Part shown: piece after piece, positions 1 through 64,000 of the stretch | Layout of the letters: the number at the start of each line of letters is the position of its first letter | Numbering within the stretch: position 1 is the first letter of the stretch | IMG/VR virus record: IMGVR_UViG_3300012988_000016 | Location: 62,001 to 126,000 of that record | Strand: one strand, 5' to 3' | DNA length: 64,000 nt | Notes under the pieces: model-generated | What the model was told of the DNA's origin: nothing | Database searches by the model: none | What the model saw: the letters and a program-made list of their open reading frames with translations, nothing else | Position numbers and translations under genes: made by a program

Positions 1-165
1 GGATTTGCAACTGCGGGGATGAACGGGCCAGCCTCCCTGCAGGCCGCCCGAGCGTTGGCGACAGGGCTAGATATAACTTTCGCTAGTTTGCTGATTCCCG
101 TGGCCATTGTAGGAAGTCCCTCTACGATAGGGGCATCCAGTACCGGCTTTGGTACCATAATATGA
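1..165 (+). CDS. 3' end of a truncated gene, Gly/Ala/Ser-rich, probably structural
   Basis: Frame 1 is open from base 1 (GFATAGMNGPASLQAARALATGLDITF...GFGTII) to TGA at 163-165; not in the ORF track. Confidence 0.6.
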   Translation, partial: GFATAGMNGPASLQAARALATGLDITFASLLIPVAIVGSPSTIGASSTGFGTII

Positions 166-180
166 AATGGAGATAGCATC

Positions 181-384
181 ATGGCAAGAGCGACGTTTGG
201 AGTAGTGTCTGAGGTGGTGGAGAAGCGCGAAATAGACGCCGAGGGCAATATCGGCGATCTGAAAGTTCGGCTGAAACTAAATCTCAAGAACACCCTGAAT
301 CAGACCCTGGAAGTTTGGGTGGACGCCCCCACAGAGGTAAACGATTTCTTCGCACCGGCCAATGGCCTGCCTGAGGCCAAATGA
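181..384 (+). CDS. hypothetical protein (WVDAP-motif paralog 1)
   Basis: GGAG RBS upstream; 67 aa; shares RLKL...E.WVDAP.E with the next ORF. Confidence 0.7.
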   Translation: MARATFGVVSEVVEKREIDAEGNIGDLKVRLKLNLKNTLNQTLEVWVDAPTEVNDFFAPANGLPEAK

Positions 385-803
385 GCAAGCGTGCTAGGAA
401 GAAGCGCCAGACTCCACAGCTTCTGGGCTACATCGTAGGTATGAGCGAGTCCAGGGACTTGCTGACCATCAAAGATACGTTAGGCAATGTGGCTGAGCTG
501 CGGCCGTTGAAAAACGACCCCATAACTTTGAGACTGAAACTACAGATGCCTCTGGCTTCTGGGCGTTCCATTGAATTCTGGGTGGATGCCCCTCAGGAAA
601 TCTCTCAATTGCTGGAAGAGTACGCTATGGTCCCCAGGTCTGTGCAAGAATTGCTGAATCAGTTTGAGAACGACTTGAAGGGGGTCAAAGACGATCACGA
701 TAAAGTGGTGGATGCACACGAGCAAGGTGCGGTCTATGCTGGAAATCCAGAATCTTTTGAGCGTCAGGAAGCTTTCGAGTCAAGACTGAAGTCAGGGGAG
801 TGA
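381..803 (+). CDS. hypothetical protein (WVDAP-motif paralog 2)
   Basis: ATGA overlap with the previous gene; 140 aa; LRLKLQMPLASGRSIEFWVDAPQE. Confidence 0.75.
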   Translation: MSKRARKKRQTPQLLGYIVGMSESRDLLTIKDTLGNVAELRPLKNDPITLRLKLQMPLASGRSIEFWVDAPQEISQLLEEYAMVPRSVQELLNQFENDLKGVKDDHDKVVDAHEQGAVYAGNPESFERQEAFESRLKSGE

Positions 804-806
804 TCT

Positions 807-3800
807 TTGGGCCTCTCGATACAAGGCTACGTCCTAGAACCTCCGCGAGTCGGTCAGGCGAATTCTCCGTTCACCTACACGCCCAACGTGTATTTGTCCA
901 ACCCGTCGGCCTTCAACACGGCCTATCCCTCAGATGAGTCGGTACCTAGGACGGAATACCATGTATTCGTTTTGGATGATGCTCAACTGCCAGGCACTGG
1001 TCCAAACAACCAATCCTCCTTCGTTGAGGCTAAGTTTGGTTGGACCAAGAACGAGGTGTTGCAGCGATTTGACTACCAAGGGGCTGACGGGCGGTTCAAG
1101 ACCTTGCCTGGCTCGGCCCCTACTCTGGTTGGAAAGCTGACGGCCACCGCCAACACGACACGGCTTCAGGTGGTGGCCCCCATCAGTCTAAACTTGGGGG
1201 CCTATCCGGTTCGACTGTATGTGGGTGATACCGGTTCAGGAACAGCCTTTACGGTTGTTCTGGTCTTGACAGACGGTGGGTTCAGCCCACCTCCTGCTGG
1301 GACGGTTCAAATCTCACTCGCAACCGGCAACCTCAATTGGAATGCTGGAGACTTGACGACTTTTGCTGGACAGTCGGTACACTTTCAGCGTCAGACATTC
1401 TATGCCTTTGCTGATTCGACTGGCCGCATTGGAGTGGTGGGGGACGTGTTGTTGCTCAGCCCATTGCCCGCCACAGGGCAATTCCCTCTGATCCGAATCG
1501 GATACGCTGAATACCTGACACCAATCGAGAAAGCGTCAGAGGCTGGCTTTTCCGTCAACCCAACCGCTGGGACGGTTGAATGGGCCGTCAGTACTGGTCG
1601 ATTGAAGCTAAATTCGGCTGATGTGTCGGCCAACACCGGCCGAGCTATCTATTATGATGGGGTAGCGTTCTCTTTTGGTCAGAATCTGGCCCCAATCAGC
1701 ATAGGGACGATCGCCAGTCCTACAGCCCTAGCTCCCATCCCTCCAGAAGAGAGCGACACTTTCTTCCGTGTGTCGGGGGTGGTTCAGTTCGGTCAAACAC
1801 AATGGGTCGACACCCTCACCACCCCTGGCAAGAAAGGGGTGGTACAGATCCGTCGAAGTGATGGTCAGGTTAGATTTTCCGATTCTGATGTGGGACGTTA
1901 CGGATCTCAACAGGCACAAGTTATCACAGCTGACCTGCTGATTGAACGTGGCATCTCACTCAGGATGTTTAGGAATCCTGTCAATCTAGATGATGCCGAC
2001 CCCACCCTGAAAGATGTTTCGGCCTTCTACGTCAGTGCGGGAGCCATTTGGGCTCAACCCATCATCGCTTCCCCCACCGTCAACTTGCCGGCCATACCGG
2101 TTGACACTCAACCTTTGACCATTCGAGTGGAGCAAGGCACAGGAACCTTCGTTGGCACCTTGCCTAGAATGGACGTGGCTTCACCTCCTACTGGTATCGG
2201 GTACATTCTTGACTACGACAACAAATCGCTGTTGTATGCTCAACACAAGTCCAATGTTGTGCTGCCTGCCCCTGTTCCTTATGGTGGGGTTCAGCTGCCT
2301 GACCCATTGGTATTCAGCTCAGGTCTGAAACTTGAGCTAGAAACCACACCTGGGAGTGGGGTCTACACCCAACTGACAGTAGGTGAAGATGCCCTGTTGG
2401 ATCCTGGCTCTGGTCTGGTGACGATGGTGGAGACAGACGGCGCCAATGTGGTGGACGGATCCAACGGTTCGATCGCAGGCAACGTCTTGACGGATACTAC
2501 TCAGAACTTCACTCTTGCGGGGGTGCAACCAGGGTACTTCCTGGTTGTCGACAGTGGCCCTGCCAAGGGGGTGTACCAAGTGACAGCTGTCAGCACCGCC
2601 ACTCTAACGCTAGATGTGGTGGGGGCCACTTCTTCGGGCTTCACCTATCGTGTATTGGAGGGTGTTGAGATCCTGGCTGACCGGTACTTTCGAGAAGTTC
2701 CCCCAGTAGACCCCAACACCAAGGTTGAACGAGTCAGGTCTTTGGGTACGATCACCAACTCGCCTCGTCTATCGATCAATCCAAGTCAAGCTAATTCGTA
2801 TCGCTTCAAGTATTCGAACGGCCACTTCTCTACCTCAACTGTGGTGGTGGCGACGGACGCAAACTTTACAGCCCCTGGCTTGATACCCGCTGGTATTGTT
2901 GAAGTGTCGATGTCAACTGGACATCTCAACTTCAGTCAAGCAGATGTTGCGCTTGGTGGCTTGGTATTTGGATCCAGGACATTGGTCTTGGGGTCAGAGT
3001 ACACGTTGCAACCCCCTCTAGGGTTCATTCAGTTTGCAGAACGTTTCCTGGAGTTGGAAGAGGCGCAGATAACGTACAAGAATTCGGATGGGGTTCTGGT
3101 TACCGAACGAGCCACGTTTCTGGTTCGCAAGGAGCTGTGCCAGCCTCACCCTGTTGAGACTTCAACCCTCCACTTCAATCCTTTGGGAAGAGAAGTGGCC
3201 TCAATCCCCACCCCCAAGGCTTTCCGTGGAGGCCGGCCTCAAACCTCAGATCAAGTCACCTTCGATGTTGACGCCTCCACAGTGACGTTCTTTGGGGCTC
3301 AAACCGCCACAGACGCCCTCCCGTCTGGCCCCGTGGTCAAGCCCAATGAGAACGTCTACATAGACTACTACATCTACCAGGCGATGGGTGGGGAACAGAA
3401 CATCACCGTACTGCAACCCCCCATTCAGACAATCCCAGTCATTGTCAACTCCGACACCAACAGCCTAGATTTGGTGGGCAACAGAACCTCAGACTTCAAA
3501 GCCAACTACCTGCTATTGGTGGATCGCACCGAGACTTACCTGATAGGAGGTTCGACTTACGATGGCGGGTCCAACACCACCACCGTCACGTTGGCTGGCC
3601 CTCAGCTGTTCAGGTCCGACTTTACCAACCCAGTGTTGGCTGTAACATCGGGCCCCACAGCCGTCACAGGAGCGGCCTATTTCACGACTGAACTGACTCC
3701 TTACGATCCAGTTCCTAGAGGCGGCCCTAGAGTTACGCTAACTGGAGATGTGACCAAACAGTACGTCTCTGGAACGGCTGTGCTGTTTACCGACAATAGC

Positions 3801-6689
3801 ACTTTCCTGGATCTGAATATCGTTTCCGGCTCGACCTATGATCAGGCTACCAACAAGACGACAGTAGTAATGATCGCCAATGGGGCAAGGCAATACTCTG
3901 GTGTGACGCTCAAGCGTTCGGTTCGCCCCATTCTATCTACCCCTGCTGTTAAGGTTCAGACTCAAAAGAGCCCAGAACTGGATCTAGGCTACACGGTATT
4001 TCGCAAAGTTCTGGGACAGGTGGGAATCATCCTGTCTAGTCCAGACCAGTACACGATTGACGCCTCTGGATCGGTGACGGTCACCCAACCCTTGGGCCTT
4101 GATGAAGAGATCGGGATCTTCTATACAGGAGATAGGATCATCGAGGCTGGTCGTTCACTACGGGCCAGCTACACGTTCAACATTGTCCCATCAGTGCAGA
4201 ATGGCCTGCTCAATCAGACTCTGAGGGCAGACTACACCACCTACGCTCCTGATACGTTCTTTTGGAGAGTCGAGACCTTCACCAATTTTCGTGGGGAATT
4301 GGCCCAACAGTATGAATCGGAAGCTCAATCGAGTGTCCCATCTGGCGGCCCCATTCTGGAGAATTCGTCCTCCCCCAAACTGTTCGAGCAGGGGCGGGAG
4401 TCGGTCTTCTTCCAAGAAGGGCATCTGGCGAACGAAGACTTGGTGGCCAGACCAACCCTCAAGTATTACAACGATTCGGTAAACTCTCTTGAAGATGCCC
4501 TACAGTCGATGGATGGGCGTGTGGTGGGGGATCATGATGGACGATTCTTGTTTGACGGCAACATAGACAATCCTGCCAGAAACACATTCACCTCGGTCAC
4601 GAACCAGATTGACGATCGTTTCAAGATCAGCCCTGCCCCCTACTCGGTGTCGGGGCCGCCCTTTGTCGTGACCTCAATAGGGACCTATCAGGAAGTCTAC
4701 AAGCCCGCCCCCACCAGTCGCTTCTACCCTACCAAGCGAGCACTCTATGGGGTGACTGTCCCGACCTCAGGCTTGTCGACGGGAGATCCGATTGCAGACT
4801 TGGGGCAAAAGAATCTGAAGACGGCTGAATTGATTCAGAGACGCTACCCATGGGCAGTTGTGACTGGGTATGCTGTCTCCAGTTCAACAGTTCTGCAGGT
4901 AGACGCCGCGCTAGGTTCCACAGATCTGTTGAGACCAGCATTCGTAGCAGGCATGCAGGTCGCCATAACAGCTCAGAACGGCACCATCTTGGTGGCCGAC
5001 AGTCCTGGTTTGACGGTGCAATCTGCCACCTCCACCAGTATCACTCTCACCTCTGCTTTGGGGGTAAACATCCCTGTGGGAGCTACCATCCGCTTGTCAA
5101 CAGCCGACACTTCTTACCTCAAACAGTATCGGCTGGGGATCGACATAGGGATCGATTTGGAAAACGGCCTTCTCACCTATCAGGCTCCTTCGGCTCCTTG
5201 GAACGATCCTTCAGTGCCGACCGTCCTACAGCCATCACCACCGAACTCTGGTGGGGGAGAGGTGCTGGATGCAACAGTCACTCTGCTCAACACCCTCACC
5301 ACCCCTGATCGATTTCCAGCCCTGGATGGTGGGACGGAGGATGACGATCACAACAGACAGTTCCCAATCCTTAACCCGAACGTGAGTGCTGAGGGAGGGG
5401 CGGCAGGCTTCTTGACAACCGAGCTGGGGATCATCAACACTTCTACGGGAACGCTGCGAGCTGTCACCACCTTTAGCTTTACCGGCACAGGCAGTTTGGA
5501 CGCCACCCGAACGATTATCACCAATTCGGTGGCTTGGCCATTGCCTGTTCCAAAGATCCATGAACTGGTTGAGATCCGTACAGGATTGAACGCTCTATCT
5601 GGATATCGCCGCATCACTGGCGTTACTGGCAACACCATTACGGTCAATTCCCCATTCGCTTCAGTAGACAGTGGATTTGGATTTAGTGTCACAATCTCGA
5701 ACGACTTGGTGGCCAGCACAGGGGCTATCCTCACCACCACTACATTGACCGACAATACGGTCGATTTCCTTGTCTTTGGGGTGGTGCCTGGGCATACAGT
5801 CGTCATTACGTCTGGGCCACATGTAGGACTTCGCCGGCAAGTAGTGAGTGTGGCTCAACATGTTTTGACCGTCACAGCATTCCCAAGCACCAATGCTAGT
5901 CAAAACTATCGTCTAGCCACTGCTCTTGAGACCTTTGGTGGGGCGGTGAACGATCTTGTGACCGCCAGTCTGATTCCGGCTGTGACGGGGGAAGGCCCGA
6001 TTGTCGCCAATCAGGTGACCTCGATTGACGCTTTCTTCAACACCGCTACCACCACTCTGATCTCAGATACGAATGGGGCCTCTTCAACCTCTACCTTTAC
6101 TTCTGTGGGACACACCTTCGTTACCTCTGGAGTGACGACCTCACACCTTCTTTTCATTCGGAACGGTACCAACGCTGGGGTGTACAAGATTCAGCAGGTG
6201 CTGAGCCAGACGTCCCTATTGATCGAAGGTACGTTTCCGGTCAACAGCACCGGCATCAGCTACAAGATCGTGTCAACGGTGGGTTTGACGGCTGAACCGT
6301 TGCAGGCCATCCTGACTACCGCTTTGGCGGCAGAGACTTTCTACCCAACCATCGCCCCCTTCTTGAGCCTCATTTCGACGCAGGTTGCCGTCACAGGGGA
6401 TGCGGGAGCGTTCGCGGTCAGGACCACCACTGAAGATCTGAACTCCAGAGAGACGATCGTATCAGCCAGAAGTGCCGCTCTTTCCGCGCCTACCGGATAT
6501 GTCGCTTCTTTGGAGGCAGAATTGTCATCTGGTGATAGACTTTACGATAGGAGGTTCACATGGATCGACACGAGGATCAATCTGACGAACGGGATATTGG
6601 TCAAAAAAAGTCTGGCCAAAGCCAATCGGATCAAGCAACAGGCGGATGTGCTGAACCAGCTGACCAAGCTTCTGTCGGTCCAGAATTGA
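807..6689 (+). CDS. very large virion structural protein (tail/baseplate-associated) with repeated beta-rich modules
   Basis: 1960-aa ORF with TTG start after GGGGAG; Thr/Gly/Val/Ser-rich; recurring module like LTD...F...GV.PG..L.I.SG.N.G.Y.I..V...TL; lies upstream of baseplate genes. Confidence 0.75.
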   Translation: MGLSIQGYVLEPPRVGQANSPFTYTPNVYLSNPSAFNTAYPSDESVPRTEYHVFVLDDAQLPGTGPNNQSSFVEAKFGWTKNEVLQRFDYQGADGRFKTLPGSAPTLVGKLTATANTTRLQVVAPISLNLGAYPVRLYVGDTGSGTAFTVVLVLTDGGFSPPPAGTVQISLATGNLNWNAGDLTTFAGQSVHFQRQTFYAFADSTGRIGVVGDVLLLSPLPATGQFPLIRIGYAEYLTPIEKASEAGFSVNPTAGTVEWAVSTGRLKLNSADVSANTGRAIYYDGVAFSFGQNLAPISIGTIASPTALAPIPPEESDTFFRVSGVVQFGQTQWVDTLTTPGKKGVVQIRRSDGQVRFSDSDVGRYGSQQAQVITADLLIERGISLRMFRNPVNLDDADPTLKDVSAFYVSAGAIWAQPIIASPTVNLPAIPVDTQPLTIRVEQGTGTFVGTLPRMDVASPPTGIGYILDYDNKSLLYAQHKSNVVLPAPVPYGGVQLPDPLVFSSGLKLELETTPGSGVYTQLTVGEDALLDPGSGLVTMVETDGANVVDGSNGSIAGNVLTDTTQNFTLAGVQPGYFLVVDSGPAKGVYQVTAVSTATLTLDVVGATSSGFTYRVLEGVEILADRYFREVPPVDPNTKVERVRSLGTITNSPRLSINPSQANSYRFKYSNGHFSTSTVVVATDANFTAPGLIPAGIVEVSMSTGHLNFSQADVALGGLVFGSRTLVLGSEYTLQPPLGFIQFAERFLELEEAQITYKNSDGVLVTERATFLVRKELCQPHPVETSTLHFNPLGREVASIPTPKAFRGGRPQTSDQVTFDVDASTVTFFGAQTATDALPSGPVVKPNENVYIDYYIYQAMGGEQNITVLQPPIQTIPVIVNSDTNSLDLVGNRTSDFKANYLLLVDRTETYLIGGSTYDGGSNTTTVTLAGPQLFRSDFTNPVLAVTSGPTAVTGAAYFTTELTPYDPVPRGGPRVTLTGDVTKQYVSGTAVLFTDNSTFLDLNIVSGSTYDQATNKTTVVMIANGARQYSGVTLKRSVRPILSTPAVKVQTQKSPELDLGYTVFRKVLGQVGIILSSPDQYTIDASGSVTVTQPLGLDEEIGIFYTGDRIIEAGRSLRASYTFNIVPSVQNGLLNQTLRADYTTYAPDTFFWRVETFTNFRGELAQQYESEAQSSVPSGGPILENSSSPKLFEQGRESVFFQEGHLANEDLVARPTLKYYNDSVNSLEDALQSMDGRVVGDHDGRFLFDGNIDNPARNTFTSVTNQIDDRFKISPAPYSVSGPPFVVTSIGTYQEVYKPAPTSRFYPTKRALYGVTVPTSGLSTGDPIADLGQKNLKTAELIQRRYPWAVVTGYAVSSSTVLQVDAALGSTDLLRPAFVAGMQVAITAQNGTILVADSPGLTVQSATSTSITLTSALGVNIPVGATIRLSTADTSYLKQYRLGIDIGIDLENGLLTYQAPSAPWNDPSVPTVLQPSPPNSGGGEVLDATVTLLNTLTTPDRFPALDGGTEDDDHNRQFPILNPNVSAEGGAAGFLTTELGIINTSTGTLRAVTTFSFTGTGSLDATRTIITNSVAWPLPVPKIHELVEIRTGLNALSGYRRITGVTGNTITVNSPFASVDSGFGFSVTISNDLVASTGAILTTTTLTDNTVDFLVFGVVPGHTVVITSGPHVGLRRQVVSVAQHVLTVTAFPSTNASQNYRLATALETFGGAVNDLVTASLIPAVTGEGPIVANQVTSIDAFFNTATTTLISDTNGASSTSTFTSVGHTFVTSGVTTSHLLFIRNGTNAGVYKIQQVLSQTSLLIEGTFPVNSTGISYKIVSTVGLTAEPLQAILTTALAAETFYPTIAPFLSLISTQVAVTGDAGAFAVRTTTEDLNSRETIVSARSAALSAPTGYVASLEAELSSGDRLYDRRFTWIDTRINLTNGILVKKSLAKANRIKQQADVLNQLTKLLSVQN

Positions 6690-6820
6690 AATGGGACTAT
6701 CGAGAGAAACTGGGAATCCACGATCGGATGACAGAGGTTGTCAAATTGTCGTTGGATGCCGCTAAAGCGGAGTTGGAAGCCACTAGGAAAAAGTTGAGGA
6801 AGTTGCAATACGGGAGCTGA
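6686..6820 (+). CDS. small coiled-coil-like hypothetical protein (44 aa)
   Basis: TTG start overlaps the upstream TGA (TTGA); fills the gap to 6824; ends LDAAKAELEATRKKLRKLQYGS. Start uncertain. Confidence 0.45.
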   Translation: MKWDYREKLGIHDRMTEVVKLSLDAAKAELEATRKKLRKLQYGS

Positions 6821-6823
6821 TGT

Positions 6824-9013
6824 ATGGCGAACTGGCAGTCATTTGAAATACAAGTACCAGGCGAAGATCTGATTGAGCCTGTACGGAACGTCCTTGAGAC
6901 GTTGCTGGTGTTTCTTGACGTGCTGAAAGCCATCCTAGACACCATCAAGACCTTCCTCATCGACTTCGGCAATCCCATCAAAGCTTTGGTCGAAGCCCTG
7001 ATTCGACTGATTGAAGAACTGTTCCTATCCCTCAAAGTGTCGGGCATCTTTGCCTACTTTGATGTACCCGACCCAACGACCGATCCTGGATTCGATCGTA
7101 ATGTGGGAGGCTTCAAAGCATTCACAGAGCGATTTAAGGCAAGCCTGTACGATTCCAAGGACTTCAACCGTCCTCAGCCAAGAGTGGGATCCACCCAAAG
7201 TGGTTTCGTTCTTCTGGTGGTGGACGCTTCTTCACCCTACGCTCTGATCGCCCGAGTCAAGCAACTTCTCAGATTCTTTGGTAAAGAATTCACGTCGCCA
7301 CGATACGAAGCTCCAGTCAACTTCAAGTTACTCCCCACCAATTCAAAAGGAGACCCAATCCTTCGAGTGGCCTCCATCTTCGGTGGTGAAGCGGTTAATG
7401 GTTTAGGATTGCAGTGGAGTCTCCCTTCTTCCACCGAGACCCCTGATCCAGGCTATTCCGATATCGTGACCAAGATGGCGAAGGAGTTCGTACCTCCCAA
7501 CTACTTGATCGAAAAGTCGGTTGTCAACCCAGCGGCCCAAAAGATCGATCTGAGTGCGATGGGGGATTCAACAGCTTGTGGTACGGTGGAATTCAATAAC
7601 TCCACCTACACAAACATCGATCAGTCATCAGAGCCCGTTCTACGTCGCCAAACGTTGAGGGATGAGTACGGTGAGCCAGTGGTCAAATTCCAGCAATACA
7701 TCTTCCTGGATTCGACTGCCATCCAACTTCTTCTAAGTCAATTGGGTGTGATTCACTACGTCGACCTAGATGTAGTTCCAGGTACTACATATTACTACCG
7801 TGTGCGTGCCTTTAGTGGGGACTTGAAAAAGGCGGGGGATCAGCTTGTGTTCCCAACAACCTACAAGCAGCTGGACTTCAGTATTGAGTCTGACAGTAGA
7901 GTGATGCACTGGCCTTCCTCAATCCCCAACGAATCGGTCATCATGGGGAAACCGTCGGGGGTTCTTTCGGCGACGGTCCCTATCTCGATCAATCCTAAGA
8001 CTTTCGATATTTTGGGGGATTTGAACCATCTGATTCAAACCGCTTTCTCATTGGACTTCCAGCTCCAGGTCGACAGCGCCGCTACTTTTGGTCCGGACGG
8101 AGGTCCTACTGGTTCAACTTCCCCCATTCAGGTGGGGAGGGGCTCTCTTACTAGTCTGGCAGCTCAGATGGCAGCCTATGAGGCGTTTCCCATTGTGGGC
8201 AGACTGCTGGGGCATACGACAATTGCGGAAGCATTTAAGCCAGACCCTATCACAGGGTTGAGCCCAAGATTACCGTGGCAGAGCACCACCCTTCGTCGAC
8301 AATCTGCCAAATTGGCAGAATCGATCGCTTCAGCAATGCTTCAAGCGGGTGAGGACGCCTTGAATGGCTTCCGTAACTTGATGCAGGGAGGATTACCTGC
8401 AGGGGGGATTGATACCCAATATGAGCTCACTGGGGCCGACACTCTTGAAAAAGTAGTGCAGGCCTTCACCAAGTTGGATGAAGATGGTGAGGTGACGGTT
8501 AGAGGGGCACAGACGTTTGCTTTTGGCTACCGAGATACCAGTCTACGCCTAAATGTCTTGGCAGGGATAGAGTACGTCAAAGTCTACTCTTTGGGCGGTT
8601 CTCCAGTGGATTGGATCTCGGTTGTACCTTTGAGGGACATCATTCCCTGGTCTGGTCAGATCATCTACGACATGTTGGATAAGATCCAGGCCTTGTTGGA
8701 CGCTTTCAGTGGTGTGATGGCTGAAATCAAGGCCTATATCGATCAATTGGAGCGAAAGATAGCTGCTTTGGAGCGGTTCATTGAATTTTTGATCAACATC
8801 CTTGACTTTATCGCTCAATTGAAGATTGGGGCCTACGTGCTAAGTGTGCCTGAGCTGACGGGTTCGGCTCAATCGTGGATCAATGCTATCGATACGGCTG
8901 GTGGGACCAAGCCTCCAAGCGGTCCTGGAGGCTATTCGGCTGGAGTGGGGTTAGCCTATGTGGGCACCGACATCACAGCTTTCAAGGCAGCTTTCTCGAT
9001 AATCTTTGGGTGA
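6824..9013 (+). CDS. virion structural protein, unknown function
   Basis: 729 aa in the structural cluster; amphipathic helical N- and C-termini; central fibronectin-III-like segment (VVPGTTYYYRVRAF). Confidence 0.7.
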   Translation: MANWQSFEIQVPGEDLIEPVRNVLETLLVFLDVLKAILDTIKTFLIDFGNPIKALVEALIRLIEELFLSLKVSGIFAYFDVPDPTTDPGFDRNVGGFKAFTERFKASLYDSKDFNRPQPRVGSTQSGFVLLVVDASSPYALIARVKQLLRFFGKEFTSPRYEAPVNFKLLPTNSKGDPILRVASIFGGEAVNGLGLQWSLPSSTETPDPGYSDIVTKMAKEFVPPNYLIEKSVVNPAAQKIDLSAMGDSTACGTVEFNNSTYTNIDQSSEPVLRRQTLRDEYGEPVVKFQQYIFLDSTAIQLLLSQLGVIHYVDLDVVPGTTYYYRVRAFSGDLKKAGDQLVFPTTYKQLDFSIESDSRVMHWPSSIPNESVIMGKPSGVLSATVPISINPKTFDILGDLNHLIQTAFSLDFQLQVDSAATFGPDGGPTGSTSPIQVGRGSLTSLAAQMAAYEAFPIVGRLLGHTTIAEAFKPDPITGLSPRLPWQSTTLRRQSAKLAESIASAMLQAGEDALNGFRNLMQGGLPAGGIDTQYELTGADTLEKVVQAFTKLDEDGEVTVRGAQTFAFGYRDTSLRLNVLAGIEYVKVYSLGGSPVDWISVVPLRDIIPWSGQIIYDMLDKIQALLDAFSGVMAEIKAYIDQLERKIAALERFIEFLINILDFIAQLKIGAYVLSVPELTGSAQSWINAIDTAGGTKPPSGPGGYSAGVGLAYVGTDITAFKAAFSIIFG

Positions 9014-9081
9014 GGGGTTTCCTCCATACTTCTCTTTTGAAGGGCCTTAGGTGCCTTCAATAAGATGTAGAGGAAACCTTC

Positions 9082-9813
9082 ATGAGTTTCGAGTTCCTAG
9101 GCACATTCAACCGCAGTCAATTTGAGCGCTTTCTTGCTTTTGCAAGATCTCAGGTTGGGTTAGCCAATGAACGAATCCTACACCTTCAGGCCGAGGCAGA
9201 TAGGATCGGAACCATTACGTTTCGTTACAGTAATGGCGTTCCTCAGGGCTTCTCAGCCGACCCACCTGCTTCCTACTTGGGAAAACTCCTTCAGGCCTAC
9301 GAGGTACTGGGAGGCAACCCCTTCGTAGACTTGAGGGTGAGACTTCGAACTGACCCTATCTATTTGATTCGTGGGACTGAGGTTGACAGCCCCCAATACA
9401 TGAGCAATGGGGAGGTGATTGGGGCCAAGGGGTTGTCAGACAGCCCGACCGCAGAGTTGATGCGCCAGGCTCAGAGTTGGGTTGATGGTACGCTACAGGC
9501 TCGATTTGGCAATCTGGAACGTAAAATTCGTCGAGCGGTCGACTACTCAGACCAATTGCAGCTAGAGATAGCCAATCTCAAGACCATTCAGCTAGCTGCC
9601 ACTGTGGTTGGTAGCCTGGAGTACATCGCCTCTCAGATCAACCAATTTTTGGTCGATCAGAACTATCGAGCCGTTTTTGACGACAATGGGGGAGACCGAT
9701 TTGGTTTCAATGTCTACGCCCCCTTCAGCAGCTATGACGTGTTGAACGGTCAGGCCACTTCAGCACAACGTCAGAATTCAGGCTTTGTGGGTCCAGGAGG
9801 TAGTGGGACATGA
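9082..9813 (+). CDS. hypothetical structural-region protein
   Basis: 243 aa; AGAGGA RBS; overlaps the next gene. Confidence 0.75.
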   Translation: MSFEFLGTFNRSQFERFLAFARSQVGLANERILHLQAEADRIGTITFRYSNGVPQGFSADPPASYLGKLLQAYEVLGGNPFVDLRVRLRTDPIYLIRGTEVDSPQYMSNGEVIGAKGLSDSPTAELMRQAQSWVDGTLQARFGNLERKIRRAVDYSDQLQLEIANLKTIQLAATVVGSLEYIASQINQFLVDQNYRAVFDDNGGDRFGFNVYAPFSSYDVLNGQATSAQRQNSGFVGPGGSGT

Positions 9814-10958
9814 GTTATGATCGCCGTATCGACAAAATTTGCCCACACATGGTCCGTGAAGAGGCCCTGTATCTAAATCCTGATCGCAGAACTGTACGCC
9901 CATTACGTCCAATTGCGGCGGCGGTATCGGTCAAAGTCCGTTCCAACGGTCTAGACCTGATCCCTTCGCAAGGGGTCTATCTCCCTGCCCAATCCACTAC
10001 CTTGAAGTCTAGTCCCTTTACGATCCAGGGAGGGGTTAATGATCAATTGGTGATTCGCATTGATGACTTGCAGGATCAGACGGTATCGATCCCTTCTGGA
10101 AACAAACTCTCGGTCACTCAGATCGTTAATGTGGTAAACCGTCAGATTAGGGGCGCCTCCTTTACGGTTACCCCTAAGAATCAGCTTCGCCTGGTGACGG
10201 CTTCTCAAGGTCCTAGCAGTAAGATTTTCATCAATACTGCGGGCAGCACAGCAGCCGCCACGTTGGGTTATGCGACCAACAGGGGGTGGATTGGTCGAAC
10301 CACTACTCCTGGCTGGTCGCTAATTAACGATCCCAACACCTTGAGCGACCGGCCTACCAGGCTGATCGTTTTCGACGAACCTTTGAAGGGTTACAGCGAT
10401 TACGTAGAAATCGACTACACAACCGTCCGAGAAGAATGCCGTCGATGTGGTGGATTGGGAGTGGAGAACGACTGGTCCTATGATGGCCGAGGTAAAATCG
10501 TCAAGGCTGAGAATGAGACTCTTCTGATCCAGGAGATGCTCAAAGCTACCTACACCATCCAAGGATCTAACCCGTTTTTCCCCTTGTATGGGACCAACAT
10601 CGTCAATTCAATAGGTACCAAATTGGCGTCGGGTGGGGTGACTCAAAATCTGATCTTGTCAGAGGTCTACAACGCTTTTCAACGCTGGCAACAGATCAAG
10701 CGTGAGCAAGAAGAGAAGGTCGGACAGGTAGTGACAGATGAGGAGTACCCTTTCCGTATCTTGGAGGTCATTCTTCAGCCTAGTGAGCAAGATGAGACGA
10801 TCGTCTTTCTCAATGCTACCATTCAGAGTCGCTCCAGTAAACCGATTCAGATCGATCGTGGGATTCGTGTCCCAGGTCCTGTAAATCTGTTGGGTTCCTC
10901 TCAGCAGGCGGAAATGTTTCAGCAACCCATCCCTAACAACAAGCTATTCGGCGGATAA
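9810..10958 (+). CDS. baseplate wedge protein, gp25-like C-terminal domain with N-terminal extension
   Basis: C-terminal LLIQEMLKATYTIQGSNPFFPLYGTNI resembles the gp25/GPW signature; preceded by CRRCGG; directly upstream of the baseplate J-like gene. Confidence 0.65.
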   Translation: MSYDRRIDKICPHMVREEALYLNPDRRTVRPLRPIAAAVSVKVRSNGLDLIPSQGVYLPAQSTTLKSSPFTIQGGVNDQLVIRIDDLQDQTVSIPSGNKLSVTQIVNVVNRQIRGASFTVTPKNQLRLVTASQGPSSKIFINTAGSTAAATLGYATNRGWIGRTTTPGWSLINDPNTLSDRPTRLIVFDEPLKGYSDYVEIDYTTVREECRRCGGLGVENDWSYDGRGKIVKAENETLLIQEMLKATYTIQGSNPFFPLYGTNIVNSIGTKLASGGVTQNLILSEVYNAFQRWQQIKREQEEKVGQVVTDEEYPFRILEVILQPSEQDETIVFLNATIQSRSSKPIQIDRGIRVPGPVNLLGSSQQAEMFQQPIPNNKLFGG

Positions 10959-10960
10959 CT

Positions 10961-13900
10961 ATGGCAACAGCACCACAAATAGCCCTACGCGATGGGGTTG
11001 GGTTTACTCAGAACTTGGTCCTGACTACCAATCTGGAGTTCATCACCATCACTGGTACGGTGGACATCAACACGGTTGATATTCAGGTCTCAATCAACGG
11101 GGCAGCCTTCGTCTCTGATTCCAGTTTGGTTGGCCTGAATGGCTCTGTCTTCACGATCCCCAATCCAGCTTCTTATCCTGACGGTTTGCCGCTAGATTTG
11201 GGGCTAAACACCGTCGCCATTCGAGCCATCGATATCGTGGGTGGGGTGAGCCCTGTCTCGTTGGCTTCTATCACGAGAGTCACTCAAATCAGTGGTGTGG
11301 ACGCCCTGATTCCAACGGGCATTCGGGTGAACCGTAAACGAGACTCTGTCGATATCTTGGCCAACATCCCAGTATCGACTAGCGGAGAATTTCAGTTCAT
11401 AGGCTTCAACTTCTACGCTTCTTCCAGTCCTGGCGGTACGACAGGGTACTTCAAAATCAACACCACACCCGTTACCAATCAGGCTACTCAGTATCAAGAA
11501 GATCTGATCGATGTGTCGGACGCCAATGTGGTGTTCCCTGTACAGAAGTCGGTGACGGTCAATGTGTCGACCCAAGACATCGACGGAAATTCCACCCCCA
11601 TCTATACAAAAACTACCGACACCTTCGGCTTTACGGGGGATCTTAAGTTCGTTAGTTCGGTTCAGAGTCGTAGTCTCGTACAGTTCATTTACCTGAATCA
11701 CGTTCGTTCATCTGGCCCGAATGCAGACCAATTCATCGATGTCGATTCAACAGCTCCGCTCTATTACGTTGTAACTGGAGTTTTCTATGATTCCAGTCTG
11801 GATCAAGAGTTGGAGACTCCTTACAGCCAAGAGATCCTTGGTACCCCGCTGATCATCGACACCTCGATCAAAGATCTGCCGGGTAGAACACAATTCCAAA
11901 TCCTACTTGACTACGTGGGTGCCGTACAGGCGGCTGATTCCCTCATTTCCTTGATCCCAGGGTCTACCACTAGAGATGTGTCGATCAATCCGTTCGCCAG
12001 CGAAGCAGATCGAATCTGGTTCATCATCGATTTTGTCCACAAATCCTCTAGCTTCCTGACTCTTTTGCAGATTGACGACACCAACAATGATGGGGTGTCA
12101 GACCCAGTAGCTGGCAGTCACTACAAGCAGGCTCTGAGATCCGCTCTAGGTCTTCAGACCGATACTTCAGTTCAACAGCTGATCGACACTCAGTTCGACA
12201 AGCTGGCCAACAATTTCATGAAGCCCAGGTTGCCAGGGCGACCTGCTGTCGGTCAAGTGGTCTTCTATACTACCATCAAGCCGATCCTTGACGTCAATAT
12301 CGCATCTGGGACTATCGTTTCAACTGATGCTGATGCTGCGAACGGCATCCCTTCCATCCGCTATTTGGTGGGAGGCACCTACACCCTACCTGCCGCTCAA
12401 GCGGACGCCTTCTACAACTTTAGCACGAGGCGCTATGAGATAACGGTAGACATCACGGCTGAAACGATTGGTGATGAGGGTAACCGTCCCGCGGGAGAAA
12501 TCACAAATGTGTCCTCCTCTGTAGGGGGTATGCAGGTAACCAATACTGAAGCGACAGTCTTCGGTACCGATCGGGAAAGCAATGCCGACCTGGCCGCCAG
12601 AGCAATGTTGGGTTTCGTGTCGGTTGATACTGGAACCGAGGGAGGATACACCGCCACTGCCGCAGCACAGATTGGTATCGTCAAAAACAAGATCGTCAAA
12701 TCAGGCGACCCTCTGATGATGCGAGATTATGACGAGGTACGGCACAAGCACATTGGGGGTAAGGTCGATGTATGGGTGCAGGGCTTGAGAGAACGCACAG
12801 TAGTGGAACGTTTCGCCTTCTCCTTCGACACGGCCCTCGACATCTACTGCCAGATCATTGACGCTACCAATCTCATATTCCGAGTCCTAGACAGTCGTGT
12901 GACTCCCAATAGCCCAATTGTGGAAATCCTCAACAATCCTACACAGGGACTAGGTGTGAGAAATATCACTCAGGGGTTGGACTACAATCTGACTGGTGTG
13001 TCGATCATCGACTATCAAACGTTTCAACTCAGTACGTTGGTGGCTCAACCAGTAACGGCTATCGACGATATCATCACTGCTGACTATAGGTTCAGGTCTT
13101 TGAACCAATTCAGATTCACCCTTCAGCCTGTTCGTCGAGTCGTTTCAGTTGTGGGGGAGGCCTCTGGGGCATTGGATGTTACGCAAGGCTTCAGTCTCTT
13201 CAAGACGGAAGACCCTTTGCTCAACGGAGAGAGTACCATAGCGAAGGACTATCTGGTCATCAACCAAATAGGTGGGGTCCCTTCTGGAGCCTCGATTGCG
13301 GTAAATGACGAAGAACACGTCATCATCGGCTTCTTCGAAGAATCCTTGGGCTCAATAGGCATCAATACGACCACCATTCGAGTCTTCAGTCAAGATCGTA
13401 CGGTAGAATATGAGGGTCCAGGATCGGCTACCCCTGACTTCGACATCATTGCCGGAACCGCCACCACCCCCGCAAAGATTGTAAGGACCAATCCGTCCGA
13501 CATTGTTAGTGGCCAGACGGTATCGGTAGATTACGTTCACGATGAGAATTTCACGGTGACGTATGTGATCAATGACTTGCTACAGCAGTTGCAGCGCACG
13601 ATCAACAGTCGGAGACATATCACAGCAGATGTATTGGTCAAGCAAGCCATTCTCAACGATATTGCGCTTGAAACCACTGTGCAGCTCAAGTCAGGTGCCT
13701 CTAAGGACAAGGTGGATCCTGCTATTCGTTCCTCGGTGTCGATTGAGTTGAATCAGAAGCTCATTGGTCAAGGGGAAGCTCAATCAGATGTCATCAATGC
13801 AGTGGACTCTACTGAGGGGGTAGACTTCCAGGTAGTGCCTCTGGCGAAGATGGGGTATGCAGACGGCTCCAGGAAACTACGAGAATCCATCCTCTCATCA

Positions 13901-14377
13901 TCGGTTAGAATCCCTAGCCTGGACATTGGCGGCAATCAGGTATTCATCCTGACCAACGCCCTCAAGTTCCCCACCACAGACGGGGGTGGTTTGGTTACAG
14001 AGCACAGAGGGGTGTTCTCTGACGATGAAGTGATGGTTCTGGCTCAGTCGTTAGACTTGGTAGGTCAGCATCAGAATCAGGCCTACATCATTGGGGCAGG
14101 TGGGGCGATCATCACCGGTTACTCGGATGACGCCACCCTGATCTCAGAAGGATTCGTCACTTCCACCGACATCCAAAAGCAACGTCTGGCCAGAACAGCC
14201 AACCACGTATTGCTCAGCTTGTCGGGGGCTGGGATCCCCCCTGACAGCCCTGGGAACCACGTCTACGCGGTAAGCTATATCGTTCGTGGCGATGTGGGGC
14301 CGCATGACATCACAGCTTCTCCCGTAGAAGCACTTGACCTAGGAGCCTTTACATTGACGATTCGCGGGGCTTCCTGA
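10961..14377 (+). CDS. baseplate J-like (gp6-type) wedge protein, enlarged
   Basis: Motifs PGSTTRD, PAVGQVVF, ITAETIGDEGN..AGEI and GTDRESNADLAARA are typical of Baseplate_J; 1138 aa. Confidence 0.8.
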   Translation: MATAPQIALRDGVGFTQNLVLTTNLEFITITGTVDINTVDIQVSINGAAFVSDSSLVGLNGSVFTIPNPASYPDGLPLDLGLNTVAIRAIDIVGGVSPVSLASITRVTQISGVDALIPTGIRVNRKRDSVDILANIPVSTSGEFQFIGFNFYASSSPGGTTGYFKINTTPVTNQATQYQEDLIDVSDANVVFPVQKSVTVNVSTQDIDGNSTPIYTKTTDTFGFTGDLKFVSSVQSRSLVQFIYLNHVRSSGPNADQFIDVDSTAPLYYVVTGVFYDSSLDQELETPYSQEILGTPLIIDTSIKDLPGRTQFQILLDYVGAVQAADSLISLIPGSTTRDVSINPFASEADRIWFIIDFVHKSSSFLTLLQIDDTNNDGVSDPVAGSHYKQALRSALGLQTDTSVQQLIDTQFDKLANNFMKPRLPGRPAVGQVVFYTTIKPILDVNIASGTIVSTDADAANGIPSIRYLVGGTYTLPAAQADAFYNFSTRRYEITVDITAETIGDEGNRPAGEITNVSSSVGGMQVTNTEATVFGTDRESNADLAARAMLGFVSVDTGTEGGYTATAAAQIGIVKNKIVKSGDPLMMRDYDEVRHKHIGGKVDVWVQGLRERTVVERFAFSFDTALDIYCQIIDATNLIFRVLDSRVTPNSPIVEILNNPTQGLGVRNITQGLDYNLTGVSIIDYQTFQLSTLVAQPVTAIDDIITADYRFRSLNQFRFTLQPVRRVVSVVGEASGALDVTQGFSLFKTEDPLLNGESTIAKDYLVINQIGGVPSGASIAVNDEEHVIIGFFEESLGSIGINTTTIRVFSQDRTVEYEGPGSATPDFDIIAGTATTPAKIVRTNPSDIVSGQTVSVDYVHDENFTVTYVINDLLQQLQRTINSRRHITADVLVKQAILNDIALETTVQLKSGASKDKVDPAIRSSVSIELNQKLIGQGEAQSDVINAVDSTEGVDFQVVPLAKMGYADGSRKLRESILSSSVRIPSLDIGGNQVFILTNALKFPTTDGGGLVTEHRGVFSDDEVMVLAQSLDLVGQHQNQAYIIGAGGAIITGYSDDATLISEGFVTSTDIQKQRLARTANHVLLSLSGAGIPPDSPGNHVYAVSYIVRGDVGPHDITASPVEALDLGAFTLTIRGAS

Positions 14378-15183
14378 TGGCCAGATTCACCATAGACCCT
14401 AGCCGAATCAACTTCACTATTGATCGTAGCGGCAAAGAATACAACCTGAGGGTACTACAGCGTTCGCAAGCCATCTTCACTTCGCTGTTGAACCTGCTTC
14501 CATCCAACTACATCAGCGCCGTGCAGGGACCGAACTATACGGTTGAGCTCAAAGCGGTGGCGGTAGAGATAGCCAAGATTGAGCTAGCCCTCGAAGACGT
14601 CGATATGGATCGCGACTTCACCCGCACCCGATCAGACTTTCTTTACAGTATGATTGGATATTTGGTATTCCTGAACAATCGTCTGCCCCCACTGGAATTT
14701 GATGATACTGAATTCCGCTCCTTCCTCCTATCATTGATCCGGATCTACTTTCAGGGTTCGGTTCCAGATTCAATCAGAGACGCGGCAGCGTTGTTCATCA
14801 CCAACGACTTCAAAGTCCTGGAGAACTTCCTGCTGACTCGTGAGGGGGCGTCAGGGCTCGATATTTCGGACCAATTCGGCTTCCAGATCAACATTGAGCT
14901 GATCAATCAATTTCCCCCTGGGCTCTTTGACCTGCAAAGCTCGATCCGCATCATCCTGGACATCATCAGGCCAGCCCACACTCTGTTTAGGATTCGCTAC
15001 ATATTCAAGGACGATTACAACCCAAATGGCAATGGGAAGATCCTAGATGCCTTGAGGTGGAAGCTCTCAGATTACCGATACGAGGATTTTAGGTCTTATT
15101 GGACAGGTATTAGAGATCGCGATCGTTTGGGTCGTAAGATGAACAGACGGGTGTCGGACGAAGATCATTCGGACGACTTCTAA
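14377..15183 (+). CDS. baseplate wedge partner (P2 gpI / gp7-like)
   Basis: Follows baseplate J with TGATG coupling; LDIIRPAHTLF motif typical of this class. Confidence 0.6.
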   Translation: MARFTIDPSRINFTIDRSGKEYNLRVLQRSQAIFTSLLNLLPSNYISAVQGPNYTVELKAVAVEIAKIELALEDVDMDRDFTRTRSDFLYSMIGYLVFLNNRLPPLEFDDTEFRSFLLSLIRIYFQGSVPDSIRDAAALFITNDFKVLENFLLTREGASGLDISDQFGFQINIELINQFPPGLFDLQSSIRIILDIIRPAHTLFRIRYIFKDDYNPNGNGKILDALRWKLSDYRYEDFRSYWTGIRDRDRLGRKMNRRVSDEDHSDDF

Positions 15184-15197
15184 GGAGATGTGAAGCG

Positions 15198-18100
15198 ATG
15201 GGACTCATCGACGTAACGGCGAGTGACAGCATTGGAGCTGTAGAAGATGTGTCCGGAGGTTTGGATAAGACGCTTGTCGCGGGCAACGATTCGATAGCCA
15301 TTTCGGATTCGACCGACATCTACAAGAACAATATCCACTACGACATCACTGCCGGTAACGACTCGATCTCCGTAACGGATATCAAATTCCTAGAATTCTA
15401 CGGGAATCGTGTCCTCTCTGATGCGGTCGCTATCGTAGATCAAGTCACAATTGATCGGGTATTCCTCTCTGACACCCTTTCTGTTACCGACTCGGTGACG
15501 ATAACGACCTTCAGAGACTCGGCTGATAGCGTTACAGTTGTTGATGCTCTTTCGCCGGCCACAGACTATGTTCGGTCTTCTACCGATACCCTGAACACGA
15601 CCGATGCCGCCACACTGGACAACCAATTCGGCAGGATTCTGAGTGATACGGCTGTACTGACTGATTCTACTTTGGTGGATCCGACCAAGGATCGTGCTCC
15701 GTTTGATGCTGTATCGGTCTCAGATTCGATAGCGATTGTCACCAATAGTACACGCCTACCCCAAGACACCTTCAGTCTAACAGACAGTGTGTCAGCTGGG
15801 GCTATTCGTGAGCGTGTTCCTGCCACCGATTCGATCGTAACTACTGATTCTGGCTTTGGAGACCTGACAAAAAGTCGAGAATCTGCAGACTCTATTCTGT
15901 CGACAGACTCGACTACCGTTGGGAGAGACATTTATCGTGCGCTCTCTGATTCGCCGTCGATTTCAGATCAGGCTATTGCGAGCAAGTCTCTCAGCATAAC
16001 GATCAACGATTCGTCCTTCTTGACAGACACTGTCACGGTAGAGGCTCTCCACGTAGATGTCTTTCTGTCAGACCAGATTTTCGATATTTCGGACAGTGTG
16101 GTTCGTGAAACCACTTTGGTTCGGCAGTTCAACGATACCCTGTCTGTAACCGATTCTGCACAAGCGGCCCGAGGAGGGTTGGTCGATCGAAGTCTTTCCG
16201 ACACGATCGCTCTCAGTGACTCAATCAAGCAGATTTTGTGGCCTGGGTTCATCGACAACCTGTCCCTGTTCGACATCGTTCAGGTTGAACAGCTGGGGGC
16301 ATTCTCGGCCATTCCCAGTGCGGACGGGATGAGCCTTACCGTCAATTTCTCTGCCCTTCTTAGCTACGATCATTTCTTCGACCTGAGAAATTATCACTTT
16401 GAGCCTCTCCCTGGCAGCAAAGGGGTATTGTTTCAAGTCGAGAGTTGTACTCCCATCACAACACCCATCGTCTCTGGTACGTTGGGGTATCTGCCGGATT
16501 TGACGGCTTCCGATTTTCTATCTAACACCTTTCAAATTGACAGCAGTCTCTACACATTCACAAGCTCAGACATTGGGCGCTATGTGACTGTCTCCAATGG
16601 GCGTACACCAGGGACTTTTAGAATCACTGGGATTGTCAGTTCCACCAAGGTAACCTTGGATCGCCCCCTGTATGTCTCTGATCCTCAAAATGGGTCATTT
16701 CATTGGAATTTAACAGGCGCCATACAAGGTGCTGTATTCGGTCTCACCAACAAGGCCACCAACCAGGCAGGGTACAGCTTCTCAGCCCAAAACCTGATCC
16801 AACAGAACGGCGCTCCATACGCGGTATCGTTCAATTTCATCACCACAGGTATTCTGGGACCCAAACTGGCAGGGGTGGATCTAACGGACGAAGGTGTGTT
16901 GGTAATCGACTATGACCAACCGATGCGAAACGACCAAGATCTTGTGTCGCCCTTCGAATACAGCATCACAGGGCCGTCCGCAGTCAAGATCACCAAGGTG
17001 TGGTGTGCTGGCCCAACCGAGGTGGCGTTGGAGCTGTTTGGTTTGGGTGTTGGATCCTACACGTTGGCGGTCAACATCTCTGGCACCCCGAAGGACCTTG
17101 CCGGTAATCCTTTGGAGCCGGCCTTTAATCAAGCTATCTTCACTGGCTCGATTCCCCTTACGAATCGTAGCGTATTCACCGATAAGGGGCCGATCTCCAA
17201 GCCACCTCTTACACTTCAGACAGGCACCAATGCGGTCCTGAATAGCTTTACTGAAATCAGCCTGCCCAGTGCCTCGTTGACCTCAGCTCTGGTTAACCAG
17301 TACATCACGTTGACCGGTTCCGCGGCGAACAGTGGTACCTACCGAATTACGGGTGTGTTGTCTCCCACTAAACTGAGGGTGCAGGCAAGTCTGACTTTGC
17401 CCGACCCTAGCACCATCAGTTGGGAAATCTTCAATCCACGTAATGGGGAGATTGCCGATGACCCTGCAGATGTAGAGGTTTTGATCAACGGTTCTCCCAT
17501 CACTCCAGTGACAGTTGTTGGATTGATGGGGCAAGTTGTCTTGCCCACCATGCCTCTGCCAGACGATGACGTCAAGGTCAACTACAGCTGGGTGTTGAAT
17601 CCCACAGTTGACTTTCGCCGCCTGAATTCGAAGGAATTCCGTCTAAATTCGTGGAATTCAGATCCACTGTACGGTATCAGTCCTAGCCAACATCGTTACC
17701 GCTATAACAACACGCTGGTTCGTCCCAGTGAATTTGAGCCAGACGAGTTGTTGGCTACGTTGGACCAGCCAAAGCTTCGAGACGCCTACTATAGGGCCTA
17801 TGAGAGAGCTTACACGGCTTCCCTCAACGACCCCAACACCCTGCTGTTGAACAGTCCGATCCACAAGATCGCTTTCCCTGCCCCTCAAAGGACCGTTAGC
17901 GAATCGTTCACCATCTACGAAGCCTCTGCCATTCCTTCGAGCTCCACTCCTGCTTGGGTCAAGCATGGTACTGGCTTAGAATCGGTTGCGGCTGATTTGT
18001 TGACCGCTACTGACAACACTGTAGGGCCTTTCCCAGTCGGTCAACCCCAGTTCTGGACTCAAGAGATAGACCTGACGTTTCCGCACAGTTTCGCTCTTTC

Positions 18101-21026
18101 GTGGAGGTTCTACGGATCCAGTGTAACGACTTACAATGGGGTTTTCTCTGGTTTGTCGGTCGGATACACGGACGAGACGTTGGCCTATGTGATTGGGTTC
18201 ATCCGCGAATCTGGCGTAAAGAAGATCGGTCTTCTCAAACGAGGGTTTGCAGACGATGCTTCAACTGTCGATTCGTGGGTGGGTGGTGTCGACAGTTTGG
18301 GGGTTGCTACTGGGTTGCCTGTTCCGTTCGATTGGGGCGTCCTTCACAGCTACCGTCTATTCAGGGACCGATCGGGCGTGGTTTCGGTCTATGTGGATGG
18401 TAACCTTTCCCCCACCCTTCGTATATTGCCCGAAGAAGCCCCTTTCTTGGAAGAAGTGAATGCTCCATTTTCCGAGCTACAAGGTGTGTTCTTTGGGTCT
18501 ATCTCCAGGGAAGCAGCAAACGTCTCGGTGTGGGACTTCGTACGTTATTTGATCATTCCCACCAATCCGCTACAGGTCAGTCCTTCATCCTTCGTCAGCT
18601 ACGAAGGGAGCGTCAAACCAGAGATATCGACAAGGCCGTGGACTCCGATTGGATACCACGGCACAGAAACTATTCTGGCCAATGATCACCTTTTGATCGA
18701 TTCCACCTCGGCAACCGATCTATCGACCGCATCAGCAGTGGGCGCTTTGGGCGGAGACTATCGAGGGTTCCTTCGATTGGAACCTCTGCTCTCATCAGCC
18801 TCTCAGATTGTCGTGGATGTAGCGCCTCAGCTACGAACCTACACTTACGGCATAGATCCTTACGGCATGATGACGGCTGTTGATGATGGCAACCGTTTGA
18901 TGCAACTGGCCTTTTTCCCTAGTCGATCCACTCCTAAGTTCAGCTACGGTGGCCGTTCTTTGCCTGGAGATTTCTCTCCAGATGTGTGGGACACAATGGG
19001 GTCTGGCAACGCTCACATGTTGGGGCGTGAGCTTAGAATTTCCGATACGACGGTAGGCGATGGCAAGATCTTTTTCATTCAGGATCTGTCTTCATTCGGT
19101 TCTGACAACCGAGTGGTGGCGTCGAATACGGACTACATCTTCGAATTCAGAAATCTAGTAGTTAGCTACACGGTAGACGGCGCCGGCTTTGCTGGTGTGT
19201 TCGGTCAAGTTGATGACGGTGCTAGAGCGGTCGGCTTGATGTTCGAAGAATTGTCGGGTGTTCGCTACGTAAGTCTGAATTCTGATGGCACCCCATTGGG
19301 CAGTCTGTATCGATTTGCTTTTGATTGGGGAGACGGGACCCCACACACGTATCGATTTGTCAAGAACACTACAGGAAATCTGGTGTCCTTGTTCATTGAC
19401 TCTATATTTGTCGGAAGCGCTGCCTACAGCTTGTTTGGGGCAACAGGCGGCACCCCCATCATCTCGTTCGGATCTGCCACTCCCTCAAGTGCTGGAGCTC
19501 TCTCGGAAGTTGATTGGAGCTACTGTAACGTTTGGAGAACACGAACCGATCTGAAGCATTACGTCGGCCTTTGGAAGGGTTATGACAAGGATTCTCTCAC
19601 TGGGTACCACCTTCCACTCAAAGCTTCTGGAACTGGGGCCCAGCTGGCAGGTAATGCGTTGGGAGACTCGAATGCCGACTTCTTATCCGCCAGCGTGACG
19701 GCAGGAGATTCCCTTGTCATAGATGAGGGCATGAACAAGGGTGTGTACGAAGTAGCGGCGGTGGTGGACGCCAACACGTTGACCATTTCCGGAATCTGGC
19801 CGTCTAGTCCAACCCTGACCAACTACCGAATCATCAGTGAAGTCGATTGGACTTCTCAGCACAAGTATCGTCTGATCAAAGATTCGGTGGGATTGGTGAG
19901 CGTGTTCTACGACAACGTTCCAGATCCGTTGATTCAAGTGGGGTACAATTCGATCGATCTCCCTCCCAGCCAAGTCAGCTTCATCCAAGGGATCGCTAAC
20001 GGGCTACCTTCAGTTGCCTTTGGTTCTTTCAATTCCGAGAACCTGTCTCAATCGTCTTGGGACTACGTTCGCTATGGGATTGTGGCCAATACTTCGATCA
20101 ACTTGGCAGCCCCTCATCATCAATTCCTCAATCAGCGCAATGTGATGGAGTCTCCAGAAAGACTCACCTCTCCAGTTCCCCACACATTGACCGATTTCTC
20201 GTCCAGCTCAACAGGGATTGTGCCCAAACAATCCCCAGAGTTCCTCACTCGTTCAAACCTTTTGGCCTACACGAGACTGAATGAGGGTACCCCTCTTGTA
20301 CCCAGCACTCAAAACTATCAAGTAAGGTCTCCTCAACCCGTTCAAGAGTATGTGTCGGCCATCAATGTGCCGGCCGATGTGTTGAATTCAAACAGCTTCG
20401 TCCTGAATGATGCTTCTGTCCGCTATCGTCTACTGGTGCCAGACGATGTCTTGTACTCGGCTTTGGACGTTATCGAAGAAACATCGGGCGATGATGCTCC
20501 GATCACACCGTTTGACGATGAATGCGCCGACACTTTTAGTGGTTTCCAGTACACCAAAGAGGTCTGCTTGACCTACACCGCCGATACTCTTCCGGAAGAC
20601 GACATTGCCTCGCCCACCCCTTGGGTTCGTCAGAGCGACAATCCTGGGCAAGTGACCGCTACTGTTGCTGGGGGAGTGTTGACCTACCACACTTCTGGAA
20701 GTGCGACCGTCTACAAGAACAACACGGCCTTGCCGGATGCCCCGGGATTGCAGACAGAGGCCAAGTTTAGACTCCGTCTCAAGGACGATGCCACTTTGGG
20801 GACGGGAGATACTCAGGTGCGGTTTGGTCTATCGGCTCCTGGGTTGACGGTAGCGCTGGCTTTCGTCACCACTCCTTTGGCTGAACGCTACGTTCTGGTG
20901 ACTGATCTGAACAACGGCAACAATCTGGGTTCTGTGAATTTCGACTTCCTTGACGGAAATTACCACACTTATCGTATAGTTAGAGACCCTGGTGCCGGTT
21001 TGGTTCGGGTTTTCATTGATTCTTGA
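15198..21026 (+). CDS. giant modular virion protein: D-x5-D repeat stalk, Ig-like domains, four ConA/LamG-like modules
   Basis: 1942 aa; TAAGGAG RBS; 18 D-x5-D repeats; SbsA/Big_5-like segment (VIDYDQPM...PKDLAGNPL); four (F/V)D(W/F)...H.YR..(R/K)...V.(V/L)(Y/F).D segments. Confidence 0.75.
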   Translation: MGLIDVTASDSIGAVEDVSGGLDKTLVAGNDSIAISDSTDIYKNNIHYDITAGNDSISVTDIKFLEFYGNRVLSDAVAIVDQVTIDRVFLSDTLSVTDSVTITTFRDSADSVTVVDALSPATDYVRSSTDTLNTTDAATLDNQFGRILSDTAVLTDSTLVDPTKDRAPFDAVSVSDSIAIVTNSTRLPQDTFSLTDSVSAGAIRERVPATDSIVTTDSGFGDLTKSRESADSILSTDSTTVGRDIYRALSDSPSISDQAIASKSLSITINDSSFLTDTVTVEALHVDVFLSDQIFDISDSVVRETTLVRQFNDTLSVTDSAQAARGGLVDRSLSDTIALSDSIKQILWPGFIDNLSLFDIVQVEQLGAFSAIPSADGMSLTVNFSALLSYDHFFDLRNYHFEPLPGSKGVLFQVESCTPITTPIVSGTLGYLPDLTASDFLSNTFQIDSSLYTFTSSDIGRYVTVSNGRTPGTFRITGIVSSTKVTLDRPLYVSDPQNGSFHWNLTGAIQGAVFGLTNKATNQAGYSFSAQNLIQQNGAPYAVSFNFITTGILGPKLAGVDLTDEGVLVIDYDQPMRNDQDLVSPFEYSITGPSAVKITKVWCAGPTEVALELFGLGVGSYTLAVNISGTPKDLAGNPLEPAFNQAIFTGSIPLTNRSVFTDKGPISKPPLTLQTGTNAVLNSFTEISLPSASLTSALVNQYITLTGSAANSGTYRITGVLSPTKLRVQASLTLPDPSTISWEIFNPRNGEIADDPADVEVLINGSPITPVTVVGLMGQVVLPTMPLPDDDVKVNYSWVLNPTVDFRRLNSKEFRLNSWNSDPLYGISPSQHRYRYNNTLVRPSEFEPDELLATLDQPKLRDAYYRAYERAYTASLNDPNTLLLNSPIHKIAFPAPQRTVSESFTIYEASAIPSSSTPAWVKHGTGLESVAADLLTATDNTVGPFPVGQPQFWTQEIDLTFPHSFALSWRFYGSSVTTYNGVFSGLSVGYTDETLAYVIGFIRESGVKKIGLLKRGFADDASTVDSWVGGVDSLGVATGLPVPFDWGVLHSYRLFRDRSGVVSVYVDGNLSPTLRILPEEAPFLEEVNAPFSELQGVFFGSISREAANVSVWDFVRYLIIPTNPLQVSPSSFVSYEGSVKPEISTRPWTPIGYHGTETILANDHLLIDSTSATDLSTASAVGALGGDYRGFLRLEPLLSSASQIVVDVAPQLRTYTYGIDPYGMMTAVDDGNRLMQLAFFPSRSTPKFSYGGRSLPGDFSPDVWDTMGSGNAHMLGRELRISDTTVGDGKIFFIQDLSSFGSDNRVVASNTDYIFEFRNLVVSYTVDGAGFAGVFGQVDDGARAVGLMFEELSGVRYVSLNSDGTPLGSLYRFAFDWGDGTPHTYRFVKNTTGNLVSLFIDSIFVGSAAYSLFGATGGTPIISFGSATPSSAGALSEVDWSYCNVWRTRTDLKHYVGLWKGYDKDSLTGYHLPLKASGTGAQLAGNALGDSNADFLSASVTAGDSLVIDEGMNKGVYEVAAVVDANTLTISGIWPSSPTLTNYRIISEVDWTSQHKYRLIKDSVGLVSVFYDNVPDPLIQVGYNSIDLPPSQVSFIQGIANGLPSVAFGSFNSENLSQSSWDYVRYGIVANTSINLAAPHHQFLNQRNVMESPERLTSPVPHTLTDFSSSSTGIVPKQSPEFLTRSNLLAYTRLNEGTPLVPSTQNYQVRSPQPVQEYVSAINVPADVLNSNSFVLNDASVRYRLLVPDDVLYSALDVIEETSGDDAPITPFDDECADTFSGFQYTKEVCLTYTADTLPEDDIASPTPWVRQSDNPGQVTATVAGGVLTYHTSGSATVYKNNTALPDAPGLQTEAKFRLRLKDDATLGTGDTQVRFGLSAPGLTVALAFVTTPLAERYVLVTDLNNGNNLGSVNFDFLDGNYHTYRIVRDPGAGLVRVFIDS
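15225..16274 (+). repeat. protein-level tandem repeat, 18 x ~20 aa, core D-x5-D
   Basis: Examples: DSIAISD, DTLSVTD, DSVTVVD, DAVSVSD, DTIALSD, DNLSLFD (aa 10-359); nucleotide sequence is diverged between units. Confidence 0.85.
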
Positions 21027-21079
21027 ACCTAAGGTGAGATGATAGGCATGTCCGCAACAGCTCTAATTGAAGGTGTCAG

Positions 21080-22396
21080 ATGAGTGGTGGGCTGGGCGGT
21101 TCGCCGTGGGGTGGTGGCCCTTGGGGCGGAAGTCTATTTGATGTTGGTGCGCCTGTCCCATCCATCATTGATGTGGTGGTGGGAGATAGTCTCACGATCA
21201 ATGACTTGGGGGCGTCGTACAACACTCCGCTGCGAGTAGATAACGCGGTAGCGGTCAACCCATTGGCGGTTAGGGTCATTTTCTCTAACGAGCTAGACCT
21301 TTCGTTCCCAGCTCTACTGAACGTAGCCAACTACACCATCCCAGGACTGACCGTCACAGACGTCTCTATCCTCAATGCTTTTGAAGTGTTGCTCACTACT
21401 GAGCCGTCTCAACTCGATATCGTCTACACGGTTACGGTGGGTGACGCTGTTTCGATCAATGGGGACTCACTGGGGGTAGACGATAGCGCAAACTTTAGAG
21501 GGTATGTACAGACTACTTCATTCATCGCAGGTGCAGAATCTTCCACAAAAGTGGAGTTGATTTTCTCCACAGCTATGACGGTGAATGCCGCCCTTACGAC
21601 CCCCTCTAGCTACACCATTCAGGCTACAGACGGTGGGCATCTGATCCCTGTCATCTCTGCTTTCGTTTCGGGTTCAACACCCTACCAAAGGGTAGTGTTG
21701 GTTTTGGGGGAAGCGTTGCTTTCCAAGCAGTTCTATGCTGTGACGGTTGGCAGCACTGTGTTTAGCCTACTTGGGCTGAATGTCACCCCTCCAACCTATA
21801 TCCTGCAGTGGGCGGATATGACTCAGCCAGTCCTCATCGCCCCTTTGGAGATCCCGATCAAGGATTTCTCAGGAGAGGTTCGTGGGGGATTGCTGGGTCA
21901 GCCGGACGGACAGGTGTTCTTCTCTCCTGCTTTTAGCACGGTTTCTGCCCAGTCGACTATCGAACTAGAGGAACTGTCGGTCTGTACCAAGGCATATGAT
22001 GAATATCTGCTACCTGTTGATCCTGACCCTGAACCTTTGAGGACGTTCTCACCCAATGGAGGGACGTCCCTTCTGGGCATTTCTACCGTCCTTTGGGCAC
22101 CAGCCGCTCGATTGGGTCGGGCAGTGATGGTGCTGGGCAGACACGAGACAGATGCTTGCCAGCAGGCGGCCGATGGGCCCTCCTATGCCACCCTGGTAGA
22201 AACAATCAATACCAATCGAGCAGCGTTCCTTAACGATCCCAGGTGGAAGACCTACCCAAATACGTCGGCCTTGGTATTCAGGACAGCTGATAATCAGACC
22301 TCGATAGGTCCAGGCCCTACCACCAACAAGACGTTGGATTGGCCTAAGATTGAGGTTAGGGACGATTTGGCGATAGGGGATACGGTACAAACCTAA
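21080..22396 (+). CDS. virion protein with Ig-like domains
   Basis: 438 aa; N-terminal GGSPWGGGPWGG; two segments like AVAVNPLAVRVIFSNELD...NYTI and AESSTKVELIFSTAM...SYTI. Confidence 0.7.
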   Translation: MSGGLGGSPWGGGPWGGSLFDVGAPVPSIIDVVVGDSLTINDLGASYNTPLRVDNAVAVNPLAVRVIFSNELDLSFPALLNVANYTIPGLTVTDVSILNAFEVLLTTEPSQLDIVYTVTVGDAVSINGDSLGVDDSANFRGYVQTTSFIAGAESSTKVELIFSTAMTVNAALTTPSSYTIQATDGGHLIPVISAFVSGSTPYQRVVLVLGEALLSKQFYAVTVGSTVFSLLGLNVTPPTYILQWADMTQPVLIAPLEIPIKDFSGEVRGGLLGQPDGQVFFSPAFSTVSAQSTIELEELSVCTKAYDEYLLPVDPDPEPLRTFSPNGGTSLLGISTVLWAPAARLGRAVMVLGRHETDACQQAADGPSYATLVETINTNRAAFLNDPRWKTYPNTSALVFRTADNQTSIGPGPTTNKTLDWPKIEVRDDLAIGDTVQT

Positions 22397-22444
22397 GTGA
22401 CTGAGGTTCTCTTTATGCGGTGGCTCTTGTGAAAACGAGAGGAT

Positions 22445-23101
22445 ATGAGCATGAAGATAGCCGAAGAAACCCCAAGGCCTGAGAATCAAGTGTCTTCCGC
22501 TTTTGGCGTATGTCCCGCTGACAGTTTTGGCGAAAAAGGCTATTACATTCGAGGAGATGTATTCTTCGAGATGCGTGACGGAAAGACCGGCGAACTCCAA
22601 ATGGTGATGGAGCTTCGGAATCTGGTTATGCTCGATGCCAGTATCTTGATTGCTCGCTTGATGAAGGACAGCCAAGAGCCTCCACACGGGATCTTTGCCT
22701 TGGCGGTAGGGACTGGGAATGTAGGTTGGAACCCTATGACTCCTCCAGCTCCGAGCAATACCCAGAGAGCTTTGTATTCGGAGATCACCCGTAAAACCTT
22801 CTCAACCACTCAGTTCGTAGACGGTAATGGCGTCCCAGTAGCGTATCCGACCAGAGTTGTGGATTTCACCACGATCTTTACCGAGTCGGAAGCGGTAGGC
22901 CCGCTGGTAGAGATGGGTTTGATTGGCGGCAACGTCAACACGAATCTTTCGATTCGTAACCCCGTCACCCCTCCGAACGGTTCCTATGACCCTACCGTGA
23001 ACCTGAGTAATTACGATACGTTGGTCAACTATTTGACATTTCCAGTTGTCAACAAGCCACCTACATCCACCTTCGCGATTACGTGGCGCTTGAGCTTTTG
23101 A
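22445..23101 (+). CDS. tail-collar/fibre attachment-type protein
   Basis: 218 aa; ALAVGTG...ALYSEITRK...TTIFTESEAVGPLVEMGLIGG...PVVNK...ITWRLSF resembles the fibre-attachment (gpH N-terminus-like) family. Confidence 0.6.
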   Translation: MSMKIAEETPRPENQVSSAFGVCPADSFGEKGYYIRGDVFFEMRDGKTGELQMVMELRNLVMLDASILIARLMKDSQEPPHGIFALAVGTGNVGWNPMTPPAPSNTQRALYSEITRKTFSTTQFVDGNGVPVAYPTRVVDFTTIFTESEAVGPLVEMGLIGGNVNTNLSIRNPVTPPNGSYDPTVNLSNYDTLVNYLTFPVVNKPPTSTFAITWRLSF

Positions 23102-23113
23102 TCCGGAGATAGC

Positions 23114-25732
23114 ATGACCGTCAAGAATTACGGAGCAGCGACGTCAGGTTACTTGGATCCTTCGGGTAGGGGTTGGGAGACTGCGGTCTATCAAGCCAGT
23201 AAGCCTGTCTTGGATAAAGAACTGAATCTGATTCAGGACATCGAGCAGGACGCCTTCTTGCGTCTTTCTCGACGAACTTTCCCTTCTGGTTGGTTGGGGG
23301 ACGACTTTTTGGGCACCTCCGATACGGTTGGTCCGTTTGGGGGAGCTTCCACAACCCCTAATTTGCTTCAACTGAGTTCTTTGAAGGCCTATGTGAACGG
23401 TTGGCTGCTCAATGTGGTCAACACCGGCACATCCTCGAATCTCAATCAGATCGATTTGGGTGCCTCCCCTTCTGGTGCGGGCGCTCAGAGAACCGACTTG
23501 GTGATTCTTGAAGTGTGGCGTCGTCTGATTCCTGCTTCGCCAACCACAACTGGAAAGAGTCCTGCTGGTCGAATCTGGCGAGAAGGCAACGTCAAGATCG
23601 CTTCGGCTGATGATTTGACGTTGAACTATGCAGACGACCTGTTGGATACCAATGTTGGAGCTGAGACCACCAAGCGAGTTCAGATCCAATACCGTCTTCG
23701 AGCCATTCAAGGCGTAGACCTGTTTACCTATTCGTACGGGATCGACGATCCTTCTGTAGTGGCCCGTTCGGTTCCTGCAAGTGCTGCCGCTCCTGACGGA
23801 AGCTCTACCGTCTACACCTACGGCAACCAATCTTCTGCTGGAGACCCTGGCTTGTGGCGTGCTGGCAACGGAGACCCCAACAACACCTTGGGGACGGTTG
23901 ATGGGTACATGTACGCCCTACCGCTGACTGCAGTGCTTCGACGCAATACAGCAGCATTTGCCCGCAACACGAATCAGAACGGTGGGGTAGCGTTGGCAGC
24001 CGTCAACTCGACTCGGCCCGACGGGTTGTTCTACGACATCATCAATGTCAGAGATTTGCTGGACTTGCGTCGTGGCACCTCTCCCACAGGTTGGGACTTA
24101 AGTGAGGTGCTTCAGAAAAATCTGAATCTCCTGTTGGACAACCAAAACGTAACCGAGATCGGAACATTGACTATTGGGGGTGGATCGACTGGGCACACCA
24201 TCATGCAAGCCGATGAGATCGGTGTTTCGAATGCAAACGGTGGGGACGGTGTGATCACCGGAGATACTCCTGGGGCCGACTTTATTGGGGAGTTCGATTC
24301 AGTTCGAAGAAGCTTCTCTGATAAGAGTGTGTTTGAGACGATGGTTCTTCGTTACACGCCTTCTGGAGCCAGTTGGGCGAGTGGCGAGACTTTCACTATC
24401 AGTCCCTCCAACTTGCCGATTTGGCCGTATGCCAACACCAATTGGGCCGCACATGCTCCTTCGAACATTACGTTCGTCGATATCACTCGTGTGATGTTCT
24501 TGGGTGAGGCGGGGGGCACTAATTCAACTGACATCACTACTGTGACTGATGGTTGGTCCGCCACAGGAGTGGGAAGCGCTCCTCAAGGGAACGTCACTAT
24601 CAGGATAGGAGCTGCGGGTGCTACCGCTGGAGGTTCTTCTCCAATCTACATTTGGGTGGTGGTGGAATACCCTCCTGGGGTGGGGTTGACCAAGACTCCT
24701 ACCAACATCTTGCCCGACAATGCGACCGTACCCACCAAATCAGGTGTGTTCATCAATAATGCTGGACAATTGCCGGCCAGCAGTCCTATCTACTTCAATA
24801 GTCTGAACGCTCCGGTTTTCGCCAAGGCAAATCGTGAAATATCTCTCACGTACGGCACTGTGCAGCATTCTCGAACTTTCCGAACCACTGTGGCGACCAC
24901 CAAACTCTGGCTTCCAGAGAAGGTGGATTCAACTCAAACCTACACGGTGACAATCAATAGTGTGGTTTACGGCGGATCGAAATCGGTCACCGATAATGGC
25001 TACTCCATCACCATCAGTTCTGGGGCTGTTACGGGTGGGGAGACGATTGTGATCGACTACAAGTCGAATCGACCGTTGCCTCAGAACGGGGAACAGTTGA
25101 CGGTCTACTATGAGGCTAGATTGCCTCAAACTGTTCGAGACGGCCTCTTGGGGACATCGTTGTCGGTCAATCCTAGATTGGTCTCTCAAAGCATGTATTG
25201 TTTGACTGCTGGTTCAGGCACTACAGGGGAGGGGTATCCTTTCCCGTATGCGTACGTTCAATCAGGGGGTGTGTACCCCACGTCTGGTGGAACCTTTGCG
25301 GGTGATCACGAATTAGACGGTGACCTTAGGGTGTCGACCACTGCATTGACGGCCGACACAGGATTCATGCAACTTGCTGTCCAGGTACCCGTCGTGCCGG
25401 CCCCAGATGGGGCGGTCTTCAGCAGATCGGTTGGGGCCAAGGACATAGAGGGTAGAACCTACTTCAATTCAGTAGGCAACTCATACTATCATGTTGGTAT
25501 TGCTCAGACACTTAGCGATCCAAAACGACACAAGAACATGATTCCTATGTTATGTGAATTGACCTCTGATGGGCTGTTTGGGCATAAGGGGCAACTTGTT
25601 TTGATCTTGTTGAGTAGATGGGCTTCTGACGATTCAAACTCTGTTGGATTCAACCCTAATCTGGCTCAAAATTCTACCTCAGTCAGCGTCTATAGGCTCA
25701 AGGGCAACCTGCTGAGCAACAGGAGAAGCTAA
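23114..25732 (+). CDS. tail fibre/baseplate-anchored protein, paralog A
   Basis: 872 aa; N-terminus (NYG...YQASKPVLDKELNLIQ; ETTKRVQIQYRLR; DPGLWRAG; LGTVDGY; RPDGLF) is homologous to 28234..32280. Confidence 0.7.
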   Translation: MTVKNYGAATSGYLDPSGRGWETAVYQASKPVLDKELNLIQDIEQDAFLRLSRRTFPSGWLGDDFLGTSDTVGPFGGASTTPNLLQLSSLKAYVNGWLLNVVNTGTSSNLNQIDLGASPSGAGAQRTDLVILEVWRRLIPASPTTTGKSPAGRIWREGNVKIASADDLTLNYADDLLDTNVGAETTKRVQIQYRLRAIQGVDLFTYSYGIDDPSVVARSVPASAAAPDGSSTVYTYGNQSSAGDPGLWRAGNGDPNNTLGTVDGYMYALPLTAVLRRNTAAFARNTNQNGGVALAAVNSTRPDGLFYDIINVRDLLDLRRGTSPTGWDLSEVLQKNLNLLLDNQNVTEIGTLTIGGGSTGHTIMQADEIGVSNANGGDGVITGDTPGADFIGEFDSVRRSFSDKSVFETMVLRYTPSGASWASGETFTISPSNLPIWPYANTNWAAHAPSNITFVDITRVMFLGEAGGTNSTDITTVTDGWSATGVGSAPQGNVTIRIGAAGATAGGSSPIYIWVVVEYPPGVGLTKTPTNILPDNATVPTKSGVFINNAGQLPASSPIYFNSLNAPVFAKANREISLTYGTVQHSRTFRTTVATTKLWLPEKVDSTQTYTVTINSVVYGGSKSVTDNGYSITISSGAVTGGETIVIDYKSNRPLPQNGEQLTVYYEARLPQTVRDGLLGTSLSVNPRLVSQSMYCLTAGSGTTGEGYPFPYAYVQSGGVYPTSGGTFAGDHELDGDLRVSTTALTADTGFMQLAVQVPVVPAPDGAVFSRSVGAKDIEGRTYFNSVGNSYYHVGIAQTLSDPKRHKNMIPMLCELTSDGLFGHKGQLVLILLSRWASDDSNSVGFNPNLAQNSTSVSVYRLKGNLLSNRRS
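23843..23909 (+). repeat. two exact DNA blocks (24 nt and 19 nt) shared with 28972-29035
   Basis: GACCCTGGCTTGTGGCGTGCTGGC at 23843-23866 and 28972-28995; GGGACGGTTGATGGGTACA at 23891-23909 and 29017-29035. Confidence 0.9.
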
Positions 25733-27510
25733 TGCCGTCCTCTTCAAATGCCGGTCAAGTTTCGTCGAGTTCAGGCAAACTTCACACTGATGTGGCGACT
25801 GCCGCAGCAGAGCTGTTCAATGCAGCTGCCAGTTCAGGTGGTGGAGTATCGCCAGACTTTCTTACACAAACGTTCGCTGTTCCAGCAGTTTCCGGAACAC
25901 TGACTTCAACTTCTACTCCTCCAGGCTCCAGCTCTGCGTCTCTTTCAGGAACCGTTTGGACTGGCAATTCTCCTAGTGAGAGTTTGGACGATCTGTTTCA
26001 GGTCGTCAATGCAGCAGATGATACTGCAGTGTTCAATAATTCAACCCATCTGTACGTCCGTGTAGCATCGATGGGTAGCGCTTCGGTGGGAGACGGCTTC
26101 GTCAGTGGTACGTTGGTTGTAAATTTCAATACGCCAGTCCCTCCTAACGTACAGTTCAAAATCTTTTACAGCAAGCAAGGGACCTTATCGGCAATCCCTG
26201 CTGAACTAGCCAGCTTCCCAGCTATCCGTAGATCAGCCAACCAGGTGCGTTTTCCTGAGTTTGATCGTACCAGTCTAGCTCCCACCAGTGTGGCGACGCC
26301 CATCGATACGGTCAATAACGCCTACCCTGACCCCTATATGGCTCAATGGAAAGCCATTACACGAGGTACAACAGGCACTATCACACAAGCGTACTCTGGA
26401 ACCAATGGCTTCGTCTATGTGGGACGGAAGAAAAATGTTCCCGACACCAACGATGCGTCATTGTTGGGGCACCAGTCTTCGGCATTCCTTGCCGTGTACG
26501 AGAAGGAAATCAAGTCCTCCATCCTCAACGGTCAGGCGGCGTTGACTAAGATTGATCCTGCCTTGTCGGCAACAGTCAATCCAACGGGAGCTGCAGATGT
26601 GTTGCAGTTGAATGCCTCGGATTACTTTCGTACTGTAGTATCCACTGTCAACAAGACAGCCATTCGATGTGGAATCGACATGGTGGAGCTTACTTTCGCG
26701 AGTGGTCTGAAAGAGGTATTCATCATCTATGGTCTGGATGTGTCGGACCCCAGGAAGGCTAAGTTGGTAACGTTGGGTGGTGCGACAGCTAGCTTCACCA
26801 ACCAACAAGTCAACGTCAAATGGATTAGACCTGCCTTCTTTGTTGGTGGTGACAATGAAGCCACTGCAGGGATCAACAACCTTAGAAACTTCGGCTCTAT
26901 GGTGGCAGGGTCTATCACGAATGACCCTAATGCAGAAATTGAGCAGTCGTCGGCCTTCTTTGGTGCTGGCACAGATGAGTTGGCAAGGGCGCCTAGTCTT
27001 TCCAATCCCTGGAACCTAAAAGCATTGACTTGGGGTGGTTACAATCAATCGGCCCCTACTGTCGGTACATTGGGCTTGCGCAATGTTCATGGAGAGCTTT
27101 GGGGAGACGGCTCGGTACAATCGTTTGGTGGTCGGATCGTCGGCCTACCAAACTTTCGAACCTTAGGGGTGTCGGTCGGCTCAACCACATCGATCAACAT
27201 CGACCCCAGTTACTACAACATGTACGTAGTGACATTCACAGGCAGTCTAACTTGCGTGGTGACTGTCAACATCTCGGGGAGCGTCGTAGGAGGTCTTCCT
27301 TACTCTGCTGTGGATGGGGACACTTTGATGTTCATGGTGGTTTACGGGGGCACCGCAGCGTCGCCAAGTGAGCAAAGCACCATAGTGTGGCCCGCCAGTT
27401 TCAAGTTCAGCGGAAATGATGCATACACTCCGTCGCCCACCAATTCAGTAATCAAGTACCAAGGAACCTACCTCAATGGGTCGTTCTACATGACCCGCAC
27501 TGACTTCTGA
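25732..27510 (+). CDS. putative receptor-binding/tail fibre protein
   Basis: 592 aa; C-terminal domain (INIDPSYYNMYVVTF...TIVWPASFKFSG...TYLNGSFY) resembles phage fibre tip domains. Confidence 0.55.
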   Translation: MPSSSNAGQVSSSSGKLHTDVATAAAELFNAAASSGGGVSPDFLTQTFAVPAVSGTLTSTSTPPGSSSASLSGTVWTGNSPSESLDDLFQVVNAADDTAVFNNSTHLYVRVASMGSASVGDGFVSGTLVVNFNTPVPPNVQFKIFYSKQGTLSAIPAELASFPAIRRSANQVRFPEFDRTSLAPTSVATPIDTVNNAYPDPYMAQWKAITRGTTGTITQAYSGTNGFVYVGRKKNVPDTNDASLLGHQSSAFLAVYEKEIKSSILNGQAALTKIDPALSATVNPTGAADVLQLNASDYFRTVVSTVNKTAIRCGIDMVELTFASGLKEVFIIYGLDVSDPRKAKLVTLGGATASFTNQQVNVKWIRPAFFVGGDNEATAGINNLRNFGSMVAGSITNDPNAEIEQSSAFFGAGTDELARAPSLSNPWNLKALTWGGYNQSAPTVGTLGLRNVHGELWGDGSVQSFGGRIVGLPNFRTLGVSVGSTTSINIDPSYYNMYVVTFTGSLTCVVTVNISGSVVGGLPYSAVDGDTLMFMVVYGGTAASPSEQSTIVWPASFKFSGNDAYTPSPTNSVIKYQGTYLNGSFYMTRTDF

Positions 27511-27525
27511 TTGGGAGAAATTTAG

Positions 27526-28182
27526 ATGGGAACGCTATATCTGATCGATCGACACAATCCTACCGTATCGTCGTCTGTCATAAAAGACACATTCGTTATG
27601 AATGGCGGTACACGCGAAATCAGGGGGACGTTCCCCGTCAACCTTCCGTTTGACGTACCGATTGACGGCACTCCTGCGACAGTTGGGGATTTGATAACTC
27701 AGAAGTATGCTGGGCTTTTGAGTCTATACCCTGGACATTCCCACATCCTTTATGACGAACAGTTGGATGGTTCAGGATGGGACACGACCAAAACCAATAC
27801 TGACTGGTCTACGGGCGGCTACACTGTCGGATCTAGGAAAACGACCAAGATCTCAGAGAATACCAATCTACCTCTACTGACAAATGCCGTCACTTTGGCG
27901 ACAACACCCACGAACTTCATTTTTCGGTACGAGATCTTCAAGTATCTGGATACTGATGGGACACAGTATAGTCGGTTGTATTCCGAGGACCCCCCTACAA
28001 CTAATGGTGGGATTGGGGTGTCGGTTACCGTTACTTTTAACGATAGTGTCTATACGGATGTGGTGAGTGGGGCCGCCACGGCAATTCCCACCCCCTCTCA
28101 GGGCAATACCTTTCGGGCTGGATTTCGAAAGGTGGGGTCTCCAGGCAGTTATTACATAGGTTCTTGGGCACTCATTTACTGA
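27526..28182 (+). CDS. hypothetical tail-region protein (possible fibre accessory/chaperone)
   Basis: 218 aa between fibre-like genes; GGGAG RBS. Confidence 0.65.
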   Translation: MGTLYLIDRHNPTVSSSVIKDTFVMNGGTREIRGTFPVNLPFDVPIDGTPATVGDLITQKYAGLLSLYPGHSHILYDEQLDGSGWDTTKTNTDWSTGGYTVGSRKTTKISENTNLPLLTNAVTLATTPTNFIFRYEIFKYLDTDGTQYSRLYSEDPPTTNGGIGVSVTVTFNDSVYTDVVSGAATAIPTPSQGNTFRAGFRKVGSPGSYYIGSWALIY

Positions 28183-28233
28183 TTAGCTGACCCAATCAGG
28201 AGCCCCCAGTAGCTCAAAAAATGTGGAGAAGTG

Positions 28234-31200
28234 ATGACTGACAACTACGGTCCGAATGTTTCGAGAGTTCTGAGCCCTGTCCAAACCTCCTATAAAACAG
28301 TGGTGTGGCAAGCTGGCCGACCTCCACTGGACAGTGAACTGTCGCTGTCTCAACAGATTGCGGCCGAGTGGGACCGCCTCCATGTTTTGACGGCTACCCC
28401 CTCGGGCTGGATCGATGATGCGATCAATCCTCAGGATTCGTACGTAACCAACGTCAATTACTCGAATTGGTTCCAGTTTGGGGCCCAACAGACTGGCGAG
28501 AAGCAAGCCGTCATGTGGGCGGTCGTCAATGGCTGGATCGTTCCAGTGACGGGCACTCTGACGGGTACCCCTCCAGGTAACCCGAACAATGTGGATACTT
28601 GGAATCGTATCGCCCTTCCGCCACCTCCTGCCAACACAGGTGATGCTAGGATCGACTTCGCTTTCCTCGAAGTTTGGCTTGCTAGAGTGGCCCCCAATCC
28701 TTCAACCACCAACAAACCCGCCGCTTCAGCTGTCTATCGTTACGGTAACGTTGAGGGTGGGGCTAGCTTCATCGCAGATGATATGCAAGACCCTCAAATA
28801 GGGTTTGAGACCACACAACGCATTCAGCTTCAGTACCGTGTCCGTGTGGTGTCTGGATTGGTCGGCCTTACGTCTTACCCAGACGGGTTCGATCCGTCTG
28901 TCGTCAAAGGGCAAGGCGCCGCCTCCACAGCTTCCAGCTACGTCTTCACCAACATGCGAAATGAGTTGGGGGACCCTGGCTTGTGGCGTGCTGGCGATGG
29001 TACCCAGAACGCCCTAGGGACGGTTGATGGGTACACCTACGCCATCCCGCTCTGTGCTGTGTTCCGACGAAACAGCGTCGGTTGGGGTGGGGACCCTAGC
29101 CAGAACCTGAATGGTGCGTTCAACCGCAATCCTACAGCAGTAGACCGCACGGGGTACAAGACTTTCGCCGCCGCCCCCACCATCACGGGCAACATCACCG
29201 CTTCCGCCACCACATTGGTGTTGAGCTCGGTAGCCAGCCTATCGTTACCTCTCACACCAGCTACTCCTGTGGCGATTCAGATTGGGGATGAGATCCTCTA
29301 CTACTCATCCATCACTGGTTCGACGATGAATCTTAGCACTAGAGGTGCTTTTGGCTCTAAGGCTGAACCTCACAAGGCAGGATCGGTCGTTAAGGTGTTG
29401 TCTGGTCGTCCAGACGGCTTGTTTGCGGATCAGGTGGCAAAGACCGATATCTTCGATCTTCGTCACGTCGTCAACCCCAATGGGTTTGACTATCAAGCTC
29501 TGTTGAAGGGCAATCTCGACAAATTGCTTCGAGGTCAACTTCACTCAACTTGGAAACGATCTGGTGGAGGCCCTCAAGGACCTTTCGTAGCGTATCAGGA
29601 TAAAGTGTCAGCCACCCCAGGTGCTTTGGGTGTCACTAAACTTGACGCTCCGGACGGAATTCGACAAATATTTGCCGAGCCGGCGGCATTGCAACCTGTT
29701 GTCATTCCAATCTCTGCCCCACCTTCTACAGGTGCTTCTGTGGCGATTGGCGGTACGTTGGGTGCTGCGTTCAATACTGTGACGGTCAATCACCCAACAG
29801 GTTCTGGGTTTCAGCCGAACGATGTGATCACCATCCCTAAGAGTCTGTTCCTAAATTCATTGCCTGGCAGTGATACAGATCAACTACGATTGATCCCTGA
29901 TCAGTCATTTGTTTCTCTGCGTTTCATGGGCGAGACAACGGATCTCCCGAACGTTCAGTATTCGGTTTCCAACGACGGATCGGGCAATCTCCTGGTCACC
30001 TTCTCAGGCGGATTCGTTGCTAGAAATCTAGGAGCTTTCATCACCTTACACATTCAGTATGGTGCTGGTCGTGGTATGAGTCGAAAGCCTGATGCCATAC
30101 ACAGTGTGGCATACCTCTCAGCTTCACCCAACATTTTGGTGCAGCAACAGGGCTTGCCAGCTGACAATCAACCGCTCCGTACCACCTGGGCAGCCCTTTG
30201 GTCCAAGTATCAGGTGGGGATGTTCAATGGTCATCTGGCCTCTACGTCTGAAGCCTATGTGGACCCAGGTAGCAAGAGCGTGATCTTGACGCCTTTCCGC
30301 CTACATGACTTCTCAGGTCCTGTTTTCCGCAGCATTCAGAAATACGTCAACACCGGTAATCCAACAGACGCTGTCAATGGAGCGATGCCCGCATCGACTC
30401 CTACAGGTGGTGCCAAGTGGGGGACCACTGATCCTCTTTCCGTATTCTCTGGGTATTCAGACCCTATCACTTCTAGGGCCAACATGGTGGTGGTGGTTCC
30501 ACGACGCTTCATGCCTGGATACGGTGAAGTGCGGGTACCCACCTTGTACTCGGACTCTGGCAACTTCGCTGAAGGAATCAACTTCGGATTCAATGCTCCA
30601 AAGGGTTCTGGTTTGGGTAACGGAGTCACCAACTTTGTGCCATTGACGAGTGGTGGAGGCTCGGCAACATATGCCGTTTTCTCAACTCTAAATCTCAACA
30701 CCAATTCGCCTGCAACCTACAATACCTCTTTCACGTTTGGTAATCTGATTGCAGGGCTCCGACAGTTCACTGAAACTCGTGGGTTGAACCGTAAAGGGTT
30801 GGAACTCCCTCCATTTTACGGTATTGCCCGCCTGTTTGCCGTCTACGAGGCTCAAGACTACAAGGCAAACGGCAGCGCCTACAACCCCACCACTCGTGCC
30901 TATGTGGGGACTGGTGCAGTCAACTTGCTTCGTCAGAACTTCTCTGGACCGACCTTTTGGATCGAATCAGATGTGGATGGGGACCCCACCTTCATCCTCA
31001 ACGCAGATGCGATCGACATCACTAAGTCGCCCAACGCCATCGCGTCTTTCAGTGCTGGACACTATGTTGTTGAATCTTCGATCTTCGGGTGTGACCGTGG
31101 GTCTTTCGATTTGACGCAGGATTGTCGTATTGTTTTGAGCCGTACCCGCAATGAAGGTACGACCGCTCAAGTCAACATGCCGACCAACCCAGACTTCATT

Positions 31201-32280
31201 CTCCCAGGTGCTCCTGAAATTGGGGATGAAATTGCGATCAACTATAGTCGTACCCCATATCAGGGTGATGCGTGGGGGTCTCAACAGGCTCAATCGGACA
31301 TTGGTTACAAGCCAGGTCCCTTGACTACCTCGGTCCGCTATCAACTGCTAAACAGCCGGCTGGACCCTACGGCTTTGACACGTCCAAATCAGAAGCCGTT
31401 GGAAGTACTGGCTGGCCTACACTTCGTCACCACACTAGGGACGGGTCGTTTCTCTGGCTCAGTGCCGTCTAACAATGCAGACTTCCGGAATGTTGGATAT
31501 GAGAGTTGGCTACCTCTACCTACCAGTCCAGTGGACACTCGTCCAGAAATTCTACCCACAGCACTCAATAGCTTGGAACGGCCATTGAGTTTGGGTACGG
31601 AGTATCTGGGGTGCACCGAACGTTTGCCGTTGGGAGCCTTGTTCCGTGATAAGGATTTCCGTGGGAACTTCATTTCTGGGTTGACGTACACTCAAGCAGG
31701 AGTCTCTGGCCCATTCGTAATGGGCTCTGGAGCACCAGGTTTGATGGCCGCCAGTTTGGCTCCAGACAATAACTTGGAGTATGCGGTGGTGCCGGTCCAC
31801 ACAGTCTCAATCGCATCAGGTAATGCGGGTGAAGTGGTGGTTCATGTGGACGGGGAAGCTGGCAACTACAATGTGTTGACCAACTTCCGTACCAATCGAG
31901 GCGGCTCAGCCTTCACGGCTTCAGGGTTTGCCGGCGGCGACTTGGGGGGAGTGTTGCCTGCTACCAGCCAAAACGGAACCTCGGGTGGCGTCTTGTCGGC
32001 TATCGCCTTGTTGGTTCGCAATGTGCCAACCAACATTGGTTCTACTGAGGTGAGTGCGGGCCAGGAATTGATGCTCTTGGTGGCCACCACAGCTAGAACC
32101 ATGAGTAATGACGGTAATCTCAATACCGTACAAGTCAGTACATCGGGTACGGGTGAAGGTTACAGTGCGGTAGACCTTTATCGTATCAGCGGACATCCAA
32201 TCACCAATGACTCATCCCGCGAAGTGATCGATCCATCCGCCATACGGTTGGCTCGTCCATCCGATATTCTTTCTGTCTGA
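28234..32280 (+). CDS. tail fibre/baseplate-anchored protein, paralog B
   Basis: ~1348 aa; start moved to the ATG 5 nt after GGAG; N-terminal region homologous to 23114..25732. Confidence 0.7.
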   Translation: MTDNYGPNVSRVLSPVQTSYKTVVWQAGRPPLDSELSLSQQIAAEWDRLHVLTATPSGWIDDAINPQDSYVTNVNYSNWFQFGAQQTGEKQAVMWAVVNGWIVPVTGTLTGTPPGNPNNVDTWNRIALPPPPANTGDARIDFAFLEVWLARVAPNPSTTNKPAASAVYRYGNVEGGASFIADDMQDPQIGFETTQRIQLQYRVRVVSGLVGLTSYPDGFDPSVVKGQGAASTASSYVFTNMRNELGDPGLWRAGDGTQNALGTVDGYTYAIPLCAVFRRNSVGWGGDPSQNLNGAFNRNPTAVDRTGYKTFAAAPTITGNITASATTLVLSSVASLSLPLTPATPVAIQIGDEILYYSSITGSTMNLSTRGAFGSKAEPHKAGSVVKVLSGRPDGLFADQVAKTDIFDLRHVVNPNGFDYQALLKGNLDKLLRGQLHSTWKRSGGGPQGPFVAYQDKVSATPGALGVTKLDAPDGIRQIFAEPAALQPVVIPISAPPSTGASVAIGGTLGAAFNTVTVNHPTGSGFQPNDVITIPKSLFLNSLPGSDTDQLRLIPDQSFVSLRFMGETTDLPNVQYSVSNDGSGNLLVTFSGGFVARNLGAFITLHIQYGAGRGMSRKPDAIHSVAYLSASPNILVQQQGLPADNQPLRTTWAALWSKYQVGMFNGHLASTSEAYVDPGSKSVILTPFRLHDFSGPVFRSIQKYVNTGNPTDAVNGAMPASTPTGGAKWGTTDPLSVFSGYSDPITSRANMVVVVPRRFMPGYGEVRVPTLYSDSGNFAEGINFGFNAPKGSGLGNGVTNFVPLTSGGGSATYAVFSTLNLNTNSPATYNTSFTFGNLIAGLRQFTETRGLNRKGLELPPFYGIARLFAVYEAQDYKANGSAYNPTTRAYVGTGAVNLLRQNFSGPTFWIESDVDGDPTFILNADAIDITKSPNAIASFSAGHYVVESSIFGCDRGSFDLTQDCRIVLSRTRNEGTTAQVNMPTNPDFILPGAPEIGDEIAINYSRTPYQGDAWGSQQAQSDIGYKPGPLTTSVRYQLLNSRLDPTALTRPNQKPLEVLAGLHFVTTLGTGRFSGSVPSNNADFRNVGYESWLPLPTSPVDTRPEILPTALNSLERPLSLGTEYLGCTERLPLGALFRDKDFRGNFISGLTYTQAGVSGPFVMGSGAPGLMAASLAPDNNLEYAVVPVHTVSIASGNAGEVVVHVDGEAGNYNVLTNFRTNRGGSAFTASGFAGGDLGGVLPATSQNGTSGGVLSAIALLVRNVPTNIGSTEVSAGQELMLLVATTARTMSNDGNLNTVQVSTSGTGEGYSAVDLYRISGHPITNDSSREVIDPSAIRLARPSDILSV
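28972..29035 (+). repeat. second copy of the exact DNA blocks shared with 23843-23909
   Basis: Direct comparison of the two sequences. Confidence 0.9.
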
Positions 32281-32290
32281 TGAGGGATTT

Positions 32291-32497
32291 GTGGCAATCG
32301 AATCTTTACACTATCTAGACATTCCAGCAGAGAAGAGAGCTCTTTCTGCTGCGAAAGCGATTAATCGCATCACGGAGCAATTGAACACTCCTGGATTGTC
32401 GGTTGAAGCCAGAAAAGAATTACAGCTTTCTATGACTCGTATCCAAAAGTGGGCGAGTGGGAGACTTGAGGAAGACAATGGACCAAGCACTGACTGA
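32291..32497 (+). CDS. small hypothetical protein
   Basis: 68 aa; GTG start after GAGGG; helical. Confidence 0.65.
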   Translation: MAIESLHYLDIPAEKRALSAAKAINRITEQLNTPGLSVEARKELQLSMTRIQKWASGRLEEDNGPSTD

Positions 32498-32999
32498 TTT
32501 TTTGAGCAAAGGTACGCTGATCATCGCGGTCTTGGTGGTGATCATCAATTTCTTCGTACGTCGTATCGTCCTATTGATTAGGCCAGATTTCAAACCATTG
32601 GGATCGGCGATGGACAAGAAGGCCATGTACAGCAACACAGCTGCTATGTGGTGGAACGAAATAGGCCTCTACGCTTTGCCGGTCATCATCGGTGCTAACC
32701 TGGGTCTCTTCAAAGGGTTGAGCTTCGCGTTTGACACTTCGATCAAGACAGCTTCTGGTCGAGTCTTCTACGCTGCGATCGTGGGTTGGTTCGCCGATTT
32801 CCTCTATGAAGTGGTTCAGAAGATGCTCTACAAGAGCACAGGTGTGACGCTTCCAAGTGCAGAGAGTCTGGGCTCTGAGGTATCGGTTACGGTTGTTCAT
32901 GAAGACACCAAGCCAGCCGTCACAGCAGTGTCGGTTCAAGTCCCTCCAGGGCCCGCTCCTTCTGCTCTGGGTGGTGGTGAAGAACCGAAAGACAACTGA
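32478..32999 (+). CDS. membrane protein with ~3 TM segments, holin-like
   Basis: Start after GAGGAAG; hydrophobic segments TLIIAVLVVIINFFV, IGLYALPVIIGANLGLF, VFYAAIVGWFADFLY; hydrophilic C-tail; first membrane gene after the tail genes. Confidence 0.5.
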   Translation: MDQALTDFLSKGTLIIAVLVVIINFFVRRIVLLIRPDFKPLGSAMDKKAMYSNTAAMWWNEIGLYALPVIIGANLGLFKGLSFAFDTSIKTASGRVFYAAIVGWFADFLYEVVQKMLYKSTGVTLPSAESLGSEVSVTVVHEDTKPAVTAVSVQVPPGPAPSALGGGEEPKDN

Positions 33000-33514
33000 T
33001 GGCTGAGCCAACATTCTGGTCTTCTGCTTGGACTTGGATCAAGAAAGCGGCTCGTTCTCTGTTGGCTTTCTTGCCAGCCATTCTGATCGTCATGATAGCC
33101 ATCGTCCTGGTGGTGTTGGGGGTCAAGAACGTTCAGATAGGCGGGTTGTTGGGTAAGTTGTTTGGTCATAAGGAACCAGGCGGCAAGGCGATTGATGTGG
33201 CCAACACAATTCCGGAACATCGGGTAGATTCCAACGGGGCCGTCATTCCCATCGGGACTCCCGATTCGAGCGGCCAGACACAAGCCAAAGTGGTTCCGAT
33301 TGAACCTCCCAGCATCTTTTCCAATCCCAACACCGTCACCATCACCCCTCCGGATGCGGCTCCTGTAGTGATCGCACTGCCCGACGGTGTCAAAGCAAAG
33401 GACGTCGACAAGGTGGTGATCATCAAGCCAGAAGTTTTTACCGTAACGGTGAAAGACTCCTCGCCTGTGACAGGCCAGCATATCGATGACCTGATCAAGA
33501 AGTATGGCGGATGA
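32999..33514 (+). CDS. single-pass membrane protein with Pro-rich soluble domain
   Basis: N-terminal TM LLAFLPAILIVMIAIVLVVLGV followed by a Pro/Val/Thr-rich domain. Confidence 0.65.
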   Translation: MAEPTFWSSAWTWIKKAARSLLAFLPAILIVMIAIVLVVLGVKNVQIGGLLGKLFGHKEPGGKAIDVANTIPEHRVDSNGAVIPIGTPDSSGQTQAKVVPIEPPSIFSNPNTVTITPPDAAPVVIALPDGVKAKDVDKVVIIKPEVFTVTVKDSSPVTGQHIDDLIKKYGG

Positions 33515-34116
33515 AAAACCTACTCGTTCTCCTTGTGTTTTTCCTGATGTTGATCTCCAGACCTGCTGTTGCGCAGGAGTGTGGGGTGGGCAACCGCTGT
33601 ATCTCTGAAGAAGACCTGAAGGCTCTAATCACTGTCACCAAAGAGAAGCAGTGTCTGCTCAACACACAACCAGCCATCGACTTAGACCCAGTGGTGTTGA
33701 CGATCGATCGGGATGGGCGAGTCTTCTTCACAGGTGCCGAGCCGAAGCCGTACACGCTTAGGATGAAGTGGTGCAATTTCGACCTTCAGGCTAAGGGTAA
33801 GGTCAATGTGGTGGCGGCAATGCAGGAACCGCCAGAATGGGGCTTTCGCTTCCGTCCCAAGGCATATCTGGGCTTCTTGCCTGGAGAGGCGTTGCGCAAA
33901 GACGGTACTGCCAAGAGTGCGGTGGATGCGGGCTTGATGCTTGATCCGTTCTACTACAAATTTCTGAATCTCAACGTACATGTTGGTTTCAGGGCAGTGG
34001 GGGTCGGGATAGGGGTTGACATTTTTCGTTCCTTCGGAGTGTATGGGGGGTATGCTGCTACGTGGGATGGCTTCCGTTCCAACGGAGAATTGTCCACCTG
34101 GTTCTCTTTTTGGTGA
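33511..34116 (+). CDS. secreted protein with possible outer-membrane beta-strand C-terminus
   Basis: Sec-type signal MKNLLVLLVFFLMLISRPAVA|Q; alternating hydrophobic/Gly strands; ends in aromatic STWFSFW. Confidence 0.6.
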   Translation: MKNLLVLLVFFLMLISRPAVAQECGVGNRCISEEDLKALITVTKEKQCLLNTQPAIDLDPVVLTIDRDGRVFFTGAEPKPYTLRMKWCNFDLQAKGKVNVVAAMQEPPEWGFRFRPKAYLGFLPGEALRKDGTAKSAVDAGLMLDPFYYKFLNLNVHVGFRAVGVGIGVDIFRSFGVYGGYAATWDGFRSNGELSTWFSFW

Positions 34117-34152
34117 AATGATAGCTGTTTTTGCCTAGCTGACGGATCGGCC

Positions 34153-34158
34153 GGTGTA
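34153..34158 (+). promoter_or_regulatory. GGTGTA motif upstream of the SNF2 helicase gene
   Basis: 10 nt before ATG 34169; one of eight similarly placed copies. Confidence 0.6.
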
Positions 34159-34168
34159 CTGAACGCCG

Positions 34169-35950
34169 ATGCCCGAAGAAATCAAGCTTAGTGCCGAGCA
34201 GCAAAAACTATATGACGAACTGAAATCCGTACGATCACGGACAGACGTCAAGTTACCGCCCTCACCCCTTCTGAAGCAGCAAATAGTTGGGCTGGACGGT
34301 GAGCTCCAGCCTTTGGTCCCTAGATACTATCAAGTCCAAGGCATCTACCACATGCTTCGATTGAAGCGTATGGTGCTTGGTGACAGCACTGGTACGGGGA
34401 AGACATTTCAAACACTAGGCACACTCTGTTACCTTTGGGAGAAACGCCCAGAGACCAAGGTGGTGGTGGTTGCTCCCAAATCAGCCATCCGACAGTGGGC
34501 TGAAGAAATAGACCGCTTTACCAAGGGTGTGCAGGTCTACATCGCCACGGCCCCCAAGCAGAAGGGGGAGACCCCATTGGAGGCTCGGCAACGTGTCTAC
34601 GAGGCGTGGGCGGCCGCCCCTTCTGGGCCCAATGATCCAAAGGCAGTCCTGATTCTGAACTATGCCTTGCTGGTTAGGGATTGGAATCAAGGAGGTTTCC
34701 AACCATTGAAACCCAATGGTCAGCCAGACCCGAAGGCTCCTGTCCTGCCTGGATTGTTGGACAAAATAACCAAGCAGGTGGGTGAACATCTGACGGTCAT
34801 CTTCGATGAGGCGACTGCTTTCAAGTCGATGAAGACCAAGACTTGGGAAGTGGCTAGGTATCTGTCCGATCGTTCGAACCGAGTCTACGCCCTGACGGCC
34901 ACACTGCTCAAGAACAACCTCATGGAAGGCTATTGCATCTACAAGGCCATCTTGCCCTCCCTGTTTGGGGCGAAGACCAAGTTCATGGAGGACTACACCT
35001 TCTTCGAACTCAAGAGTGTGGGAAAGGCCAAAGTGCCGGTCGTCAAGGGCTACAAGAACTTGGATCACTTCAAGTCCAAGATCGATCTCTACTTCTTGGG
35101 TCGTCAGAAGCACGTCATCTCCAATGAGCTGCCCACTCTGACTACCCGAGAAATAACCTGCGAGCTGAATGGTGCGGAGACGTTGAAGTACAGAGAAGCT
35201 CTGTCAGGCCTTTTGGAGTTGGGGGATGGCCAGATCAAGGAGTTCGAGGAAACCAAGGCGCTGACCTCACTCATCTACTGTCAGCAAATAGTCAACTCCT
35301 TGTCGCTACTAAAGTTCAATGAGGGTGATGAGGTAGGTGGATTTAACTTAGACTTGACCAGCTCCAAAATAGGTTCGCTGTGCAGCAAAGAGCAGGCCTT
35401 GTTGGATCTGCTATCCGAGGAATTGGAGGATGAAAAGGTCATCGTCTACACTCGGTTTGAGAGTCTGGTCGGAAGACTGCAAGAAATACTCAAGAAGAAC
35501 GGTATCAAGTCGGTCCGAATCACCGGTAAAGAGAAGGACGTGGATCGCCAGAAGGCCAAGGTGGCCTTCCAAAATCTCAAGTCTGATGTTCGGGTGGTGT
35601 TCATCACCGACGCTGGTAGCGAAGCGATCAATCTTCAGGCAGCAGCCGGCATGGTGTTCTATGACCAACCCTGGTCATGGGGCGCTTACGTCCAAATACT
35701 AGGGCGCATGATCCGTATCGGTTCCCCTCACAAGGGGGTGATGGCCTACCATCTGTTGGCCGAACTGCCAGAAATATCGGTTAAAGACCGAAAAACTATT
35801 GACCATCACGTTCTGGGGATGCTCCGGAAAAAGAAAAACCTAATCGACAAGGTGTTGGGCGAGGCCGCCATTGGAGCTCTCGAATTCGAGAGCGAGGGTG
35901 GTTCATCTCTCAAGGATCTTGTTCGAGCTATGCAAGGAAAAGCAGCGTAA
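34169..35950 (+). CDS. SNF2/SF2-family helicase
   Basis: Walker A GDSTGTGKT; VIFDEATA; LTATLLKN; C-terminal SEAINLQ and QILGRMIRIG. Confidence 0.92.
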   Translation: MPEEIKLSAEQQKLYDELKSVRSRTDVKLPPSPLLKQQIVGLDGELQPLVPRYYQVQGIYHMLRLKRMVLGDSTGTGKTFQTLGTLCYLWEKRPETKVVVVAPKSAIRQWAEEIDRFTKGVQVYIATAPKQKGETPLEARQRVYEAWAAAPSGPNDPKAVLILNYALLVRDWNQGGFQPLKPNGQPDPKAPVLPGLLDKITKQVGEHLTVIFDEATAFKSMKTKTWEVARYLSDRSNRVYALTATLLKNNLMEGYCIYKAILPSLFGAKTKFMEDYTFFELKSVGKAKVPVVKGYKNLDHFKSKIDLYFLGRQKHVISNELPTLTTREITCELNGAETLKYREALSGLLELGDGQIKEFEETKALTSLIYCQQIVNSLSLLKFNEGDEVGGFNLDLTSSKIGSLCSKEQALLDLLSEELEDEKVIVYTRFESLVGRLQEILKKNGIKSVRITGKEKDVDRQKAKVAFQNLKSDVRVVFITDAGSEAINLQAAAGMVFYDQPWSWGAYVQILGRMIRIGSPHKGVMAYHLLAELPEISVKDRKTIDHHVLGMLRKKKNLIDKVLGEAAIGALEFESEGGSSLKDLVRAMQGKAA

Positions 35951-36882
35951 TGGATATATGCACACGCTGTGGTCTCAAACCACTAACAGGATGTATGCCG
36001 AATGGCACCCTGTTGGGCGAAGGCGATTTGATGCGTCATTGCCCAAATATGGCCAGGAAACTGAAAATCGAACATGTGAGGGAACGGCTGGACCTCGACA
36101 TTAGAGAATCCAAATCAATCCCTTCCAGCCCTCTCTTCTCACCCTCTACCAATGGTCCGCCATTGGTAGATCTGACTCAGCAAAATCTTCTGATCAGAGG
36201 TGTGACTCGTGCGGGGTTCTTACCTCATCTCAAACTTGCTTTGGTGGGCAAGATTTGGACCAACCCCACCTACGCATACAAGGTGGTGGGCGACGCTCGA
36301 TTGCGTGACGTGTATGTCGGCAATGAAGCGTATCGGAGTCGTGCCGCCACCGCTAGAGAGCAGACAGAGAACAACAACGCCATCGCTGACTTGGTGGGCA
36401 AGGATTACGACCTAGTGGTCATCCTTCTAGGGACGTTGGGGCATAAGAATGTGGCGGCCCCCGGGATCCTCAGAGAAGCGTTGATGCATCGTGAAATGCT
36501 GGGCAAGCCAACGTGGCTTTTCCAGAGCAGTGACCCTAGGTACGAATGGCGACACTCAAAGGATGCTGAGTCAGAGCTGTTCATTGAGCACTTCCAGGTC
36601 ATCAGATTAACCTCTGACGATCAAACCCCCGATGATGAGCGTGAACTGGAGAACAGCCACATTACGGTCGATGACGGCAAAACAGAGCCGGCGGACCTCA
36701 ATGAGTTGGTTGAGGAATACGAAGAACCAGTAGTCAATGTCCCTTCCCGCAGCAAAAAACCCTCGGTCAAGCCTCCTATCAAAGAACCAGTTACGCCTCA
36801 ATCCGACGAGATTGTGGCCGGCTTCGGTGGCGGCCCAGGTGGCAACCGCAAGAAGAAGTACAACAACAAGGGAGGTTGGTGA
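35950..36882 (+). CDS. putative degenerate helicase loader (DnaC/IstB-like remnant)
   Basis: N-terminal Cys cluster (CTRCG...GC...C); LLIRG...YDLVVILLG...LREALMHREMLGKPTWL resembles DnaC-like folds but has no GKT; directly upstream of the DnaB-like gene. Confidence 0.4.
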   Translation: MDICTRCGLKPLTGCMPNGTLLGEGDLMRHCPNMARKLKIEHVRERLDLDIRESKSIPSSPLFSPSTNGPPLVDLTQQNLLIRGVTRAGFLPHLKLALVGKIWTNPTYAYKVVGDARLRDVYVGNEAYRSRAATAREQTENNNAIADLVGKDYDLVVILLGTLGHKNVAAPGILREALMHREMLGKPTWLFQSSDPRYEWRHSKDAESELFIEHFQVIRLTSDDQTPDDERELENSHITVDDGKTEPADLNELVEEYEEPVVNVPSRSKKPSVKPPIKEPVTPQSDEIVAGFGGGPGGNRKKKYNNKGGW

Positions 36883-38357
36883 TGTCTAACAGTAAGAGTG
36901 TATTGCGGGGGGTCATCGATTTCGGAGACGGGAAGCTTTCCGAAAAAGCCATCGGAAGCAACTTCAGCTTCTTGAAAAATTCTAGGTACGAGTGGAGCAA
37001 TCCGGATGAACGGAAGATCTACGATTTCATCATCAAGTATCACCAGGAAAGTCTCGAACCTCCCAACGCTTTGACGCTCAGAGACTATTTTGGTCCAGAG
37101 CGAGCTGCCGATTATGCGGTGATCGAGAAGCTGAAAGACATTCATTCAGCAGCCATCTACGAACGTTCGGCGTACCGTACTCTCGTAAACTCCTTGTTGG
37201 AGGCTCAGAATCAGAACAAGTATCTGGTCCTTTTGACGGAGACCCAAGAGATCGTCACCAAAGGGCGGATCGTCGATAAAGAACAACTGAAAGGCCTGGT
37301 AGACGGCAAGAAGTACTACGAGCAGAAGATCATTGACCTGATCCCCGCCAATTCCAACGCCATCACCTTTGGCGATGTGACGCAGGACGTCCAAAAAGAA
37401 CGTGATGCTTACAAGGTAGCCAAGAGCAATCAGACCAAAGTGTGGGGCAGGTTCACTGGTTTGGAGCATATTGACCTTGCGTTTCACGGTATCAAGCCTG
37501 GCGAACTATGGATCCATGCGGCTGAGCCTGGCAATCTGAAGACCGCTTTCGCGACCAATTGGTCCTACAACCTGATTACCCGCTATCGTGCGAACGTGCT
37601 CTATGTCAGTCTTGAGATGAAGTACGAGCATCTTCGGAAGATTATGTGTGCCATGCACACATCGAACGGTATCTTCACCAAGCAAGGGTATGCTCCCTTG
37701 GACTACACCAAAATACGTGATGGTGAACTGACCCCAGAACAGGAACAGTTCTACGATCTAGCGTTGAATGACTTCGAGTCCAATCGGGACTACTGTCGTA
37801 TGCACATCTGGGTCCCAGACAGGGATGTGACGGTGGCCGATATCCGCAACTATGCGGAACAGCTACACAAGAACCTGGAAATAGGCCTGATTGTCATTGA
37901 TCAGGGTGAATTGGTCAAACCTCCTAGGGCCTACAAGGATTTGACCAGCGAGCAAAATGCCGTCATCCGTGAGATGAAGTTGATGGCGATGCATTTCAAT
38001 GGTGGTGAAAGCATCCCCATCCTGGATCTTCACCAGATTAACCGTACTGGTATGACCGCTAACGAGAAGAACAAGAGTACCCCCGAGGAACTTGGCCAGT
38101 ACAAATACCGTGATTTGTCGTACGCCAATCAGGCGGAACGTTCGGCGGACTACATCACCACCACCTACGCCCCCAAGGAATTGATCGAGCAGGGCTACGC
38201 CATCATCAGCTGTATGAAGTCTCGCGACAATCGAAAGTTTGACCTAGGCCGAATCGGCGTCGACATGACGTGTCACCGACTCAGGAATTGGGACCCCAGT
38301 GTGACAGGGTTCGGGGCCGATATGACGCAAGACGATTACGCCAACTCGGGGCTCTAA
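36882..38357 (+). CDS. dnaB: DnaB-like replicative helicase
   Basis: GGAGG RBS; FTGLEHID...GIKPGELWIHAAEPGNLKT; LYVSLEM; LIVIDQ; HQINR; IISCMKSRD. Confidence 0.85.
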   Translation: MSNSKSVLRGVIDFGDGKLSEKAIGSNFSFLKNSRYEWSNPDERKIYDFIIKYHQESLEPPNALTLRDYFGPERAADYAVIEKLKDIHSAAIYERSAYRTLVNSLLEAQNQNKYLVLLTETQEIVTKGRIVDKEQLKGLVDGKKYYEQKIIDLIPANSNAITFGDVTQDVQKERDAYKVAKSNQTKVWGRFTGLEHIDLAFHGIKPGELWIHAAEPGNLKTAFATNWSYNLITRYRANVLYVSLEMKYEHLRKIMCAMHTSNGIFTKQGYAPLDYTKIRDGELTPEQEQFYDLALNDFESNRDYCRMHIWVPDRDVTVADIRNYAEQLHKNLEIGLIVIDQGELVKPPRAYKDLTSEQNAVIREMKLMAMHFNGGESIPILDLHQINRTGMTANEKNKSTPEELGQYKYRDLSYANQAERSADYITTTYAPKELIEQGYAIISCMKSRDNRKFDLGRIGVDMTCHRLRNWDPSVTGFGADMTQDDYANSGL

Positions 38358-38358
38358 G

Positions 38359-38973
38359 ATGGCCAATAACGAAGCAGCCATCAAGGCATGGTTCGCCATG
38401 CGGCGTGAAGCGATCCATGAAATGATAACGGCCCATGATGTGTTGAGGCTACATGGGGTATCGTTCCGCCACTCTACCGACAGGGAGGAGCAGTTCAGCT
38501 GCCCATTCCATGGTCAGGACAACAAGCCGTCTGCCAGGGTGTATACGGCAAAGGCTGATAGTCGATCTCATGTTTGGTGCTTTGTTTGCCAACAACCGTG
38601 GGATGCCATCAGTCTTTGGAAGAAATTCTCTGGAGAGGAGAAAAAACACAACCAGATCCTCATCGAGATGGAGCGTCATCTCGGGATCAAGACCCCAGAA
38701 GTACCGGAAGGCGTGCACGCTGTTGCTCAAGTCGACGATACCGACAAGACCAGTTATGCGATCTTCTTGGACTTATGCGAACATCGTCTCAAAGAAGCAC
38801 GGGAAAATTATCTGGCTCAAGACGATATGAATGGGTTCTTGATCGCAGGGTCCATTCTTGACAAGTTGATCTCCAGAGTGTCGGATGGGCGGCTTCAGTA
38901 CGTGAAGGCGATCGAGTTGCTCAAGCAGTTGATAGACAAGATCGGTGACCGTATCCGTGGTGAGACGGCTTAA
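38359..38973 (+). CDS. stand-alone CHC2 zinc-finger protein (primase zinc-binding domain only)
   Basis: CPFHGQDNKPSA...WCFVC; only 204 aa with no TOPRIM acidic motifs. Confidence 0.8.
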   Translation: MANNEAAIKAWFAMRREAIHEMITAHDVLRLHGVSFRHSTDREEQFSCPFHGQDNKPSARVYTAKADSRSHVWCFVCQQPWDAISLWKKFSGEEKKHNQILIEMERHLGIKTPEVPEGVHAVAQVDDTDKTSYAIFLDLCEHRLKEARENYLAQDDMNGFLIAGSILDKLISRVSDGRLQYVKAIELLKQLIDKIGDRIRGETA

Positions 38974-39397
38974 GCTACCCACTAGAGAGATGGGGGACGT
39001 CAGGCTGTTGGTAATCGAACAGCAGCCTGACGGCTCTTGGGAAGATGAATGGGAGCTCCTTAGGAAAACCCCATTCGGTGCACAATTCAGCGTAATCTCC
39101 AAAGAGGTGCTGGATCATGCGTTGTACCGATTGTCCCGCCCATTGGTAGACGCCTTGGGGATCCCTCCGGCGGGAGCGTTGAAGAAAATACCGAAAGCCT
39201 CGAAAGAATGTTTTCGACGTGAACGGTGCATCTACCACGATAGCAAGAATTGCCATCCTGAAGGCAAGCAAATGCCGTGGTGTTACGAGCCTGACGGTGT
39301 AGAAGGTGAAGAGATCCGTCAAACGGCCACGAGGGCAATTCAGGAGTGGCGTGATGGGGTCTATTTGGTTGTGATTCAAGAGGATCAAGATGTCTGA
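38945..39397 (+). CDS. hypothetical Cys-cluster protein
   Basis: 150 aa; CFRRERC...C...WC; overlaps both neighbours. Confidence 0.65.
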   Translation: MTVSVVRRLKLPTREMGDVRLLVIEQQPDGSWEDEWELLRKTPFGAQFSVISKEVLDHALYRLSRPLVDALGIPPAGALKKIPKASKECFRRERCIYHDSKNCHPEGKQMPWCYEPDGVEGEEIRQTATRAIQEWRDGVYLVVIQEDQDV

Positions 39398-42197
39398 AGA
39401 CATAGATTTCGACGATATTGAGAGTTCACTGGGTAGTGTCCCCCAGGTAGCATTGACTGCAAAAAACACTAAAACGACCGTCATTGAGGGAGATGACCTG
39501 GAGTTCTTTGCTGAGAATTCCGGCATCAAATCCGATGATGTGGCGGCCTCCGAAGACTTGACCAAGCCGTGGATGAAATTCCACCAGTTCGTGCTGGTCA
39601 AGACCCCTGAGCAGGTGACCGAAATAGTTAATCAGATGCTAGCCCATGGCAGAGGCAGCATCGATCTTGAGACTGAGGGGTTGGACAACCGTATCTACTA
39701 CGATGAGGCAGATAAGCCCTACACGGTCCACAAGATCGTCGGTTTCTGTCTAGGTTACAGAGGGATTGGGCATTACATCCCTGTTCGACACAACTTCAAG
39801 ACCATCTATGGGGAGACAGACCCCAATGTCAATGTCGAGCATGTGGAGGCCGAAATACGTCGCCTGTGCCAAGCTAGTCAGCCGGTCCTGACTGAGGAGG
39901 GCTTGGCCGAGGATGCCTTGTCGTCCAACAAAATGGCAACACCCCCTAGGATTGTCTTGTATTTCTGGAACTCTAAGTTCGATCAAGAGTTCCTATTCCC
40001 GATCACTGGGATCGATTGGTGGCACCCAAATTCGTTCAAAGATGGGATGCTGGCTGCCTACACCGTCTATTCAGACGACGTGTTGAGCTTGAAAGAGAAG
40101 GCTTTCGAAAGGCTTTCGATCGAAGATCCAGAGCATAAGACGGACGGTAAACCCACCCTCCATCGTTATGAGATGATCAAGTTCAAGGAGCTGTTTCCCA
40201 AGGGCACGCCTAACAAGGAGATGCGGTTCGCAGATCTGTATCCGGAAGAGGGAAGCGCGGTTGTCAAGTACGCTTGCTCGGATGCGATCTGCACCGAGGC
40301 CTTGTGTGAGACCAAGCCTGATTGGCTGCTGGCTAGACCAGACCTGAAGGTGCACTTTCAGGAAGTGGAGTCCGCCACTGAGGATAAGAAATACGCTTTC
40401 ACCTACCGGCTAGAGAAGCAGACCACTCAAGCTGGTAGGGTGATGGAACGCCCGAGGGTGAAGATCGACAAGAAGAAGATCGTCGATCTGCTCAAACGTG
40501 CTGAAGAGGAACGGGAGAAGTACGACAACCTTATCCGAGCGATGGCGGAGAAACGGGGGTTTAAAGACTTCAATACAGGCTCTACCAAGCAACTGTCAGA
40601 CTTCCTCTTCTCTGCTGACGGTCTAAACATTAGCCCCAAGCCAGAGATGAATGCTGCCAGTGGTCAGTACAAGACCGATGCGGCCACTCTTGAGAAGATG
40701 CTGGAAGCCGACGATGCTCCAGAGGTGTTGGTCTGGATCGTGAAGTATCGCCAAATAGACAAAATCATCGGTACCTACCTGGCCAGCATGGCGGCCAATT
40801 GTGATGCCAATGACGAGCTCAGGTTCGGTTTCAATCAGACTGGGGCTGCTACTGGACGCTTCACCGCATCCGCGGGTCAGCCTGAGCAAGGTTACTCAGG
40901 CATTCCGATCCACGGCATTCCTGCTAGGAGCGACCCGAAGAAGCCTGAGGTGGCCCACTCACTCCGTCAGGCTTTCGTAGCACGGCCTGGATACACGATA
41001 GTGAAGGTCGACTACGCCGGCCAAGAGTTGCGGGTGGTTACCAACATCTCTGGGGAGAAGGTGTGGGTTGAAGAATTCATCCATGGGTCAGGAGATTTGC
41101 ACACCATCACCGCCAAGGCTTTCTTCGGACAACACATCACCAAGGAAGACAAGATTGAACGAGCGGCCGGCAAAGTGGCCAATTTTGCCCTGATTTACGG
41201 GGGTGGCCCGTCGGCCATCATGCGTGCAACCAAGTGCGATAAGGTGGAAGCGGCTCGTAGGAAGGCCAACTTCGACAAGTCGGTACCTACCTTTGCTGGA
41301 TGGGTCAAGAATCAGCACCAGTTGGTGAAGAAGACCAAAGGGGTGACGACCGCCTTTGGCCGTTTCATCGCCATTCCAGACGCTGCCGTGAAGACTGGGG
41401 ACTTGGACCCCAAAGGAGTGCCCTACACGGAGCAAGACGCTAGGAAGATTGCCGCCGCCTGTGAGCGAAAATCAACCAACTTCCCTATCCAAGGGTCGGG
41501 CGCCGACATCATGAAGATCAGCATGGTCAAGTTGGTGAAGGAATTTACCAAGTACGGCTGGTTGCGTAATGGTGGGGACGATAGCGTCCGGATGCTGATG
41601 ACAGTGCACGATGAAATTGTGTTCGAGATTCGTCATGACCGGCTCACTCAGGCAGTCCCAATCATCATCGAAATAATGGAATTCCCCAGCCGGATGGTCA
41701 GGTGGCAGGTTCCGTTGATTGTGGAACCGTTGATCAGCCAGACTTGGGAAGCCAAGATTGATTGGCATGAGGTTCAAAACGGCAAGAAACCGGTTCCTGA
41801 TTGGTTGGAAGGGATATTGGTCCCAGGGCAGCATCAATCGCCTGAGATGGTCCCTCACAAGACCTCTCAACCTGAGCAGGGGGGCCAATCTTCCAAGCCC
41901 TCCCCCCTTCAAGAATCTGGGCCTCACAACCCTACGAAAGGCACCCTTCCGGTCTACATCTTCGCCTTGAGCGACGCATTCCTTACCCGCCGATCGGTAG
42001 ACCTGGTGTTTGAAGCGGTTGCAGCCTCAATAGAACCGGACAGCAGGGTGTTCCTTTGCCTAAAAGATGCGTCAGATAACGTCTTGATTGACCCAACCAA
42101 GCGGAAAATACCAATCAATCCAAAGACATTCTCGATGAAGCTCAAGGACAAGAACTTGGGGTCTGGGGATTACCTGTACAAGGAAGAGCCCTTATAA
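39390..42197 (+). CDS. polA: family A DNA polymerase with 3'-5' exonuclease domain and C-terminal extension
   Basis: Exo motifs IDLETEG, WNSKFD, YACSDA; ATGRFT; motif A VDYAGQELR; motif B KVANFALIYG (Phe at the E. coli 762-equivalent position); motif C TVHDE. Confidence 0.95.
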   Translation: MSEDIDFDDIESSLGSVPQVALTAKNTKTTVIEGDDLEFFAENSGIKSDDVAASEDLTKPWMKFHQFVLVKTPEQVTEIVNQMLAHGRGSIDLETEGLDNRIYYDEADKPYTVHKIVGFCLGYRGIGHYIPVRHNFKTIYGETDPNVNVEHVEAEIRRLCQASQPVLTEEGLAEDALSSNKMATPPRIVLYFWNSKFDQEFLFPITGIDWWHPNSFKDGMLAAYTVYSDDVLSLKEKAFERLSIEDPEHKTDGKPTLHRYEMIKFKELFPKGTPNKEMRFADLYPEEGSAVVKYACSDAICTEALCETKPDWLLARPDLKVHFQEVESATEDKKYAFTYRLEKQTTQAGRVMERPRVKIDKKKIVDLLKRAEEEREKYDNLIRAMAEKRGFKDFNTGSTKQLSDFLFSADGLNISPKPEMNAASGQYKTDAATLEKMLEADDAPEVLVWIVKYRQIDKIIGTYLASMAANCDANDELRFGFNQTGAATGRFTASAGQPEQGYSGIPIHGIPARSDPKKPEVAHSLRQAFVARPGYTIVKVDYAGQELRVVTNISGEKVWVEEFIHGSGDLHTITAKAFFGQHITKEDKIERAAGKVANFALIYGGGPSAIMRATKCDKVEAARRKANFDKSVPTFAGWVKNQHQLVKKTKGVTTAFGRFIAIPDAAVKTGDLDPKGVPYTEQDARKIAAACERKSTNFPIQGSGADIMKISMVKLVKEFTKYGWLRNGGDDSVRMLMTVHDEIVFEIRHDRLTQAVPIIIEIMEFPSRMVRWQVPLIVEPLISQTWEAKIDWHEVQNGKKPVPDWLEGILVPGQHQSPEMVPHKTSQPEQGGQSSKPSPLQESGPHNPTKGTLPVYIFALSDAFLTRRSVDLVFEAVAASIEPDSRVFLCLKDASDNVLIDPTKRKIPINPKTFSMKLKDKNLGSGDYLYKEEPL

Positions 42198-42214
42198 AAT
42201 AGCTCTAGAGAGCC

Positions 42215-42796
42215 ATGAAACGTCGAGACGTCCTCCAAGAATGTGTTCTTGAGCAGTTGATTCCTGCTCAAGAGGTATTGTCCAATTGGTGTCATCGTTG
42301 CATAAATCCTGAATGCACACGAAGCCAACACGGGACAACCAAGTTTGATGACCGAGTCCTTCATTGGGAGGAGCGTCTTTTCCTAAATCCAGCTAAACTG
42401 GAACCTTCCGATCCTCGTTATCAAGAGATAGCTTCCAAGCGATTTCTGACGGTTGTCCCTGGCACTCCTAGCGCTCCTGGTGAGTGGTTAGACCCCAGGG
42501 TAGATCGTCCGGAACCGAAGATGGTACAGGTTCCAGTTCAGCTCACCCCGCCTGCTTTCGCGCCTCAGGCGGCACTCCCTCAAGAGGTGGCACCTACCCC
42601 TACCCCTACCCCTCAAATACCCAGCAATCCGTCTGTTGTTCGAAATACTCCCGCCAGGCCTCAACAAATGATCGGGGAAGCCCCCCAAACGATGCCCTCC
42701 TCGGTGTCTGATCCTTGGGCACAGAAGTCCGTCCCAGCCAGCCCGGGAGACCAGGTGGTCAAGCCTGGTGTCAAGATCAAACTTGGCGGACAATGA
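42215..42796 (+). CDS. hypothetical protein, Cys motif plus Pro-rich tail
   Basis: 193 aa; WCHRCINPEC; preceded by TAAAAT at 42195-42200. Confidence 0.7.
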   Translation: MKRRDVLQECVLEQLIPAQEVLSNWCHRCINPECTRSQHGTTKFDDRVLHWEERLFLNPAKLEPSDPRYQEIASKRFLTVVPGTPSAPGEWLDPRVDRPEPKMVQVPVQLTPPAFAPQAALPQEVAPTPTPTPQIPSNPSVVRNTPARPQQMIGEAPQTMPSSVSDPWAQKSVPASPGDQVVKPGVKIKLGGQ

Positions 42797-42805
42797 ATCC
42801 GCAGC

Positions 42806-42816
42806 TATAATAGGAG
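42806..42816 (+). promoter_or_regulatory. TATAAT -10-like box abutting AGGAG RBS
   Basis: TATAAT at 42806-42811, AGGAG at 42812-42816, ATG at 42822. Confidence 0.5.
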
Positions 42817-42821
42817 CCATC

Positions 42822-42989
42822 ATGAAATTCGAAGTTTTGATTCACTTGGACGGTCGTCGTGAGCATGTTGTGACAGAGCGTGCTGAGGGCGAGAATTGCG
42901 ATAGGATTTTCCAGTACAACGCGGGGACGATGGTCTCTGACGAGCGTACCGGTCCCGATTGCGACACGGTCCAAGAAATCACCACCTGA
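42822..42989 (+). CDS. DUF2997-like small protein (55 aa)
   Basis: MKFEVLIHLDGRREHVVTERAEGENC...: the I..DG.V...V....G..C pattern of DUF2997; upstream of DUF1257-like and Ycf46-like genes. Confidence 0.7.
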   Translation: MKFEVLIHLDGRREHVVTERAEGENCDRIFQYNAGTMVSDERTGPDCDTVQEITT

Positions 42990-43023
42990 TCAGTCAAGAA
43001 ATTCACAAGGAAAGGATACCTAC

Positions 43024-43356
43024 ATGTCTCACAAGGTGACGTTTACGTCGACATTCACAAATCCGGATTTGGTCGCTTCTGCCCTGACCCTCTCCAAGTA
43101 CTCCTTCGATCGCAATGGGAACAATTTCCGCATCACAAGCGGTCCGTTCAGCAATGCTACGATCGATGCTGATACGGGAACCATCACGGGCGATTCGGAC
43201 TACAAGAATCACAAGTCCGAAGCCTTCGCTGCCTTCCGTCAAACGTACAGCGAAGCTGAATTCGTCACCAAGGCGAAGCAGACGGGCGTCGACATCGAGA
43301 GTCGTGAGGTGCTCAAGAATGGCACCATTCGCCTCCGTTGCGCTACGTTGGGCTGA
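43024..43356 (+). CDS. DUF1257 / Ycf35-like protein (110 aa)
   Basis: Starts MSH.VTF.S.F.N.DL...AL; ITGDSDY...FRQTYSEAEFVTKAKQTG..IES.E.LKNGTIRL fits the DUF1257 pattern; AAGGA RBS. Confidence 0.75.
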   Translation: MSHKVTFTSTFTNPDLVASALTLSKYSFDRNGNNFRITSGPFSNATIDADTGTITGDSDYKNHKSEAFAAFRQTYSEAEFVTKAKQTGVDIESREVLKNGTIRLRCATLG

Positions 43357-43379
43357 TCTGAGTTAGCCCAGGCACTTGC

Positions 43380-43415
43380 AAACGGGCTCTATCCTTTGAG
43401 GATGGGGCCCGTTTT
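43380..43415 (+). terminator. intrinsic terminator
   Basis: 15-bp stem AAACGGGCTCTATCC / GGATGGGGCCCGTTT (two G-U pairs) running into a T tract after the DUF1257-like gene. Confidence 0.8.
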
Positions 43416-43426
43416 GCTTCCATCTT

Positions 43427-43432
43427 GGTGTA
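43427..43432 (+). promoter_or_regulatory. GGTGTA motif upstream of the AAA ATPase gene
   Basis: 12 nt before ATG 43445, directly after the terminator. Confidence 0.6.
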
Positions 43433-43444
43433 GAGGATAGAATC

Positions 43445-45010
43445 ATGAACGAAGACCTGAAGTTCCATCTGCGATCAATCACTCGATTCATCTACTTCGT
43501 CACTGACGAAGAAGACCTCTTCATCGAAGACATGAAGAAATCGCTTGAAGACCTCAAACAGCAGACTTTCGTCTACAACAGTGCCTTTGGGTTGCAGCCG
43601 ATCAAGAATGTGACGGACGATTGGAGGCTCAGAAGCCATAATACGGACGATAAGACCGAGAACATTCAGGCGGCACTGACGAAGATCTATACTGATGATC
43701 CGATGCAGTTCCGTAACTTCTACATCATCACCGATCCAGATCGTTGGTTGAAAGAGGAGTATCTGGTCCGCCGATTCCTCAACATCGCCCACCAGCTGAC
43801 CAGTGATGACAAGAACATCAAGATCCTGATTTTCGTTGGACCCCGACTGGTGATCCCTCAGAAGCTTCGCCGATACATTGAAGTGGTGCACGACAAGGGG
43901 ATGGCTGAAGAGCAGACGACAGAGATCCTGCAGAACATCTGCACACATTTGGAAATGCCTTTGCCAGATGTACGCCCTTTCAAAGGGCTGACCAGGTACG
44001 AGATCGATGCTGCGGTGGCGCAAAGCGTGATCAAGAATCGAGTCAAAGACCCAACCAAGAAGGTCGTTTTTTCCAAGGACATTTTGGATTACAAGCGACG
44101 TCAACTTAAGAAGACAGATCTGCTAGAATACCAGGATACGACGGGATTCACGTTCGATGCTTTGGGGGGTGCGGATCGCTTCAAAGCTTGGGCCATGGAG
44201 ACCAAAGACGCTTGGACTGAAGAAGGGCAGGCGTTCGGACTTACTCCGCCGAGAGGTGTCCTGTTGGCTGGCATCTGGGGATGTGGCAAATCCCTTGCCG
44301 TCAAGGCATTGGCCAACGCCTGGGGTTTGCAGGTTGTTCGTTTGGAACTGGGCAAACTTCGTAGCAGCGGCGTGGGCGATTCAGAAGCCAATGTCTACAA
44401 GGCGTTGCATTTGATCGAAGCGGTCGCCCCCTGTGTGGTGATGATCGATGAAGCTGAGAAGTCTCTCTCTGGAGCAGCCTCATCGGCTCAAACTGATTCA
44501 GGAACCACTAGCCGCATGTTGGCTAGCCTGTCGACTTGGATTCAAGAAACCAATGCGCCAGTATGCCTGGCATTGACGGCCAATACCCTCAATGGTTTGC
44601 CGACCGAGATCATCAATCGTATGGACGAACGCTTCTTCTTCGATCTGCCAACTGAAGATGAGCGAATGGATATTCTCAAGATCCATCTGCGAAAGACCAA
44701 GCAAGACCTGAAGCGATTCAACTTCGCCATCCTGGCTGAGGCGGCCAACAACCTGGTTGGTCGAGAGATCGAACAAGCCATCAGAGCTGCTATGCGGCGT
44801 TCGTACAACCTCCAGAAGGAAAGCCTGGATCCGGAAGTCTTGTTGGATCAGTTGAAGACCAAACCTCGTTTGCTCAGGACAATGGGGGATGCGGTCAAGG
44901 AATTGCTCGATTGGGTTGGCTTCGATCCTGAGGTTGGGGAAGGCGTGCGGGCCAAGTTCGCCTCTTCTGACAGGGTTAAGATGTTTTCAGGTCGTGTCAA
45001 AAATGACTGA
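43445..45010 (+). CDS. Ycf46-like AAA+ ATPase
   Basis: Degenerate N-terminal AAA-like domain; PRGVLLAGIWGCGKS; APCVVMIDEAEK; DSGTTSRML; TAN..LP.E...MDERFFFDLP; LVGREIEQA. Confidence 0.88.
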   Translation: MNEDLKFHLRSITRFIYFVTDEEDLFIEDMKKSLEDLKQQTFVYNSAFGLQPIKNVTDDWRLRSHNTDDKTENIQAALTKIYTDDPMQFRNFYIITDPDRWLKEEYLVRRFLNIAHQLTSDDKNIKILIFVGPRLVIPQKLRRYIEVVHDKGMAEEQTTEILQNICTHLEMPLPDVRPFKGLTRYEIDAAVAQSVIKNRVKDPTKKVVFSKDILDYKRRQLKKTDLLEYQDTTGFTFDALGGADRFKAWAMETKDAWTEEGQAFGLTPPRGVLLAGIWGCGKSLAVKALANAWGLQVVRLELGKLRSSGVGDSEANVYKALHLIEAVAPCVVMIDEAEKSLSGAASSAQTDSGTTSRMLASLSTWIQETNAPVCLALTANTLNGLPTEIINRMDERFFFDLPTEDERMDILKIHLRKTKQDLKRFNFAILAEAANNLVGREIEQAIRAAMRRSYNLQKESLDPEVLLDQLKTKPRLLRTMGDAVKELLDWVGFDPEVGEGVRAKFASSDRVKMFSGRVKND

Positions 45011-46172
45011 TGATCTGGCAAAGGTCGAATATGGGGGTCTGGTACAAAGACTGGACCCCCAGGTTCTCACCAAAGCAAATCCTGAACCGGTAGACTTGCT
45101 CCAAGCAAGAGCCGATATTCAGAGAGATGCCCCTTTACAACAGATCTTCAGAGACTCTGTCACTGAGCAGTGGCCAGAGGGGCGGCTGGAATCAGAAGTG
45201 ACGTCTGCCCTCAAGAAGCTTTGGCCCTCAGGAGACCCAACCGAAGCAGCTCAATATCTGGCGGACGAATATCGTCAGTTGGGTGAGGGTCTGCACCTCA
45301 TTTCCACTGAGACGGGAAAGGTTCTGATAGCCTTCAAAGAGGAAGATCTGTACCAACCTTCTATGGTGCCTCGTACAGATGGGACGATGGCTACCCCTTT
45401 GCCAAAGATTCGCCCTGACTTGATGTCCGCGTTGGTGACCTGGCAGCATGAGCGGGCTAGCGAAAAGGTTGTCCTGAGGCAATTGGCCGAAAAAGGGTGT
45501 CAGACCGAGCTGTTGCGGGAGCTGGGCGATCCCAGGCTTCTGGTGGCCTCCAGGGCAGGCCGGAAGCACATCGTCAAGTCCTTGGCTGAGCTGGCTCCAA
45601 GAAGCCTCCTAGAAGCGGCTGGTGGCTCATCCGCCGCTTTCCTGAAGTTGTTCACCCTGGTGGACCAACCTTTCTCGGAAAGTCCTGTCGGATATACGTA
45701 CATCAGAGGTTCCGCCCAAGCTACATCGGTACAGTCGATTGCCGATCTGTCTACCACCAACCTACGGCACAACCGTGTTCAGGCTCTACAAGGGGCGATC
45801 ACCCAAGGTTGGATCCGAGAGATGGCCAGGCAGTTGTCCGATTTCTCTGGTTGGATGGCGCCCGAAGAAGTGACGCTTGATGACCTGGTGTCGCTGCCAG
45901 CCAGCTTTTGGATCCTACCTCCTGATTTGGTCCGGCCATTCCGAAGCCTAGATTCCAAGATTATCGTCTTGGTGGCAGAGAACGCTCGGCCGATGGGACT
46001 GACGGGCCATTTGGGTTACCTCTATGTTCCTGAAATGTTTCAGGCCAAAGACAGGGAATTCTTTAGCCGCTGGGAATCGGTAGCTAGATTGGAATTTGAG
46101 ATGTGGGTCAAGGAAGACGCCCTCAGACCACTGAACGTGACAGGAATGTCCCATGAGGCACATTTGGTCTGA
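45003..46172 (+). CDS. hypothetical protein (389 aa), possibly capsid-fold derived
   Basis: ATG overlaps the end of the ATPase gene; the C-terminal half weakly resembles HK97-type capsid proteins (unverified). Confidence 0.6.
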   Translation: MTDDLAKVEYGGLVQRLDPQVLTKANPEPVDLLQARADIQRDAPLQQIFRDSVTEQWPEGRLESEVTSALKKLWPSGDPTEAAQYLADEYRQLGEGLHLISTETGKVLIAFKEEDLYQPSMVPRTDGTMATPLPKIRPDLMSALVTWQHERASEKVVLRQLAEKGCQTELLRELGDPRLLVASRAGRKHIVKSLAELAPRSLLEAAGGSSAAFLKLFTLVDQPFSESPVGYTYIRGSAQATSVQSIADLSTTNLRHNRVQALQGAITQGWIREMARQLSDFSGWMAPEEVTLDDLVSLPASFWILPPDLVRPFRSLDSKIIVLVAENARPMGLTGHLGYLYVPEMFQAKDREFFSRWESVARLEFEMWVKEDALRPLNVTGMSHEAHLV

Positions 46173-46474
46173 TGGGCCTTTATCGAAGGATGTACGGTTC
46201 GACCATTGAGCCGGTCTTCTTGTCAAAATGTCAATTTCATGGGTCTGAGGTAAGGGATGCCCTCATCAATTTGGCCAAGGGCTCTTACTTTGTCGACGAT
46301 CAGGCAGAGAAGTTGATTCGAGAGTGGGTGGAAGAAGGCGTGGTGCAAACCCTGCAGAAAGCCCCCACTCACTCTCAAGCGGCTTTTATTGGGCTTCAGT
46401 ACTCAAACAAGACCTACAAGGAGGCTGTTTGGGGACCTGGGATAATTGAGCACTATTGGTATAAAGTCCTTTGA
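46172..46474 (+). CDS. hypothetical protein
   Basis: 100 aa; TGATG coupling. Confidence 0.65.
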   Translation: MGLYRRMYGSTIEPVFLSKCQFHGSEVRDALINLAKGSYFVDDQAEKLIREWVEEGVVQTLQKAPTHSQAAFIGLQYSNKTYKEAVWGPGIIEHYWYKVL

Positions 46475-46734
46475 TTGAACCGATAAGGGTGATGGCCCTT
46501 TACAGTTTGATTGTCGTGGCTCAGCGGCCTAGCGGTTTGATGGACCCCATGGTGATGCTCGACAAGGGGATGAACGTCTTCACAGCCGAGATAGCCGACT
46601 TGGACGAGTTTTTGAAACAACTCAAAGACGAAGGGGTGGAGGTTAAGACTGTCAACCGGCTCGACGATTTTGAAGCTACTGATGCTTCGGATCTTTTGCT
46701 AGGTGAGGGCTTTGATGGCGAAATCGAAATATGA
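46471..46734 (+). CDS. hypothetical acidic protein
   Basis: 87 aa; TTGA overlap. Confidence 0.6.
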   Translation: MIEPIRVMALYSLIVVAQRPSGLMDPMVMLDKGMNVFTAEIADLDEFLKQLKDEGVEVKTVNRLDDFEATDASDLLLGEGFDGEIEI

Positions 46735-46966
46735 GTCATACCCGCCCCCTCCTGGGCCAAAGATTACCAAGGAGGACGCCAAAGCAGAAATACTCAAACT
46801 CTTCGGGAGGAGCGTCCGCCCTCTGTTGATCGGTACTGCGGCCATCCATCTGGGTAGCATTTGGTCTATCGATAAGACCGAGGCTCTGTTTCAAGAGCTT
46901 GTTGAAGAAGGAGCTATCCAGCAATCATCAGACGGAGAACTCTCGTTTGTACGGGTAAAGCCGTGA
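46715..46966 (+). CDS. small possible winged-helix protein
   Basis: AKAEILKLF...TAAIHLG...TEALFQELVEEGAIQ; start uncertain. Confidence 0.5.
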   Translation: MAKSKYESYPPPPGPKITKEDAKAEILKLFGRSVRPLLIGTAAIHLGSIWSIDKTEALFQELVEEGAIQQSSDGELSFVRVKP

Positions 46967-47130
46967 ATGACGATGACTTCAAATCAGAACCCCCTACCGA
47001 ACCTTTCAGTATGCAGTACAGAGCTGCTAGACTGATCAAGTGGTGGGCTGCCTGTACACCCGACAGTCAGAAAATAATCGAACGTATGGCTGCCAGATTG
47101 GCTAGCTTGGTCAAGCCAGACCTCAAGTGA
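46963..47130 (+). CDS. small hypothetical protein (55 aa, below the track cutoff)
   Basis: GTGA overlap; MNDDDFKSEPPTEPFSMQYRAARLIKWWAACTPDSQKIIERMAARLASLVKPDLK; exactly fills the gap. Confidence 0.6.
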   Translation: MNDDDFKSEPPTEPFSMQYRAARLIKWWAACTPDSQKIIERMAARLASLVKPDLK

Positions 47131-47131
47131 T

Positions 47132-47137
47132 GGTGTA
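47132..47137 (+). promoter_or_regulatory. GGTGTA(ATGT) motif upstream of the macrodomain gene
   Basis: 13 nt before ATG 47151. Confidence 0.6.
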
Positions 47138-47150
47138 ATGTGACGGCATC

Positions 47151-47639
47151 ATGCCGATCACATATCTGGAAGGCGATGCCACCTGCCCACAAATAGATGG
47201 CCCTAAGATTATTGCACACGTCGTCAACAGCAGTGGCGGTTGGGGCCGCGGTTTCGTCTTAGCGGTCTCCGACAGATGGTTGGGCCCTGAGCAACGGTAC
47301 CGCAAATGGTATGCCAGCAAGAAGAATTTCAAGTTAGGCGCCGTTCAGACCCTCCAAGTTGAGCCAGACATTTGGGTCTGCAACATGTTGGCTCAAGAGG
47401 GGTATCTGACTACCAAGAAACATGGGCCGCCGCTACGGCTGCCCCGCCTCAAAGAATGTTTGGACCTGTTGAAGGAAGCTGCCATTGAGAGGCATGCTTC
47501 CGTCCATATGCCTCGTATAGGATGCGGATTAGGTGGCTCTGATTGGGATGTGGTCGGCCTGATGGTCGAACAATCTTTGGGTGAAGTGCCGGTCTATGTG
47601 TACGATCTTTATCCTCAATCTGTAGTTCGCCAAACCTGA
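47151..47639 (+). CDS. macrodomain protein (ADP-ribose binding/hydrolase, TARG1/DarG-like class)
   Basis: ITYLEGDAT; IIAHVVNSSGGWGRGF; VHMPRIGCGLGG. Confidence 0.9.
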   Translation: MPITYLEGDATCPQIDGPKIIAHVVNSSGGWGRGFVLAVSDRWLGPEQRYRKWYASKKNFKLGAVQTLQVEPDIWVCNMLAQEGYLTTKKHGPPLRLPRLKECLDLLKEAAIERHASVHMPRIGCGLGGSDWDVVGLMVEQSLGEVPVYVYDLYPQSVVRQT

Positions 47640-47680
47640 CATAGATTGTCCTAGCTGAGGTTGACTCAGATGTGCCGCAC

Positions 47681-47686
47681 GGTGTA
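47681..47686 (+). promoter_or_regulatory. GGTGTA(AGAT) motif upstream of the vWA gene
   Basis: 9 nt before an in-frame ATG at 47696; the SD-led start is at 47780. Confidence 0.6.
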
Positions 47687-47779
47687 AGATGGGGCATGTA
47701 TGATGACGGCACTCCCTTTTGCGCTACCTGTCACTTGGTAGTCGTTGCCTGTTTGTGTGGTCATCCAAAGGAGAATTCA

Positions 47780-50188
47780 ATGGATCCGTTTAGTTACAAA
47801 GTTTCAGACAAGCTCTTTTTGGTCCGTCAAGCGGTCGCTACCGAGAAGCCGAAGACGATCGCTGTAACGCCGCCCACCAACCACGTGATGGTGATCGACT
47901 GCTCCGGCTCAATGTACGGAGAATTGCCGAGGATTCGTGAGCAGTTGAAGAAGAAGCTCCCCAAGTTGCTCAAGGCGGAGGACACCATCAGTATCATCTG
48001 GTTCTCGGGCCGGAGAGAGTGCGGTATCTTGCTCGAAGCAGAGCCGGTCGCAAGCTTGAAGGAGCTACAGACAGTCGAAGCTGCGATTGATCGTTGGCTC
48101 CGGCCAGTCGGCTTGACGGGTTTCAAAGACCCGTTGGAGCTCGTTCCAGGCTTGACGAAGAAGATTTCAGCAGCTCGTCCTAACAGCGTGTTCTCGTTGT
48201 TCTTCATGTCGGACGGTTGCGACAATTGCTCCTCTCGCCCTGAGATCATCAAGGCTGTGGAAGCTGCTGGCCAAAGTGTGGCGTCGGCTACTTTCGTCGA
48301 GTATGGCTACTACGCTGATCGTCAATTGCTGGCTCAGATGGCAGAGAAGGCCGGTGGTTCGACCATCTTTGCTCAAGACTTCGATCAATTCGAGCCAGCC
48401 CTGGAAGCCAGCTTGCTGAAGCGAACCTCTGGCGCCCCCAAGATTGAACTGAAGATCGCAGGCGACGCAATCTGTGGTTTCGCTTTCGGCTTCTCTGGCG
48501 ATGATCTGTTGACCTTCGCAGTAGAAGGCTCGGTCATTCATGTCCCCAAGGATCAGCACGACATCTGGTATCTCTCACCCAACAGTGTAGGGACCCAGGG
48601 TGTCGATCTGTTGACCATTTCGGCCGAAGCGGTGGATCCCAATGTGACGGCTTCCTCAAATGCCGAGGTCATGCATCCAGCCTACGCCGCCATCAGCCTT
48701 TTCGCCAACCGTATGAAGTCGGATGTGGTGTTGGCGACGCTCAAGGCGTTGGGGGATGTGACGTTCATCGAGCAATTCTCGACCTGTTTTGGTAAGCAGA
48801 AATACAGCGAGTTCGTGGCCGCTACCCAAAAGGCGGCTTTTGATCGTAGCGTTCGGTTCACCAACGGCCGAGATCTGAACCGTATTCCGAAGGACGATGC
48901 CTTCACGGTGCTGGATCTGCTTCGTGTCTTGTCGAGTGATGACTCAAATCGCTTGCTACTTGAAAGTAAAGACTTTAGGTACAATCGAATCGGGCGTGGT
49001 CAGATCGATTCCAGTTCGGTCCTGACTGATGAAGAACAAGCCGAGGTGGCCCGCCTGACGGCTGAAATGGCCAAGACCAAAGACAGCAATAAGGTGAAGG
49101 AATTCACTGCAAAGATTGCTGCCATCACGGATGCGAAGGACAAGCCCCTCAAGTTCGACGCCACCCCGATTCCGGATGGTGTCGAGATCAATGGTCTGGT
49201 CTACAACGAAGAACGTCCCAATGTGAGCGTTCGCGTCTTGCGTGGAGGTTCGGTCGACCTGAGCGACCGTTTGGCGAAAGCCGATCAGGCCGTGGCCAGC
49301 AAGATCCCGCACACCTTCCCGACCAACATTTGGCGCAACTACACCCTCATCAAGGACGGCTTGGTCAATGTCGAACGCTTGCCGGTCCGCTTGACGGCTG
49401 GTACGATCCGCACGCTCAAAGCACAAGGGATGCCGATCGAGACCATCTTGGGTGTCGATGGTGAGGATGCTGCCCAGGCTCGCATCCGTGCCGCCAAAGC
49501 GTCTGACGGTCGTGACGTCAGTGTGGTGTTCGACCTCAAGAGTCTGCCGATCATCAATCGCCAGATGATCAAAGAGGCGAGTGCTCAGGTCCTGTTCGAG
49601 AAAGAGTTCGAGCTCTGCAAAGCTCGGGCGGCTCAGAAGGTCTACAAGTGGTACTTGGAGCAAAACTTCAAGAAAGTGTCCAAGGGCCTGGCTGAACAAT
49701 ACGGCACAGAAAGTGCCGACTGGCTCAAAGAACAGGGCATCACGGACGGGGGCTTCAACCCCAAGTCGGTCCAAGCAGAGTCTGTGGACGTCTACATGGG
49801 CAAGGAACTGAAGACCAGCCTCAAGGGTCTCTCTACGATCCCCTCTGTGAACGAGGCCAAGAAGAAGATCGCGGCGGCTGGCAAGCTGACCCCCTCGGTC
49901 TCTTTGCTGGTTCCCTACATTGCTGAAGTGGACGCCTACCTGGCCAGTGCTGAGCACAAGGCTGATGAGGCGGCTTTGGAGAAGTGGCTGGGGGATCGAG
50001 CCAAGCAGGCCACTCAGAAGGTGCGAGGGCTGTTGTTCGAACTCTCCAACATCAAGTTCTCGATCATTGTCGGTCAGATCTGGCCAATTGAGTTCAAATC
50101 TTTGGACGAAAACACCCTCACCATTACGGTGGACGGAAACCAGATCGTAGGGACCTTGGAGCAACGGGAAGTAGAGATCAAGATTTGA
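47780..50188 (+). CDS. large vWA (MIDAS) domain protein
   Basis: AAGGAG RBS; MIDAS VIDCSGSM; LTGF; FFMSDG; ~600-aa uncharacterised C-terminal region; strongly C-ending codons. Confidence 0.85.
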   Translation: MDPFSYKVSDKLFLVRQAVATEKPKTIAVTPPTNHVMVIDCSGSMYGELPRIREQLKKKLPKLLKAEDTISIIWFSGRRECGILLEAEPVASLKELQTVEAAIDRWLRPVGLTGFKDPLELVPGLTKKISAARPNSVFSLFFMSDGCDNCSSRPEIIKAVEAAGQSVASATFVEYGYYADRQLLAQMAEKAGGSTIFAQDFDQFEPALEASLLKRTSGAPKIELKIAGDAICGFAFGFSGDDLLTFAVEGSVIHVPKDQHDIWYLSPNSVGTQGVDLLTISAEAVDPNVTASSNAEVMHPAYAAISLFANRMKSDVVLATLKALGDVTFIEQFSTCFGKQKYSEFVAATQKAAFDRSVRFTNGRDLNRIPKDDAFTVLDLLRVLSSDDSNRLLLESKDFRYNRIGRGQIDSSSVLTDEEQAEVARLTAEMAKTKDSNKVKEFTAKIAAITDAKDKPLKFDATPIPDGVEINGLVYNEERPNVSVRVLRGGSVDLSDRLAKADQAVASKIPHTFPTNIWRNYTLIKDGLVNVERLPVRLTAGTIRTLKAQGMPIETILGVDGEDAAQARIRAAKASDGRDVSVVFDLKSLPIINRQMIKEASAQVLFEKEFELCKARAAQKVYKWYLEQNFKKVSKGLAEQYGTESADWLKEQGITDGGFNPKSVQAESVDVYMGKELKTSLKGLSTIPSVNEAKKKIAAAGKLTPSVSLLVPYIAEVDAYLASAEHKADEAALEKWLGDRAKQATQKVRGLLFELSNIKFSIIVGQIWPIEFKSLDENTLTITVDGNQIVGTLEQREVEIKI

Positions 50189-50213
50189 TCCTGCCCCTGC
50201 TCTGAGGGTCATG

Positions 50214-50248
50214 GGCCCTCTCTCAACTAGGTTGGGGGAGGGCCTTTT
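50214..50248 (+). terminator. intrinsic terminator
   Basis: GGCCCTCTCTCAAC-TAG-GTTGGGGGAGGGCC followed by TTTTGCTTTT. Confidence 0.85.
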
Positions 50249-50340
50249 GCTTTTCTACTTATCAGATCCTCCCTAGTGGTTCTAGGGATAGTCCAGAGCC
50301 AGCCCGCACAACAAACCCGGGCAAACGATTGGAAAATACA

Positions 50341-51882
50341 ATGAATCTACGAATTGTCACGGACGGCCTACGTTCGGCCAAGGAGTACGCTAGCCGCATG
50401 TTCTCATTTGACCGCCTCTCCAAGAATGTCGAGGCAGGGTTGTATGCTGCTACCGTCAAAGGGATCTTGCTCTACAAGATCGAGATCGATAAGCGGCTGA
50501 TTTCCTACGGTGATTTGGCTCAAGCTACGAGTCAATTGCCAAAAGGAGGTCAGTTGGCTCAAGCATTGCAGAAGATTGCAGAAGATGACCAGACCCATGG
50601 TCGCCCCCTGTCGACCTGTATCGTGGTCAATGAGGCAACCAAGATGCCAGGTGATGGCTTCTTTCGTCAATGTTTGGACCTAGGGCACAAGTTCGAGGAG
50701 ACCCCTACAGGACGTCTGTTGTTCTGGCGAGCAATGTTGAAGTCATTGGGTGTAGTGACCGACAGGGGGTCCGATGAGTGGGTCTCGGTGTGTGGGGCCC
50801 TTGACCTAAATATCGAGAAATCGTCTGAAATAGACACCCTTCAGAGCCTATGGTCCTTGGAGGAATTGCAAGAGGCCAAAGCAGCCGCTGAGGCGACTGA
50901 GAGACAGCTCAAGCAATATCGTTCTGACCCTCACACGAAAGGAGCAGGGCGTCCCGCCATTTCCACACTTTTTAACGATCGCCCACAACCTGACCGGGAT
51001 TCTCCCCCTCCCCCTGATCCTGTAGTTCGTAGGCTTTCTGGCTTTGGTGATTGGGAACAACAGAAGAAGCGAGCCTTCGCTAGTGGGGTGTTGCGCGTCC
51101 CGCCTCGCAACCTGCAGAAGGGTGACGTGGTGTTGGGAGTCGACAATCAGGAGCTGGTGGTAGCTTCAGTGACGACCCAGGGAGAAACTGGTGGCCCTGA
51201 CATCGTTATCTGGACCGACACTACTGGCCGTCAGCACCGCGAATTAGCGGTGGGGAGTCACAGAAGGGTAAAGCGAGCGGCTGAGCCTAGCGTGGCGGTT
51301 GAAACTGAGCCTCAAGATTCTGGGCCAGCAAGATCAGAGGAAGGCCACTCAATCGTAGCTTCAGTAGAAATGCCAGGTGGTTTGTTGTGGGATCCGTATC
51401 GATTGAGTCCGTACGACTCTCTCAAGAGGACGTTCCCCACTGTGGCAGGGTTGACGTTTCGATACATCCATCCCGCCACTAGTCGGATCGATCCTACGAA
51501 CGATCAGTTGGTTGAACATACGATGAGCGAGAAGTCCGCCATGCTGTTGTGCATCTCGGCGCCACCCAACGTCAAAATCCCTAAGGACAAGCTACCAGGT
51601 GCCCTAAACTACCCTCAAAGGGGTGTGCCTACCATGGATGTGCCGTTGGAAGAGTATGGTTACGCGATAACTTTTCGAGATCGCCTTCCTACCGAAGGAG
51701 AGATCAAGAGCTGGACGGTGGTTCCGACTGTAGAAGAGTTGGCAAAACGAGACCGTGGAAGGACTTTAGATCCAAAGCCTTCTCTGGAAGACGTGGCTTG
51801 GCGTGCCGCCGAGCACGCACGCAATACGGTCCTTAGGAACCGTAAGCCTGCTACGCCTAAGCGTAAGCCTGCTAAGAAGTGA
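50341..51882 (+). CDS. multidomain hypothetical protein with N-terminal winged-helix-like domain
   Basis: ISYGDLA...LAQALQKI...GRPLSTCIVVNEATKMPGDGFF; central SH3-like segment; basic C-tail. Confidence 0.7.
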   Translation: MNLRIVTDGLRSAKEYASRMFSFDRLSKNVEAGLYAATVKGILLYKIEIDKRLISYGDLAQATSQLPKGGQLAQALQKIAEDDQTHGRPLSTCIVVNEATKMPGDGFFRQCLDLGHKFEETPTGRLLFWRAMLKSLGVVTDRGSDEWVSVCGALDLNIEKSSEIDTLQSLWSLEELQEAKAAAEATERQLKQYRSDPHTKGAGRPAISTLFNDRPQPDRDSPPPPDPVVRRLSGFGDWEQQKKRAFASGVLRVPPRNLQKGDVVLGVDNQELVVASVTTQGETGGPDIVIWTDTTGRQHRELAVGSHRRVKRAAEPSVAVETEPQDSGPARSEEGHSIVASVEMPGGLLWDPYRLSPYDSLKRTFPTVAGLTFRYIHPATSRIDPTNDQLVEHTMSEKSAMLLCISAPPNVKIPKDKLPGALNYPQRGVPTMDVPLEEYGYAITFRDRLPTEGEIKSWTVVPTVEELAKRDRGRTLDPKPSLEDVAWRAAEHARNTVLRNRKPATPKRKPAKK

Positions 51883-52120
51883 CCCCACCCAAGATGGGCG
51901 GCAGATAGTCGTCATCATCGTCGTCAACGTCCACATCGAGAACCACATAGAGCGGCTGGCTCCGATGACCCCCATGGACGTTGACGACGATCGCTATCGT
52001 GAAACCGAGCTTCTTGACCGCCGAGTTGGCAATCGATTTGGCGACTTCGAGTTTGGATCGATTCCAAACACGCTCTGACCCATCGTTTGCCTTCGCTTTG
52101 ATCTCGAATTCATCAGTCAT
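51872..52120 (-). CDS. small acidic hypothetical protein
   Basis: 82 aa; DVDVDDDDDD tract; coupled to the upstream minus-strand gene. Confidence 0.6.
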   Translation of the reverse strand: MTDEFEIKAKANDGSERVWNRSKLEVAKSIANSAVKKLGFTIAIVVNVHGGHRSQPLYVVLDVDVDDDDDDYLPPILGGVTS

Positions 52121-52419
52121 TTTTGAGACCTGAAATAATTGCGTTGAACTCGTTTTGGCTTTGGAGGCTCTTCCGGATCGCGTGGGATGTTGCCGTTACT
52201 GACAGCTTCTTTGACTTGTTGTTCGGCCGCTTCCCACAAGCCAATGCCAGTCAGCCAGAAGGGCTCCGCATTGGAGCTGCACCAATCCTGCAGTTCCATC
52301 TGCTGTTGATCCGTCAAATCCCTTGATCCGTACCCTTTCACGAAAGCAGGAGGTTCCTTGCCAGTCATCGCTTTGAGGACATCTCGGAACGGGTCTTTTG
52401 GTTGTGCCAGATAGGACAT
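52117..52419 (-). CDS. hypothetical protein
   Basis: 100 aa; part of the minus-strand run. Confidence 0.7.
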   Translation of the reverse strand: MSYLAQPKDPFRDVLKAMTGKEPPAFVKGYGSRDLTDQQQMELQDWCSSNAEPFWLTGIGLWEAAEQQVKEAVSNGNIPRDPEEPPKPKRVQRNYFRSQK

Positions 52420-52422
52420 GCT

Positions 52423-52593
52423 TCAGGCCGCCTCTTCGATGGATTCACGGTTGAGACGGCGAGCACGCTTGCGAGAGCGGCGGATGTGCTGCTTGTCGAC
52501 GTTGGGGCGGTGACGGGTCTTGATGGTGCCGAGGGTGCAGCAGCCGTAGCGGCAGGTCTGATTTTCGCTGGGGGTATTGCCGTAGGGTTTCAT
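52423..52593 (-). CDS. small basic Cys-motif protein (56 aa, below the track cutoff)
   Basis: AGGAG RBS; MKPYGNTPSENQTCRYGCCTLGTIKTRHRPNVDKQHIRRSRKRARRLNRESIEEAA. Confidence 0.75.
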   Translation of the reverse strand: MKPYGNTPSENQTCRYGCCTLGTIKTRHRPNVDKQHIRRSRKRARRLNRESIEEAA

Positions 52594-52620
52594 GGGTGTC
52601 TCCTACCAGATAGAACGGAT

Positions 52621-52815
52621 TCAGGGGTTTTGAATTAAGGCTTCGTCAGCTTTTTGTTCTTCGGCTAGCTCAGCCTCGATGCCTTTGAGGAACACTTTGG
52701 CTGCCGCCACTTCGTAAGGATTGAACTGATCGACCGGCTGGTCGCGAACAAGGTATTGGACGATTCGATCGATTCGTTGATTGAATTCGGGGTCCGTGTA
52801 GGTTTGGGCGGCCAT
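52621..52815 (-). CDS. small hypothetical protein (64 aa)
   Basis: Probable start MAAQTYTDPEF; first gene of the divergent minus-strand unit. Confidence 0.6.
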   Translation of the reverse strand: MAAQTYTDPEFNQRIDRIVQYLVRDQPVDQFNPYEVAAAKVFLKGIEAELAEEQKADEALIQNP

Positions 52816-52872
52816 GATGATTGAACGGATGGTTCGAGAAATAGTTAAGACGCCGCAATTAGTCTTTTGTTT

Positions 52873-52878
52873 GGTGTA
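52873..52878 (+). promoter_or_regulatory. GGTGTA motif in the divergent intergenic region
   Basis: 8 nt before ATG 52887. Confidence 0.6.
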
Positions 52879-52886
52879 ACTGGACG

Positions 52887-53267
52887 ATGACAATGACATT
52901 TGTAGCAGTTCAGTTCAAAGAGAGTGAAACGTCGCACCAACTGGTCGAACGTTTCATGCAGACCTCCGCCGCCAAGGAGCTAAAGTTCACCCAATTGGAG
53001 GTGTTGGGCGTGCTTCTGTTGGGGAAGAACAAGTACTTGCGGTTCAGAACCGACAGCAGACACGTTCCAGAAATACTGGGCCAGCTGTTACTTGATGGTC
53101 GAGGTGTGGTGCACCAGGACGGGGGAGGCTATTCGGTCAAGTTGCCGTCAGGTAAGAAAGGTATCGCCTCAGCTGCCGCCATGCAGGCCATCGGAGACCC
53201 GACGCTGAAGAGGGTCTACAAGGGGACGGCCATCAAGCTGTGGGATCGGCAGTTTATGCCGTCTTAA
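52887..53267 (+). CDS. hypothetical protein
   Basis: 126 aa. Confidence 0.7.
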   Translation: MTMTFVAVQFKESETSHQLVERFMQTSAAKELKFTQLEVLGVLLLGKNKYLRFRTDSRHVPEILGQLLLDGRGVVHQDGGGYSVKLPSGKKGIASAAAMQAIGDPTLKRVYKGTAIKLWDRQFMPS

Positions 53268-53299
53268 AGCTTTCATCGGTTCCCCTAGGGTGGACGCCT

Positions 53300-54049
53300 A
53301 TGAAAATAGCTACAATTCAGTTCGCTCCCGTACTCAAGGATGTGGAAGGCAACCTTAGGACGGTAGCTAGGATGATCATTGAGGCCGCTGAAAAAGGGGC
53401 TGAATTGATCGTGTGCCCTGAATTGTGCACAACTGGCTACAGCTTCATGAGCTCTGAAGATGCTGAGCCATATGCAGAGGTGATCTCTAACTACATGAGA
53501 TCCGGATCCCCGCCTCGTTCTATGGAGGTGATGGGGGCGTTGGCCAAGAAGTACCAGATAGCCATCGCTTGGGGGGTGATGGAGAAGGATTATGTCTCTG
53601 GTAAACTCTACAATAGCCAAGTTCTGATGTTGCCCAACCAGACCTTCGTACAGGTAGCCAAACTGAACCGATGGGGGAACGACTACCTCTGGGCAGAAGC
53701 TGGTACAGCCAGTCCCCCCATCATCGATTTCTTGGGCAAACGCATAGGATTGCTGATTTGCCGCGACATTCGGAACAAGTCATCCAAACTAACGGACCTT
53801 TACGAAGCAGGAGACGCCGATATCGTCTGCTTCAGCTCGAACTTTGGGGACGGCGGCTTCCCCAGCACAACGTGGATGGACTTCGCAGTCGATAATCGAG
53901 TGTGGTTAGCTGTCAGTAACCGATACGGTCAAGAGACCTGCAACAATTTCGGTGAGGGTGGAATATGCGTGATTTCACCCAAGGGTAAAGTCTACTGTGA
54001 TGGCGTAGAGTGGAACAAGCCTTGCATCGTCTACGCTGATATCCTTTGA
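53300..54049 (+). CDS. carbon-nitrogen hydrolase (nitrilase superfamily amidase)
   Basis: MKIATIQF; catalytic triad E (CPELCTTGY), K (VAKLNRW), C (LLICRD); KLYNS; AVSNRYG. Confidence 0.9.
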   Translation: MKIATIQFAPVLKDVEGNLRTVARMIIEAAEKGAELIVCPELCTTGYSFMSSEDAEPYAEVISNYMRSGSPPRSMEVMGALAKKYQIAIAWGVMEKDYVSGKLYNSQVLMLPNQTFVQVAKLNRWGNDYLWAEAGTASPPIIDFLGKRIGLLICRDIRNKSSKLTDLYEAGDADIVCFSSNFGDGGFPSTTWMDFAVDNRVWLAVSNRYGQETCNNFGEGGICVISPKGKVYCDGVEWNKPCIVYADIL

Positions 54050-54061
54050 GTTCTAGGGGTT

Positions 54062-54067
54062 GGTGTA
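54062..54067 (+). promoter_or_regulatory. GGTGTA motif upstream of clpX
   Basis: 9 nt before ATG 54077; no SD between motif and start. Confidence 0.6.
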
Positions 54068-54076
54068 AAGACCCCT

Positions 54077-55318
54077 ATGAGAAGCTGCGATCTTTGCCAA
54101 CGGCCTGAGAACGAAGTCAAGCAAATCGTCGAACTGATCAAGGATGGTCCTTGCATTTGCAATCGTTGTTTCGGCACAGCCGCCGGCTTGATGAATGCGG
54201 CTCAGAAGCCTAAAGAAGAGCCGCTACTTCTAAAACCCAAAGCAATTTACTCCCGTTTGGGCGATTATGTGGTGGGGCAAGATGCCTCCCGTCAAGATCT
54301 GTCAGTAGCGGTCTACAACCACTACAAGCGGCGTGACGCTGCTAAACGAGGCTTGTTGTTGCAGGATGTTGAGATTCAGAAGAGCAACATCCTGATCCTG
54401 GGTCCTAGCGGAACCGGCAAAACCCAGATGGCACGCACGCTAGCTAGACTGCTGAAGGTGCCATTCTTTGTCGGAGACGCCACTCGATTGACCCAGACGG
54501 GCTATGTGGGTGAGGATGTCGAAACGTTGGTTGAAGGCCTCGTAACAGCAGCTGGCAATGACCCTGAGAAGGCCGAGTGGGGGATCATCTTCCTGGATGA
54601 AGTGGACAAGATTGCTCGAAAGAGTGGTCGGGAAGCGGCTGGTTACCGAGACATCTCAGGAGAGGCGGTCCAGCAAGCACTGTTGAAGCTGCTGGAAGGT
54701 ACACAGTTGACGCTATCCAAAGGTGGCCTCAATGGTATGGGGAACGAGACCTACACGATCGATACCAGTAATATCCTGTTCATTTGTGCAGGATCGTTTG
54801 CTGGAATTGAGGAGTCGGTCAACCGTCGAAAGAATAAGCATGTGAAGGTGGGATTTGGTTCGGAATCCCGCCAACAGCACACCTCTGCAGAGGCCTATCT
54901 AGCGATTGAGGAAGAAGATTTGCTGGATTTCGGCCTGATTCCTGAAATGTTGGGCCGCATCCCTGTCAGGACTACCACCATCCCATTGACGGAAGATGAG
55001 ATGGTCAGGATTCTGACTGAACCCAAGGACGCCATCATTCGACAGGTCAAAGCCTTGTTTGAGATGGACGGTATCGATCTTCATTTTGATGATGAGGCGC
55101 TCCGAGCTATTGGCCAAAAAGCGATCAAGAGCCAGACAGGTGCGAGAGCGTTGCGGACTATCGTTGAACGGATCCTCAAAACCTATGCTTTTGAATGCCC
55201 CAGTGATCCTACCGTAAAAGGCATCATGATCACCAAGGCAGCGGTAGAGGGGACGGCTGAGGCGGCCATTTTGCGGGAACCTTTGGAAGTGCAGCCTCTT
55301 GCCATCCAGGCAGGCTGA
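54077..55318 (+). CDS. clpX: ClpX ATP-dependent unfoldase
   Basis: Zn-binding CDLC...CNRC; KSNILILGPSGTGKT; GYVG pore loop; IIFLDEVDKIARKS; VQQALLKLLEG; VGF ClpP-docking loop; TGARALR. Confidence 0.95.
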   Translation: MRSCDLCQRPENEVKQIVELIKDGPCICNRCFGTAAGLMNAAQKPKEEPLLLKPKAIYSRLGDYVVGQDASRQDLSVAVYNHYKRRDAAKRGLLLQDVEIQKSNILILGPSGTGKTQMARTLARLLKVPFFVGDATRLTQTGYVGEDVETLVEGLVTAAGNDPEKAEWGIIFLDEVDKIARKSGREAAGYRDISGEAVQQALLKLLEGTQLTLSKGGLNGMGNETYTIDTSNILFICAGSFAGIEESVNRRKNKHVKVGFGSESRQQHTSAEAYLAIEEEDLLDFGLIPEMLGRIPVRTTTIPLTEDEMVRILTEPKDAIIRQVKALFEMDGIDLHFDDEALRAIGQKAIKSQTGARALRTIVERILKTYAFECPSDPTVKGIMITKAAVEGTAEAAILREPLEVQPLAIQAG

Positions 55319-55354
55319 TAGTCCACTCATAGGGTCTCCCCTAGCAGGGAACCT

Positions 55355-56074
55355 ATGAGTCTTACCAAACGCATCCTCAGTCGCCATAAAGAAGCTGCTT
55401 TGACCTCCAGAGTGGCGCTCCGATTCAAGCAAGCTGACTATGACGGCAAGTTTTTGGGGAAGGACGCCCGACTTCAGTGGGGCCGCCATCAGTGGTTCCT
55501 GGAGGAGTTGCCGCAAAAGGGTAAGAAGAAGCTCAAGTCGAAGACCTTGCAAAATCCGTCTAGTTACGGAGCCTTCGATATGTGGATCCCTGAGAACATC
55601 CTTCACTTTGCCAAGCTGACCTCTTCAGACGACTTCGAAGCCATTGAGAAGAAGTTGTTGGAAGCCTACGATGAGGCGTACAAGCGCACCGCATCTCCTG
55701 ATCATAGGAATCAGAAAGAGACGGCCGCCCTTGAGCAGAACGACTGGATCAAAGGGATCAAGTGGTATGGTCAGGACGTCTTTTACCTCAATGTCATCCC
55801 TGAAGGGGTGGACGAGTTCGTGGCTGAGGGTAAGAATTTCAGTGTCAAGGTGAAGTGGGGGGAATTCGCGTCTTTCTCCCCTGATTCTGATTTTCAGCAA
55901 GCAGACCCGCACTATACCAAGTACGTCTCCAAGAGTCCGACCGCTGCTCGCAAGTTTTACATGATGCTGAAGCAGGATCCCAAGCAACTATCTAGCGTAT
56001 CGTGGGACCAATTTGGCGCTTGGCTGGATAAGAATAAGATCCCCTACGACACTCGTTTCTCTAGCTGGCACTGA
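55355..56074 (+). CDS. hypothetical protein with repeated R(V/I)xxR(H/F)KxA N-terminal motif
   Basis: 239 aa; KRILSRHKEAA-LTSRVALRFKQA. Confidence 0.75.
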   Translation: MSLTKRILSRHKEAALTSRVALRFKQADYDGKFLGKDARLQWGRHQWFLEELPQKGKKKLKSKTLQNPSSYGAFDMWIPENILHFAKLTSSDDFEAIEKKLLEAYDEAYKRTASPDHRNQKETAALEQNDWIKGIKWYGQDVFYLNVIPEGVDEFVAEGKNFSVKVKWGEFASFSPDSDFQQADPHYTKYVSKSPTAARKFYMMLKQDPKQLSSVSWDQFGAWLDKNKIPYDTRFSSWH

Positions 56075-56077
56075 CCC

Positions 56078-57454
56078 ATGCGCAACCCTTCTCAATTGGT
56101 AGCTAGGTACCGGTTCTCTATGGAGCACTCCTCCGAGAAGGAGATGGGGCATTACCTGAAGCTCCATCCTCACGCCAACCCAAAGAACCACAAGGTCAAG
56201 AAAGACCAGGATGGGGGTAAGGCGGAAGAGGAAGAAAAGTCTGATAAGGGTGGTAGCCCCAAAGATGAAAAGGGGCACGGCCAGCACCATGAGGACGATG
56301 AAGAGGTGGCGGTATCGAACAAGCAGAAGGTGGTGAACGTCTTCAATCGCTTGTCTGACAAGGCCAAAGCACTGATCACCTCAGCTCCAGCGGCTGTGCA
56401 GAAGTTCGTGGCAGATGAAGGTCACCGCAAGAAGGTGCTGAAAGATGCCACCTTGTCGGTCCTTAAAAGTCCCAAGGCTTACGCCAAAAACTTGGTCAAC
56501 ACTGCCAAGGAAGAGGTTCACGAATTCAAAGAGGCCGGTAAGGCGATCAAGGATGTGATTGCTGGCAAGAAGCTGGACGCACATCAGAAGAAAGCAGTCA
56601 AGACGGTGGCGATCCACATGGCTATTACCGCTGCTGCGGCTGCCCTGTCGACAACCGGCGTCTTCACAGGGGCGGCTTTTGTCGGTAAGGCGATGGCCAA
56701 AAAGGTAGCGATGAAGGCTGCCACCAAAGCACTGGAGAAGGTGCATCTCTTTGGGGAGCTTCACCACATCAGCCATGAGGCGATCCATGGTTTGGCAGAG
56801 ATGCTGGAAAGGGTGGCGTCAGAACAAGACGAGGATGATGAGGAAGAGCTCAGCCCTGAGGAAGCGCTGGCTGCTCTGGTGATGAAGAGCTTGTCGGATG
56901 TGTTGGAAGATTTCGAGGGGCAGGATATCGTAGAGGCGTTGGATGAAGCCTCAGATGAGAAGCAAAAAACTGCCTGGAAAATGACCACCGCTACAGCCTC
57001 TGATTTGCCAGGCCTTATCGCTAGAGCGCTTCAAACCGTCAAAGAGGTGCAAGGCATCCTGTCTGGCTTTGACCGCACCTTGATCGCTTCCCGTCACGAG
57101 TCTGATTTTGGAGACGGTAGGGTGGCTCAGACCTTCTGGGTCAAGTTCTTCAAAGATCTAGGCAAACCTCTGGCTACCCTTGAAGACGTGTCTTTTGACC
57201 TTGAAGGGATCTACCTGGAGAGTCGTGATCTTGCTGATGTGGCGAACGAGGCCAGGAATTTGCTGGTCTTGCCCAGGCGAGCCCTCATCACCTATGCGAT
57301 CTCGGACATTGACTTTTCGACCAACCCAACCACAGGGCAGGACGTCATTACCTACAGTGTGGCTGTATTGAAGGATTGGGCCAAGAATTTGGAGAGTTGG
57401 GTCAAGTCTGCTTCGACCAAACTTTCAGGATTGGCCCGTAAAGCTAAGGATTGA
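56078..57454 (+). CDS. highly charged hypothetical protein
   Basis: 458 aa; SQLVARYRF; Lys/Glu-rich; one Ala-rich hydrophobic stretch; acidic linker. Confidence 0.75.
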   Translation: MRNPSQLVARYRFSMEHSSEKEMGHYLKLHPHANPKNHKVKKDQDGGKAEEEEKSDKGGSPKDEKGHGQHHEDDEEVAVSNKQKVVNVFNRLSDKAKALITSAPAAVQKFVADEGHRKKVLKDATLSVLKSPKAYAKNLVNTAKEEVHEFKEAGKAIKDVIAGKKLDAHQKKAVKTVAIHMAITAAAAALSTTGVFTGAAFVGKAMAKKVAMKAATKALEKVHLFGELHHISHEAIHGLAEMLERVASEQDEDDEEELSPEEALAALVMKSLSDVLEDFEGQDIVEALDEASDEKQKTAWKMTTATASDLPGLIARALQTVKEVQGILSGFDRTLIASRHESDFGDGRVAQTFWVKFFKDLGKPLATLEDVSFDLEGIYLESRDLADVANEARNLLVLPRRALITYAISDIDFSTNPTTGQDVITYSVAVLKDWAKNLESWVKSASTKLSGLARKAKD

Positions 57455-57459
57455 GTTTT

Positions 57460-57465
57460 GGTGTA
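57460..57465 (+). promoter_or_regulatory. GGTGTA(AGAT) motif upstream of the DUF1848 gene
   Basis: 10 nt before GTG 57476. Confidence 0.6.
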
Positions 57466-57475
57466 AGATCTAGGG

Positions 57476-58324
57476 GTGAATCCTATCCAAAGTGGCGCCG
57501 CCGAGCTGATCCCCTATAGTTTGTCCAGGTGGACTGATGTTCCAGCTTCGAAATGGAACTGGTTCTTGATCCAGCTCAGTCAAGGGTGGATGACGGCTTT
57601 CGATCAGCGGACCTCCATCCCTCAGAAGTGGAGTCTCAAACCTGAGGACACGTTGGGGCTCATCTTCTGGACCAAGGATCCGACCAATCTGATCCTGTCT
57701 AGAGGCCTGCTTGCCCCTTACAATGTGAAGATTCATGTGACGGCGACCGGCTGGGAAGAGGTTGAGAAAGGGGCTCCTAACAGGTTGGAATCAGCTTTGC
57801 TGCTCAAAGAGACGGTCAAAGAATTTGGAGCCGCCAATGTGACGTGGCGTTTCTCTCCTGTACCGATCGTTCCAGATGTGTTGGAGAGGTTTCAAGTCCT
57901 TGCTCAAGCGGCCTGTGCGGCCGGCTTGGATGCGGTCTATCTGTCGTTTCTTCAGCCCAACGATTTGGTTCCAGAGACCCGCACTCCAGCCGAACGGCTA
58001 GAGTTGTTGCAACAGATGGCCGCTTTGGGCCGCATGTATGGGATTGAGGTTCGGCTCTGCAATGAGGATCGTCTCCTTGAGGGGGTAGACCCATACCCCA
58101 ACCTGACCTCCGGAGTTTGTGCAGATCCGAAAGACTTTGCCCTATCCTCCAGAGAGGTGCCGCCCTCAGAGGGGTGTGGGTGTGTGATGGCGGTCGACCC
58201 TTTCACGGCCAATGAGTCGTGTGGATTTGGCTGCACCTACTGTTATGCCGCCGATAAGAGTCAAGCACCTAAGAAGTACAATACCACTCGTAATTTACCT
58301 GTGATACAATCTAGGGATGGTTGA
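57476..58324 (+). CDS. DUF1848-family protein (SplB-like, C-terminal CxxxCxxC)
   Basis: SLSRWTDVPA...WF; LIFWTKDP; VTWRFSPV; GCGC...ESCGFGCTYCYA. Confidence 0.82.
   Translation: MNPIQSGAAELIPYSLSRWTDVPASKWNWFLIQLSQGWMTAFDQRTSIPQKWSLKPEDTLGLIFWTKDPTNLILSRGLLAPYNVKIHVTATGWEEVEKGAPNRLESALLLKETVKEFGAANVTWRFSPVPIVPDVLERFQVLAQAACAAGLDAVYLSFLQPNDLVPETRTPAERLELLQQMAALGRMYGIEVRLCNEDRLLEGVDPYPNLTSGVCADPKDFALSSREVPPSEGCGCVMAVDPFTANESCGFGCTYCYAADKSQAPKKYNTTRNLPVIQSRDG
58302..58310 (+). promoter_or_regulatory. extended -10 promoter (TGnTACAAT), leaderless geometry
   Basis: TGATACAAT ends 6 nt before ATG 58317. Confidence 0.55.
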
Positions 58325-58586
58325 ACTAGAAGATTCGGAGGATTTCAGCTTAGAAGAGGCCGATCAGGCCGTATTGGTTGACAATCCAGGCAGTTTTGCA
58401 CAGCAGGTCAGCAGACAGGTGGGTGATTGGTTGGCCGCCAATCCTTTGCCTGTTGGACAATCCCCCAAGTTGTCATACGAATTGCTGCGGAAAAAACCCC
58501 ATCTGTACAGCCGAGTCACGATAGGTTCTCATAAAGTCTTGGTTTATCGGCTCAATTGGCTGAAGGAGGATCAAGATGGCGTGTGA
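58317..58586 (+). CDS. hypothetical protein
   Basis: 89 aa; overlaps both neighbours. Confidence 0.6.
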   Translation: MVELEDSEDFSLEEADQAVLVDNPGSFAQQVSRQVGDWLAANPLPVGQSPKLSYELLRKKPHLYSRVTIGSHKVLVYRLNWLKEDQDGV

Positions 58587-59007
58587 AAATGGCGGCTGTA
58601 GTTGTAGTGGATCTTGTCAAGAGAAATTCCACGATACATGCGGCTGCACACTGGAGGGTATTCCGGTCACCTACGGAACCGACCTGCCACCCTATATGAC
58701 GACGGCTTGCGATCGAGATCGCAAGAATAACGTTTGGGTTGAAGGTCCGGTTGATAGCAACGGTCAGGGAGGGATCTGTTTGCTTGATACTCTCTGTGAA
58801 CAACAAGTCGTCGATGTGTTGCAGCGGGACGATCGGGCTCGTGCCGATTTGGTTAGAGTGACCTCTCACCCCAGATTGTTGGAACTGGCTGCCACTGTCC
58901 CACATTTGCCAAAAACTAATGATGGCGATGTGTTGCAGAAAGAAATGAATCAGAACACCATCCCTTTCTACGCCATATTTCGTGGTCAGCCACCCTTTGC
59001 TCAGTGA
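58576..59007 (+). CDS. hypothetical protein with Cys-rich N-terminus
   Basis: AGGAGG RBS; MACENGGCSCSGSCQEKFHDTCGC. Confidence 0.7.
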   Translation: MACENGGCSCSGSCQEKFHDTCGCTLEGIPVTYGTDLPPYMTTACDRDRKNNVWVEGPVDSNGQGGICLLDTLCEQQVVDVLQRDDRARADLVRVTSHPRLLELAATVPHLPKTNDGDVLQKEMNQNTIPFYAIFRGQPPFAQ

Positions 59008-59013
59008 AATCAG

Positions 59014-59340
59014 ATGAGTTTTGGTCGTAAAATTCAGCGTAAAAATCGCCCTGATCTGATGCGGGCCTCCAACCAATTGTCGCGAGCACTCGATTCTCTG
59101 AAGACGATCGAGGCGGCGGGACAACTGACCGAGCTGGGTCCTGTCATCAAACAAACCCATCAGCTGATCCTAACCGCCTCAGAAGATGTGAGGGACGTCG
59201 CCGTAGAAATGGCCCGCCATCGGGCAGTGTTGGAGATCCTGACAAGGCATAACCAGGAGGCCAGGGTGCTTCTCCTCAAAGACCCCGAGGAAGACGTGGT
59301 TATGCCGGAGTTGAAATTGGAACTAGCAGAGGTCAAGTGA
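59014..59340 (+). CDS. helical hypothetical protein
   Basis: 108 aa. Confidence 0.65.
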   Translation: MSFGRKIQRKNRPDLMRASNQLSRALDSLKTIEAAGQLTELGPVIKQTHQLILTASEDVRDVAVEMARHRAVLEILTRHNQEARVLLLKDPEEDVVMPELKLELAEVK

Positions 59341-59864
59341 AAACCAATGAAAACCAGATTGTTGATCCAGCCAGTCGTCCGACGCGCCCCCTCATCTCCG
59401 CTCGAATGGGAGACGCTGATGCAGGTAGCTCTGACGAGAGCTCAGGCGGTTCAGGATCGGAGAGCCTTGATGTTGCAGACCGCCATCCCCCAGGGCAGGA
59501 GCGAGCAAGTGTTGAGGAGCCTGGGAATCATTTGCGAAAACGACGTATTGCGGGAATTTCCACTCCCCACGACGTAGCCAAAATAGAAGAGGCCTTGCTT
59601 GAGGCCTTCAAGCAAGGCCTGCCTGAAGAAGCTTTCAGGTTGTCGAGGGACTTGGCTGAGCTGGCCTACACGGCAGTAAAAGAGGCCGCCAAAGCTCGTT
59701 TTCACTCGAACTTTGGATCAAAGGCTTGCACTTCTTGTGAGGGGTTGCGGGCTGGCCCTGGGGTGGTGGCAACCTGTGTTCAGGTAAGTCTGTGCTATTA
59801 CACGAACTTCAAGGAAGGGGATCTGACTCCCAAGCAAGCAAGAATGCTTCGAGTATTGGGGTGA
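59337..59864 (+). CDS. hypothetical protein with C-terminal Cys4 motif
   Basis: GTGA overlap; ACTSC...TC.....C. Confidence 0.65.
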   Translation: MKTNENQIVDPASRPTRPLISARMGDADAGSSDESSGGSGSESLDVADRHPPGQERASVEEPGNHLRKRRIAGISTPHDVAKIEEALLEAFKQGLPEEAFRLSRDLAELAYTAVKEAAKARFHSNFGSKACTSCEGLRAGPGVVATCVQVSLCYYTNFKEGDLTPKQARMLRVLG

Positions 59865-59887
59865 GGGGTTGCGATCTTTGGATTCGT

Positions 59888-59893
59888 GGTGTA
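59888..59893 (+). promoter_or_regulatory. GGTGTA(AGTT) motif
   Basis: 12 nt before an in-frame ATG at 59906 of the next gene. Confidence 0.55.
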
Positions 59894-59962
59894 AGTTGGG
59901 ATAGAATGGTGCTGGGAAGACCCCTGCACCCAAATGAAAATGAGAATCGGAGAAATCGACAG

Positions 59963-60628
59963 ATGACATTAGAGAAAGTGTTTCTTCAGGTGGGGCGTGA
60001 ACTGGACAGTTATATTGCCCAAGCACGTCGCACCATCAATCAAGCAATTGCGGCAGATTTGAACAATTTGGTGGCGGAGGGCAATGGTCTTCCGAAGCGT
60101 CGTGGGCCAGCACCCAAGTTCACCGTTCGAGGCAAGCCTGGACCAAAGCCAAAGAATCCTCAAGTGACGGCCGCCGTCAAAGGCAAACCAGGTCCGAAGC
60201 CCAAGGCACAAACGACCGATAGTCCGGTAGCTCGGGGTCGTAGGGCTGTGGCGAATGGGAATCGTCCCAAGGTGGTGGATGCGGTAGCGTCGGTGATTGG
60301 CCACGGTCAAACGATGACCGCAAAGGAAGTGGTGGATGCTCTGGCATCTCGTGGTTGGATGCCCGATAGTGAGAAGCCGCAGAACTACATCAATTTCATC
60401 CTCAGTTCACACAGGGACGTGTTCGAACGTGTGTCGCATGGGAATTACCGAGTCATCAAGGGGGTGAAGGTGTCTCGCCAGGGAAAAGCCCAGGGGGACA
60501 CTAGCCAGACCGAATCCTCTGAAGAAGAAGAGGTTTCGGCTGCTGGTGTCCCCGCTGTGGACGAAGAGCTAGATGCCTTGGGGATTGGTCAGGACGGGAA
60601 AGTCGCCCCCAATCCGTTCCCTGGTTGA
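59963..60628 (+). CDS. DNA-binding protein: basic GKPGPKPK repeats plus winged helix (HARE-HTH-like)
   Basis: KRRGPAPK; GKPGPKPK twice; MTAKEVVDALASRGW...INFILS...VFERVSHGNYRV; acidic tail. Alternative start 59906. Confidence 0.65.
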   Translation: MTLEKVFLQVGRELDSYIAQARRTINQAIAADLNNLVAEGNGLPKRRGPAPKFTVRGKPGPKPKNPQVTAAVKGKPGPKPKAQTTDSPVARGRRAVANGNRPKVVDAVASVIGHGQTMTAKEVVDALASRGWMPDSEKPQNYINFILSSHRDVFERVSHGNYRVIKGVKVSRQGKAQGDTSQTESSEEEEVSAAGVPAVDEELDALGIGQDGKVAPNPFPG

Positions 60629-60665
60629 GCAAATTGGAGATCTTTCGTTCGACAACCATTTGGTG

Positions 60666-61007
60666 ATGGACGATCTCCTATTTCAGACAACCATTTGGAC
60701 TGCTAGACGGCTGCTCAAAAGCCGTCTTCGTCTTCACCTAGGCCGTCTTTTGATGGCAGAGGAGTTGGAAAACAACTGGTCCTCAGTTTTGACGCTTGAG
60801 GAAGGTGTAGAGGAGGAGGCCAAGCAGGCGTGGCGAAATGTTCGCGAGCGTTGGACCTCCTCTGCTACATCTAAAGAGATGCTGGAATACGCTGCTAAAC
60901 AAGCCTATCGCGAAGCCAAGCGTGAGGTGGTGAGCCTGTTTCAGGGCGAAGTGGACGCCAAGTGGTTGAAAGAGTCTCTAAAAAGCTATCGCCCCACTCT
61001 GGAATGA
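60666..61007 (+). CDS. hypothetical protein
   Basis: Probable start MDDLLF (track start 60573 overlaps the previous gene). Confidence 0.55.
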   Translation: MDDLLFQTTIWTARRLLKSRLRLHLGRLLMAEELENNWSSVLTLEEGVEEEAKQAWRNVRERWTSSATSKEMLEYAAKQAYREAKREVVSLFQGEVDAKWLKESLKSYRPTLE

Positions 61008-61008
61008 T

Positions 61009-61512
61009 ATGAAAATAGGCGACATTCTCTTCTATCAAGACCGTTACTGGAAGCTGGAGACCAGTAATCGGGAATTCCGCACCTGTCAGCTGGTCAGTTT
61101 TGACGGCACCAAGCAAGAGGTGGCGGACGATCTAGATGAAAACAACAGCACGGTGTTGATAGTTTGCAATCCAGCCGAGCAGTGGCCCTTTTGCAGCATC
61201 GCCATCAAGGTCAAGGCCGGACCTTTGAGAGGCATCACACGAGCCGGCACTGTCTTGACCCCCATGGTGGATTGGATTCCCAGCGATTTTCAACGTCCAG
61301 GCGGGGCCATCTTTTTCAATCCACGTTTGCGATTAAAAGTGGGTGAGATCTTGGTGGCGACCCATCAGGATGGTTCGTTCAGCCGGATCACCATCACCCC
61401 TGGTTTTGGAACGCTCAAGCGCAAAGCCGCTCGGGCGAAGGCCAAAGAACCAAAGCCCCAACAATCGGTTTACGACCAACTGATGGATGACAGTCTGTTC
61501 AGGCTCAAATGA
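61009..61512 (+). CDS. hypothetical protein
   Basis: 167 aa. Confidence 0.7.
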   Translation: MKIGDILFYQDRYWKLETSNREFRTCQLVSFDGTKQEVADDLDENNSTVLIVCNPAEQWPFCSIAIKVKAGPLRGITRAGTVLTPMVDWIPSDFQRPGGAIFFNPRLRLKVGEILVATHQDGSFSRITITPGFGTLKRKAARAKAKEPKPQQSVYDQLMDDSLFRLK

Positions 61513-62123
61513 GACGCCAGCTTCCCATAGCGGTGGAAGTCTCGATTGATCGATTCAGAGCGCAATCGCAGATATTGGCCTCTGAACTGGAGACTGAGGT
61601 TCGGCCACTAGCTAGTTGTCTCAAAGGCTGCCATAATTGCTGCTATCATCCCGTATTGGTGACGATCCTTGAAGGTCTGCATATTTACGGTTGGCTGGTC
61701 GAACAACACCTGTGGACTACCGAGCTTCGCAATCGACTTTCGGAGCATTCTGACCATACGTTCGGTCTATCGCTGCCAGTTTGGCTGATGAGCCGAATCG
61801 CTTGTCCGTTGTTGGATGGGGGACTGTGCAGTATCTATCCCGCTCGCCCTTTCGCCTGTAAGATAACGTTCTCTACGGGTGACCCGGAAGATTGCGACCC
61901 ACATCGATTGGCTGGTAATCCCAATATGACGCCCAAACGAGAAGCTTTGGAAGCCTTGGGCTTGACTGAATCTAGCTTATTGAGGCAACACAGTCTACCT
62001 CATGTTCGACTACCGCTCTCAACCGCATTGCTGTATGGGGAGCGGATTGTCAAAGATCAGATCAGCATTGAGGATCTCCAACGTGAGATCGGGAAGGACT
62101 TGGATGCCATCAACCAAAGTTAG
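61509..62123 (+). CDS. YkgJ-family cysteine-cluster (Zn/Fe-chelating) protein
   Basis: CLKGCHNCC; CPLLDGGLCSIYPARPFAC. Confidence 0.85.
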   Translation: MRRQLPIAVEVSIDRFRAQSQILASELETEVRPLASCLKGCHNCCYHPVLVTILEGLHIYGWLVEQHLWTTELRNRLSEHSDHTFGLSLPVWLMSRIACPLLDGGLCSIYPARPFACKITFSTGDPEDCDPHRLAGNPNMTPKREALEALGLTESSLLRQHSLPHVRLPLSTALLYGERIVKDQISIEDLQREIGKDLDAINQS

Positions 62124-62388
62124 GTGCCTGATCTGCTCTGGAGAGCGTGATCGTACAGCTTGTGAGATTGTGGTGTTGACCCCAGAGGAGAAGGCCGTGA
62201 TGCCAAATCCTCTTGAGGAATACCCTTACTGCAAAACTTGCTGGAAAGTGATGCAGAATCCTGCCACAGCTACCGATTTGATGCGTGGGATTGCTTATGC
62301 ACACCTACAGGCCAGCGGTGTATTGACAGCTAGTCAGTTGGCGGATCAATACAAGCAGGCTTTGTTGAGCCAAACCAGGAAAACCTGA
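62104..62388 (+). CDS. small CxxC...CxxC zinc-finger protein
   Basis: Start MPSTKVRCLIC...YCKTC. Confidence 0.65.
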   Translation: MPSTKVRCLICSGERDRTACEIVVLTPEEKAVMPNPLEEYPYCKTCWKVMQNPATATDLMRGIAYAHLQASGVLTASQLADQYKQALLSQTRKT

Positions 62389-63026
62389 TGCCGAAAATGC
62401 ATGTGGAAGAAGTCAGAGCTCAGCTGAACCAGATCCGTGAGCAACAAGGAGAACAGGCCTTCACCAAAGCCCGTGATGCCGTGATCGGCATGTTGATTCA
62501 CCAGCCCAAGGGCGAGGATTTCCTGAAACTTGCGTTCCCTGATGTGGACTTGGAACCATTTAGGAAGGCCAACACCCCCAACCACATGCTGGAGTTATTG
62601 AAGGCGCAGACTCCGAACCTGAAGAACGACATCCAGCTTCAGTTATTGTTGGCTGGTAGTGAGACCTATCTGACCGCCATGAACGCCCTCTTTGCAGGCG
62701 ATAAACCGACCGCCGAGAAGGCCATCGAAGCCTTGATGGATTGCTTCGATATGGCCGAGAAGTCGGTCCAGGTGGCCGAACAGGTGGCCAACATCCCCGC
62801 TGAAGAGCGGTCCGTTCAAGCGGACGCCTTCACCAGACCATGTGGAGAGCCTCAGATCTCTGTTTTTAGTCGACTGATGGAAGGTTTGACGGCCGTCAGT
62901 ACGGTGGCCGAATTGAACACTTGGTACGGGCAGAATCGCCAAGACCTCGATCTGGTGATCGACAGGGTCCTCAGAGACTCTATTTTCGACCAGATTCGAG
63001 CGAAGAAGAGCAGTTTCGAGAACTGA
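62388..63026 (+). CDS. helical hypothetical protein
   Basis: 212 aa; TGATG coupling. Confidence 0.7.
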   Translation: MPKMHVEEVRAQLNQIREQQGEQAFTKARDAVIGMLIHQPKGEDFLKLAFPDVDLEPFRKANTPNHMLELLKAQTPNLKNDIQLQLLLAGSETYLTAMNALFAGDKPTAEKAIEALMDCFDMAEKSVQVAEQVANIPAEERSVQADAFTRPCGEPQISVFSRLMEGLTAVSTVAELNTWYGQNRQDLDLVIDRVLRDSIFDQIRAKKSSFEN

Positions 63027-63490
63027 TGTCAGAGCGTGGTTACAGGGTCAGGATCCAATATCCGACCGTCAGTCGATATCGCTATCTTGGATTAGACCAG
63101 AATGGGTGGTTCACCAGCAGTCGAGACAAGGCTAGGGTGTTTGAGACCCAGGATAGTGCTGAGATGGCTCTCAAACACTATTTGCCAGGACTACCTGATA
63201 GTCTGGTCAAGCAGCTGGCGATCGAGTTAGAGCCCATCCCAGACTTCGACCCCGATTGGGTGACTCGCCCTAGCTCGCATCTTCGGGACCTGTTGGAATT
63301 TCGACAAGTCGATACTCAGGTGTTCGAAGACCGCGAAGCTGAGGTTAGGGCGGTGTTGTTAGATGAGTGCCCCATCACCGACGAGTTGGCTGAACTTTTG
63401 AGTCAGAAGCTTGACACTCCGAAGCAATACTGGCTAAATCTTGAACATCTCTACAGAGAAGGCCTCAAAAAAGGCTTGAAAGTCCTATGA
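63026..63490 (+). CDS. protein with C-terminal HigA-antitoxin-like segment
   Basis: PITDELAELLSQKLDTPKQYWLNLEHLY matches the HigA C-terminal pattern; start at TGATG 63026. Confidence 0.55.
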   Translation: MSERGYRVRIQYPTVSRYRYLGLDQNGWFTSSRDKARVFETQDSAEMALKHYLPGLPDSLVKQLAIELEPIPDFDPDWVTRPSSHLRDLLEFRQVDTQVFEDREAEVRAVLLDECPITDELAELLSQKLDTPKQYWLNLEHLYREGLKKGLKVL

Positions 63491-64000
63491 TCGAAACATC
63501 CAAACTACTGGCAGTCGACGAAATTATTGTACATGACAACTGTTCGGACGGGACCGCCAGCGCGATGATCCTGCACGACTGTCTGCCTAACGCCAAAGTG
63601 ACGTTCTTGCAGCACGGTACTGAGCCCTATCGGATGTTGGAACCACGGCCAGGACAACTGTTCTGTGACATCAGCCCCGACCCAGCAAGGATCAAAGAAT
63701 TCCTCGATGTAGGAGTTTTGGTGCTTGACCATCACAAGAAAGTCAAAAATGCGGTCATGCCGTTCGTAGAAGCGGGCTTGGGCGCATTCGGAGATGAGGT
63801 GGCGGACCCAGGCGTCAGTGGGGCGATGCTGGCCTTTAGGGAAGTGTGGTTGCCTCTAGATAGGGTTCAGGCAGAACTTGTTCTTTCAGAACAAGAATGG
63901 GCCAGACGAGAGATGTTGCGCCGGAATCGCTGGATCCAAGATCAAGCTGGTAAGTCAGCCGCCCTGCAAGACTTCGCCACCCTGATCGGTATTCGTGACA
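63487..64000 (+). CDS. DHH-family phosphoesterase (truncated by the window end)
   Basis: My translation: MIETSKLLAVDEIIVHDNCSDGTASA...FCDISP...VLVLDHHK...PGVSGAMLAF; open to base 64000 and absent from the track. Confidence 0.85.
   Translation, partial: MIETSKLLAVDEIIVHDNCSDGTASAMILHDCLPNAKVTFLQHGTEPYRMLEPRPGQLFCDISPDPARIKEFLDVGVLVLDHHKKVKNAVMPFVEAGLGAFGDEVADPGVSGAMLAFREVWLPLDRVQAELVLSEQEWARREMLRRNRWIQDQAGKSAALQDFATLIGIRD

What the first reader, a model, noticed from the sequence alone, without database searches (positions are those of the whole stretch)
34153..59893. YGGTGTA element 8-13 nt upstream of eight non-structural genes: candidate phage promoter for leaderless mRNAs
Sequence: GGTGTA at 34153, 43427, 47132, 47681, 52873, 54062, 57460 and 59888. 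Each copy is intergenic, preceded by a pyrimidine, and 10, 12, 13, 9, 8, 9, 10 and 12 nt from a start codon. I found none before the structural genes. Four copies extend to TAnnnT (TAATGT, TAAGAT twice, TAAGTT), and most of these genes lack a good SD. A classical TGnTACAAT 6 nt before ATG 58317 has similar geometry. Inference: GGTG plus a TA-initiated -10 places the transcription start at or near the start codon, defining an early/middle regulon read by an alternative or phage-encoded sigma factor.
Basis: partly seen in the sequence, partly recalled or inferred. Interest (0 to 1): 0.7.

Follow-up and report, generated by a model that had tools for sequence, protein, structure and literature searches.

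The report
Huge-phage promoter motif for leaderless genes
A strict 7-base signal (YGGTGTA) sits 9-10 bases before about 100 start codons in this 309-kb soil phage and its relatives, and most likely is a phage-specific promoter that makes messenger RNAs with almost no leader.

Summary
All eight GGTGTA copies are at the stated places. In the 308,895-bp phage contig that holds the window, 105 of 200 copies lie 6-15 nt (peak 9-10) before a start codon, and 100 of those 105 follow a pyrimidine.

The element is nearly absent from translationally coupled genes. Its genes are poor in Shine-Dalgarno (SD) sequences. It occurs back-to-back between divergent genes whose ATGs are only 34-55 nt apart, and it is mildly depleted inside genes on both strands.

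Five related huge-phage contigs (GC 54-68%) show the same signal: 34-82 copies of GGTGTA-N8-11-ATG against 1-6 for a reversed control. It is kept before orthologous AAA-ATPase and ClpX-like genes.

Two results point to transcription rather than translation. Some copies are followed by a 20-28 nt leader with its own AGGAG. The element also precedes non-coding RNAs: a candidate tracrRNA in this genome and a suppressor tRNA in a relative, each starting 12 nt downstream.

The TAnnnT "-10" idea is not supported here. No sigma factor or RNA polymerase gene was found in this 65%-complete contig. No RNA data exist, so start sites remain inferred. Closest known analogue: phiEco32 gp36 promoters (AATGTA).

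The parts
34152..34171 (+). M1 element cGGTGTA, 10-nt spacer, ATG 34169. Heads the SNF2 helicase to family-A DNA polymerase gene block (34169-43356).
43426..43447 (+). M1 tGGTGTA, 12-nt spacer, ATG 43445 (AAA ATPase, 521 aa). A hairpin plus T-run lies just upstream.
   Evidence: M1 is conserved before the orthologue in 9 of 10 related loci.
47131..47153 (+). M1 tGGTGTA, 13-nt spacer, ATG 47151 (phosphatase-like, 162 aa). The stop codon TGA of the gene before it abuts the element.
47680..47698 (+). M1 cGGTGTA, 9-nt spacer, ATG 47696 (VWA-domain protein, 830 aa).
52872..52889 (+). M1 tGGTGTA, 8-nt spacer, ATG 52887 (126 aa, unknown function). It faces away from a minus-strand M2 promoter.
54061..54079 (+). 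M1 tGGTGTA, 9-nt spacer, ATG 54077 (ClpX-like ATPase, 413 aa). Heads the 54077-57454 block.
   Evidence: M1 lies before the orthologue in 5 of 5 related loci where it was found.
57459..57478 (+). M1 tGGTGTA, 10-nt spacer, GTG 57476 (DUF1848, 282 aa). Heads the 57476-59864 block. The non-ATG start is an exception to the leaderless model.
59887..59908 (+). M1 tGGTGTA, 12-nt spacer, ATG 59906 (240 aa). Heads the 59906-61512 block.
52813..52848 (-). Second promoter class (M2, ECF-sigma-like): TTAAC (52846-52842), 13-nt gap, CCGTTCAA (52828-52821), 5-nt spacer, ATG 52815. It drives a small leftward operon.
   Evidence: family defined
52591..52640 (-). M2 copy with a leader: TTAAT (52638-52634), CCGTTCTA (52618-52611), 17-nt leader holding TAGGAGA, ATG 52593.

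Best explanation
YGGTGTA (called M1 here) is the core element of a promoter class specific to a clade of soil huge phages. It acts on DNA. RNA polymerase, directed by a factor not yet identified, starts about 9-11 nt downstream of the final A. A phage-encoded sigma-like protein in the manner of phiEco32 gp36 or T4 gp55 is the most likely factor; a host alternative sigma is less likely.

In most copies the start falls on or within about 2 nt of the AUG. These mRNAs are therefore leaderless, carry no SD and are read by 5'-end-dependent initiation. Where the coding start lies further away, the same element gives a short leader with an ordinary SD. The same element also drives non-coding RNAs.

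M1 heads operon-like blocks of non-structural genes: replication, ATPases/chaperones, DNA modification and nucleotide metabolism. Structural genes sit in long SD-led operons. A second, bipartite ECF-like class (M2: CTTAAC-N16/17-CCGTTCTA-N5/6-ATG) serves mostly small genes of unknown function in this phage only.

Shown: enrichment, geometry, conservation and context.
For: 1. Genome-wide excess with tight spacing. 84 of 200 copies have an ATG 8-13 nt downstream, against 3-12% for controls. The spacing peaks at 9 (41 copies) and 10 (26 copies), with Y at -1 in 100 of 105.
2. Operon logic. M1 is found at 3 of 172 genes that overlap or abut the gene before them, 26 of 59 genes with 6-25 nt gaps and 37 of 88 divergent starts. 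In the window it heads each tightly packed gene block.
3. Thirteen back-to-back pairs TACACC-N3-19-GGTGTA lie between divergent ATGs only 34-55 nt apart. That leaves no room for other promoters.
4. SD-like words occur before 21% of M1 genes and 0% of M2 genes. The figures are 35-43% for other genes and 14% at random positions. Start codons are ATG in 91 of 105.
5. Depletion inside coding sequence in both orientations against synonymous-codon shuffles: sense 14 vs 21.1 +/- 4.1, antisense 24 vs 35.7 +/- 4.7. Antisense depletion fits a DNA-level signal.
6. Conservation across the clade. Five related contigs of 251-417 kb (GC 54-68%) hold 34-82 GGTGTA-N8-11-ATG each, against 1-6 for the reversed control. 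M1 is kept before orthologous AAA-ATPase and ClpX-like genes at 47-57% amino-acid identity, while the flanking DNA is not alignable.
7. Uncoupling from the ribosome site. In relatives, and in a few places here, M1 lies 20-35 nt before the ATG with an AGGAG/GGAGG 6-9 nt before the ATG.
8. Non-coding targets. In this contig an orphan cGGTGTA (205444-205449) lies 12 nt before the anti-repeat of a candidate tracrRNA, which ends in a strong terminator next to a Cas9-like gene and CRISPR array. In relative G005 a stand-alone tRNA(UCA) starts 12 nt after M1, which itself follows a hairpin. Other tRNAs start 28, 42 and 45 nt after M1.
9. Precedent. phiEco32 middle/late promoters are a single AATGTA centred at -11.5 and read by the phage sigma gp36 (PMC12276001). 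A '-10 motif next to the ORF' drives leaderless genes in Deinococcus-Thermus (PMC12340547).
Against: - No transcript 5' ends are available. No RNA run was listed, so the start site and the leaderless state are inferred from geometry.
- No sigma-70 family, T7-like or multisubunit RNA polymerase gene was detected in this contig. The giant proteins checked are tail- or structural-like or unassigned.
- Sigma-related genes in relatives are either tandem region-4 proteins without region 2 or a region-2-only protein that is not conserved.
- About 38 YGGTGTA copies remain inside genes, so the 7-mer alone may not be sufficient, or internal promoters exist.
- The spacer is not AT-rich.
- One window copy (57460) precedes a GTG, which is poor for leaderless initiation.
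- The terminator scan shows no clear pairing of terminators with M1.
Confidence: 0.75

Rival explanations
1. M1 is an operator or half-site for a phage DNA-binding regulator, for example the tandem sigma-70-region-4 HTH proteins of relatives. It overlaps promoters and switches them on or off, but it is not the core promoter element.
For: Thirteen copies form inverted repeats TACACC-N3/4-GGTGTA, which look like dimer operators. In three of them the whole intergenic region is a palindrome. All six positions are strict, as for sequence-specific duplex binding. Relatives encode 209-243 aa proteins with two region-4 HTH domains.
Against: About 80 of 105 sites are single and directional, with no conserved partner half-site. 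No other conserved promoter element accompanies them. The distance to the ATG or RNA start is fixed within +/-1-2 nt. A site at about -16 to -10 is where sigma region 2 binds, not a usual activator position. The tandem region-4 gene was not found in this contig.
Confidence: 0.1
2. M1 acts in the RNA as a non-SD translation-initiation signal. It would be read by the ribosome, or by a phage translation factor, at a fixed distance from the AUG.
For: The spacing to the start codon is tight and an SD is lacking. GGUG can pair with CACC of the 16S 3' tail (general knowledge).
Against: - The flanking Y and UA break complementarity to the anti-SD.
- GGUG lies 10-15 nt from the AUG, too far for that part of the SD.
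- Other genes of the same phages use ordinary AGGAG, so the host anti-SD is canonical.
- M1 is almost never embedded in upstream coding sequence (3 of 172), although SDs are.
- Long-spacer copies carry a separate SD.
- M1 precedes a tracrRNA candidate and tRNAs.
- M1 is depleted on the antisense strand of genes.
- In divergent pairs, each transcript would have to start inside the opposite gene.
Confidence: 0.06
3. M1 marks an RNA-processing site. A phage or host endonuclease would cut polycistronic RNA about 10 nt downstream and release leaderless mRNAs, tRNA precursors and the tracrRNA.
For: The fixed distance to functional RNA 5' ends includes non-coding RNAs. M1 often directly follows an upstream stop codon or tRNA.
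Against: Divergent back-to-back pairs with 34-55 nt between ATGs would need transcripts that start inside the opposite gene on both strands. Antisense depletion in coding sequence suggests action on DNA. No conserved RNA structure surrounds the motif.
Confidence: 0.04

Closest known systems
phiEco32 middle/late promoters read by the phage sigma gp36 (PMC12276001)
   Same: A single short, strict element without a canonical -35 hexamer, ending in TGTA (AATGTA vs GGTGTA). It lies about 9 nt before the start (centred at -11.5) and serves the non-early genes of a phage that uses host core polymerase.
   Different: The first two bases differ (GG vs AA), and a pyrimidine is required at -1. No gp36-like gene was found. 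gp36 also contacts -37/-34, whereas M1 shows no conserved upstream base. M1 transcripts would be leaderless. The phages are unrelated: 250-440 kb soil phages against a 77-kb coliphage.
Promoter -10 motif adjacent to ORFs that gives leaderless mRNA in Deinococcus-Thermus (PMC12340547); by recollection also in Actinobacteria and in Thermus phage phiYS40
   Same: There are two classes of upstream signal: a promoter element directly before the ATG, or an SD. There is no leader, ATG starts dominate, and a large share of genes is involved.
   Different: Those use the housekeeping TANNNT. M1 is GGTGTA with no conserved final T. It is specific to a phage clade and conserved across phages of very different GC content.
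T4 late promoters (TATAAATA, gp55/gp33) and AR9/phiKZ late promoters (AACA-N6-TA/G; TATG) (PMC5312081)
   Same: A short single-element promoter, about 100 copies per giant phage genome, many genes with their own promoter, and some internal copies.
   Different: AR9 and phiKZ use phage multisubunit polymerases, which were not detected here. AR9 leaders are 26-491 nt long rather than absent. The sequences are unrelated.
ECF (group 4) sigma promoters, compared with the second class M2
   Same: M2 has the AAC-containing -35 (CTTAAC), a 16-17 bp spacer and the CGT-containing -10 (CCGTTCTA).
   Different: The ATG lies 5-6 nt after the -10, a leaderless layout. M2 is found only in this contig and not in relatives. 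No ECF sigma gene was found.

Membership tests
Sigma-70 extended -10 promoter (TGnTATAAT) | T at the last position of the -10 hexamer (T-7) is conserved | tested here: not met
   25 T among 105 sites at that column, information content 0.0. It appears only in some copies of relative G004 (GGTGTAATAT).
Sigma-70 extended -10 promoter (TGnTATAAT) | TG separated from TA by one base; a -35 hexamer is optional | tested here: not met
   In GGTGTA the TG abuts the TA. No upstream conservation is seen. Sigma-70-like sites are not enriched in 42-61 kb (5 found vs 9.5 expected).
phiEco32 gp36-type single-element promoter | Hexamer ending in TGTA centred near -11.5 relative to the mapped start | tested here: inconclusive
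   TGTA is shared, and the geometry to ATG or RNA starts fits a start 9-11 nt downstream. No start sites are mapped.
phiEco32 gp36-type single-element promoter | A phage-encoded divergent sigma (gp36-like) is present | tested here: inconclusive
   No sigma-70 family match in this 65%-complete contig. Relatives have region-4-only or non-conserved region-2-only proteins.
Leaderless-gene architecture (promoter element adjacent to ORF) | Promoter element within about 20 nt of the start codon, no SD, ATG start | tested here: met
   Spacing of 9-10 nt, SD-like words in 21% against 35-43% of other genes, and ATG in 91 of 105.
Leaderless-gene architecture (promoter element adjacent to ORF) | Primary transcript 5' end at or within a few nt of the AUG | not testable with these tools
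   No RNA run was listed for this sequence.
Shine-Dalgarno ribosome-binding site | Complementarity to the 16S 3' tail at 5-10 nt from the start, present also at operon-internal genes | tested here: not met
   Y at -1 and UA break the pairing. GGUG lies 10-15 nt from the AUG. M1 is found at 3 of 172 coupled genes. A separate AGGAG is present in long-spacer copies.
Phage RNA-polymerase promoter (T7-like, or phiKZ/AR9 multisubunit) | The phage encodes the matching polymerase | tested here: inconclusive
   PF00940, PF00562 and PF00623 found nothing in the contig. The PF00940 control rang nowhere, very divergent enzymes can escape Pfam, and 35% of the genome is missing.
ECF sigma promoter (for M2) | AAC in the -35, CGT in the -10, 16-17 bp spacer | tested here: met
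   CTTAAC-N16/17-CCGTTCTA in about 20-30 copies. CGTTCTA-N4-7-ATG occurs 17 times against 2 for the control.

The most novel reading that the evidence does not exclude
M1 is read by a phage-encoded specificity factor, or a polymerase, that current profiles do not recognise and that is conserved across a clade of 250-440 kb soil phages. This would form a largely host-independent expression system that fuses the transcription start to the start codon for about a quarter of the genes. The same switch would time a phage CRISPR tracrRNA and suppressor tRNAs.
Probability: 0.3. Interest if true: 0.7.

Novelty: new member of a known kind. Interest (0 to 1): 0.55.

Why it matters
The motif gives a simple rule for annotating an uncultivated clade of huge phages. 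It fixes true start codons, marks transcription units and separates gene classes: M1, M2 and SD-led structural operons.

It shows that leaderless expression can dominate the non-structural programme of a 300-480 kb phage, and that the signal is kept across phages of very different GC content. That points to a phage-borne reader worth finding.

It also supplies a compact, strict promoter, a candidate tracrRNA for a phage Cas9, and a promoter for suppressor tRNAs. All of these can be tested in vitro. It is not a new principle, because single-element phage promoters and leaderless mRNAs are known.

Tried and rejected
- Close phage relatives by DNA: none. The nearest deposited phage (LR745208.1, 33% identity in the polymerase) does not clearly use M1 in the 43 kb examined.
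- RNA-seq runs: none was listed. DNA runs are soil metagenomes only.
- Sigma and polymerase searches in the contig were negative.
- The giant proteins gave no polymerase. A DxDGD word in the 1349-aa protein (window 28231-32280) led to DUF4815-like structural look-alikes, not a polymerase.
- The region-2-only 157-aa protein of relative G001, itself preceded by M1, has only 3 homologues in 1.8 billion representatives and none in the other relatives. It is rejected as the conserved reader.
- M2-led proteins are an RNA ligase, ProQ-C-like proteins and unknowns. None is a sigma.
- Host inference through the ClpX-like gene failed: 41-48% identity to bacteria of many phyla.
- A possible late motif TAGATGTAA in structural intergenic regions is not enriched. 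GATGTA is intergenic in 9% of its copies, which equals the intergenic share of the genome.
- The terminator scan was uninformative: 27 found vs 18.3 expected.
- My first M2 pattern had a wrong gap range and was redone.
Most hits look like chance single matches, so it gives no census.
Full report
**What the sequence is.** The window is bases 62001-126000 of a single 308,895-bp IMG/VR virus contig (GC 52.8%, linear, CheckV completeness 65%). It comes from soil metagenomes and has no close deposited relative. The first ~33 kb of the window hold very large genes that are structural or of unknown function. The second half holds replication and accessory genes: an SNF2 helicase, a family-A DNA polymerase, AAA ATPases, a ClpX-like protein, a VWA protein, a phosphatase and DUF1848. 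Almost all genes lie on the + strand.

**Checking the observation.**
Each follows a pyrimidine, and the stated spacers are correct.
- In the window, GGTGTA-N8-13-ATG occurs 8 times against 1.84 +/- 1.24 in shuffles.
- In the whole contig, 84 of 200 copies have the next ATG 8-13 nt downstream (42%). The figure is 3-12% for 27 control hexamers, and the single-base variants tried are barely enriched.
- 105 copies precede a start codon that opens an ORF of at least 40 aa. The spacer peaks at 9 nt (41 copies) and 10 nt (26 copies). Starts are ATG in 91.
- The aligned sites give Y-GGTGTA-n-n-G(weak). Nothing is conserved upstream, and there is no T where a TAnnnT hexamer would end.
- I call this element M1. 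The ~95 other copies match the chance expectation.

**Where M1 sits.**
- With a home-made hexamer-based gene caller (438 genes; noisy in the right half of the contig), M1 precedes 3 of 172 genes that overlap or abut the previous gene. It precedes 26 of 59 genes with a 6-25 nt gap and 37 of 88 divergent starts.
- In the window it heads every tightly packed block: 34169-43356, 43445 onward, 47151, 47696, 52887-54049, 54077-57454, 57476-59864 and 59906-61512.
- Thirteen pairs TACACC-N3-19-GGTGTA lie between divergent ATGs only 34-55 nt apart.
- SD-like words occur before 21% of M1 genes. The figures are 35-43% for other genes and 14% at random positions.
- Genes without M1, especially structural ones, show ordinary AGGAG sites. 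The host ribosome therefore reads a canonical SD.
- Inside coding sequence, YGGTGTA is about one third rarer than in synonymous-codon shuffles, in both orientations: sense 14 vs 21.1 +/- 4.1, antisense 24 vs 35.7 +/- 4.7.

**A second class.** K-mer enrichment among the remaining genes revealed CTTAAC-N16/17-CCGTTCTA-N5/6-ATG (M2). Its AAC/CGT pattern and spacer are those of ECF-sigma promoters. The ATG is again only 5-6 nt away, and none of these genes has an SD. CGTTCTA-N4-7-ATG occurs 17 times here against 2 for the control, but is not enriched in relatives. Two M2 copies lie on the minus strand of the window. One is leaderless (ATG 52815) and one has a 17-nt leader with an SD (ATG 52593). 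M2-led genes encode an RNA ligase, ProQ-C-like proteins and small unknowns.

**Relatives.**
- The AAA ATPase (43445) found 14 IMG/VR loci at 49-57% identity, on contigs up to 417 kb with GC 54-68%.
- M1 precedes the orthologue in 9 of 10 distinct loci. It precedes the ClpX-like orthologue in 5 of 5, although the surrounding intergenic DNA is unalignable.
- Five whole contigs hold 34-82 GGTGTA-N8-11-ATG each, against 1-6 for the reversed pattern.
- More distant loci (29-33% identity, GC 36-40%) and LR745208.1 do not show it.
- Double-sided back-to-back pairs also turned up in other contigs of 407 and 437 kb.

**Transcription or translation?** Three results separate the two.
- First, a separate SD can follow M1. 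In relatives a second group of M1 copies lies 20-28 nt before the ATG, with AGGAG/GGAGG 6-9 nt before the ATG (for example L003, L008, L011, L015). This contig has similar cases at 274888, 284360 and 302962. M1 and the ribosome site are therefore separable. M1 then sits about 10 nt before the start of a short leader.
- Second, M1 precedes non-coding RNAs.
  - The contig encodes a Cas9-like protein (205573-208635; HNH_4, RuvC_III and Cas9_a domains). Next to it is a CRISPR array of 36-nt repeats (208741 onward).
  - Between a divergent methylase gene and cas9 lies an orphan cGGTGTA (205444-205449). Twelve nt after it comes GATCTAAAGGGGTCGCTAAC, complementary to the first 20 nt of the repeat. 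The alignment scores 27 against 17 +/- 3.1 for random segments, with 11 of 2994 reaching it.
  - Two hairpins follow, then a 14-bp stem with a T-run just before the cas9 ATG. This is the layout of a tracrRNA.
  - In relative G005, a stand-alone tRNA(UCA) begins 12 nt after M1, which follows a hairpin. A tRNA(UUA), a tRNA-Lys and a tRNA-His begin 28, 42 and 45 nt after M1 in G001 and G002.
- Third, three observations are hard to explain by an RNA-level signal: the divergent pairs, the antisense depletion and the near-absence from upstream coding sequence.

M1 is also a poor SD. Y at -1 and UA after GGUG break complementarity to the 16S tail, and the distance to the AUG is too long.

**Who reads it?** This is unresolved.
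- Pfam and NCBIfam models for sigma-70 regions, T7-like polymerase and the beta/beta' catalytic domains found nothing in this contig. Thirty-five percent of the genome is missing.
- Four relatives encode 209-243 aa proteins with two sigma-70 region-4 domains next to a 5'-3' exonuclease gene.
- One relative has a 157-aa region-2-only protein with M1 before it. It is not conserved.
- None of these has a homologue in this contig.
- M1 is conserved across phages of very different GC content, whereas M2 is lineage-specific. That favours a phage-borne reader for M1. This is inference.

**Comparison with known systems.**
- The nearest analogue is the phiEco32 middle/late promoter: a single AATGTA centred at -11.5, read by the divergent phage sigma gp36, with T-12 at the fork junction and G-11 as the first unpaired base (PMC12276001). 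If GGTGTA is placed the same way, the start falls 9 nt after the final A. That is 0-2 nt before the ATG for the 8-10 nt spacers, and 3 nt before the tracrRNA anti-repeat and the tRNA.
- The overall layout, a promoter element directly before the ORF or else an SD, matches what has been validated in Deinococcus-Thermus (PMC12340547).
- AR9 and phiKZ late promoters are also short single elements (AACA-N6-TA/G; TATG). They are read by phage multisubunit polymerases and give long leaders (PMC5312081).
- A full-text search found no paper that describes GGTGTA as a phage promoter, and none on leaderless expression in huge phages.

**Verdict.** The TAnnnT detail and the lone TGnTACAAT are not supported. 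This is a new member of a known kind: single-element phage promoters and leaderless expression. Its practical value lies in annotating and dissecting uncultivated huge phages.

Noticed in passing
contig G000:205573-209700 (outside the window): Phage-encoded type II CRISPR-Cas. It comprises a Cas9-like gene (1020 aa; HNH_4, RuvC_III and Cas9_a domains), an array of 36-nt repeats (8 perfect plus degenerate copies), and a candidate ~100-nt tracrRNA at about 205460-205560 between an M1 element and a strong terminator.
   Followed up: partly
window 52591-52848, minus strand; about 20-30 further copies in contig 143-309 kb: Second promoter-like class, M2: CTTAAC-N16/17-CCGTTCTA, with the ATG 5-6 nt downstream. 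It is ECF-sigma-like, specific to this contig and not enriched in relatives. M2-like sites also lie upstream of the two tRNA genes at contig 303361 and 304334.
   Followed up: partly
relatives G001-G005 (loci L145-L174): Relatives carry 10-50 tRNA genes each, in clusters, including suppressor-type tRNAs with anticodons UCA and UUA. This hints at stop-codon reassignment in part of the clade. This contig has only 2 tRNAs, so its tRNA region is probably in the missing part.
   Followed up: partly
contig 240118, 259726, 305447 (outside the window): In three back-to-back M1 pairs the whole 34-44 nt region between the divergent ATGs is a perfect or near-perfect palindrome, spacers included. No reason is known; a cruciform, a shared optimal spacer or an origin by inverted duplication are possibilities.
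   Followed up: no
contig 5600, 30735, 37248, 71064 (the last is window 9064): TAGATGTAA-like words occur in long intergenic regions of the structural module and could be a late promoter related to M1. GATGTA as such is not enriched in intergenic DNA, so this is unsupported.
   Followed up: partly
window 54051-54076: The M1 copy before the ClpX-like gene lies in the loop of a 6-bp hairpin (TAGGGG...CCCCTA) whose 3' arm abuts the ATG. One other copy (contig 178572) lies in a terminator loop.
   Followed up: no
loci L021-L024 (relatives G003, G005, G004, G001): A conserved 209-243 aa protein with two tandem sigma-70 region-4 HTH domains and no region 2 lies downstream of a 5'-3' exonuclease gene. 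No homologue was found in this contig.
   Followed up: partly
window 51872-52899, minus strand: A small leftward operon of 3-4 short ORFs is embedded in an otherwise rightward region. The longest-ORF start of its first gene (52899) overlaps the + strand gene at 52887. The M2 geometry suggests ATG 52815 as the true start.
   Followed up: partly

What the first reader, a model, noticed from the sequence alone, without database searches (positions are those of the whole stretch)
42822..45010. Phage-borne DUF2997 + DUF1257(Ycf35) + Ycf46-type AAA ATPase triad with split transcription
Sequence: three adjacent genes (55, 110, 521 aa). The two small genes have a TATAAT/AGGAG start and a strong terminator (43380-43415); the ATPase then has its own GGTGTA element. 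Established: DUF1257/Ycf35, DUF2997 and Ycf46-type ATPases commonly co-occur in cyanobacteria, plastids and other bacteria without a defined mechanism. Inference: the phage keeps the whole system but makes the small subunits in excess of the ATPase, consistent with an oligomer or substrate (possibly membrane-associated) remodelled by the ATPase. This is the strongest candidate here for an uncharacterised system.
Basis: partly seen in the sequence, partly recalled or inferred. Interest (0 to 1): 0.78.

Follow-up and report, generated by a model that had tools for sequence, protein, structure and literature searches.

The report
Phage DUF2997–DUF1257–Ycf46 ATPase module
A huge soil phage carries, next to its DNA polymerase, a conserved but functionally unknown three-gene set (two small proteins plus a p97-like ATPase) that also occurs in other phages and in bacterial mobile elements, and a hairpin plus a phage-specific upstream motif appear to split it into two transcription units.

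Summary
Genes of 55, 110 and 521 aa lie at 42822-42989, 43024-43356 and 43445-45010 on a 309-kb virus record. The reported TATAAT/AGGAG start, stable hairpin with U-tract (43378-43419) and GGTGTA (43427-43432) are all present.

Family calls are right but partly indirect. The ATPase is Ycf46-type: Foldseek's top five Swiss-Prot hits are plastid Ycf46, aligned full length. The 110-aa protein is a divergent DUF1257/Ycf35: below the Pfam cutoff, but profile-profile probability is 96% and TM to ycf35 models is 0.8. The 55-aa protein has no Pfam hit of its own; its DUF2997 assignment rests on positional orthologues and weak in-register profile matches.

The three genes are linked in huge phages, 60-kb phages, cultured Pseudomonas, Rhizobium, Rhodobacter and Aeromonas phages, and bacterial genomic islands, in different gene orders. 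This argues for one functional module, usually beside replication genes in phages.

The hairpin-then-GGTGTA spacer is conserved in 13-14 of 15 related phages. GGTGTA is a genome-wide upstream motif, typically 9-10 nt before start codons.

Excess small subunits, binding to the ATPase, and membrane association remain untested or unsupported. Function is unknown. This is a divergent member of a known but uncharacterised module.

The parts
42215..42796 (+). 193-aa Cys-rich / Pro-rich protein. It is the conserved neighbour between PolA and the module in the huge-phage clade and is not part of the triad elsewhere.
   Evidence: no Pfam or PHROG hit
42767..42772 (+). GGTGTC, a one-mismatch copy of the clade's GGTGTA upstream element, 49 nt before the 55-aa gene. 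Relatives carry GGTGTA here.
42783..42811 (+). Sigma-70-like promoter-like site TTGGCG-N17-TATAAT.
   Evidence: 10 of 12 matches; not above chance on its own
42812..42816 (+). Shine-Dalgarno AGGAG of the 55-aa gene.
42822..42989 (+). 55-aa acidic protein, probable divergent DUF2997.
   Evidence: No Pfam hit itself. Orthologue in L014 scores 25.0 bits against a cutoff of 24.1, and L013 scores 22.4. 7 of 18 family members hit PF11211. hhalign E = 9e-4 and 0.009, in register.
43024..43356 (+). 110-aa protein, divergent DUF1257/Ycf35.
   Evidence: Pfam 17.5 bits against a cutoff of 22.2. hhalign probability 96.2%, E = 2e-9 against cellular DUF1257. TM 0.79-0.83 to DUF1257/ycf35 models.
43378..43419 (+). 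G+C-rich hairpin plus U-tract (TTTTGCTT), an intrinsic-terminator-like element after the small-gene pair.
   Evidence: A hairpin is conserved at this position in 13 of 15 related loci although the sequence is not.
43427..43432 (+). GGTGTA upstream element of the ATPase gene, followed by GAGGA at 43433-43437.
   Evidence: Present 9-27 nt before the ATPase ATG in 14 of 15 related loci. Genome-wide motif.
43445..45010 (+). 521-aa Ycf46-type AAA+ ATPase. It has a degenerate D1-like N-domain (about residues 1-230, no P-loop) and an active classical AAA domain: Walker A 276-283, Walker B D335/E336, sensor-1 N380, Arg finger R392. Pore loop 1 is SSGVG, without an aromatic residue.
45003..46172 (+). 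389-aa protein of unknown function. Its ATG overlaps the ATPase stop by 8 nt, and it is conserved directly downstream in the huge-phage clade.
   Evidence: No Pfam, PHROG or PDB match.

Best explanation
This is a divergent copy of a widespread, uncharacterised three-gene module of phages and other mobile elements.

Shown:
- The module combines a Ycf46-type AAA+ ATPase with a DUF1257/Ycf35 protein and a DUF2997 protein. The ATPase has a p97-like tandem architecture with a dead D1 and a live D2.
- The three genes stay linked in several unrelated lineages and in different gene orders.
- In phages the module usually sits beside replication genes (PolA, DnaB, primase, SNF2 or RecA).
- In this huge-phage clade the layout is upstream element - SD - DUF2997 - DUF1257 - hairpin/U-tract - GGTGTA - ATPase - overlapping 389-aa gene.

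Inferred:
- The ATPase forms a ring that uses ATP to remodel a protein or protein-DNA complex early or mid infection.
- The two small proteins form a heterodimer that acts as its adaptor, regulator or substrate.
- The hairpin plus second upstream element let the small pair and the ATPase be expressed at different levels or times.
For: Identity of the parts:
- ATPase: Foldseek's top five Swiss-Prot hits are Ycf46, full length, E = 5e-37 to 8e-33. The next hit is CDC48 at 5e-20, aligned over D1 and D2. Atlas ycf46 clusters score 0.99 by features and TM about 0.8. Walker A/B, sensor-1 and the Arg finger are conserved.
- DUF1257: hhalign 96.2%; AFDB ycf35/DUF1257 TM 0.79-0.83; Atlas TM 0.81.
- DUF2997.

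Linkage:
- All 18 huge-phage loci plus L024 carry the three genes.
- The 60-kb phages carry them.
- Rhizobium phage RHph_I4 is annotated ATPase - hypothetical - DUF1257 - DUF2997.
- Pseudomonas phage SM1 gp026/gp029/gp030 match, and 21 cultured-phage records hold DUF1257.
- 22 of 78 cellular ATPase loci have both small genes, and one never occurs without the other.
- Seeding from DUF2997 in 121 genomes, 9 of the 10 loci that carry DUF1257 next door also have the ATPase directly upstream.
- The triad-linked ATPases fall on one side of a branch.

Context: replication genes lie alongside.

Split architecture. GGTGTA as a genome-wide upstream element: 65 of 200 copies lie in the 7.4% of the genome that is intergenic, and the spacing to start codons peaks at 9-10 nt.

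Leads only: an AFDB entry named DUF2997 whose residues 58-163 match the DUF1257 model may be a natural fusion. In the complex run the DUF1257 score fell to 0.00 with unrelated partners but stayed at 0.52 when the ATPase was replaced (formally no verdict).
Against: - No experiment or transcript data exist for any member, and no RNA run was listed.
- The complex prediction gave no verdict and no sign of a specific ATPase contact.
- The window's 55-aa protein has no direct family match.
- In cyanobacteria the small pair sits with ferredoxin fed7 and ycf46 lies elsewhere (PMC4284462, PMC13683863). The small proteins can therefore work without an adjacent ATPase.
- 56 of 80 cellular relatives of the ATPase lack the small genes within 4 kb.
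- Pore loop 1 lacks the aromatic residue used by threading unfoldases. That argues against a classical unfoldase in this clade.
- The terminator scan did not call the hairpin.
- One relative (L014) has only a 12-nt spacer.
Confidence: 0.55

Rival explanations
1. The hairpin and GGTGTA mark an ordinary operon or timing boundary, not stoichiometric tuning. The small pair and the ATPase belong to different temporal or promoter classes, and the level of the small proteins relative to the ATPase is not the point.
For: GGTGTA precedes about 70 genes genome-wide, mostly non-structural ones. It is absent upstream of the tail/baseplate module genes. Relatives also carry GGTGTA in front of the small pair. 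In other lineages the small genes lie downstream of the ATPase with no such split.
Against: The hairpin-then-motif layout is kept precisely between these two units in 13-14 of 15 loci whose proteins are only about 50-60% identical. The small pair has a canonical SD and a long leader, whereas the ATPase start lies 9-27 nt after the motif. This is compatible with different outputs.
Confidence: 0.4
2. The module is a counter-defence or establishment function of mobile DNA. The ATPase with its small partners dismantles or blocks a host complex, such as a defence or nucleoid protein, when the element enters or replicates.
For: Cellular triads sit in island-like contexts with ArdC-N, RadC, PDDEXK nuclease, DUF87 ATPase, DUF3150, MmeI-type restriction-modification and a transposase. 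The module is spread across unrelated phages and islands. A Macro-like gene and a vWA gene lie downstream in the window, and a VIT-vWA gene lies near the Desulfosarcina triad.
Against: There is no match to a known anti-defence family. The PADLOC hits (IetA, 1e-15) cover only the generic AAA domain, and no IetS-like protease is present. Context evidence is circumstantial.
Confidence: 0.2
3. The small proteins work independently of the ATPase, for example in a redox or metal role as suggested by the cyanobacterial DUF2997-ycf35-fed7 cluster. Adjacency in this phage would be inherited synteny only.
For: The cyanobacterial cluster with ferredoxin has no ATPase (PMC4284462). Conserved Cys and His residues occur in the cellular DUF1257 and DUF2997 alignments. 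The complex run showed no ATPase-specific signal (no verdict).
Against: Linkage to the same ATPase subfamily is kept across at least four phage lineages and many bacterial islands despite rearranged gene order. The Cys/His positions of cellular DUF1257 are not conserved in the phage proteins.
Confidence: 0.15

Closest known systems
Ycf46 (plastid and cyanobacterial 'uncharacterized AAA domain-containing protein ycf46', e.g. P51189 Porphyra purpurea; Synpcc7942_0417)
   Same: About 500 aa. The predicted fold corresponds over the full length (TM 0.66-0.77, 24-28% identity), including the N-terminal degenerate AAA-like domain and the C-terminal classical AAA domain.
   Different: It is phage-borne and adjacent to DUF1257 and DUF2997. 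In S. elongatus, ycf46 lies in its own three-gene operon with a CopG-like gene (PMC13683863). Pore loop 1 here is SSGVG; the Ycf46 proper sequence could not be fetched for comparison.
ATPase-DUF1257-DUF2997 clusters of cultured phages (Rhizobium phage RHph_I4 EVC24_084/086/087; Pseudomonas phage SM1 gp026/029/030) and of Desulfobacterota and other genomic islands
   Same: The three components are homologous, and the ATPases lie on the same side of the tree.
   Different: Gene order is inverted here (small genes first). The small proteins fall below the Pfam cutoffs. A hairpin plus GGTGTA lies between the pair and the ATPase. A 389-aa gene is coupled downstream in place of DUF3150 (hhalign E = 0.19). 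SM1 keeps an aromatic pore loop (SKWVG).
Ycf35/DUF1257 with DUF2997 and ferredoxin Fed7 in cyanobacteria (PMC4284462)
   Same: The same two small families occur as adjacent genes, and the N-terminal MSH motif is shared.
   Different: No ferredoxin is present here. The ATPase is adjacent here but not there.
Type II AAA+ remodellers p97/Cdc48, NVL, Rix7
   Same: The tandem D1-D2 fold aligns over about 550 columns. D2 is the best sequence match.
   Different: There is no N-domain for cofactors, D1 lacks a P-loop, and the D2 pore loop lacks the aromatic residue. Membership in these families is not claimed.

Membership tests
DUF1257 / Ycf35 (PF06868) | Score above the Pfam gathering cutoff (22.2 bits) | tested here: not met
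   17.5 bits, E = 0.005, C-terminal 42 residues only. 8 of 19 phage family members hit at E <= 1, best 2.9e-4.
DUF1257 / Ycf35 (PF06868) | Profile-level homology to members that pass the cutoff | tested here: met
   hhalign of A7 against A5: probability 96.2%, E = 2.1e-9, 105 columns. A5 members pass Pfam.
DUF1257 / Ycf35 (PF06868) | Same predicted fold as ycf35/DUF1257 models | tested here: met
   AF2 model pLDDT 81. AFDB clusters: DUF1257 TM 0.79, ycf35 TM 0.83. Atlas TM 0.81.
DUF2997 (PF11211) | Score above the Pfam gathering cutoff (24.1 bits) | tested here: not met
   No hit for the window protein. The positional orthologue in L014 scores 25.0 bits (passes) and L013 scores 22.4. The 60-kb-phage versions reach 1.5e-8.
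DUF2997 (PF11211) | Profile-level homology to bona fide members | tested here: inconclusive
   Huge-phage profile against the 60-kb-phage profile: E = 9e-4, probability 23%. Against the cellular profile: E = 0.009, probability 4.5%. Both align in the same register. The 60-kb group against the cellular group: probability 95.5%. Atlas found nothing.
DUF2997 (PF11211) | About 50-65 aa, N-terminal beta-hairpin 'I..DG.V', conserved Cys, encoded next to a DUF1257 gene | tested here: met
   Alignment A1: G11, C26 and G35 are conserved across phage groups. Adjacency holds in all loci.
Ycf46-type AAA+ ATPase | Full-length architecture: degenerate N-terminal AAA-like domain plus C-terminal classical AAA, about 500 aa | tested here: met
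   Top five Swiss-Prot Foldseek hits are Ycf46, query 1-508 against hit 1-491. Atlas agrees. PF00004 covers residues 272-400.
Ycf46-type AAA+ ATPase | Catalytic motifs intact (Walker A/B, sensor-1, Arg finger) | tested here: met
   GIWGCGKS 276-283, DE 335-336, N380 and R392 are invariant in A3.
Threading AAA+ unfoldase (p97 D2 / Vps4 type) | Aromatic residue in pore loop 1 (K-[YFW]-x-G) | tested here: not met
   SSGVG in the window. The position is non-aromatic in 39 of 40 triad-linked ATPases in the tree set, against K-[YF]-x-G in 37 of 55 unlinked relatives. Phage SM1 (SKWVG) and L050 (AYIG) are exceptions.
IetAS anti-phage system | IetA ATPase with an adjacent IetS protease | tested here: not met
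   The IetA models match only residues 262-472, the generic AAA domain, far below the NCBIfam cutoff (50.9 against 510 bits). No protease domain is present in the neighbours.
Intrinsic terminator | G+C-rich hairpin directly followed by a U-tract; termination shown | tested here: inconclusive
   The hairpin and TTTTGCTT are present and a hairpin is conserved in relatives. The consensus scan did not list it, and no transcript data exist.

The most novel reading that the evidence does not exclude
The DUF2997-DUF1257 pair is a heterodimeric adaptor or switch for a distinct, non-threading branch of Ycf46-like ATPases. Together they form a replication- or establishment-associated remodelling machine shared by phages and genomic islands. 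In this huge-phage clade it is driven by a previously undescribed GGTGTA-N9-10-start promoter type that yields nearly leaderless mRNAs.
Probability: 0.2. Interest if true: 0.8.

Novelty: new member of a known kind. Interest (0 to 1): 0.55.

Why it matters
Ycf46, Ycf35 and DUF2997 are long-standing 'conserved hypothetical' families of cyanobacteria and plastids with no mechanism. This work shows that the three are a tightly linked, mobile module in many phages and genomic islands. Some of those phages are cultured and genetically tractable (Pseudomonas Samunavirus, Rhodobacter and Rhizobium phages). That gives a direct experimental route to their function.

The module's position beside replication genes, and inteins in some of the ATPase genes, suggest that it matters to the phage. 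The conserved hairpin/GGTGTA layout also gives a first handle on transcription signals of an uncultured clade of 300-475-kb soil phages.

Tried and rejected
- Direct Pfam, NCBIfam, PHROG and PADLOC scans of the small proteins gave nothing above cutoff.
- The word-indexed homologue search with the DUF1257 profile returned only 16 close relatives, none with a Pfam tag.
- PDB sequence searches with profiles of the ATPase N-domain, DUF1257 and the 389-aa protein found no homologue.
- Foldseek of the DUF1257 model against PDB found nothing at E < 0.1. VIA-align's best hit was Z = 7.4, to KA1, AMPK-core and CPSF73/100 C-terminal-like domains. That is within the stated noise range, so it is a lead only.
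- The 389-aa gene was tested as a DUF3150 relative and rejected (hhalign E = 0.19).
- The idea that triad-linked ATPases always lack the pore-loop aromatic was rejected as a rule. Phage SM1 and L050 are exceptions, and the linked ATPases form one branch, so the cases are not independent.
- Membrane association was rejected: the highest 19-residue hydropathy is below 1.5 in all five proteins.
- Three-chain complex prediction gave the formal verdict 'no answer' and is not used as evidence.
- RNA runs: none was listed. DNA of the locus is held in four soil metagenome runs.
- No second copy of any of the three genes exists in the 309-kb record.
- No DUF2997-DUF1257 fusion was found among the 150 representative hits.
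Full report
**Setting.** The window is bases 62001-126000 of a 308,895-bp IMG/VR virus record that CheckV estimates at 65% complete. The identical ATPase also occurs on a 475,623-bp contig, and the DNA is held in four soil metagenome runs. This is therefore a huge soil phage. The first half of the window is a tail/baseplate module (Baseplate_J). The finding lies in a replication block:
- SNF2 helicase (34169)
- DnaB-like helicase (36876)
- primase zinc ribbon (38359)
- PolA (39390-42197)
- a 193-aa Cys-rich protein
- the three genes of the finding
- a 389-aa protein and four small ORFs
- a Macro-like protein (47151)
- a vWA protein

**Observation.** The three ORFs are at 42822-42989 (55 aa), 43024-43356 (110 aa) and 43445-45010 (521 aa).
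- TTGGCG-N17-TATAAT (42783-42811) and AGGAG (42812-42816) precede the first gene. One such site is within chance expectation for the region.
- After the second gene a 13-bp G+C-rich stem with a 3-nt loop (43383-43411, extendable to 43378-43417) is followed by TTTTGCTT. The spacer folds at -38.3 kcal/mol with z = -3.8. The simple terminator scan did not list it.
- GGTGTA sits at 43427-43432, followed by GAGGA and then the ATG at 43445.
A 389-aa gene starts at 45003 and overlaps the ATPase stop by 8 nt. A gene of this size directly follows the ATPase in the related huge phages, overlapping or abutting its stop in most of them.

**The ATPase.**
- Pfam finds one AAA domain at residues 272-400.
- The best solved relatives by sequence are the D2 domains of NSF, p97 and Cdc48.
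- An AlphaFold model (pLDDT 77.8) puts five plastid Ycf46 proteins first in Swiss-Prot. They align over the full length, with E = 5e-37 to 8e-33 and TM 0.66-0.77. The next hit is CDC48 at 5e-20, aligned over D1 plus D2.
- PDB hits are tandem type II AAA proteins: NVL, p97, Rix7. ESM Atlas also gives ycf46 clusters.
- The N-terminal 230 residues are thus a D1-like domain. It has no P-loop; 'IYFVTDEEDRF' stands in its place.
- Walker A (276-283), Walker B (D335/E336), sensor-1 N380 and Arg finger R392 are invariant.
- Pore loop 1 reads SSGVG where p97 D2 and Vps4 have an aromatic residue.
- 'Ycf46-type' is confirmed.

**The 110-aa protein.**
- Its direct Pfam score for DUF1257 is below the cutoff: 17.5 against 22.2 bits.
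- A profile of 15 huge-phage orthologues matches a profile of cellular DUF1257 proteins, which do pass Pfam, at 96.2% probability and E = 2e-9 over 105 columns.
- A full HMMER search of 1.84 billion representatives found 518 relatives. Six of 30 distant ones carry PF06868.
- The AlphaFold model (pLDDT 81) matches AFDB clusters named DUF1257 (TM 0.79) and ycf35 (TM 0.83). Atlas gives TM 0.81.
- No solved structure matches convincingly.
- M1 and S2 are invariant and Y75 is conserved throughout.

**The 55-aa protein.** It has no family hit of its own. The evidence for DUF2997 is indirect:
- It is the positional orthologue of proteins that reach 25.0 bits (L014, above the 24.1 cutoff) and 22.4 bits (L013).
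- The equivalent protein of the 60-kb phages hits PF11211 at up to 1.5e-8 and matches cellular DUF2997 at 95.5% probability.
- The huge-phage profile matches those two groups only weakly (E = 9e-4 and 0.009), but in the same register: 'I..DG.V', the Cys, 'LG'.
- It always lies beside a DUF1257 gene.

My judgement is that membership is probable, at about 0.85.

**Linkage.**
- All huge-phage loci (L001-L018, plus L024, a 205-kb contig binned as a Lysinibacter MAG) show PolA, a roughly 200-aa gene, DUF2997, DUF1257, a spacer, the ATPase and a roughly 390-aa gene.
- A distant group of about 60-kb phages, whose ATPases are 27-30% identical, has DUF1257, one gene, DUF2997 and the ATPase. DnaB, a Toprim primase, a DEAD/SNF2 helicase and RecA follow.
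- Among cultured phages, Rhizobium RHph_I4 is annotated ATPase - hypothetical - DUF1257 - DUF2997. Pseudomonas phage SM1 has gp026, gp029 and gp030, with DnaB at gp036. 21 cultured-phage records hold DUF1257. None is close to the window's own variant.
- Among 80 genome loci retrieved with the ATPase, two are phage-like. 22 of the other 78 have ATPase - DUF1257 - DUF2997, and one small gene never occurs without the other.
- Seeding instead from DUF2997 in 121 genomes of one phylum gave hits in 14 genomes. Of the 12 loci fetched, 10 have DUF1257 next door and 9 have the ATPase directly upstream. The exceptions include a contig end.
- The cellular copies lie in island-like contexts: ArdC-N, RadC, PDDEXK, DUF87, DUF3150, MerR, VIT-vWA, HD, MmeI-type restriction-modification and a transposase.
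- In a FastTree of 95 ATPases the linked ones fall on one side of a branch with support 88.
- Rearranged order with preserved linkage across such distances is the main argument that the three proteins work together.

**Literature.** Only five papers in the library mention either DUF.
- In cyanobacteria the described cluster is DUF2997-ycf35-fed7 (PMC4284462).
- S. elongatus Ycf46 lies in its own three-gene operon, interacts with KaiC and depends on (p)ppGpp (PMC13683863).
- Red-algal plastids tend to lose ycf35 and ycf46 in the same habitats (PMC5940233).
- No paper found describes the three-gene cluster or a mechanism.

**Split transcription.**
- In 14 of 15 related loci the spacer between DUF1257 and the ATPase is 53-142 nt. 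L014 has only 12 nt.
- All 14 contain GGTGTA 9-27 nt before the ATPase ATG.
- 13 have a hairpin of 11-23 bp upstream of the motif (z = -1.8 to -6.8). The hairpin sequences are unrelated to one another.
- Relatives also carry GGTGTA 25-50 nt upstream of the DUF2997 gene, followed by a GGAG Shine-Dalgarno. The window has GGTGTC there (42767-42772).
- In the whole record, 65 of 200 GGTGTA copies lie in the 7.4% of sequence that is intergenic.
- 71 copies lie in sense within 80 nt upstream of an ORF start. The spacing peaks sharply at 9-10 nt (33 cases; 46 within 8-13 nt), usually without a Shine-Dalgarno.
- The spacing is too long for a Shine-Dalgarno-like role of GGUG. It fits a -10-like element giving very short leaders; this is inference.
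- The motif precedes replication-type genes and is not found upstream of the structural genes in the window.
What it achieves (level, timing or both) is untested, and no RNA run was listed.

- The DUF1257 score was 0.47. It was 0.00 with unrelated partners, but 0.52 when the ATPase was replaced.
It is at most a lead that any signal comes from the two small proteins.
- A second lead is an AFDB entry named DUF2997 (228 aa) whose residues 58-163 match the DUF1257 model, a possible natural fusion. I could not fetch it.
- None of the proteins has a hydrophobic segment, so the membrane suggestion has no support.

**Pore loop.** The non-aromatic pore loop is typical of linked ATPases in my sample: S-L-V-G in cellular copies, S-G-V-G in huge phages, S-R-L-G in 60-kb phages. 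Most unlinked relatives have K-[YF]-x-G. It is not a rule, because SM1 has SKWVG and L050 has AYIG. The cases are also not independent, because the linked ATPases form one branch. For this clade it argues against a classical threading unfoldase.

**Verdict.** The module is a divergent member of a widespread but uncharacterised phage and mobile-element gene set.
- Most likely mechanism: a ring-forming, p97-like ATPase with a dead D1 that works with a small DUF2997-DUF1257 pair on a replication- or establishment-related target. The two units are expressed separately.
- The identity of the parts and their linkage are shown. Ring formation, the pairing of the small proteins, the target and the expression ratio are inferred.

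Noticed in passing
G000 whole record; in the window at 34153, 43427, 47132, 47681, 52873, 54062 and 57460: GGTGTA is a genome-wide upstream motif. 65 of 200 copies lie in the 7.4% of the record that is intergenic, and the distance from the motif end to the start codon peaks at 9-10 nt, mostly without a Shine-Dalgarno. It is conserved in relatives whose proteins are only about 50-60% identical. It is probably a promoter type that gives very short leaders.
   Followed up: partly
G000:C1:240130-240150, 259739-259763, 280642-280658 (outside the window): Back-to-back TACACC...GGTGTA pairs lie between divergent genes and look like divergent promoter pairs.
   Followed up: no
window 47672-50188: The listed GTG start at 47672 is probably wrong. 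GGTGTA at 47681-47686 is followed after 9 nt by the ATG at 47696, the modal spacing. The product is an 830-aa vWA-domain protein. A VIT-vWA gene also lies near the Desulfosarcina triad (L106).
   Followed up: partly
window 45003-46172: A 389-aa gene overlaps the ATPase stop by 8 nt. It is conserved directly downstream in the huge-phage clade. It has no Pfam, PHROG or PDB match and is not related to DUF3150.
   Followed up: partly
L018:3500-6445; P0074: Some ATPase orthologues carry an intein: 981 aa in L018, and P0074 with PF14890. Atlas lists a 147-member cluster of AAA plus intein, mostly viral. This hints that the gene is important to these phages.
   Followed up: no
window 42215-42796: A 193-aa protein with a CxxC...C motif and a Pro-rich tail is conserved between PolA and the module in all huge-phage relatives. 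No family match.
   Followed up: no
L024 (JBBAQX010000001.1, 205 kb, binned as Lysinibacter sp. MAG): This contig carries the huge-phage-type module with the same hairpin/GGTGTA spacer. It is probably a phage contig binned with an actinobacterial MAG, and so possibly a host hint.
   Followed up: no
L106:10286-11158; L108:10288-11169: DUF3150 directly follows DUF2997 in cellular triads. ArdC-N, RadC, a PDDEXK nuclease, DUF87, MerR, HD and MmeI-type restriction-modification lie nearby, a mobile-island context.
   Followed up: partly
P0257 (3490 aa): A giant protein matches positions 37-91 of the DUF1257 profile in 14 separate stretches. This may be a repeat with the 'TG.I.GD.D' motif or a low-complexity artefact.
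   Followed up: no
AFDB cluster A0A7C1WI43: A 228-aa protein named DUF2997 aligns over its residues 58-163 with the DUF1257 model. This may be a natural DUF2997-DUF1257 fusion. The sequence could not be fetched.
   Followed up: no
window 47151-47639: A 162-aa protein has a sub-threshold Macro-domain match (17.9 against 22 bits) and is preceded by GGTGTA.
   Followed up: no

What the first reader, a model, noticed from the sequence alone, without database searches (positions are those of the whole stretch)
53300..55318. Nta1-like nitrilase-family amidase next to an intact ClpX: possible phage N-degron/proteolysis module
Sequence: an amidase with an E-K-C triad lies 27 nt upstream of a ClpX that retains its Zn finger, GYVG pore loop and VGF docking loop; no clpP is in the window. 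After the catalytic Lys the amidase reads KLNRWGNDYLWAEAG. From memory this resembles fungal N-terminal amidase Nta1 (K.FL..D..WA.EG) more than the usual bacterial E...F.PG pattern. Established: Nta1 is a nitrilase-superfamily enzyme that deamidates N-terminal Asn/Gln in the N-degron pathway, and ClpX docks on ClpP through its IGF-type loop. Inference: the phage may rewrite protein N-termini and redirect host ClpP.
Basis: partly seen in the sequence, partly recalled or inferred. Interest (0 to 1): 0.7.

Follow-up and report, generated by a model that had tools for sequence, protein, structure and literature searches.

The report
Phage amidase beside ClpX, not Nta1-like
A soil huge phage carries a real nitrilase-family amidase directly upstream of an intact ClpX unfoldase, but the amidase resembles small-molecule amidases rather than the yeast N-terminal amidase, and the two genes are neighbours only because a long stretch of gene order is conserved in this phage group.

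Summary
Both genes exist as described. The amidase (53300-54049, 249 aa) has Glu41/Lys121/Cys154. It lies 27 nt upstream of ClpX (54077-55318), which has four zinc-finger Cys, Walker A/B, GYVG and a VGF loop. No clpP was found in the 309-kb phage record or in four 94-100% complete relatives.

Amidase then ClpX is conserved in 33 of 37 non-redundant loci of one clade, but inside a collinear block of at least 20 kb, with 64-4387 bp between the two genes. Complete huge phages carry the amidase without ClpX. Other phages (Atu_ph07, phage G, Lak) carry ClpX without the amidase. No ClpS or Aat was found.

Most likely these are two independent genes: a small-molecule amidase of unknown substrate, and a ClpX that uses host ClpP. 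Interest is low to moderate.

The parts
53300..54049 (+). Nitrilase-superfamily (CN_hydrolase) amidase, 249 aa. It belongs to a subfamily almost confined to huge phages. The longest ORF starts at GTG 53240, but homologues support the ATG at 53300.
53420..53422 (+). Catalytic Glu41 (PELCTTGY)
   Evidence: Aligned to E42 of PH0642; invariant in 44 sequences; coordinates
53660..53704 (+). Catalytic Lys121 and the subfamily motif K-x-N-x-[WF]-[GA]-[NQ]-D-x-[LI]-W. Asp128 (53681-53683) stands where other nitrilase-superfamily enzymes have the second catalytic Glu.
   Evidence: tetrad described in PMC7616060
53759..53773 (+). Nucleophile Cys154 in C-R-D-I-R. Arg158 (Cys+4) aligns with the Arg of E. 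coli 2-oxoglutaramate amidase YafV.
54050..54076 (+). 27-nt spacer between the amidase stop and the ClpX start. No terminator-like site was found in it.
54077..55318 (+). ClpX AAA+ unfoldase, 413 aa
   Evidence: NCBIfam ClpX equivalogs at 457 and 411 bits, above their cut-offs; Pfam AAA_2, ClpB_D2-small; clade alignment
54086..54169 (+). N-terminal C4 zinc-binding domain of ClpX (C4, C7, C28, C31)
   Evidence: Four Cys invariant in 17 clade members; Pfam zf-C4_ClpX 24.5 bits, below the cut-off of 27; coordinates
54401..54424 (+). Walker A GPSGTGKT
54500..54511 (+). Pore-1 loop GYVG
54587..54610 (+). Walker B IFLDEVDK
54848..54856 (+). IGF-type ClpP-docking tripeptide, here VGF. G259 and F260 are invariant, and the preceding residue is L, V, M or I across the clade.
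52887..53267 (+). Conserved 126-aa gene just upstream of the amidase, present in 28 of 37 loci. It has a confident alpha/beta fold with no significant structural match. It is not ClpS-like or SspB-like.
57476..58324 (+). DUF1848 protein, the next conserved member of the collinear block downstream of ClpX (26 of 37 loci)

Best explanation
The finding consists of two separate, ordinary genes. They are neighbours because gene order is conserved across a long core block in one clade of soil and environmental huge phages. Gene 1 is a single-domain nitrilase-superfamily amidase from a subfamily almost confined to huge phages. From the family's established mechanism, I infer that Cys154 attacks the carbonyl (or nitrile) carbon of a small substrate. 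A thioester forms with loss of ammonia or an amine, assisted by Glu41, Lys121 and Asp128, and water then releases the acid. The substrate is unknown. My best guess is a small amide, possibly anionic. This rests on Arg155/Arg158 next to the nucleophile, and on the nearest solved relatives being the Pyrococcus glutaramide/aliphatic amidase and dinitrile nitrilase. Gene 2 is a complete ClpX unfoldase. It keeps the zinc-binding domain, the ATPase motifs, the GYVG pore loop and an IGF-type (VGF) loop, and the phage has no ClpP. It therefore most likely docks on the host's ClpP to degrade chosen proteins, and/or remodels proteins on its own. Shown here: the identity, integrity and conservation of both genes; the lack of any special similarity to Nta1; the synteny pattern; and the absence of ClpP, ClpS and Aat. 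Inferred: the chemistry, the substrate class and the docking on host ClpP.

For: Phage restriction. There are 53 IMG/VR loci, mostly on contigs of 100-512 kb. Only 2 MAG hits were found in 185,579 species genomes, and no related cultured or GenBank phage.

Nearest cellular relatives. These are the N-domains of tandem CN_hydrolase proteins of about 530-650 aa, one named from Anaerolineales.

ClpX integrity. An intein sits in the ClpX of a relative. I take this as consistent with a gene the phage needs, because inteins usually sit at conserved sites of important genes (my own knowledge).

No ClpP. None was found in the record or in four 94-100% complete relatives, while the control genomes scored positive.

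Synteny. DNA polymerase, AAA ATPase, the 126-aa gene, amidase, ClpX, DUF1848 and the CxxCxxCC gene keep the same order and strand across the clade. The inserts vary, and the amidase-ClpX gap ranges from 64 to 4387 bp.

Independence. Complete genomes G004, G005, G012 and G013 have an amidase relative but no ClpX. L064, L077 and L087 and all viral ClpX at 40-45% identity lack the amidase nearby. Atu_ph07, phage G and Lak phages have ClpX but no amidase.
Against: No substrate is known, and the anionic small-amide guess rests on two Arg residues and on relatives at only 25-26% identity. The NCBIfam archaeal nitrilase model scores 85.8 bits against a cut-off of 500, so this is not an equivalog of any named enzyme. 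The subfamily has many invariant residues of its own (N123, W125, D128, W131, PP139-140, R155, a GDGGFP segment (mostly GDGGFPS), NRYG, C233, C242). That pattern would also fit an unusual or macromolecular substrate. Within the clade the amidase and ClpX do stay close and on the same strand in 33 of 37 loci, so a functional tie cannot be excluded. Host ClpP docking is inferred from a tripeptide only. The host is unknown and no expression data exist, because only soil DNA runs hold the sequence. The record is estimated to be 65% complete.
Confidence: 0.6

Rival explanations
1. The amidase is an Nta1-type N-terminal amidase that converts N-terminal Asn/Gln to Asp/Glu. Together with phage ClpX docked on host ClpP, it forms a phage N-degron module.
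For: The genes are 27 nt apart on the same strand, and the order is kept in 33 of 37 loci of the clade. ClpX has a docking loop and no phage ClpP exists. S. pombe Nta1 is among the many Swiss-Prot nitrilase-fold matches (rank 12, TM 0.80, rmsd 5.5). Asp at Lys+7 and the W-A motif differ from the Pyrococcus pattern.
Against: Nta1 is about 15th by profile (45.5 bits, N-terminal half only). It is absent from the top 50 by Foldseek and VIA-align and is not found by the motif profile. The D/E...W-A..G pattern is shared with bacterial tandem CN-hydrolases. Bacterial N-degrons use ClpS and ClpAP (PMC11441550), and no ClpS or Aat is in the record. The amidase occurs in complete phage genomes that have no ClpX. 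The conserved upstream 126-aa protein is not an adaptor-like fold.
Confidence: 0.04
2. The amidase works in nucleotide or DNA-base metabolism or modification. For example it might hydrolyse an amide, carbamoyl or nitrile group on a nucleotide-derived intermediate. ClpX would be unrelated.
For: In relatives the amidase lies among nucleotide-metabolism genes. Thymidylate synthase, DHFR and NT5C occur in L002 and L004, ThyX in L007, and a YfbR-like 5'-deoxynucleotidase and a MazG-like protein in the distant clade. Arg155/Arg158 next to the nucleophile could bind a phosphate or carboxylate.
Against: Metabolic genes cluster in huge phages in any case. In the window itself the nearest neighbours are genes of unknown function. 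No NAD synthetase domain is in the record. No known base-modification pathway uses this subfamily, as far as I know. This rival is not exclusive of the best explanation.
Confidence: 0.15
3. The phage ClpX works without any ClpP, as a stand-alone unfoldase or remodeller (as ClpX does for MuA). It would act in replication or virion assembly, as proposed for jumbo-phage ClpX.
For: No ClpP is in the phage genomes. ClpX lies in a replication-gene block with DNA polymerase and helicases. The literature suggests chaperone, assembly or replication roles for jumbo-phage ClpX (PMC7824862; PMC6102473).
Against: G259 and F260 of the IGF-type tripeptide are invariant, and the preceding residue stays hydrophobic, in 17 divergent clade members. 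This is hard to explain if ClpP docking were not used. The two activities are not exclusive.
Confidence: 0.25

Closest known systems
Pyrococcus 'branch 13' nitrilase-superfamily enzymes: P. horikoshii PH0642 amidase (1j31, 6ypa, 7ovg) and P. abyssi nitrilase (3ivz)
   Different: Identity is only 25-26%. The phage subfamily has K-x-N instead of K-x-H, Asp instead of the second Glu, and C-R-D-x-R instead of C-F-D-W-F. The NCBIfam archaeal nitrilase model scores far below its cut-off (85.8 against 500). The subfamily is phage-restricted.
Bacterial tandem CN_hydrolase proteins (about 530-650 aa, 'nitrilase-related carbon-nitrogen hydrolase', e.g. Anaerolineales HZD55953.1)
   Same: They are the nearest cellular sequence relatives (190-225 bits to the family profile). 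Their N-domains share the W-A-x-x-G segment and sometimes Asp at Lys+7.
   Different: They have two fused CN_hydrolase domains. They keep K-x-H and lack C-R-D-x-R. They form a separate clade from the single-domain phage proteins (98/91 support). Their function is also unknown.
Yeast Nta1 N-terminal amidase (5hyy, 5b62)
   Same: Same superfamily and catalytic triad type. It is matched at 45.5 bits over the N-terminal half.
   Different: The match is about 15th by profile, partial, and not among the top 50 by structure. S. cerevisiae Nta1 is 459 aa in the PDB record, against 249 aa here. No partner N-degron components are present.
E. coli YafV / Nit2-type omega-amidase (2-oxoglutaramate amidase)
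   Same: Similar size and fold (Swiss-Prot Nit2 and YafV matches at TM about 0.8). Arg at Cys+4 aligns.
   Different: 26% identity. YafV sits on a long branch outside the phage clade. The Lys-region motif differs.
ClpX of cellular organisms and of jumbo phages (Agrobacterium phage Atu_ph07 gp2, Bacillus phage G gp258, Lak phages)
   Same: Full ClpX architecture, 40-47% identical to those phage ClpX proteins. Phage ClpX is already noted in the literature (PMC7824862, PMC6102473).
   Different: Atu_ph07 also encodes ClpP, ClpA and ClpS, whereas this clade has no ClpP. There is no RKH loop. Some clade members carry an intein in ClpX.

Membership tests
Nitrilase superfamily (Pfam CN_hydrolase PF00795) | Profile match above the curated cut-off | tested here: met
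   98.7 bits against a cut-off of 23.2
Nitrilase superfamily (Pfam CN_hydrolase PF00795) | Alpha-beta-beta-alpha sandwich fold | tested here: met
Nitrilase superfamily (Pfam CN_hydrolase PF00795) | Glu-Lys-Cys catalytic triad | tested here: met
   E41, K121 and C154 align to E42, K113 and C146 of PH0642 and are invariant in 44 sequences
Nitrilase superfamily (Pfam CN_hydrolase PF00795) | Second catalytic Glu at Lys+7 (Glu-Glu-Lys-Cys tetrad; PMC7616060) | tested here: not met
   Invariant Asp128 at that position. Asp or Glu also alternate in the bacterial tandem relatives.
Nta1-type N-terminal amidase | Closest to Nta1 among nitrilase branches by sequence profile | tested here: not met
   45.5 bits over profile positions 1-134, about rank 15, against 94 bits for 3ivz. 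The single-sequence search gives E 0.0025.
Nta1-type N-terminal amidase | Closest to Nta1 by structure | tested here: not met
   No Nta1 entry in the top 50 by Foldseek or VIA-align. S. pombe Nta1 model is rank 12 in Swiss-Prot with rmsd 5.5.
   A profile of residues 100-140 found Pyrococcus enzymes and B. cereus formamidase but not Nta1 at E <= 10. W-A..G is shared with bacterial tandem proteins. I could not obtain an Nta1 sequence to view the alignment directly.
Nta1-type N-terminal amidase | Deamidates N-terminal Asn/Gln of peptides | not testable with these tools
   Needs an enzyme assay
Nta1-type N-terminal amidase | Works with downstream N-degron components (in bacteria: ClpS, Aat/Bpt, ClpAP) | tested here: not met
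   No ClpS or Leu/Phe-transferase domain in the 309-kb record. The pathway is described in PMC11441550. Bpt was not searched, and the record is about 65% complete.
ClpX | Match to the curated ClpX equivalog models above cut-off | tested here: met
   NF003745 at 457.2 bits against 359; TIGR00382 at 410.8 against 370.75
ClpX | N-terminal C4 zinc-binding domain | tested here: met
   C4, C7, C28 and C31 are invariant in the clade. The Pfam model scores 24.5 bits here, below its cut-off of 27, and 35.2 bits in a relative.
ClpX | Walker A, Walker B and GYVG pore-1 loop | tested here: met
   GPSGTGKT, IFLDEVDK and GYVG
ClpX | IGF-type ClpP-docking loop | tested here: met
   VGF at 258-260; [LVMI]-G-F across 17 clade members
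ClpX | RKH loop (characteristic of proteobacterial ClpX; from my own knowledge) | tested here: not met
   The region reads GTQLTLSKGGLNGMGNETYTIDTSN, with no RKH
ClpX | Cognate ClpP encoded alongside | tested here: not met
   No PF00574 match in the record or in G006-G010
Archaeal nitrilase (NCBIfam NF040852 equivalog) | Score above the equivalog cut-off | tested here: not met
   85.8 bits against 500

The most novel reading that the evidence does not exclude
The huge-phage-restricted amidase subfamily, with its own Glu-Lys-Asp-Cys site and many private invariant residues, acts on proteins or peptides. It would deamidate N-terminal or side-chain Gln/Asn, or cleave a secondary amide, and so create or erase signals read by the co-inherited phage ClpX working with host ClpP. 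This would be a phage-encoded degron-editing system with no cellular bacterial counterpart.
Probability: 0.05. Interest if true: 0.8.

Novelty: new member of a known kind. Interest (0 to 1): 0.27.

Why it matters
The evidence does not support it. What remains is more modest but useful. First, there is a well-defined, uncharacterised nitrilase-superfamily subfamily, almost confined to soil and environmental huge phages, whose substrate is worth finding. Second, a whole clade of huge phages carries an intact ClpX and no ClpP. That makes hijacking of host ClpP testable once a cultured member or a host is found.

Tried and rejected
1. A direct view of the Nta1 alignment was not possible. I found no way to obtain an Nta1 sequence. 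A 63-residue fragment of the amidase found nothing in the PDB. The Nta1 structure paper and the Pace & Brenner review are not held.

2. I tested whether the conserved 126-aa upstream gene is a ClpS- or SspB-like adaptor. The model is confident (pLDDT 95), but the only matches are weak ferredoxin-like/S6-like ones (E 0.05 or worse in the PDB; best AFDB E 2e-3 at TM 0.47). This idea is rejected.

3. I looked for a stand-alone glutaminase role for a phage NAD synthetase. No NAD_synthase domain is in the record.

4. I looked for a defence or anti-defence assignment. The amidase has no PADLOC hit, and ClpX has only generic AAA hits.

5. PHROGs gave only an unnamed family and a weak 'NAD synthetase' hit for the amidase.

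6. The ESM Atlas gave only viral and bacterial CN_hydrolase clusters.

7. A CTAGGG-N(0-2)-TGG motif lies upstream of both genes. It has 3 sites in the window, and 9 of 100 shuffles do as well, so it is not significant.

8. Expression evidence is lacking. Only soil DNA runs hold the sequence and there are no RNA runs.

9. Complex prediction was not used. I do not claim that the two proteins bind, and neighbouring genes alone are not reason enough to run it.

10. I could not read the model's coordinates, so the substrate pocket was not inspected.
Full report
WHAT IS THERE. The window is bases 62001-126000 of a 308,895-bp IMG/VR virus record that CheckV estimates to be 65% complete. Almost all genes are on the + strand. 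They include a DNA polymerase, a DnaB-like helicase and another helicase. The same DNA is held only by soil metagenome DNA runs. The amidase ORF runs 53240-54049, but all homologues begin at the ATG at 53300, giving 249 aa. It is a Pfam CN_hydrolase (98.7 bits). Alignment to P. horikoshii PH0642 places Glu41, Lys121 and Cys154 on that enzyme's Glu42, Lys113 and Cys146. All three are invariant in 44 homologues. The stop codon is followed by 27 nt and then the ClpX start at 54077. ClpX (413 aa) passes both NCBIfam ClpX equivalog cut-offs. It carries four Cys of the zinc-binding domain, GPSGTGKT, GYVG, IFLDEVDK and VGF.

IS THE AMIDASE Nta1-LIKE? I built a 44-sequence alignment of the family (A1) and searched all PDB sequences with its profile. 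The P. abyssi nitrilase and the P. horikoshii amidase score 94 and 92 bits over the full length. Next come yeast Nit3 (54), a glutamine-dependent NAD synthetase (52), beta-alanine synthase (50) and true nitrilases and cyanide dihydratases (46-50). Nta1 scores 45.5 bits over profile positions 1-134 only, about rank 15.

A profile made only from residues 100-140, the motif region, retrieved the Pyrococcus enzymes and B. cereus formamidase but not Nta1, even at E <= 10. I could not obtain an Nta1 sequence to inspect the recalled pattern directly. The motif is real and strongly conserved: K-x-N-x-[WF]-[GA]-[NQ]-D-x-[LI]-W. However, its W-A..G part, and sometimes Asp at Lys+7, also occur in the N-domains of bacterial tandem CN_hydrolase proteins.

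WHAT THE AMIDASE IS. An exhaustive profile search of 1.8 billion representatives found a tight core family. After it come single-domain relatives of about 250 aa, and then many proteins of about 530-650 aa. Six of these were scanned in Pfam, and all six are two fused CN_hydrolase domains. One is named as an Anaerolineales 'nitrilase-related carbon-nitrogen hydrolase'.

In a maximum-likelihood tree the window's family is a 100/99-supported clade. It sits within a larger group of single-domain proteins (98/91), some of them from viral contigs. That group is separate from the tandem bacterial domains and from E. coli YafV.

The family occurs on 53 IMG/VR contigs, mostly 100-512 kb. It is found in only two MAG contigs among 185,579 species genomes. 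No related cultured or GenBank phage was found.

Two features stand out. First, Asp128 is invariant where the superfamily normally has the second catalytic Glu (tetrad described in PMC7616060). Asp and Glu alternate in the tandem relatives, so this is a variant and not a break with the family. Second, the sequence after the nucleophile is C-R-D-x-R. Arg158 aligns with the Arg of E. coli 2-oxoglutaramate amidase YafV. From memory, the equivalent Arg binds a substrate carboxylate in N-carbamoyl-D-amino-acid amidohydrolase. I treat this only as a lead toward an anionic small substrate.

No hit points to a named enzyme. The NCBIfam matches are all far below their cut-offs, PADLOC gives nothing, and PHROGs gives an unnamed family.

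IS THE PAIR A MODULE? Among 37 non-redundant loci whose amidase is at least 45% identical to the window's, 33 have ClpX downstream on the same strand. The gap varies from 64 to 4387 bp and holds unrelated small ORFs.

The same loci also keep, in the same order and orientation, the rest of the block. The AAA ATPase at 43445 is present in 33 of 37, its downstream gene in 34 of 37, the 126-aa gene in 28 of 37, DUF1848 in 26 of 37 and the genes at 61009 and 61509 in 20-21 of 37. The DNA polymerase also appears where the flank reaches it. Amidase and ClpX identities fall together (75/68, 58/57, 50/54, 46/49%), as expected for vertical inheritance of one block. The adjacency is therefore no better conserved than that of neighbours with no suggested link.

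Outside the clade the pair dissolves. Nine loci with a 33-38% identical amidase have no ClpX within 10 kb. The records behind five of them were searched and hold none anywhere, including four complete genomes with terminal repeats. Positive controls were found in the same search. Core-clade records G001, G002 and G003 also lack ClpX, but they are incomplete.

Conversely, L064, L077 and L087, and every viral ClpX at 40-45% identity, have no amidase nearby. Atu_ph07, phage G and Lak phages have ClpX but no amidase. The conserved 126-aa gene just upstream folds confidently but is not ClpS-like or SspB-like.

THE PROTEOLYSIS SIDE. No ClpP domain is present in the record or in four 94-100% complete relatives that carry ClpX, while the control genomes scored positive. 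In 17 divergent clade ClpX proteins, G259 and F260 of the docking tripeptide are invariant and the preceding residue is L, V, M or I. The zinc-finger Cys, the Walker motifs and the pore-1 loop are also conserved (G, Y and the last G invariant; Val nearly so). One relative carries a Hint/intein insertion in the P-loop region of ClpX. Inteins tend to sit at conserved sites of important genes (my own knowledge).

These data fit a working ClpX that docks on host ClpP. A ClpP-independent remodelling role is not excluded and has been suggested for jumbo-phage ClpX (PMC7824862; PMC6102473). Phage-encoded ClpX is thus already known from annotation.

Bacterial N-degrons are recognised by ClpS and destroyed by ClpAP (PMC11441550). 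Neither ClpS nor the Aat transferase is found in the record. This further weakens a link between an N-terminal amidase and ClpX.

VERDICT. The Nta1 and N-degron interpretation is not supported. The host-ClpP idea is plausible but inferred. The most likely picture is two independent genes in a conserved core block: a phage-restricted small-molecule amidase of unknown substrate, and a ClpX that exploits host ClpP. A protein-directed role for the amidase is not excluded, and I give it about 5%. Novelty: new members of known kinds. Interest is low to moderate, mainly because the amidase subfamily is uncharacterised and confined to huge phages.

Noticed in passing
L060:1465-3840 (-), a 512-kb relative (G008); also L019, L031, L033 and L044, where the ClpX match is split: The ClpX of some clade members is interrupted by an insert of about 340-380 aa near the Walker A region. 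In the one case scanned (L060), the insert matches the Hom_end-associated Hint (intein) domain.
   Followed up: partly
window 57476-58324 (+): A DUF1848 protein with a Cys cluster is conserved downstream of ClpX in 26 of 37 loci. It matches the PADLOC model 'RTasDUF1848', which is associated with defence reverse transcriptases. Its function is unknown.
   Followed up: partly
window 52887-53267 (+): A conserved 126-aa protein lies directly upstream of the amidase. It has a very confident predicted alpha/beta fold (pLDDT 95) and no significant match in the PDB or AFDB clusters.
   Followed up: yes
window 43445-45010 and 44889-46172 (+): A classic AAA ATPase (phrog_8638) and an overlapping downstream gene of unknown function are kept together in 33-34 of 37 related loci. 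A weak DUF1257 hit lies just upstream at 42880-43356.
   Followed up: partly
window 47672-50188 (+) and 47151-47639 (+): An 838-aa von Willebrand A-domain protein and a small ORF with a weak Macro-domain hit. Both are found in only 3 of 37 related loci, so they are a variable insert in the conserved block.
   Followed up: partly
window 61509-62123 (+); L052:7382-7990 (-): A CxxCxxCC (putative Zn/Fe-chelating) protein lies within about 2-10 kb of the amidase in both the ClpX-positive clade and the distant ClpX-negative clade.
   Followed up: no
L011:14277-14978 (-); L007:15538-16377 (+): In ClpX-less relatives, a pyroglutamyl peptidase (Peptidase_C15) and a papain-family cysteine protease lie 4-6 kb from the amidase. 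Each was seen in a single locus only.
   Followed up: no
window 807-32280 (+): A run of very large ORFs (1960, 729, 1138, 1942, 872, 592 and 1349 aa). Three of the smaller ORFs in this stretch gave no PHROG match, and the large ones were not examined.
   Followed up: no
P0131, P0134, P0135, P0138, P0145, P0170 (bacterial metagenome proteins): A widespread family of bacterial proteins with two fused CN_hydrolase domains (about 530-650 aa, some longer). Their function is unknown. They are the closest cellular relatives of the phage amidase.
   Followed up: partly
window 53285-53293, 54053-54063, 58311-58320 (+): A CTAGGG-N(0-2)-TGG motif lies just upstream of the amidase and ClpX starts and at the end of the DUF1848 gene. 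Three sites are not more than chance (9 of 100 shuffles).
   Followed up: yes
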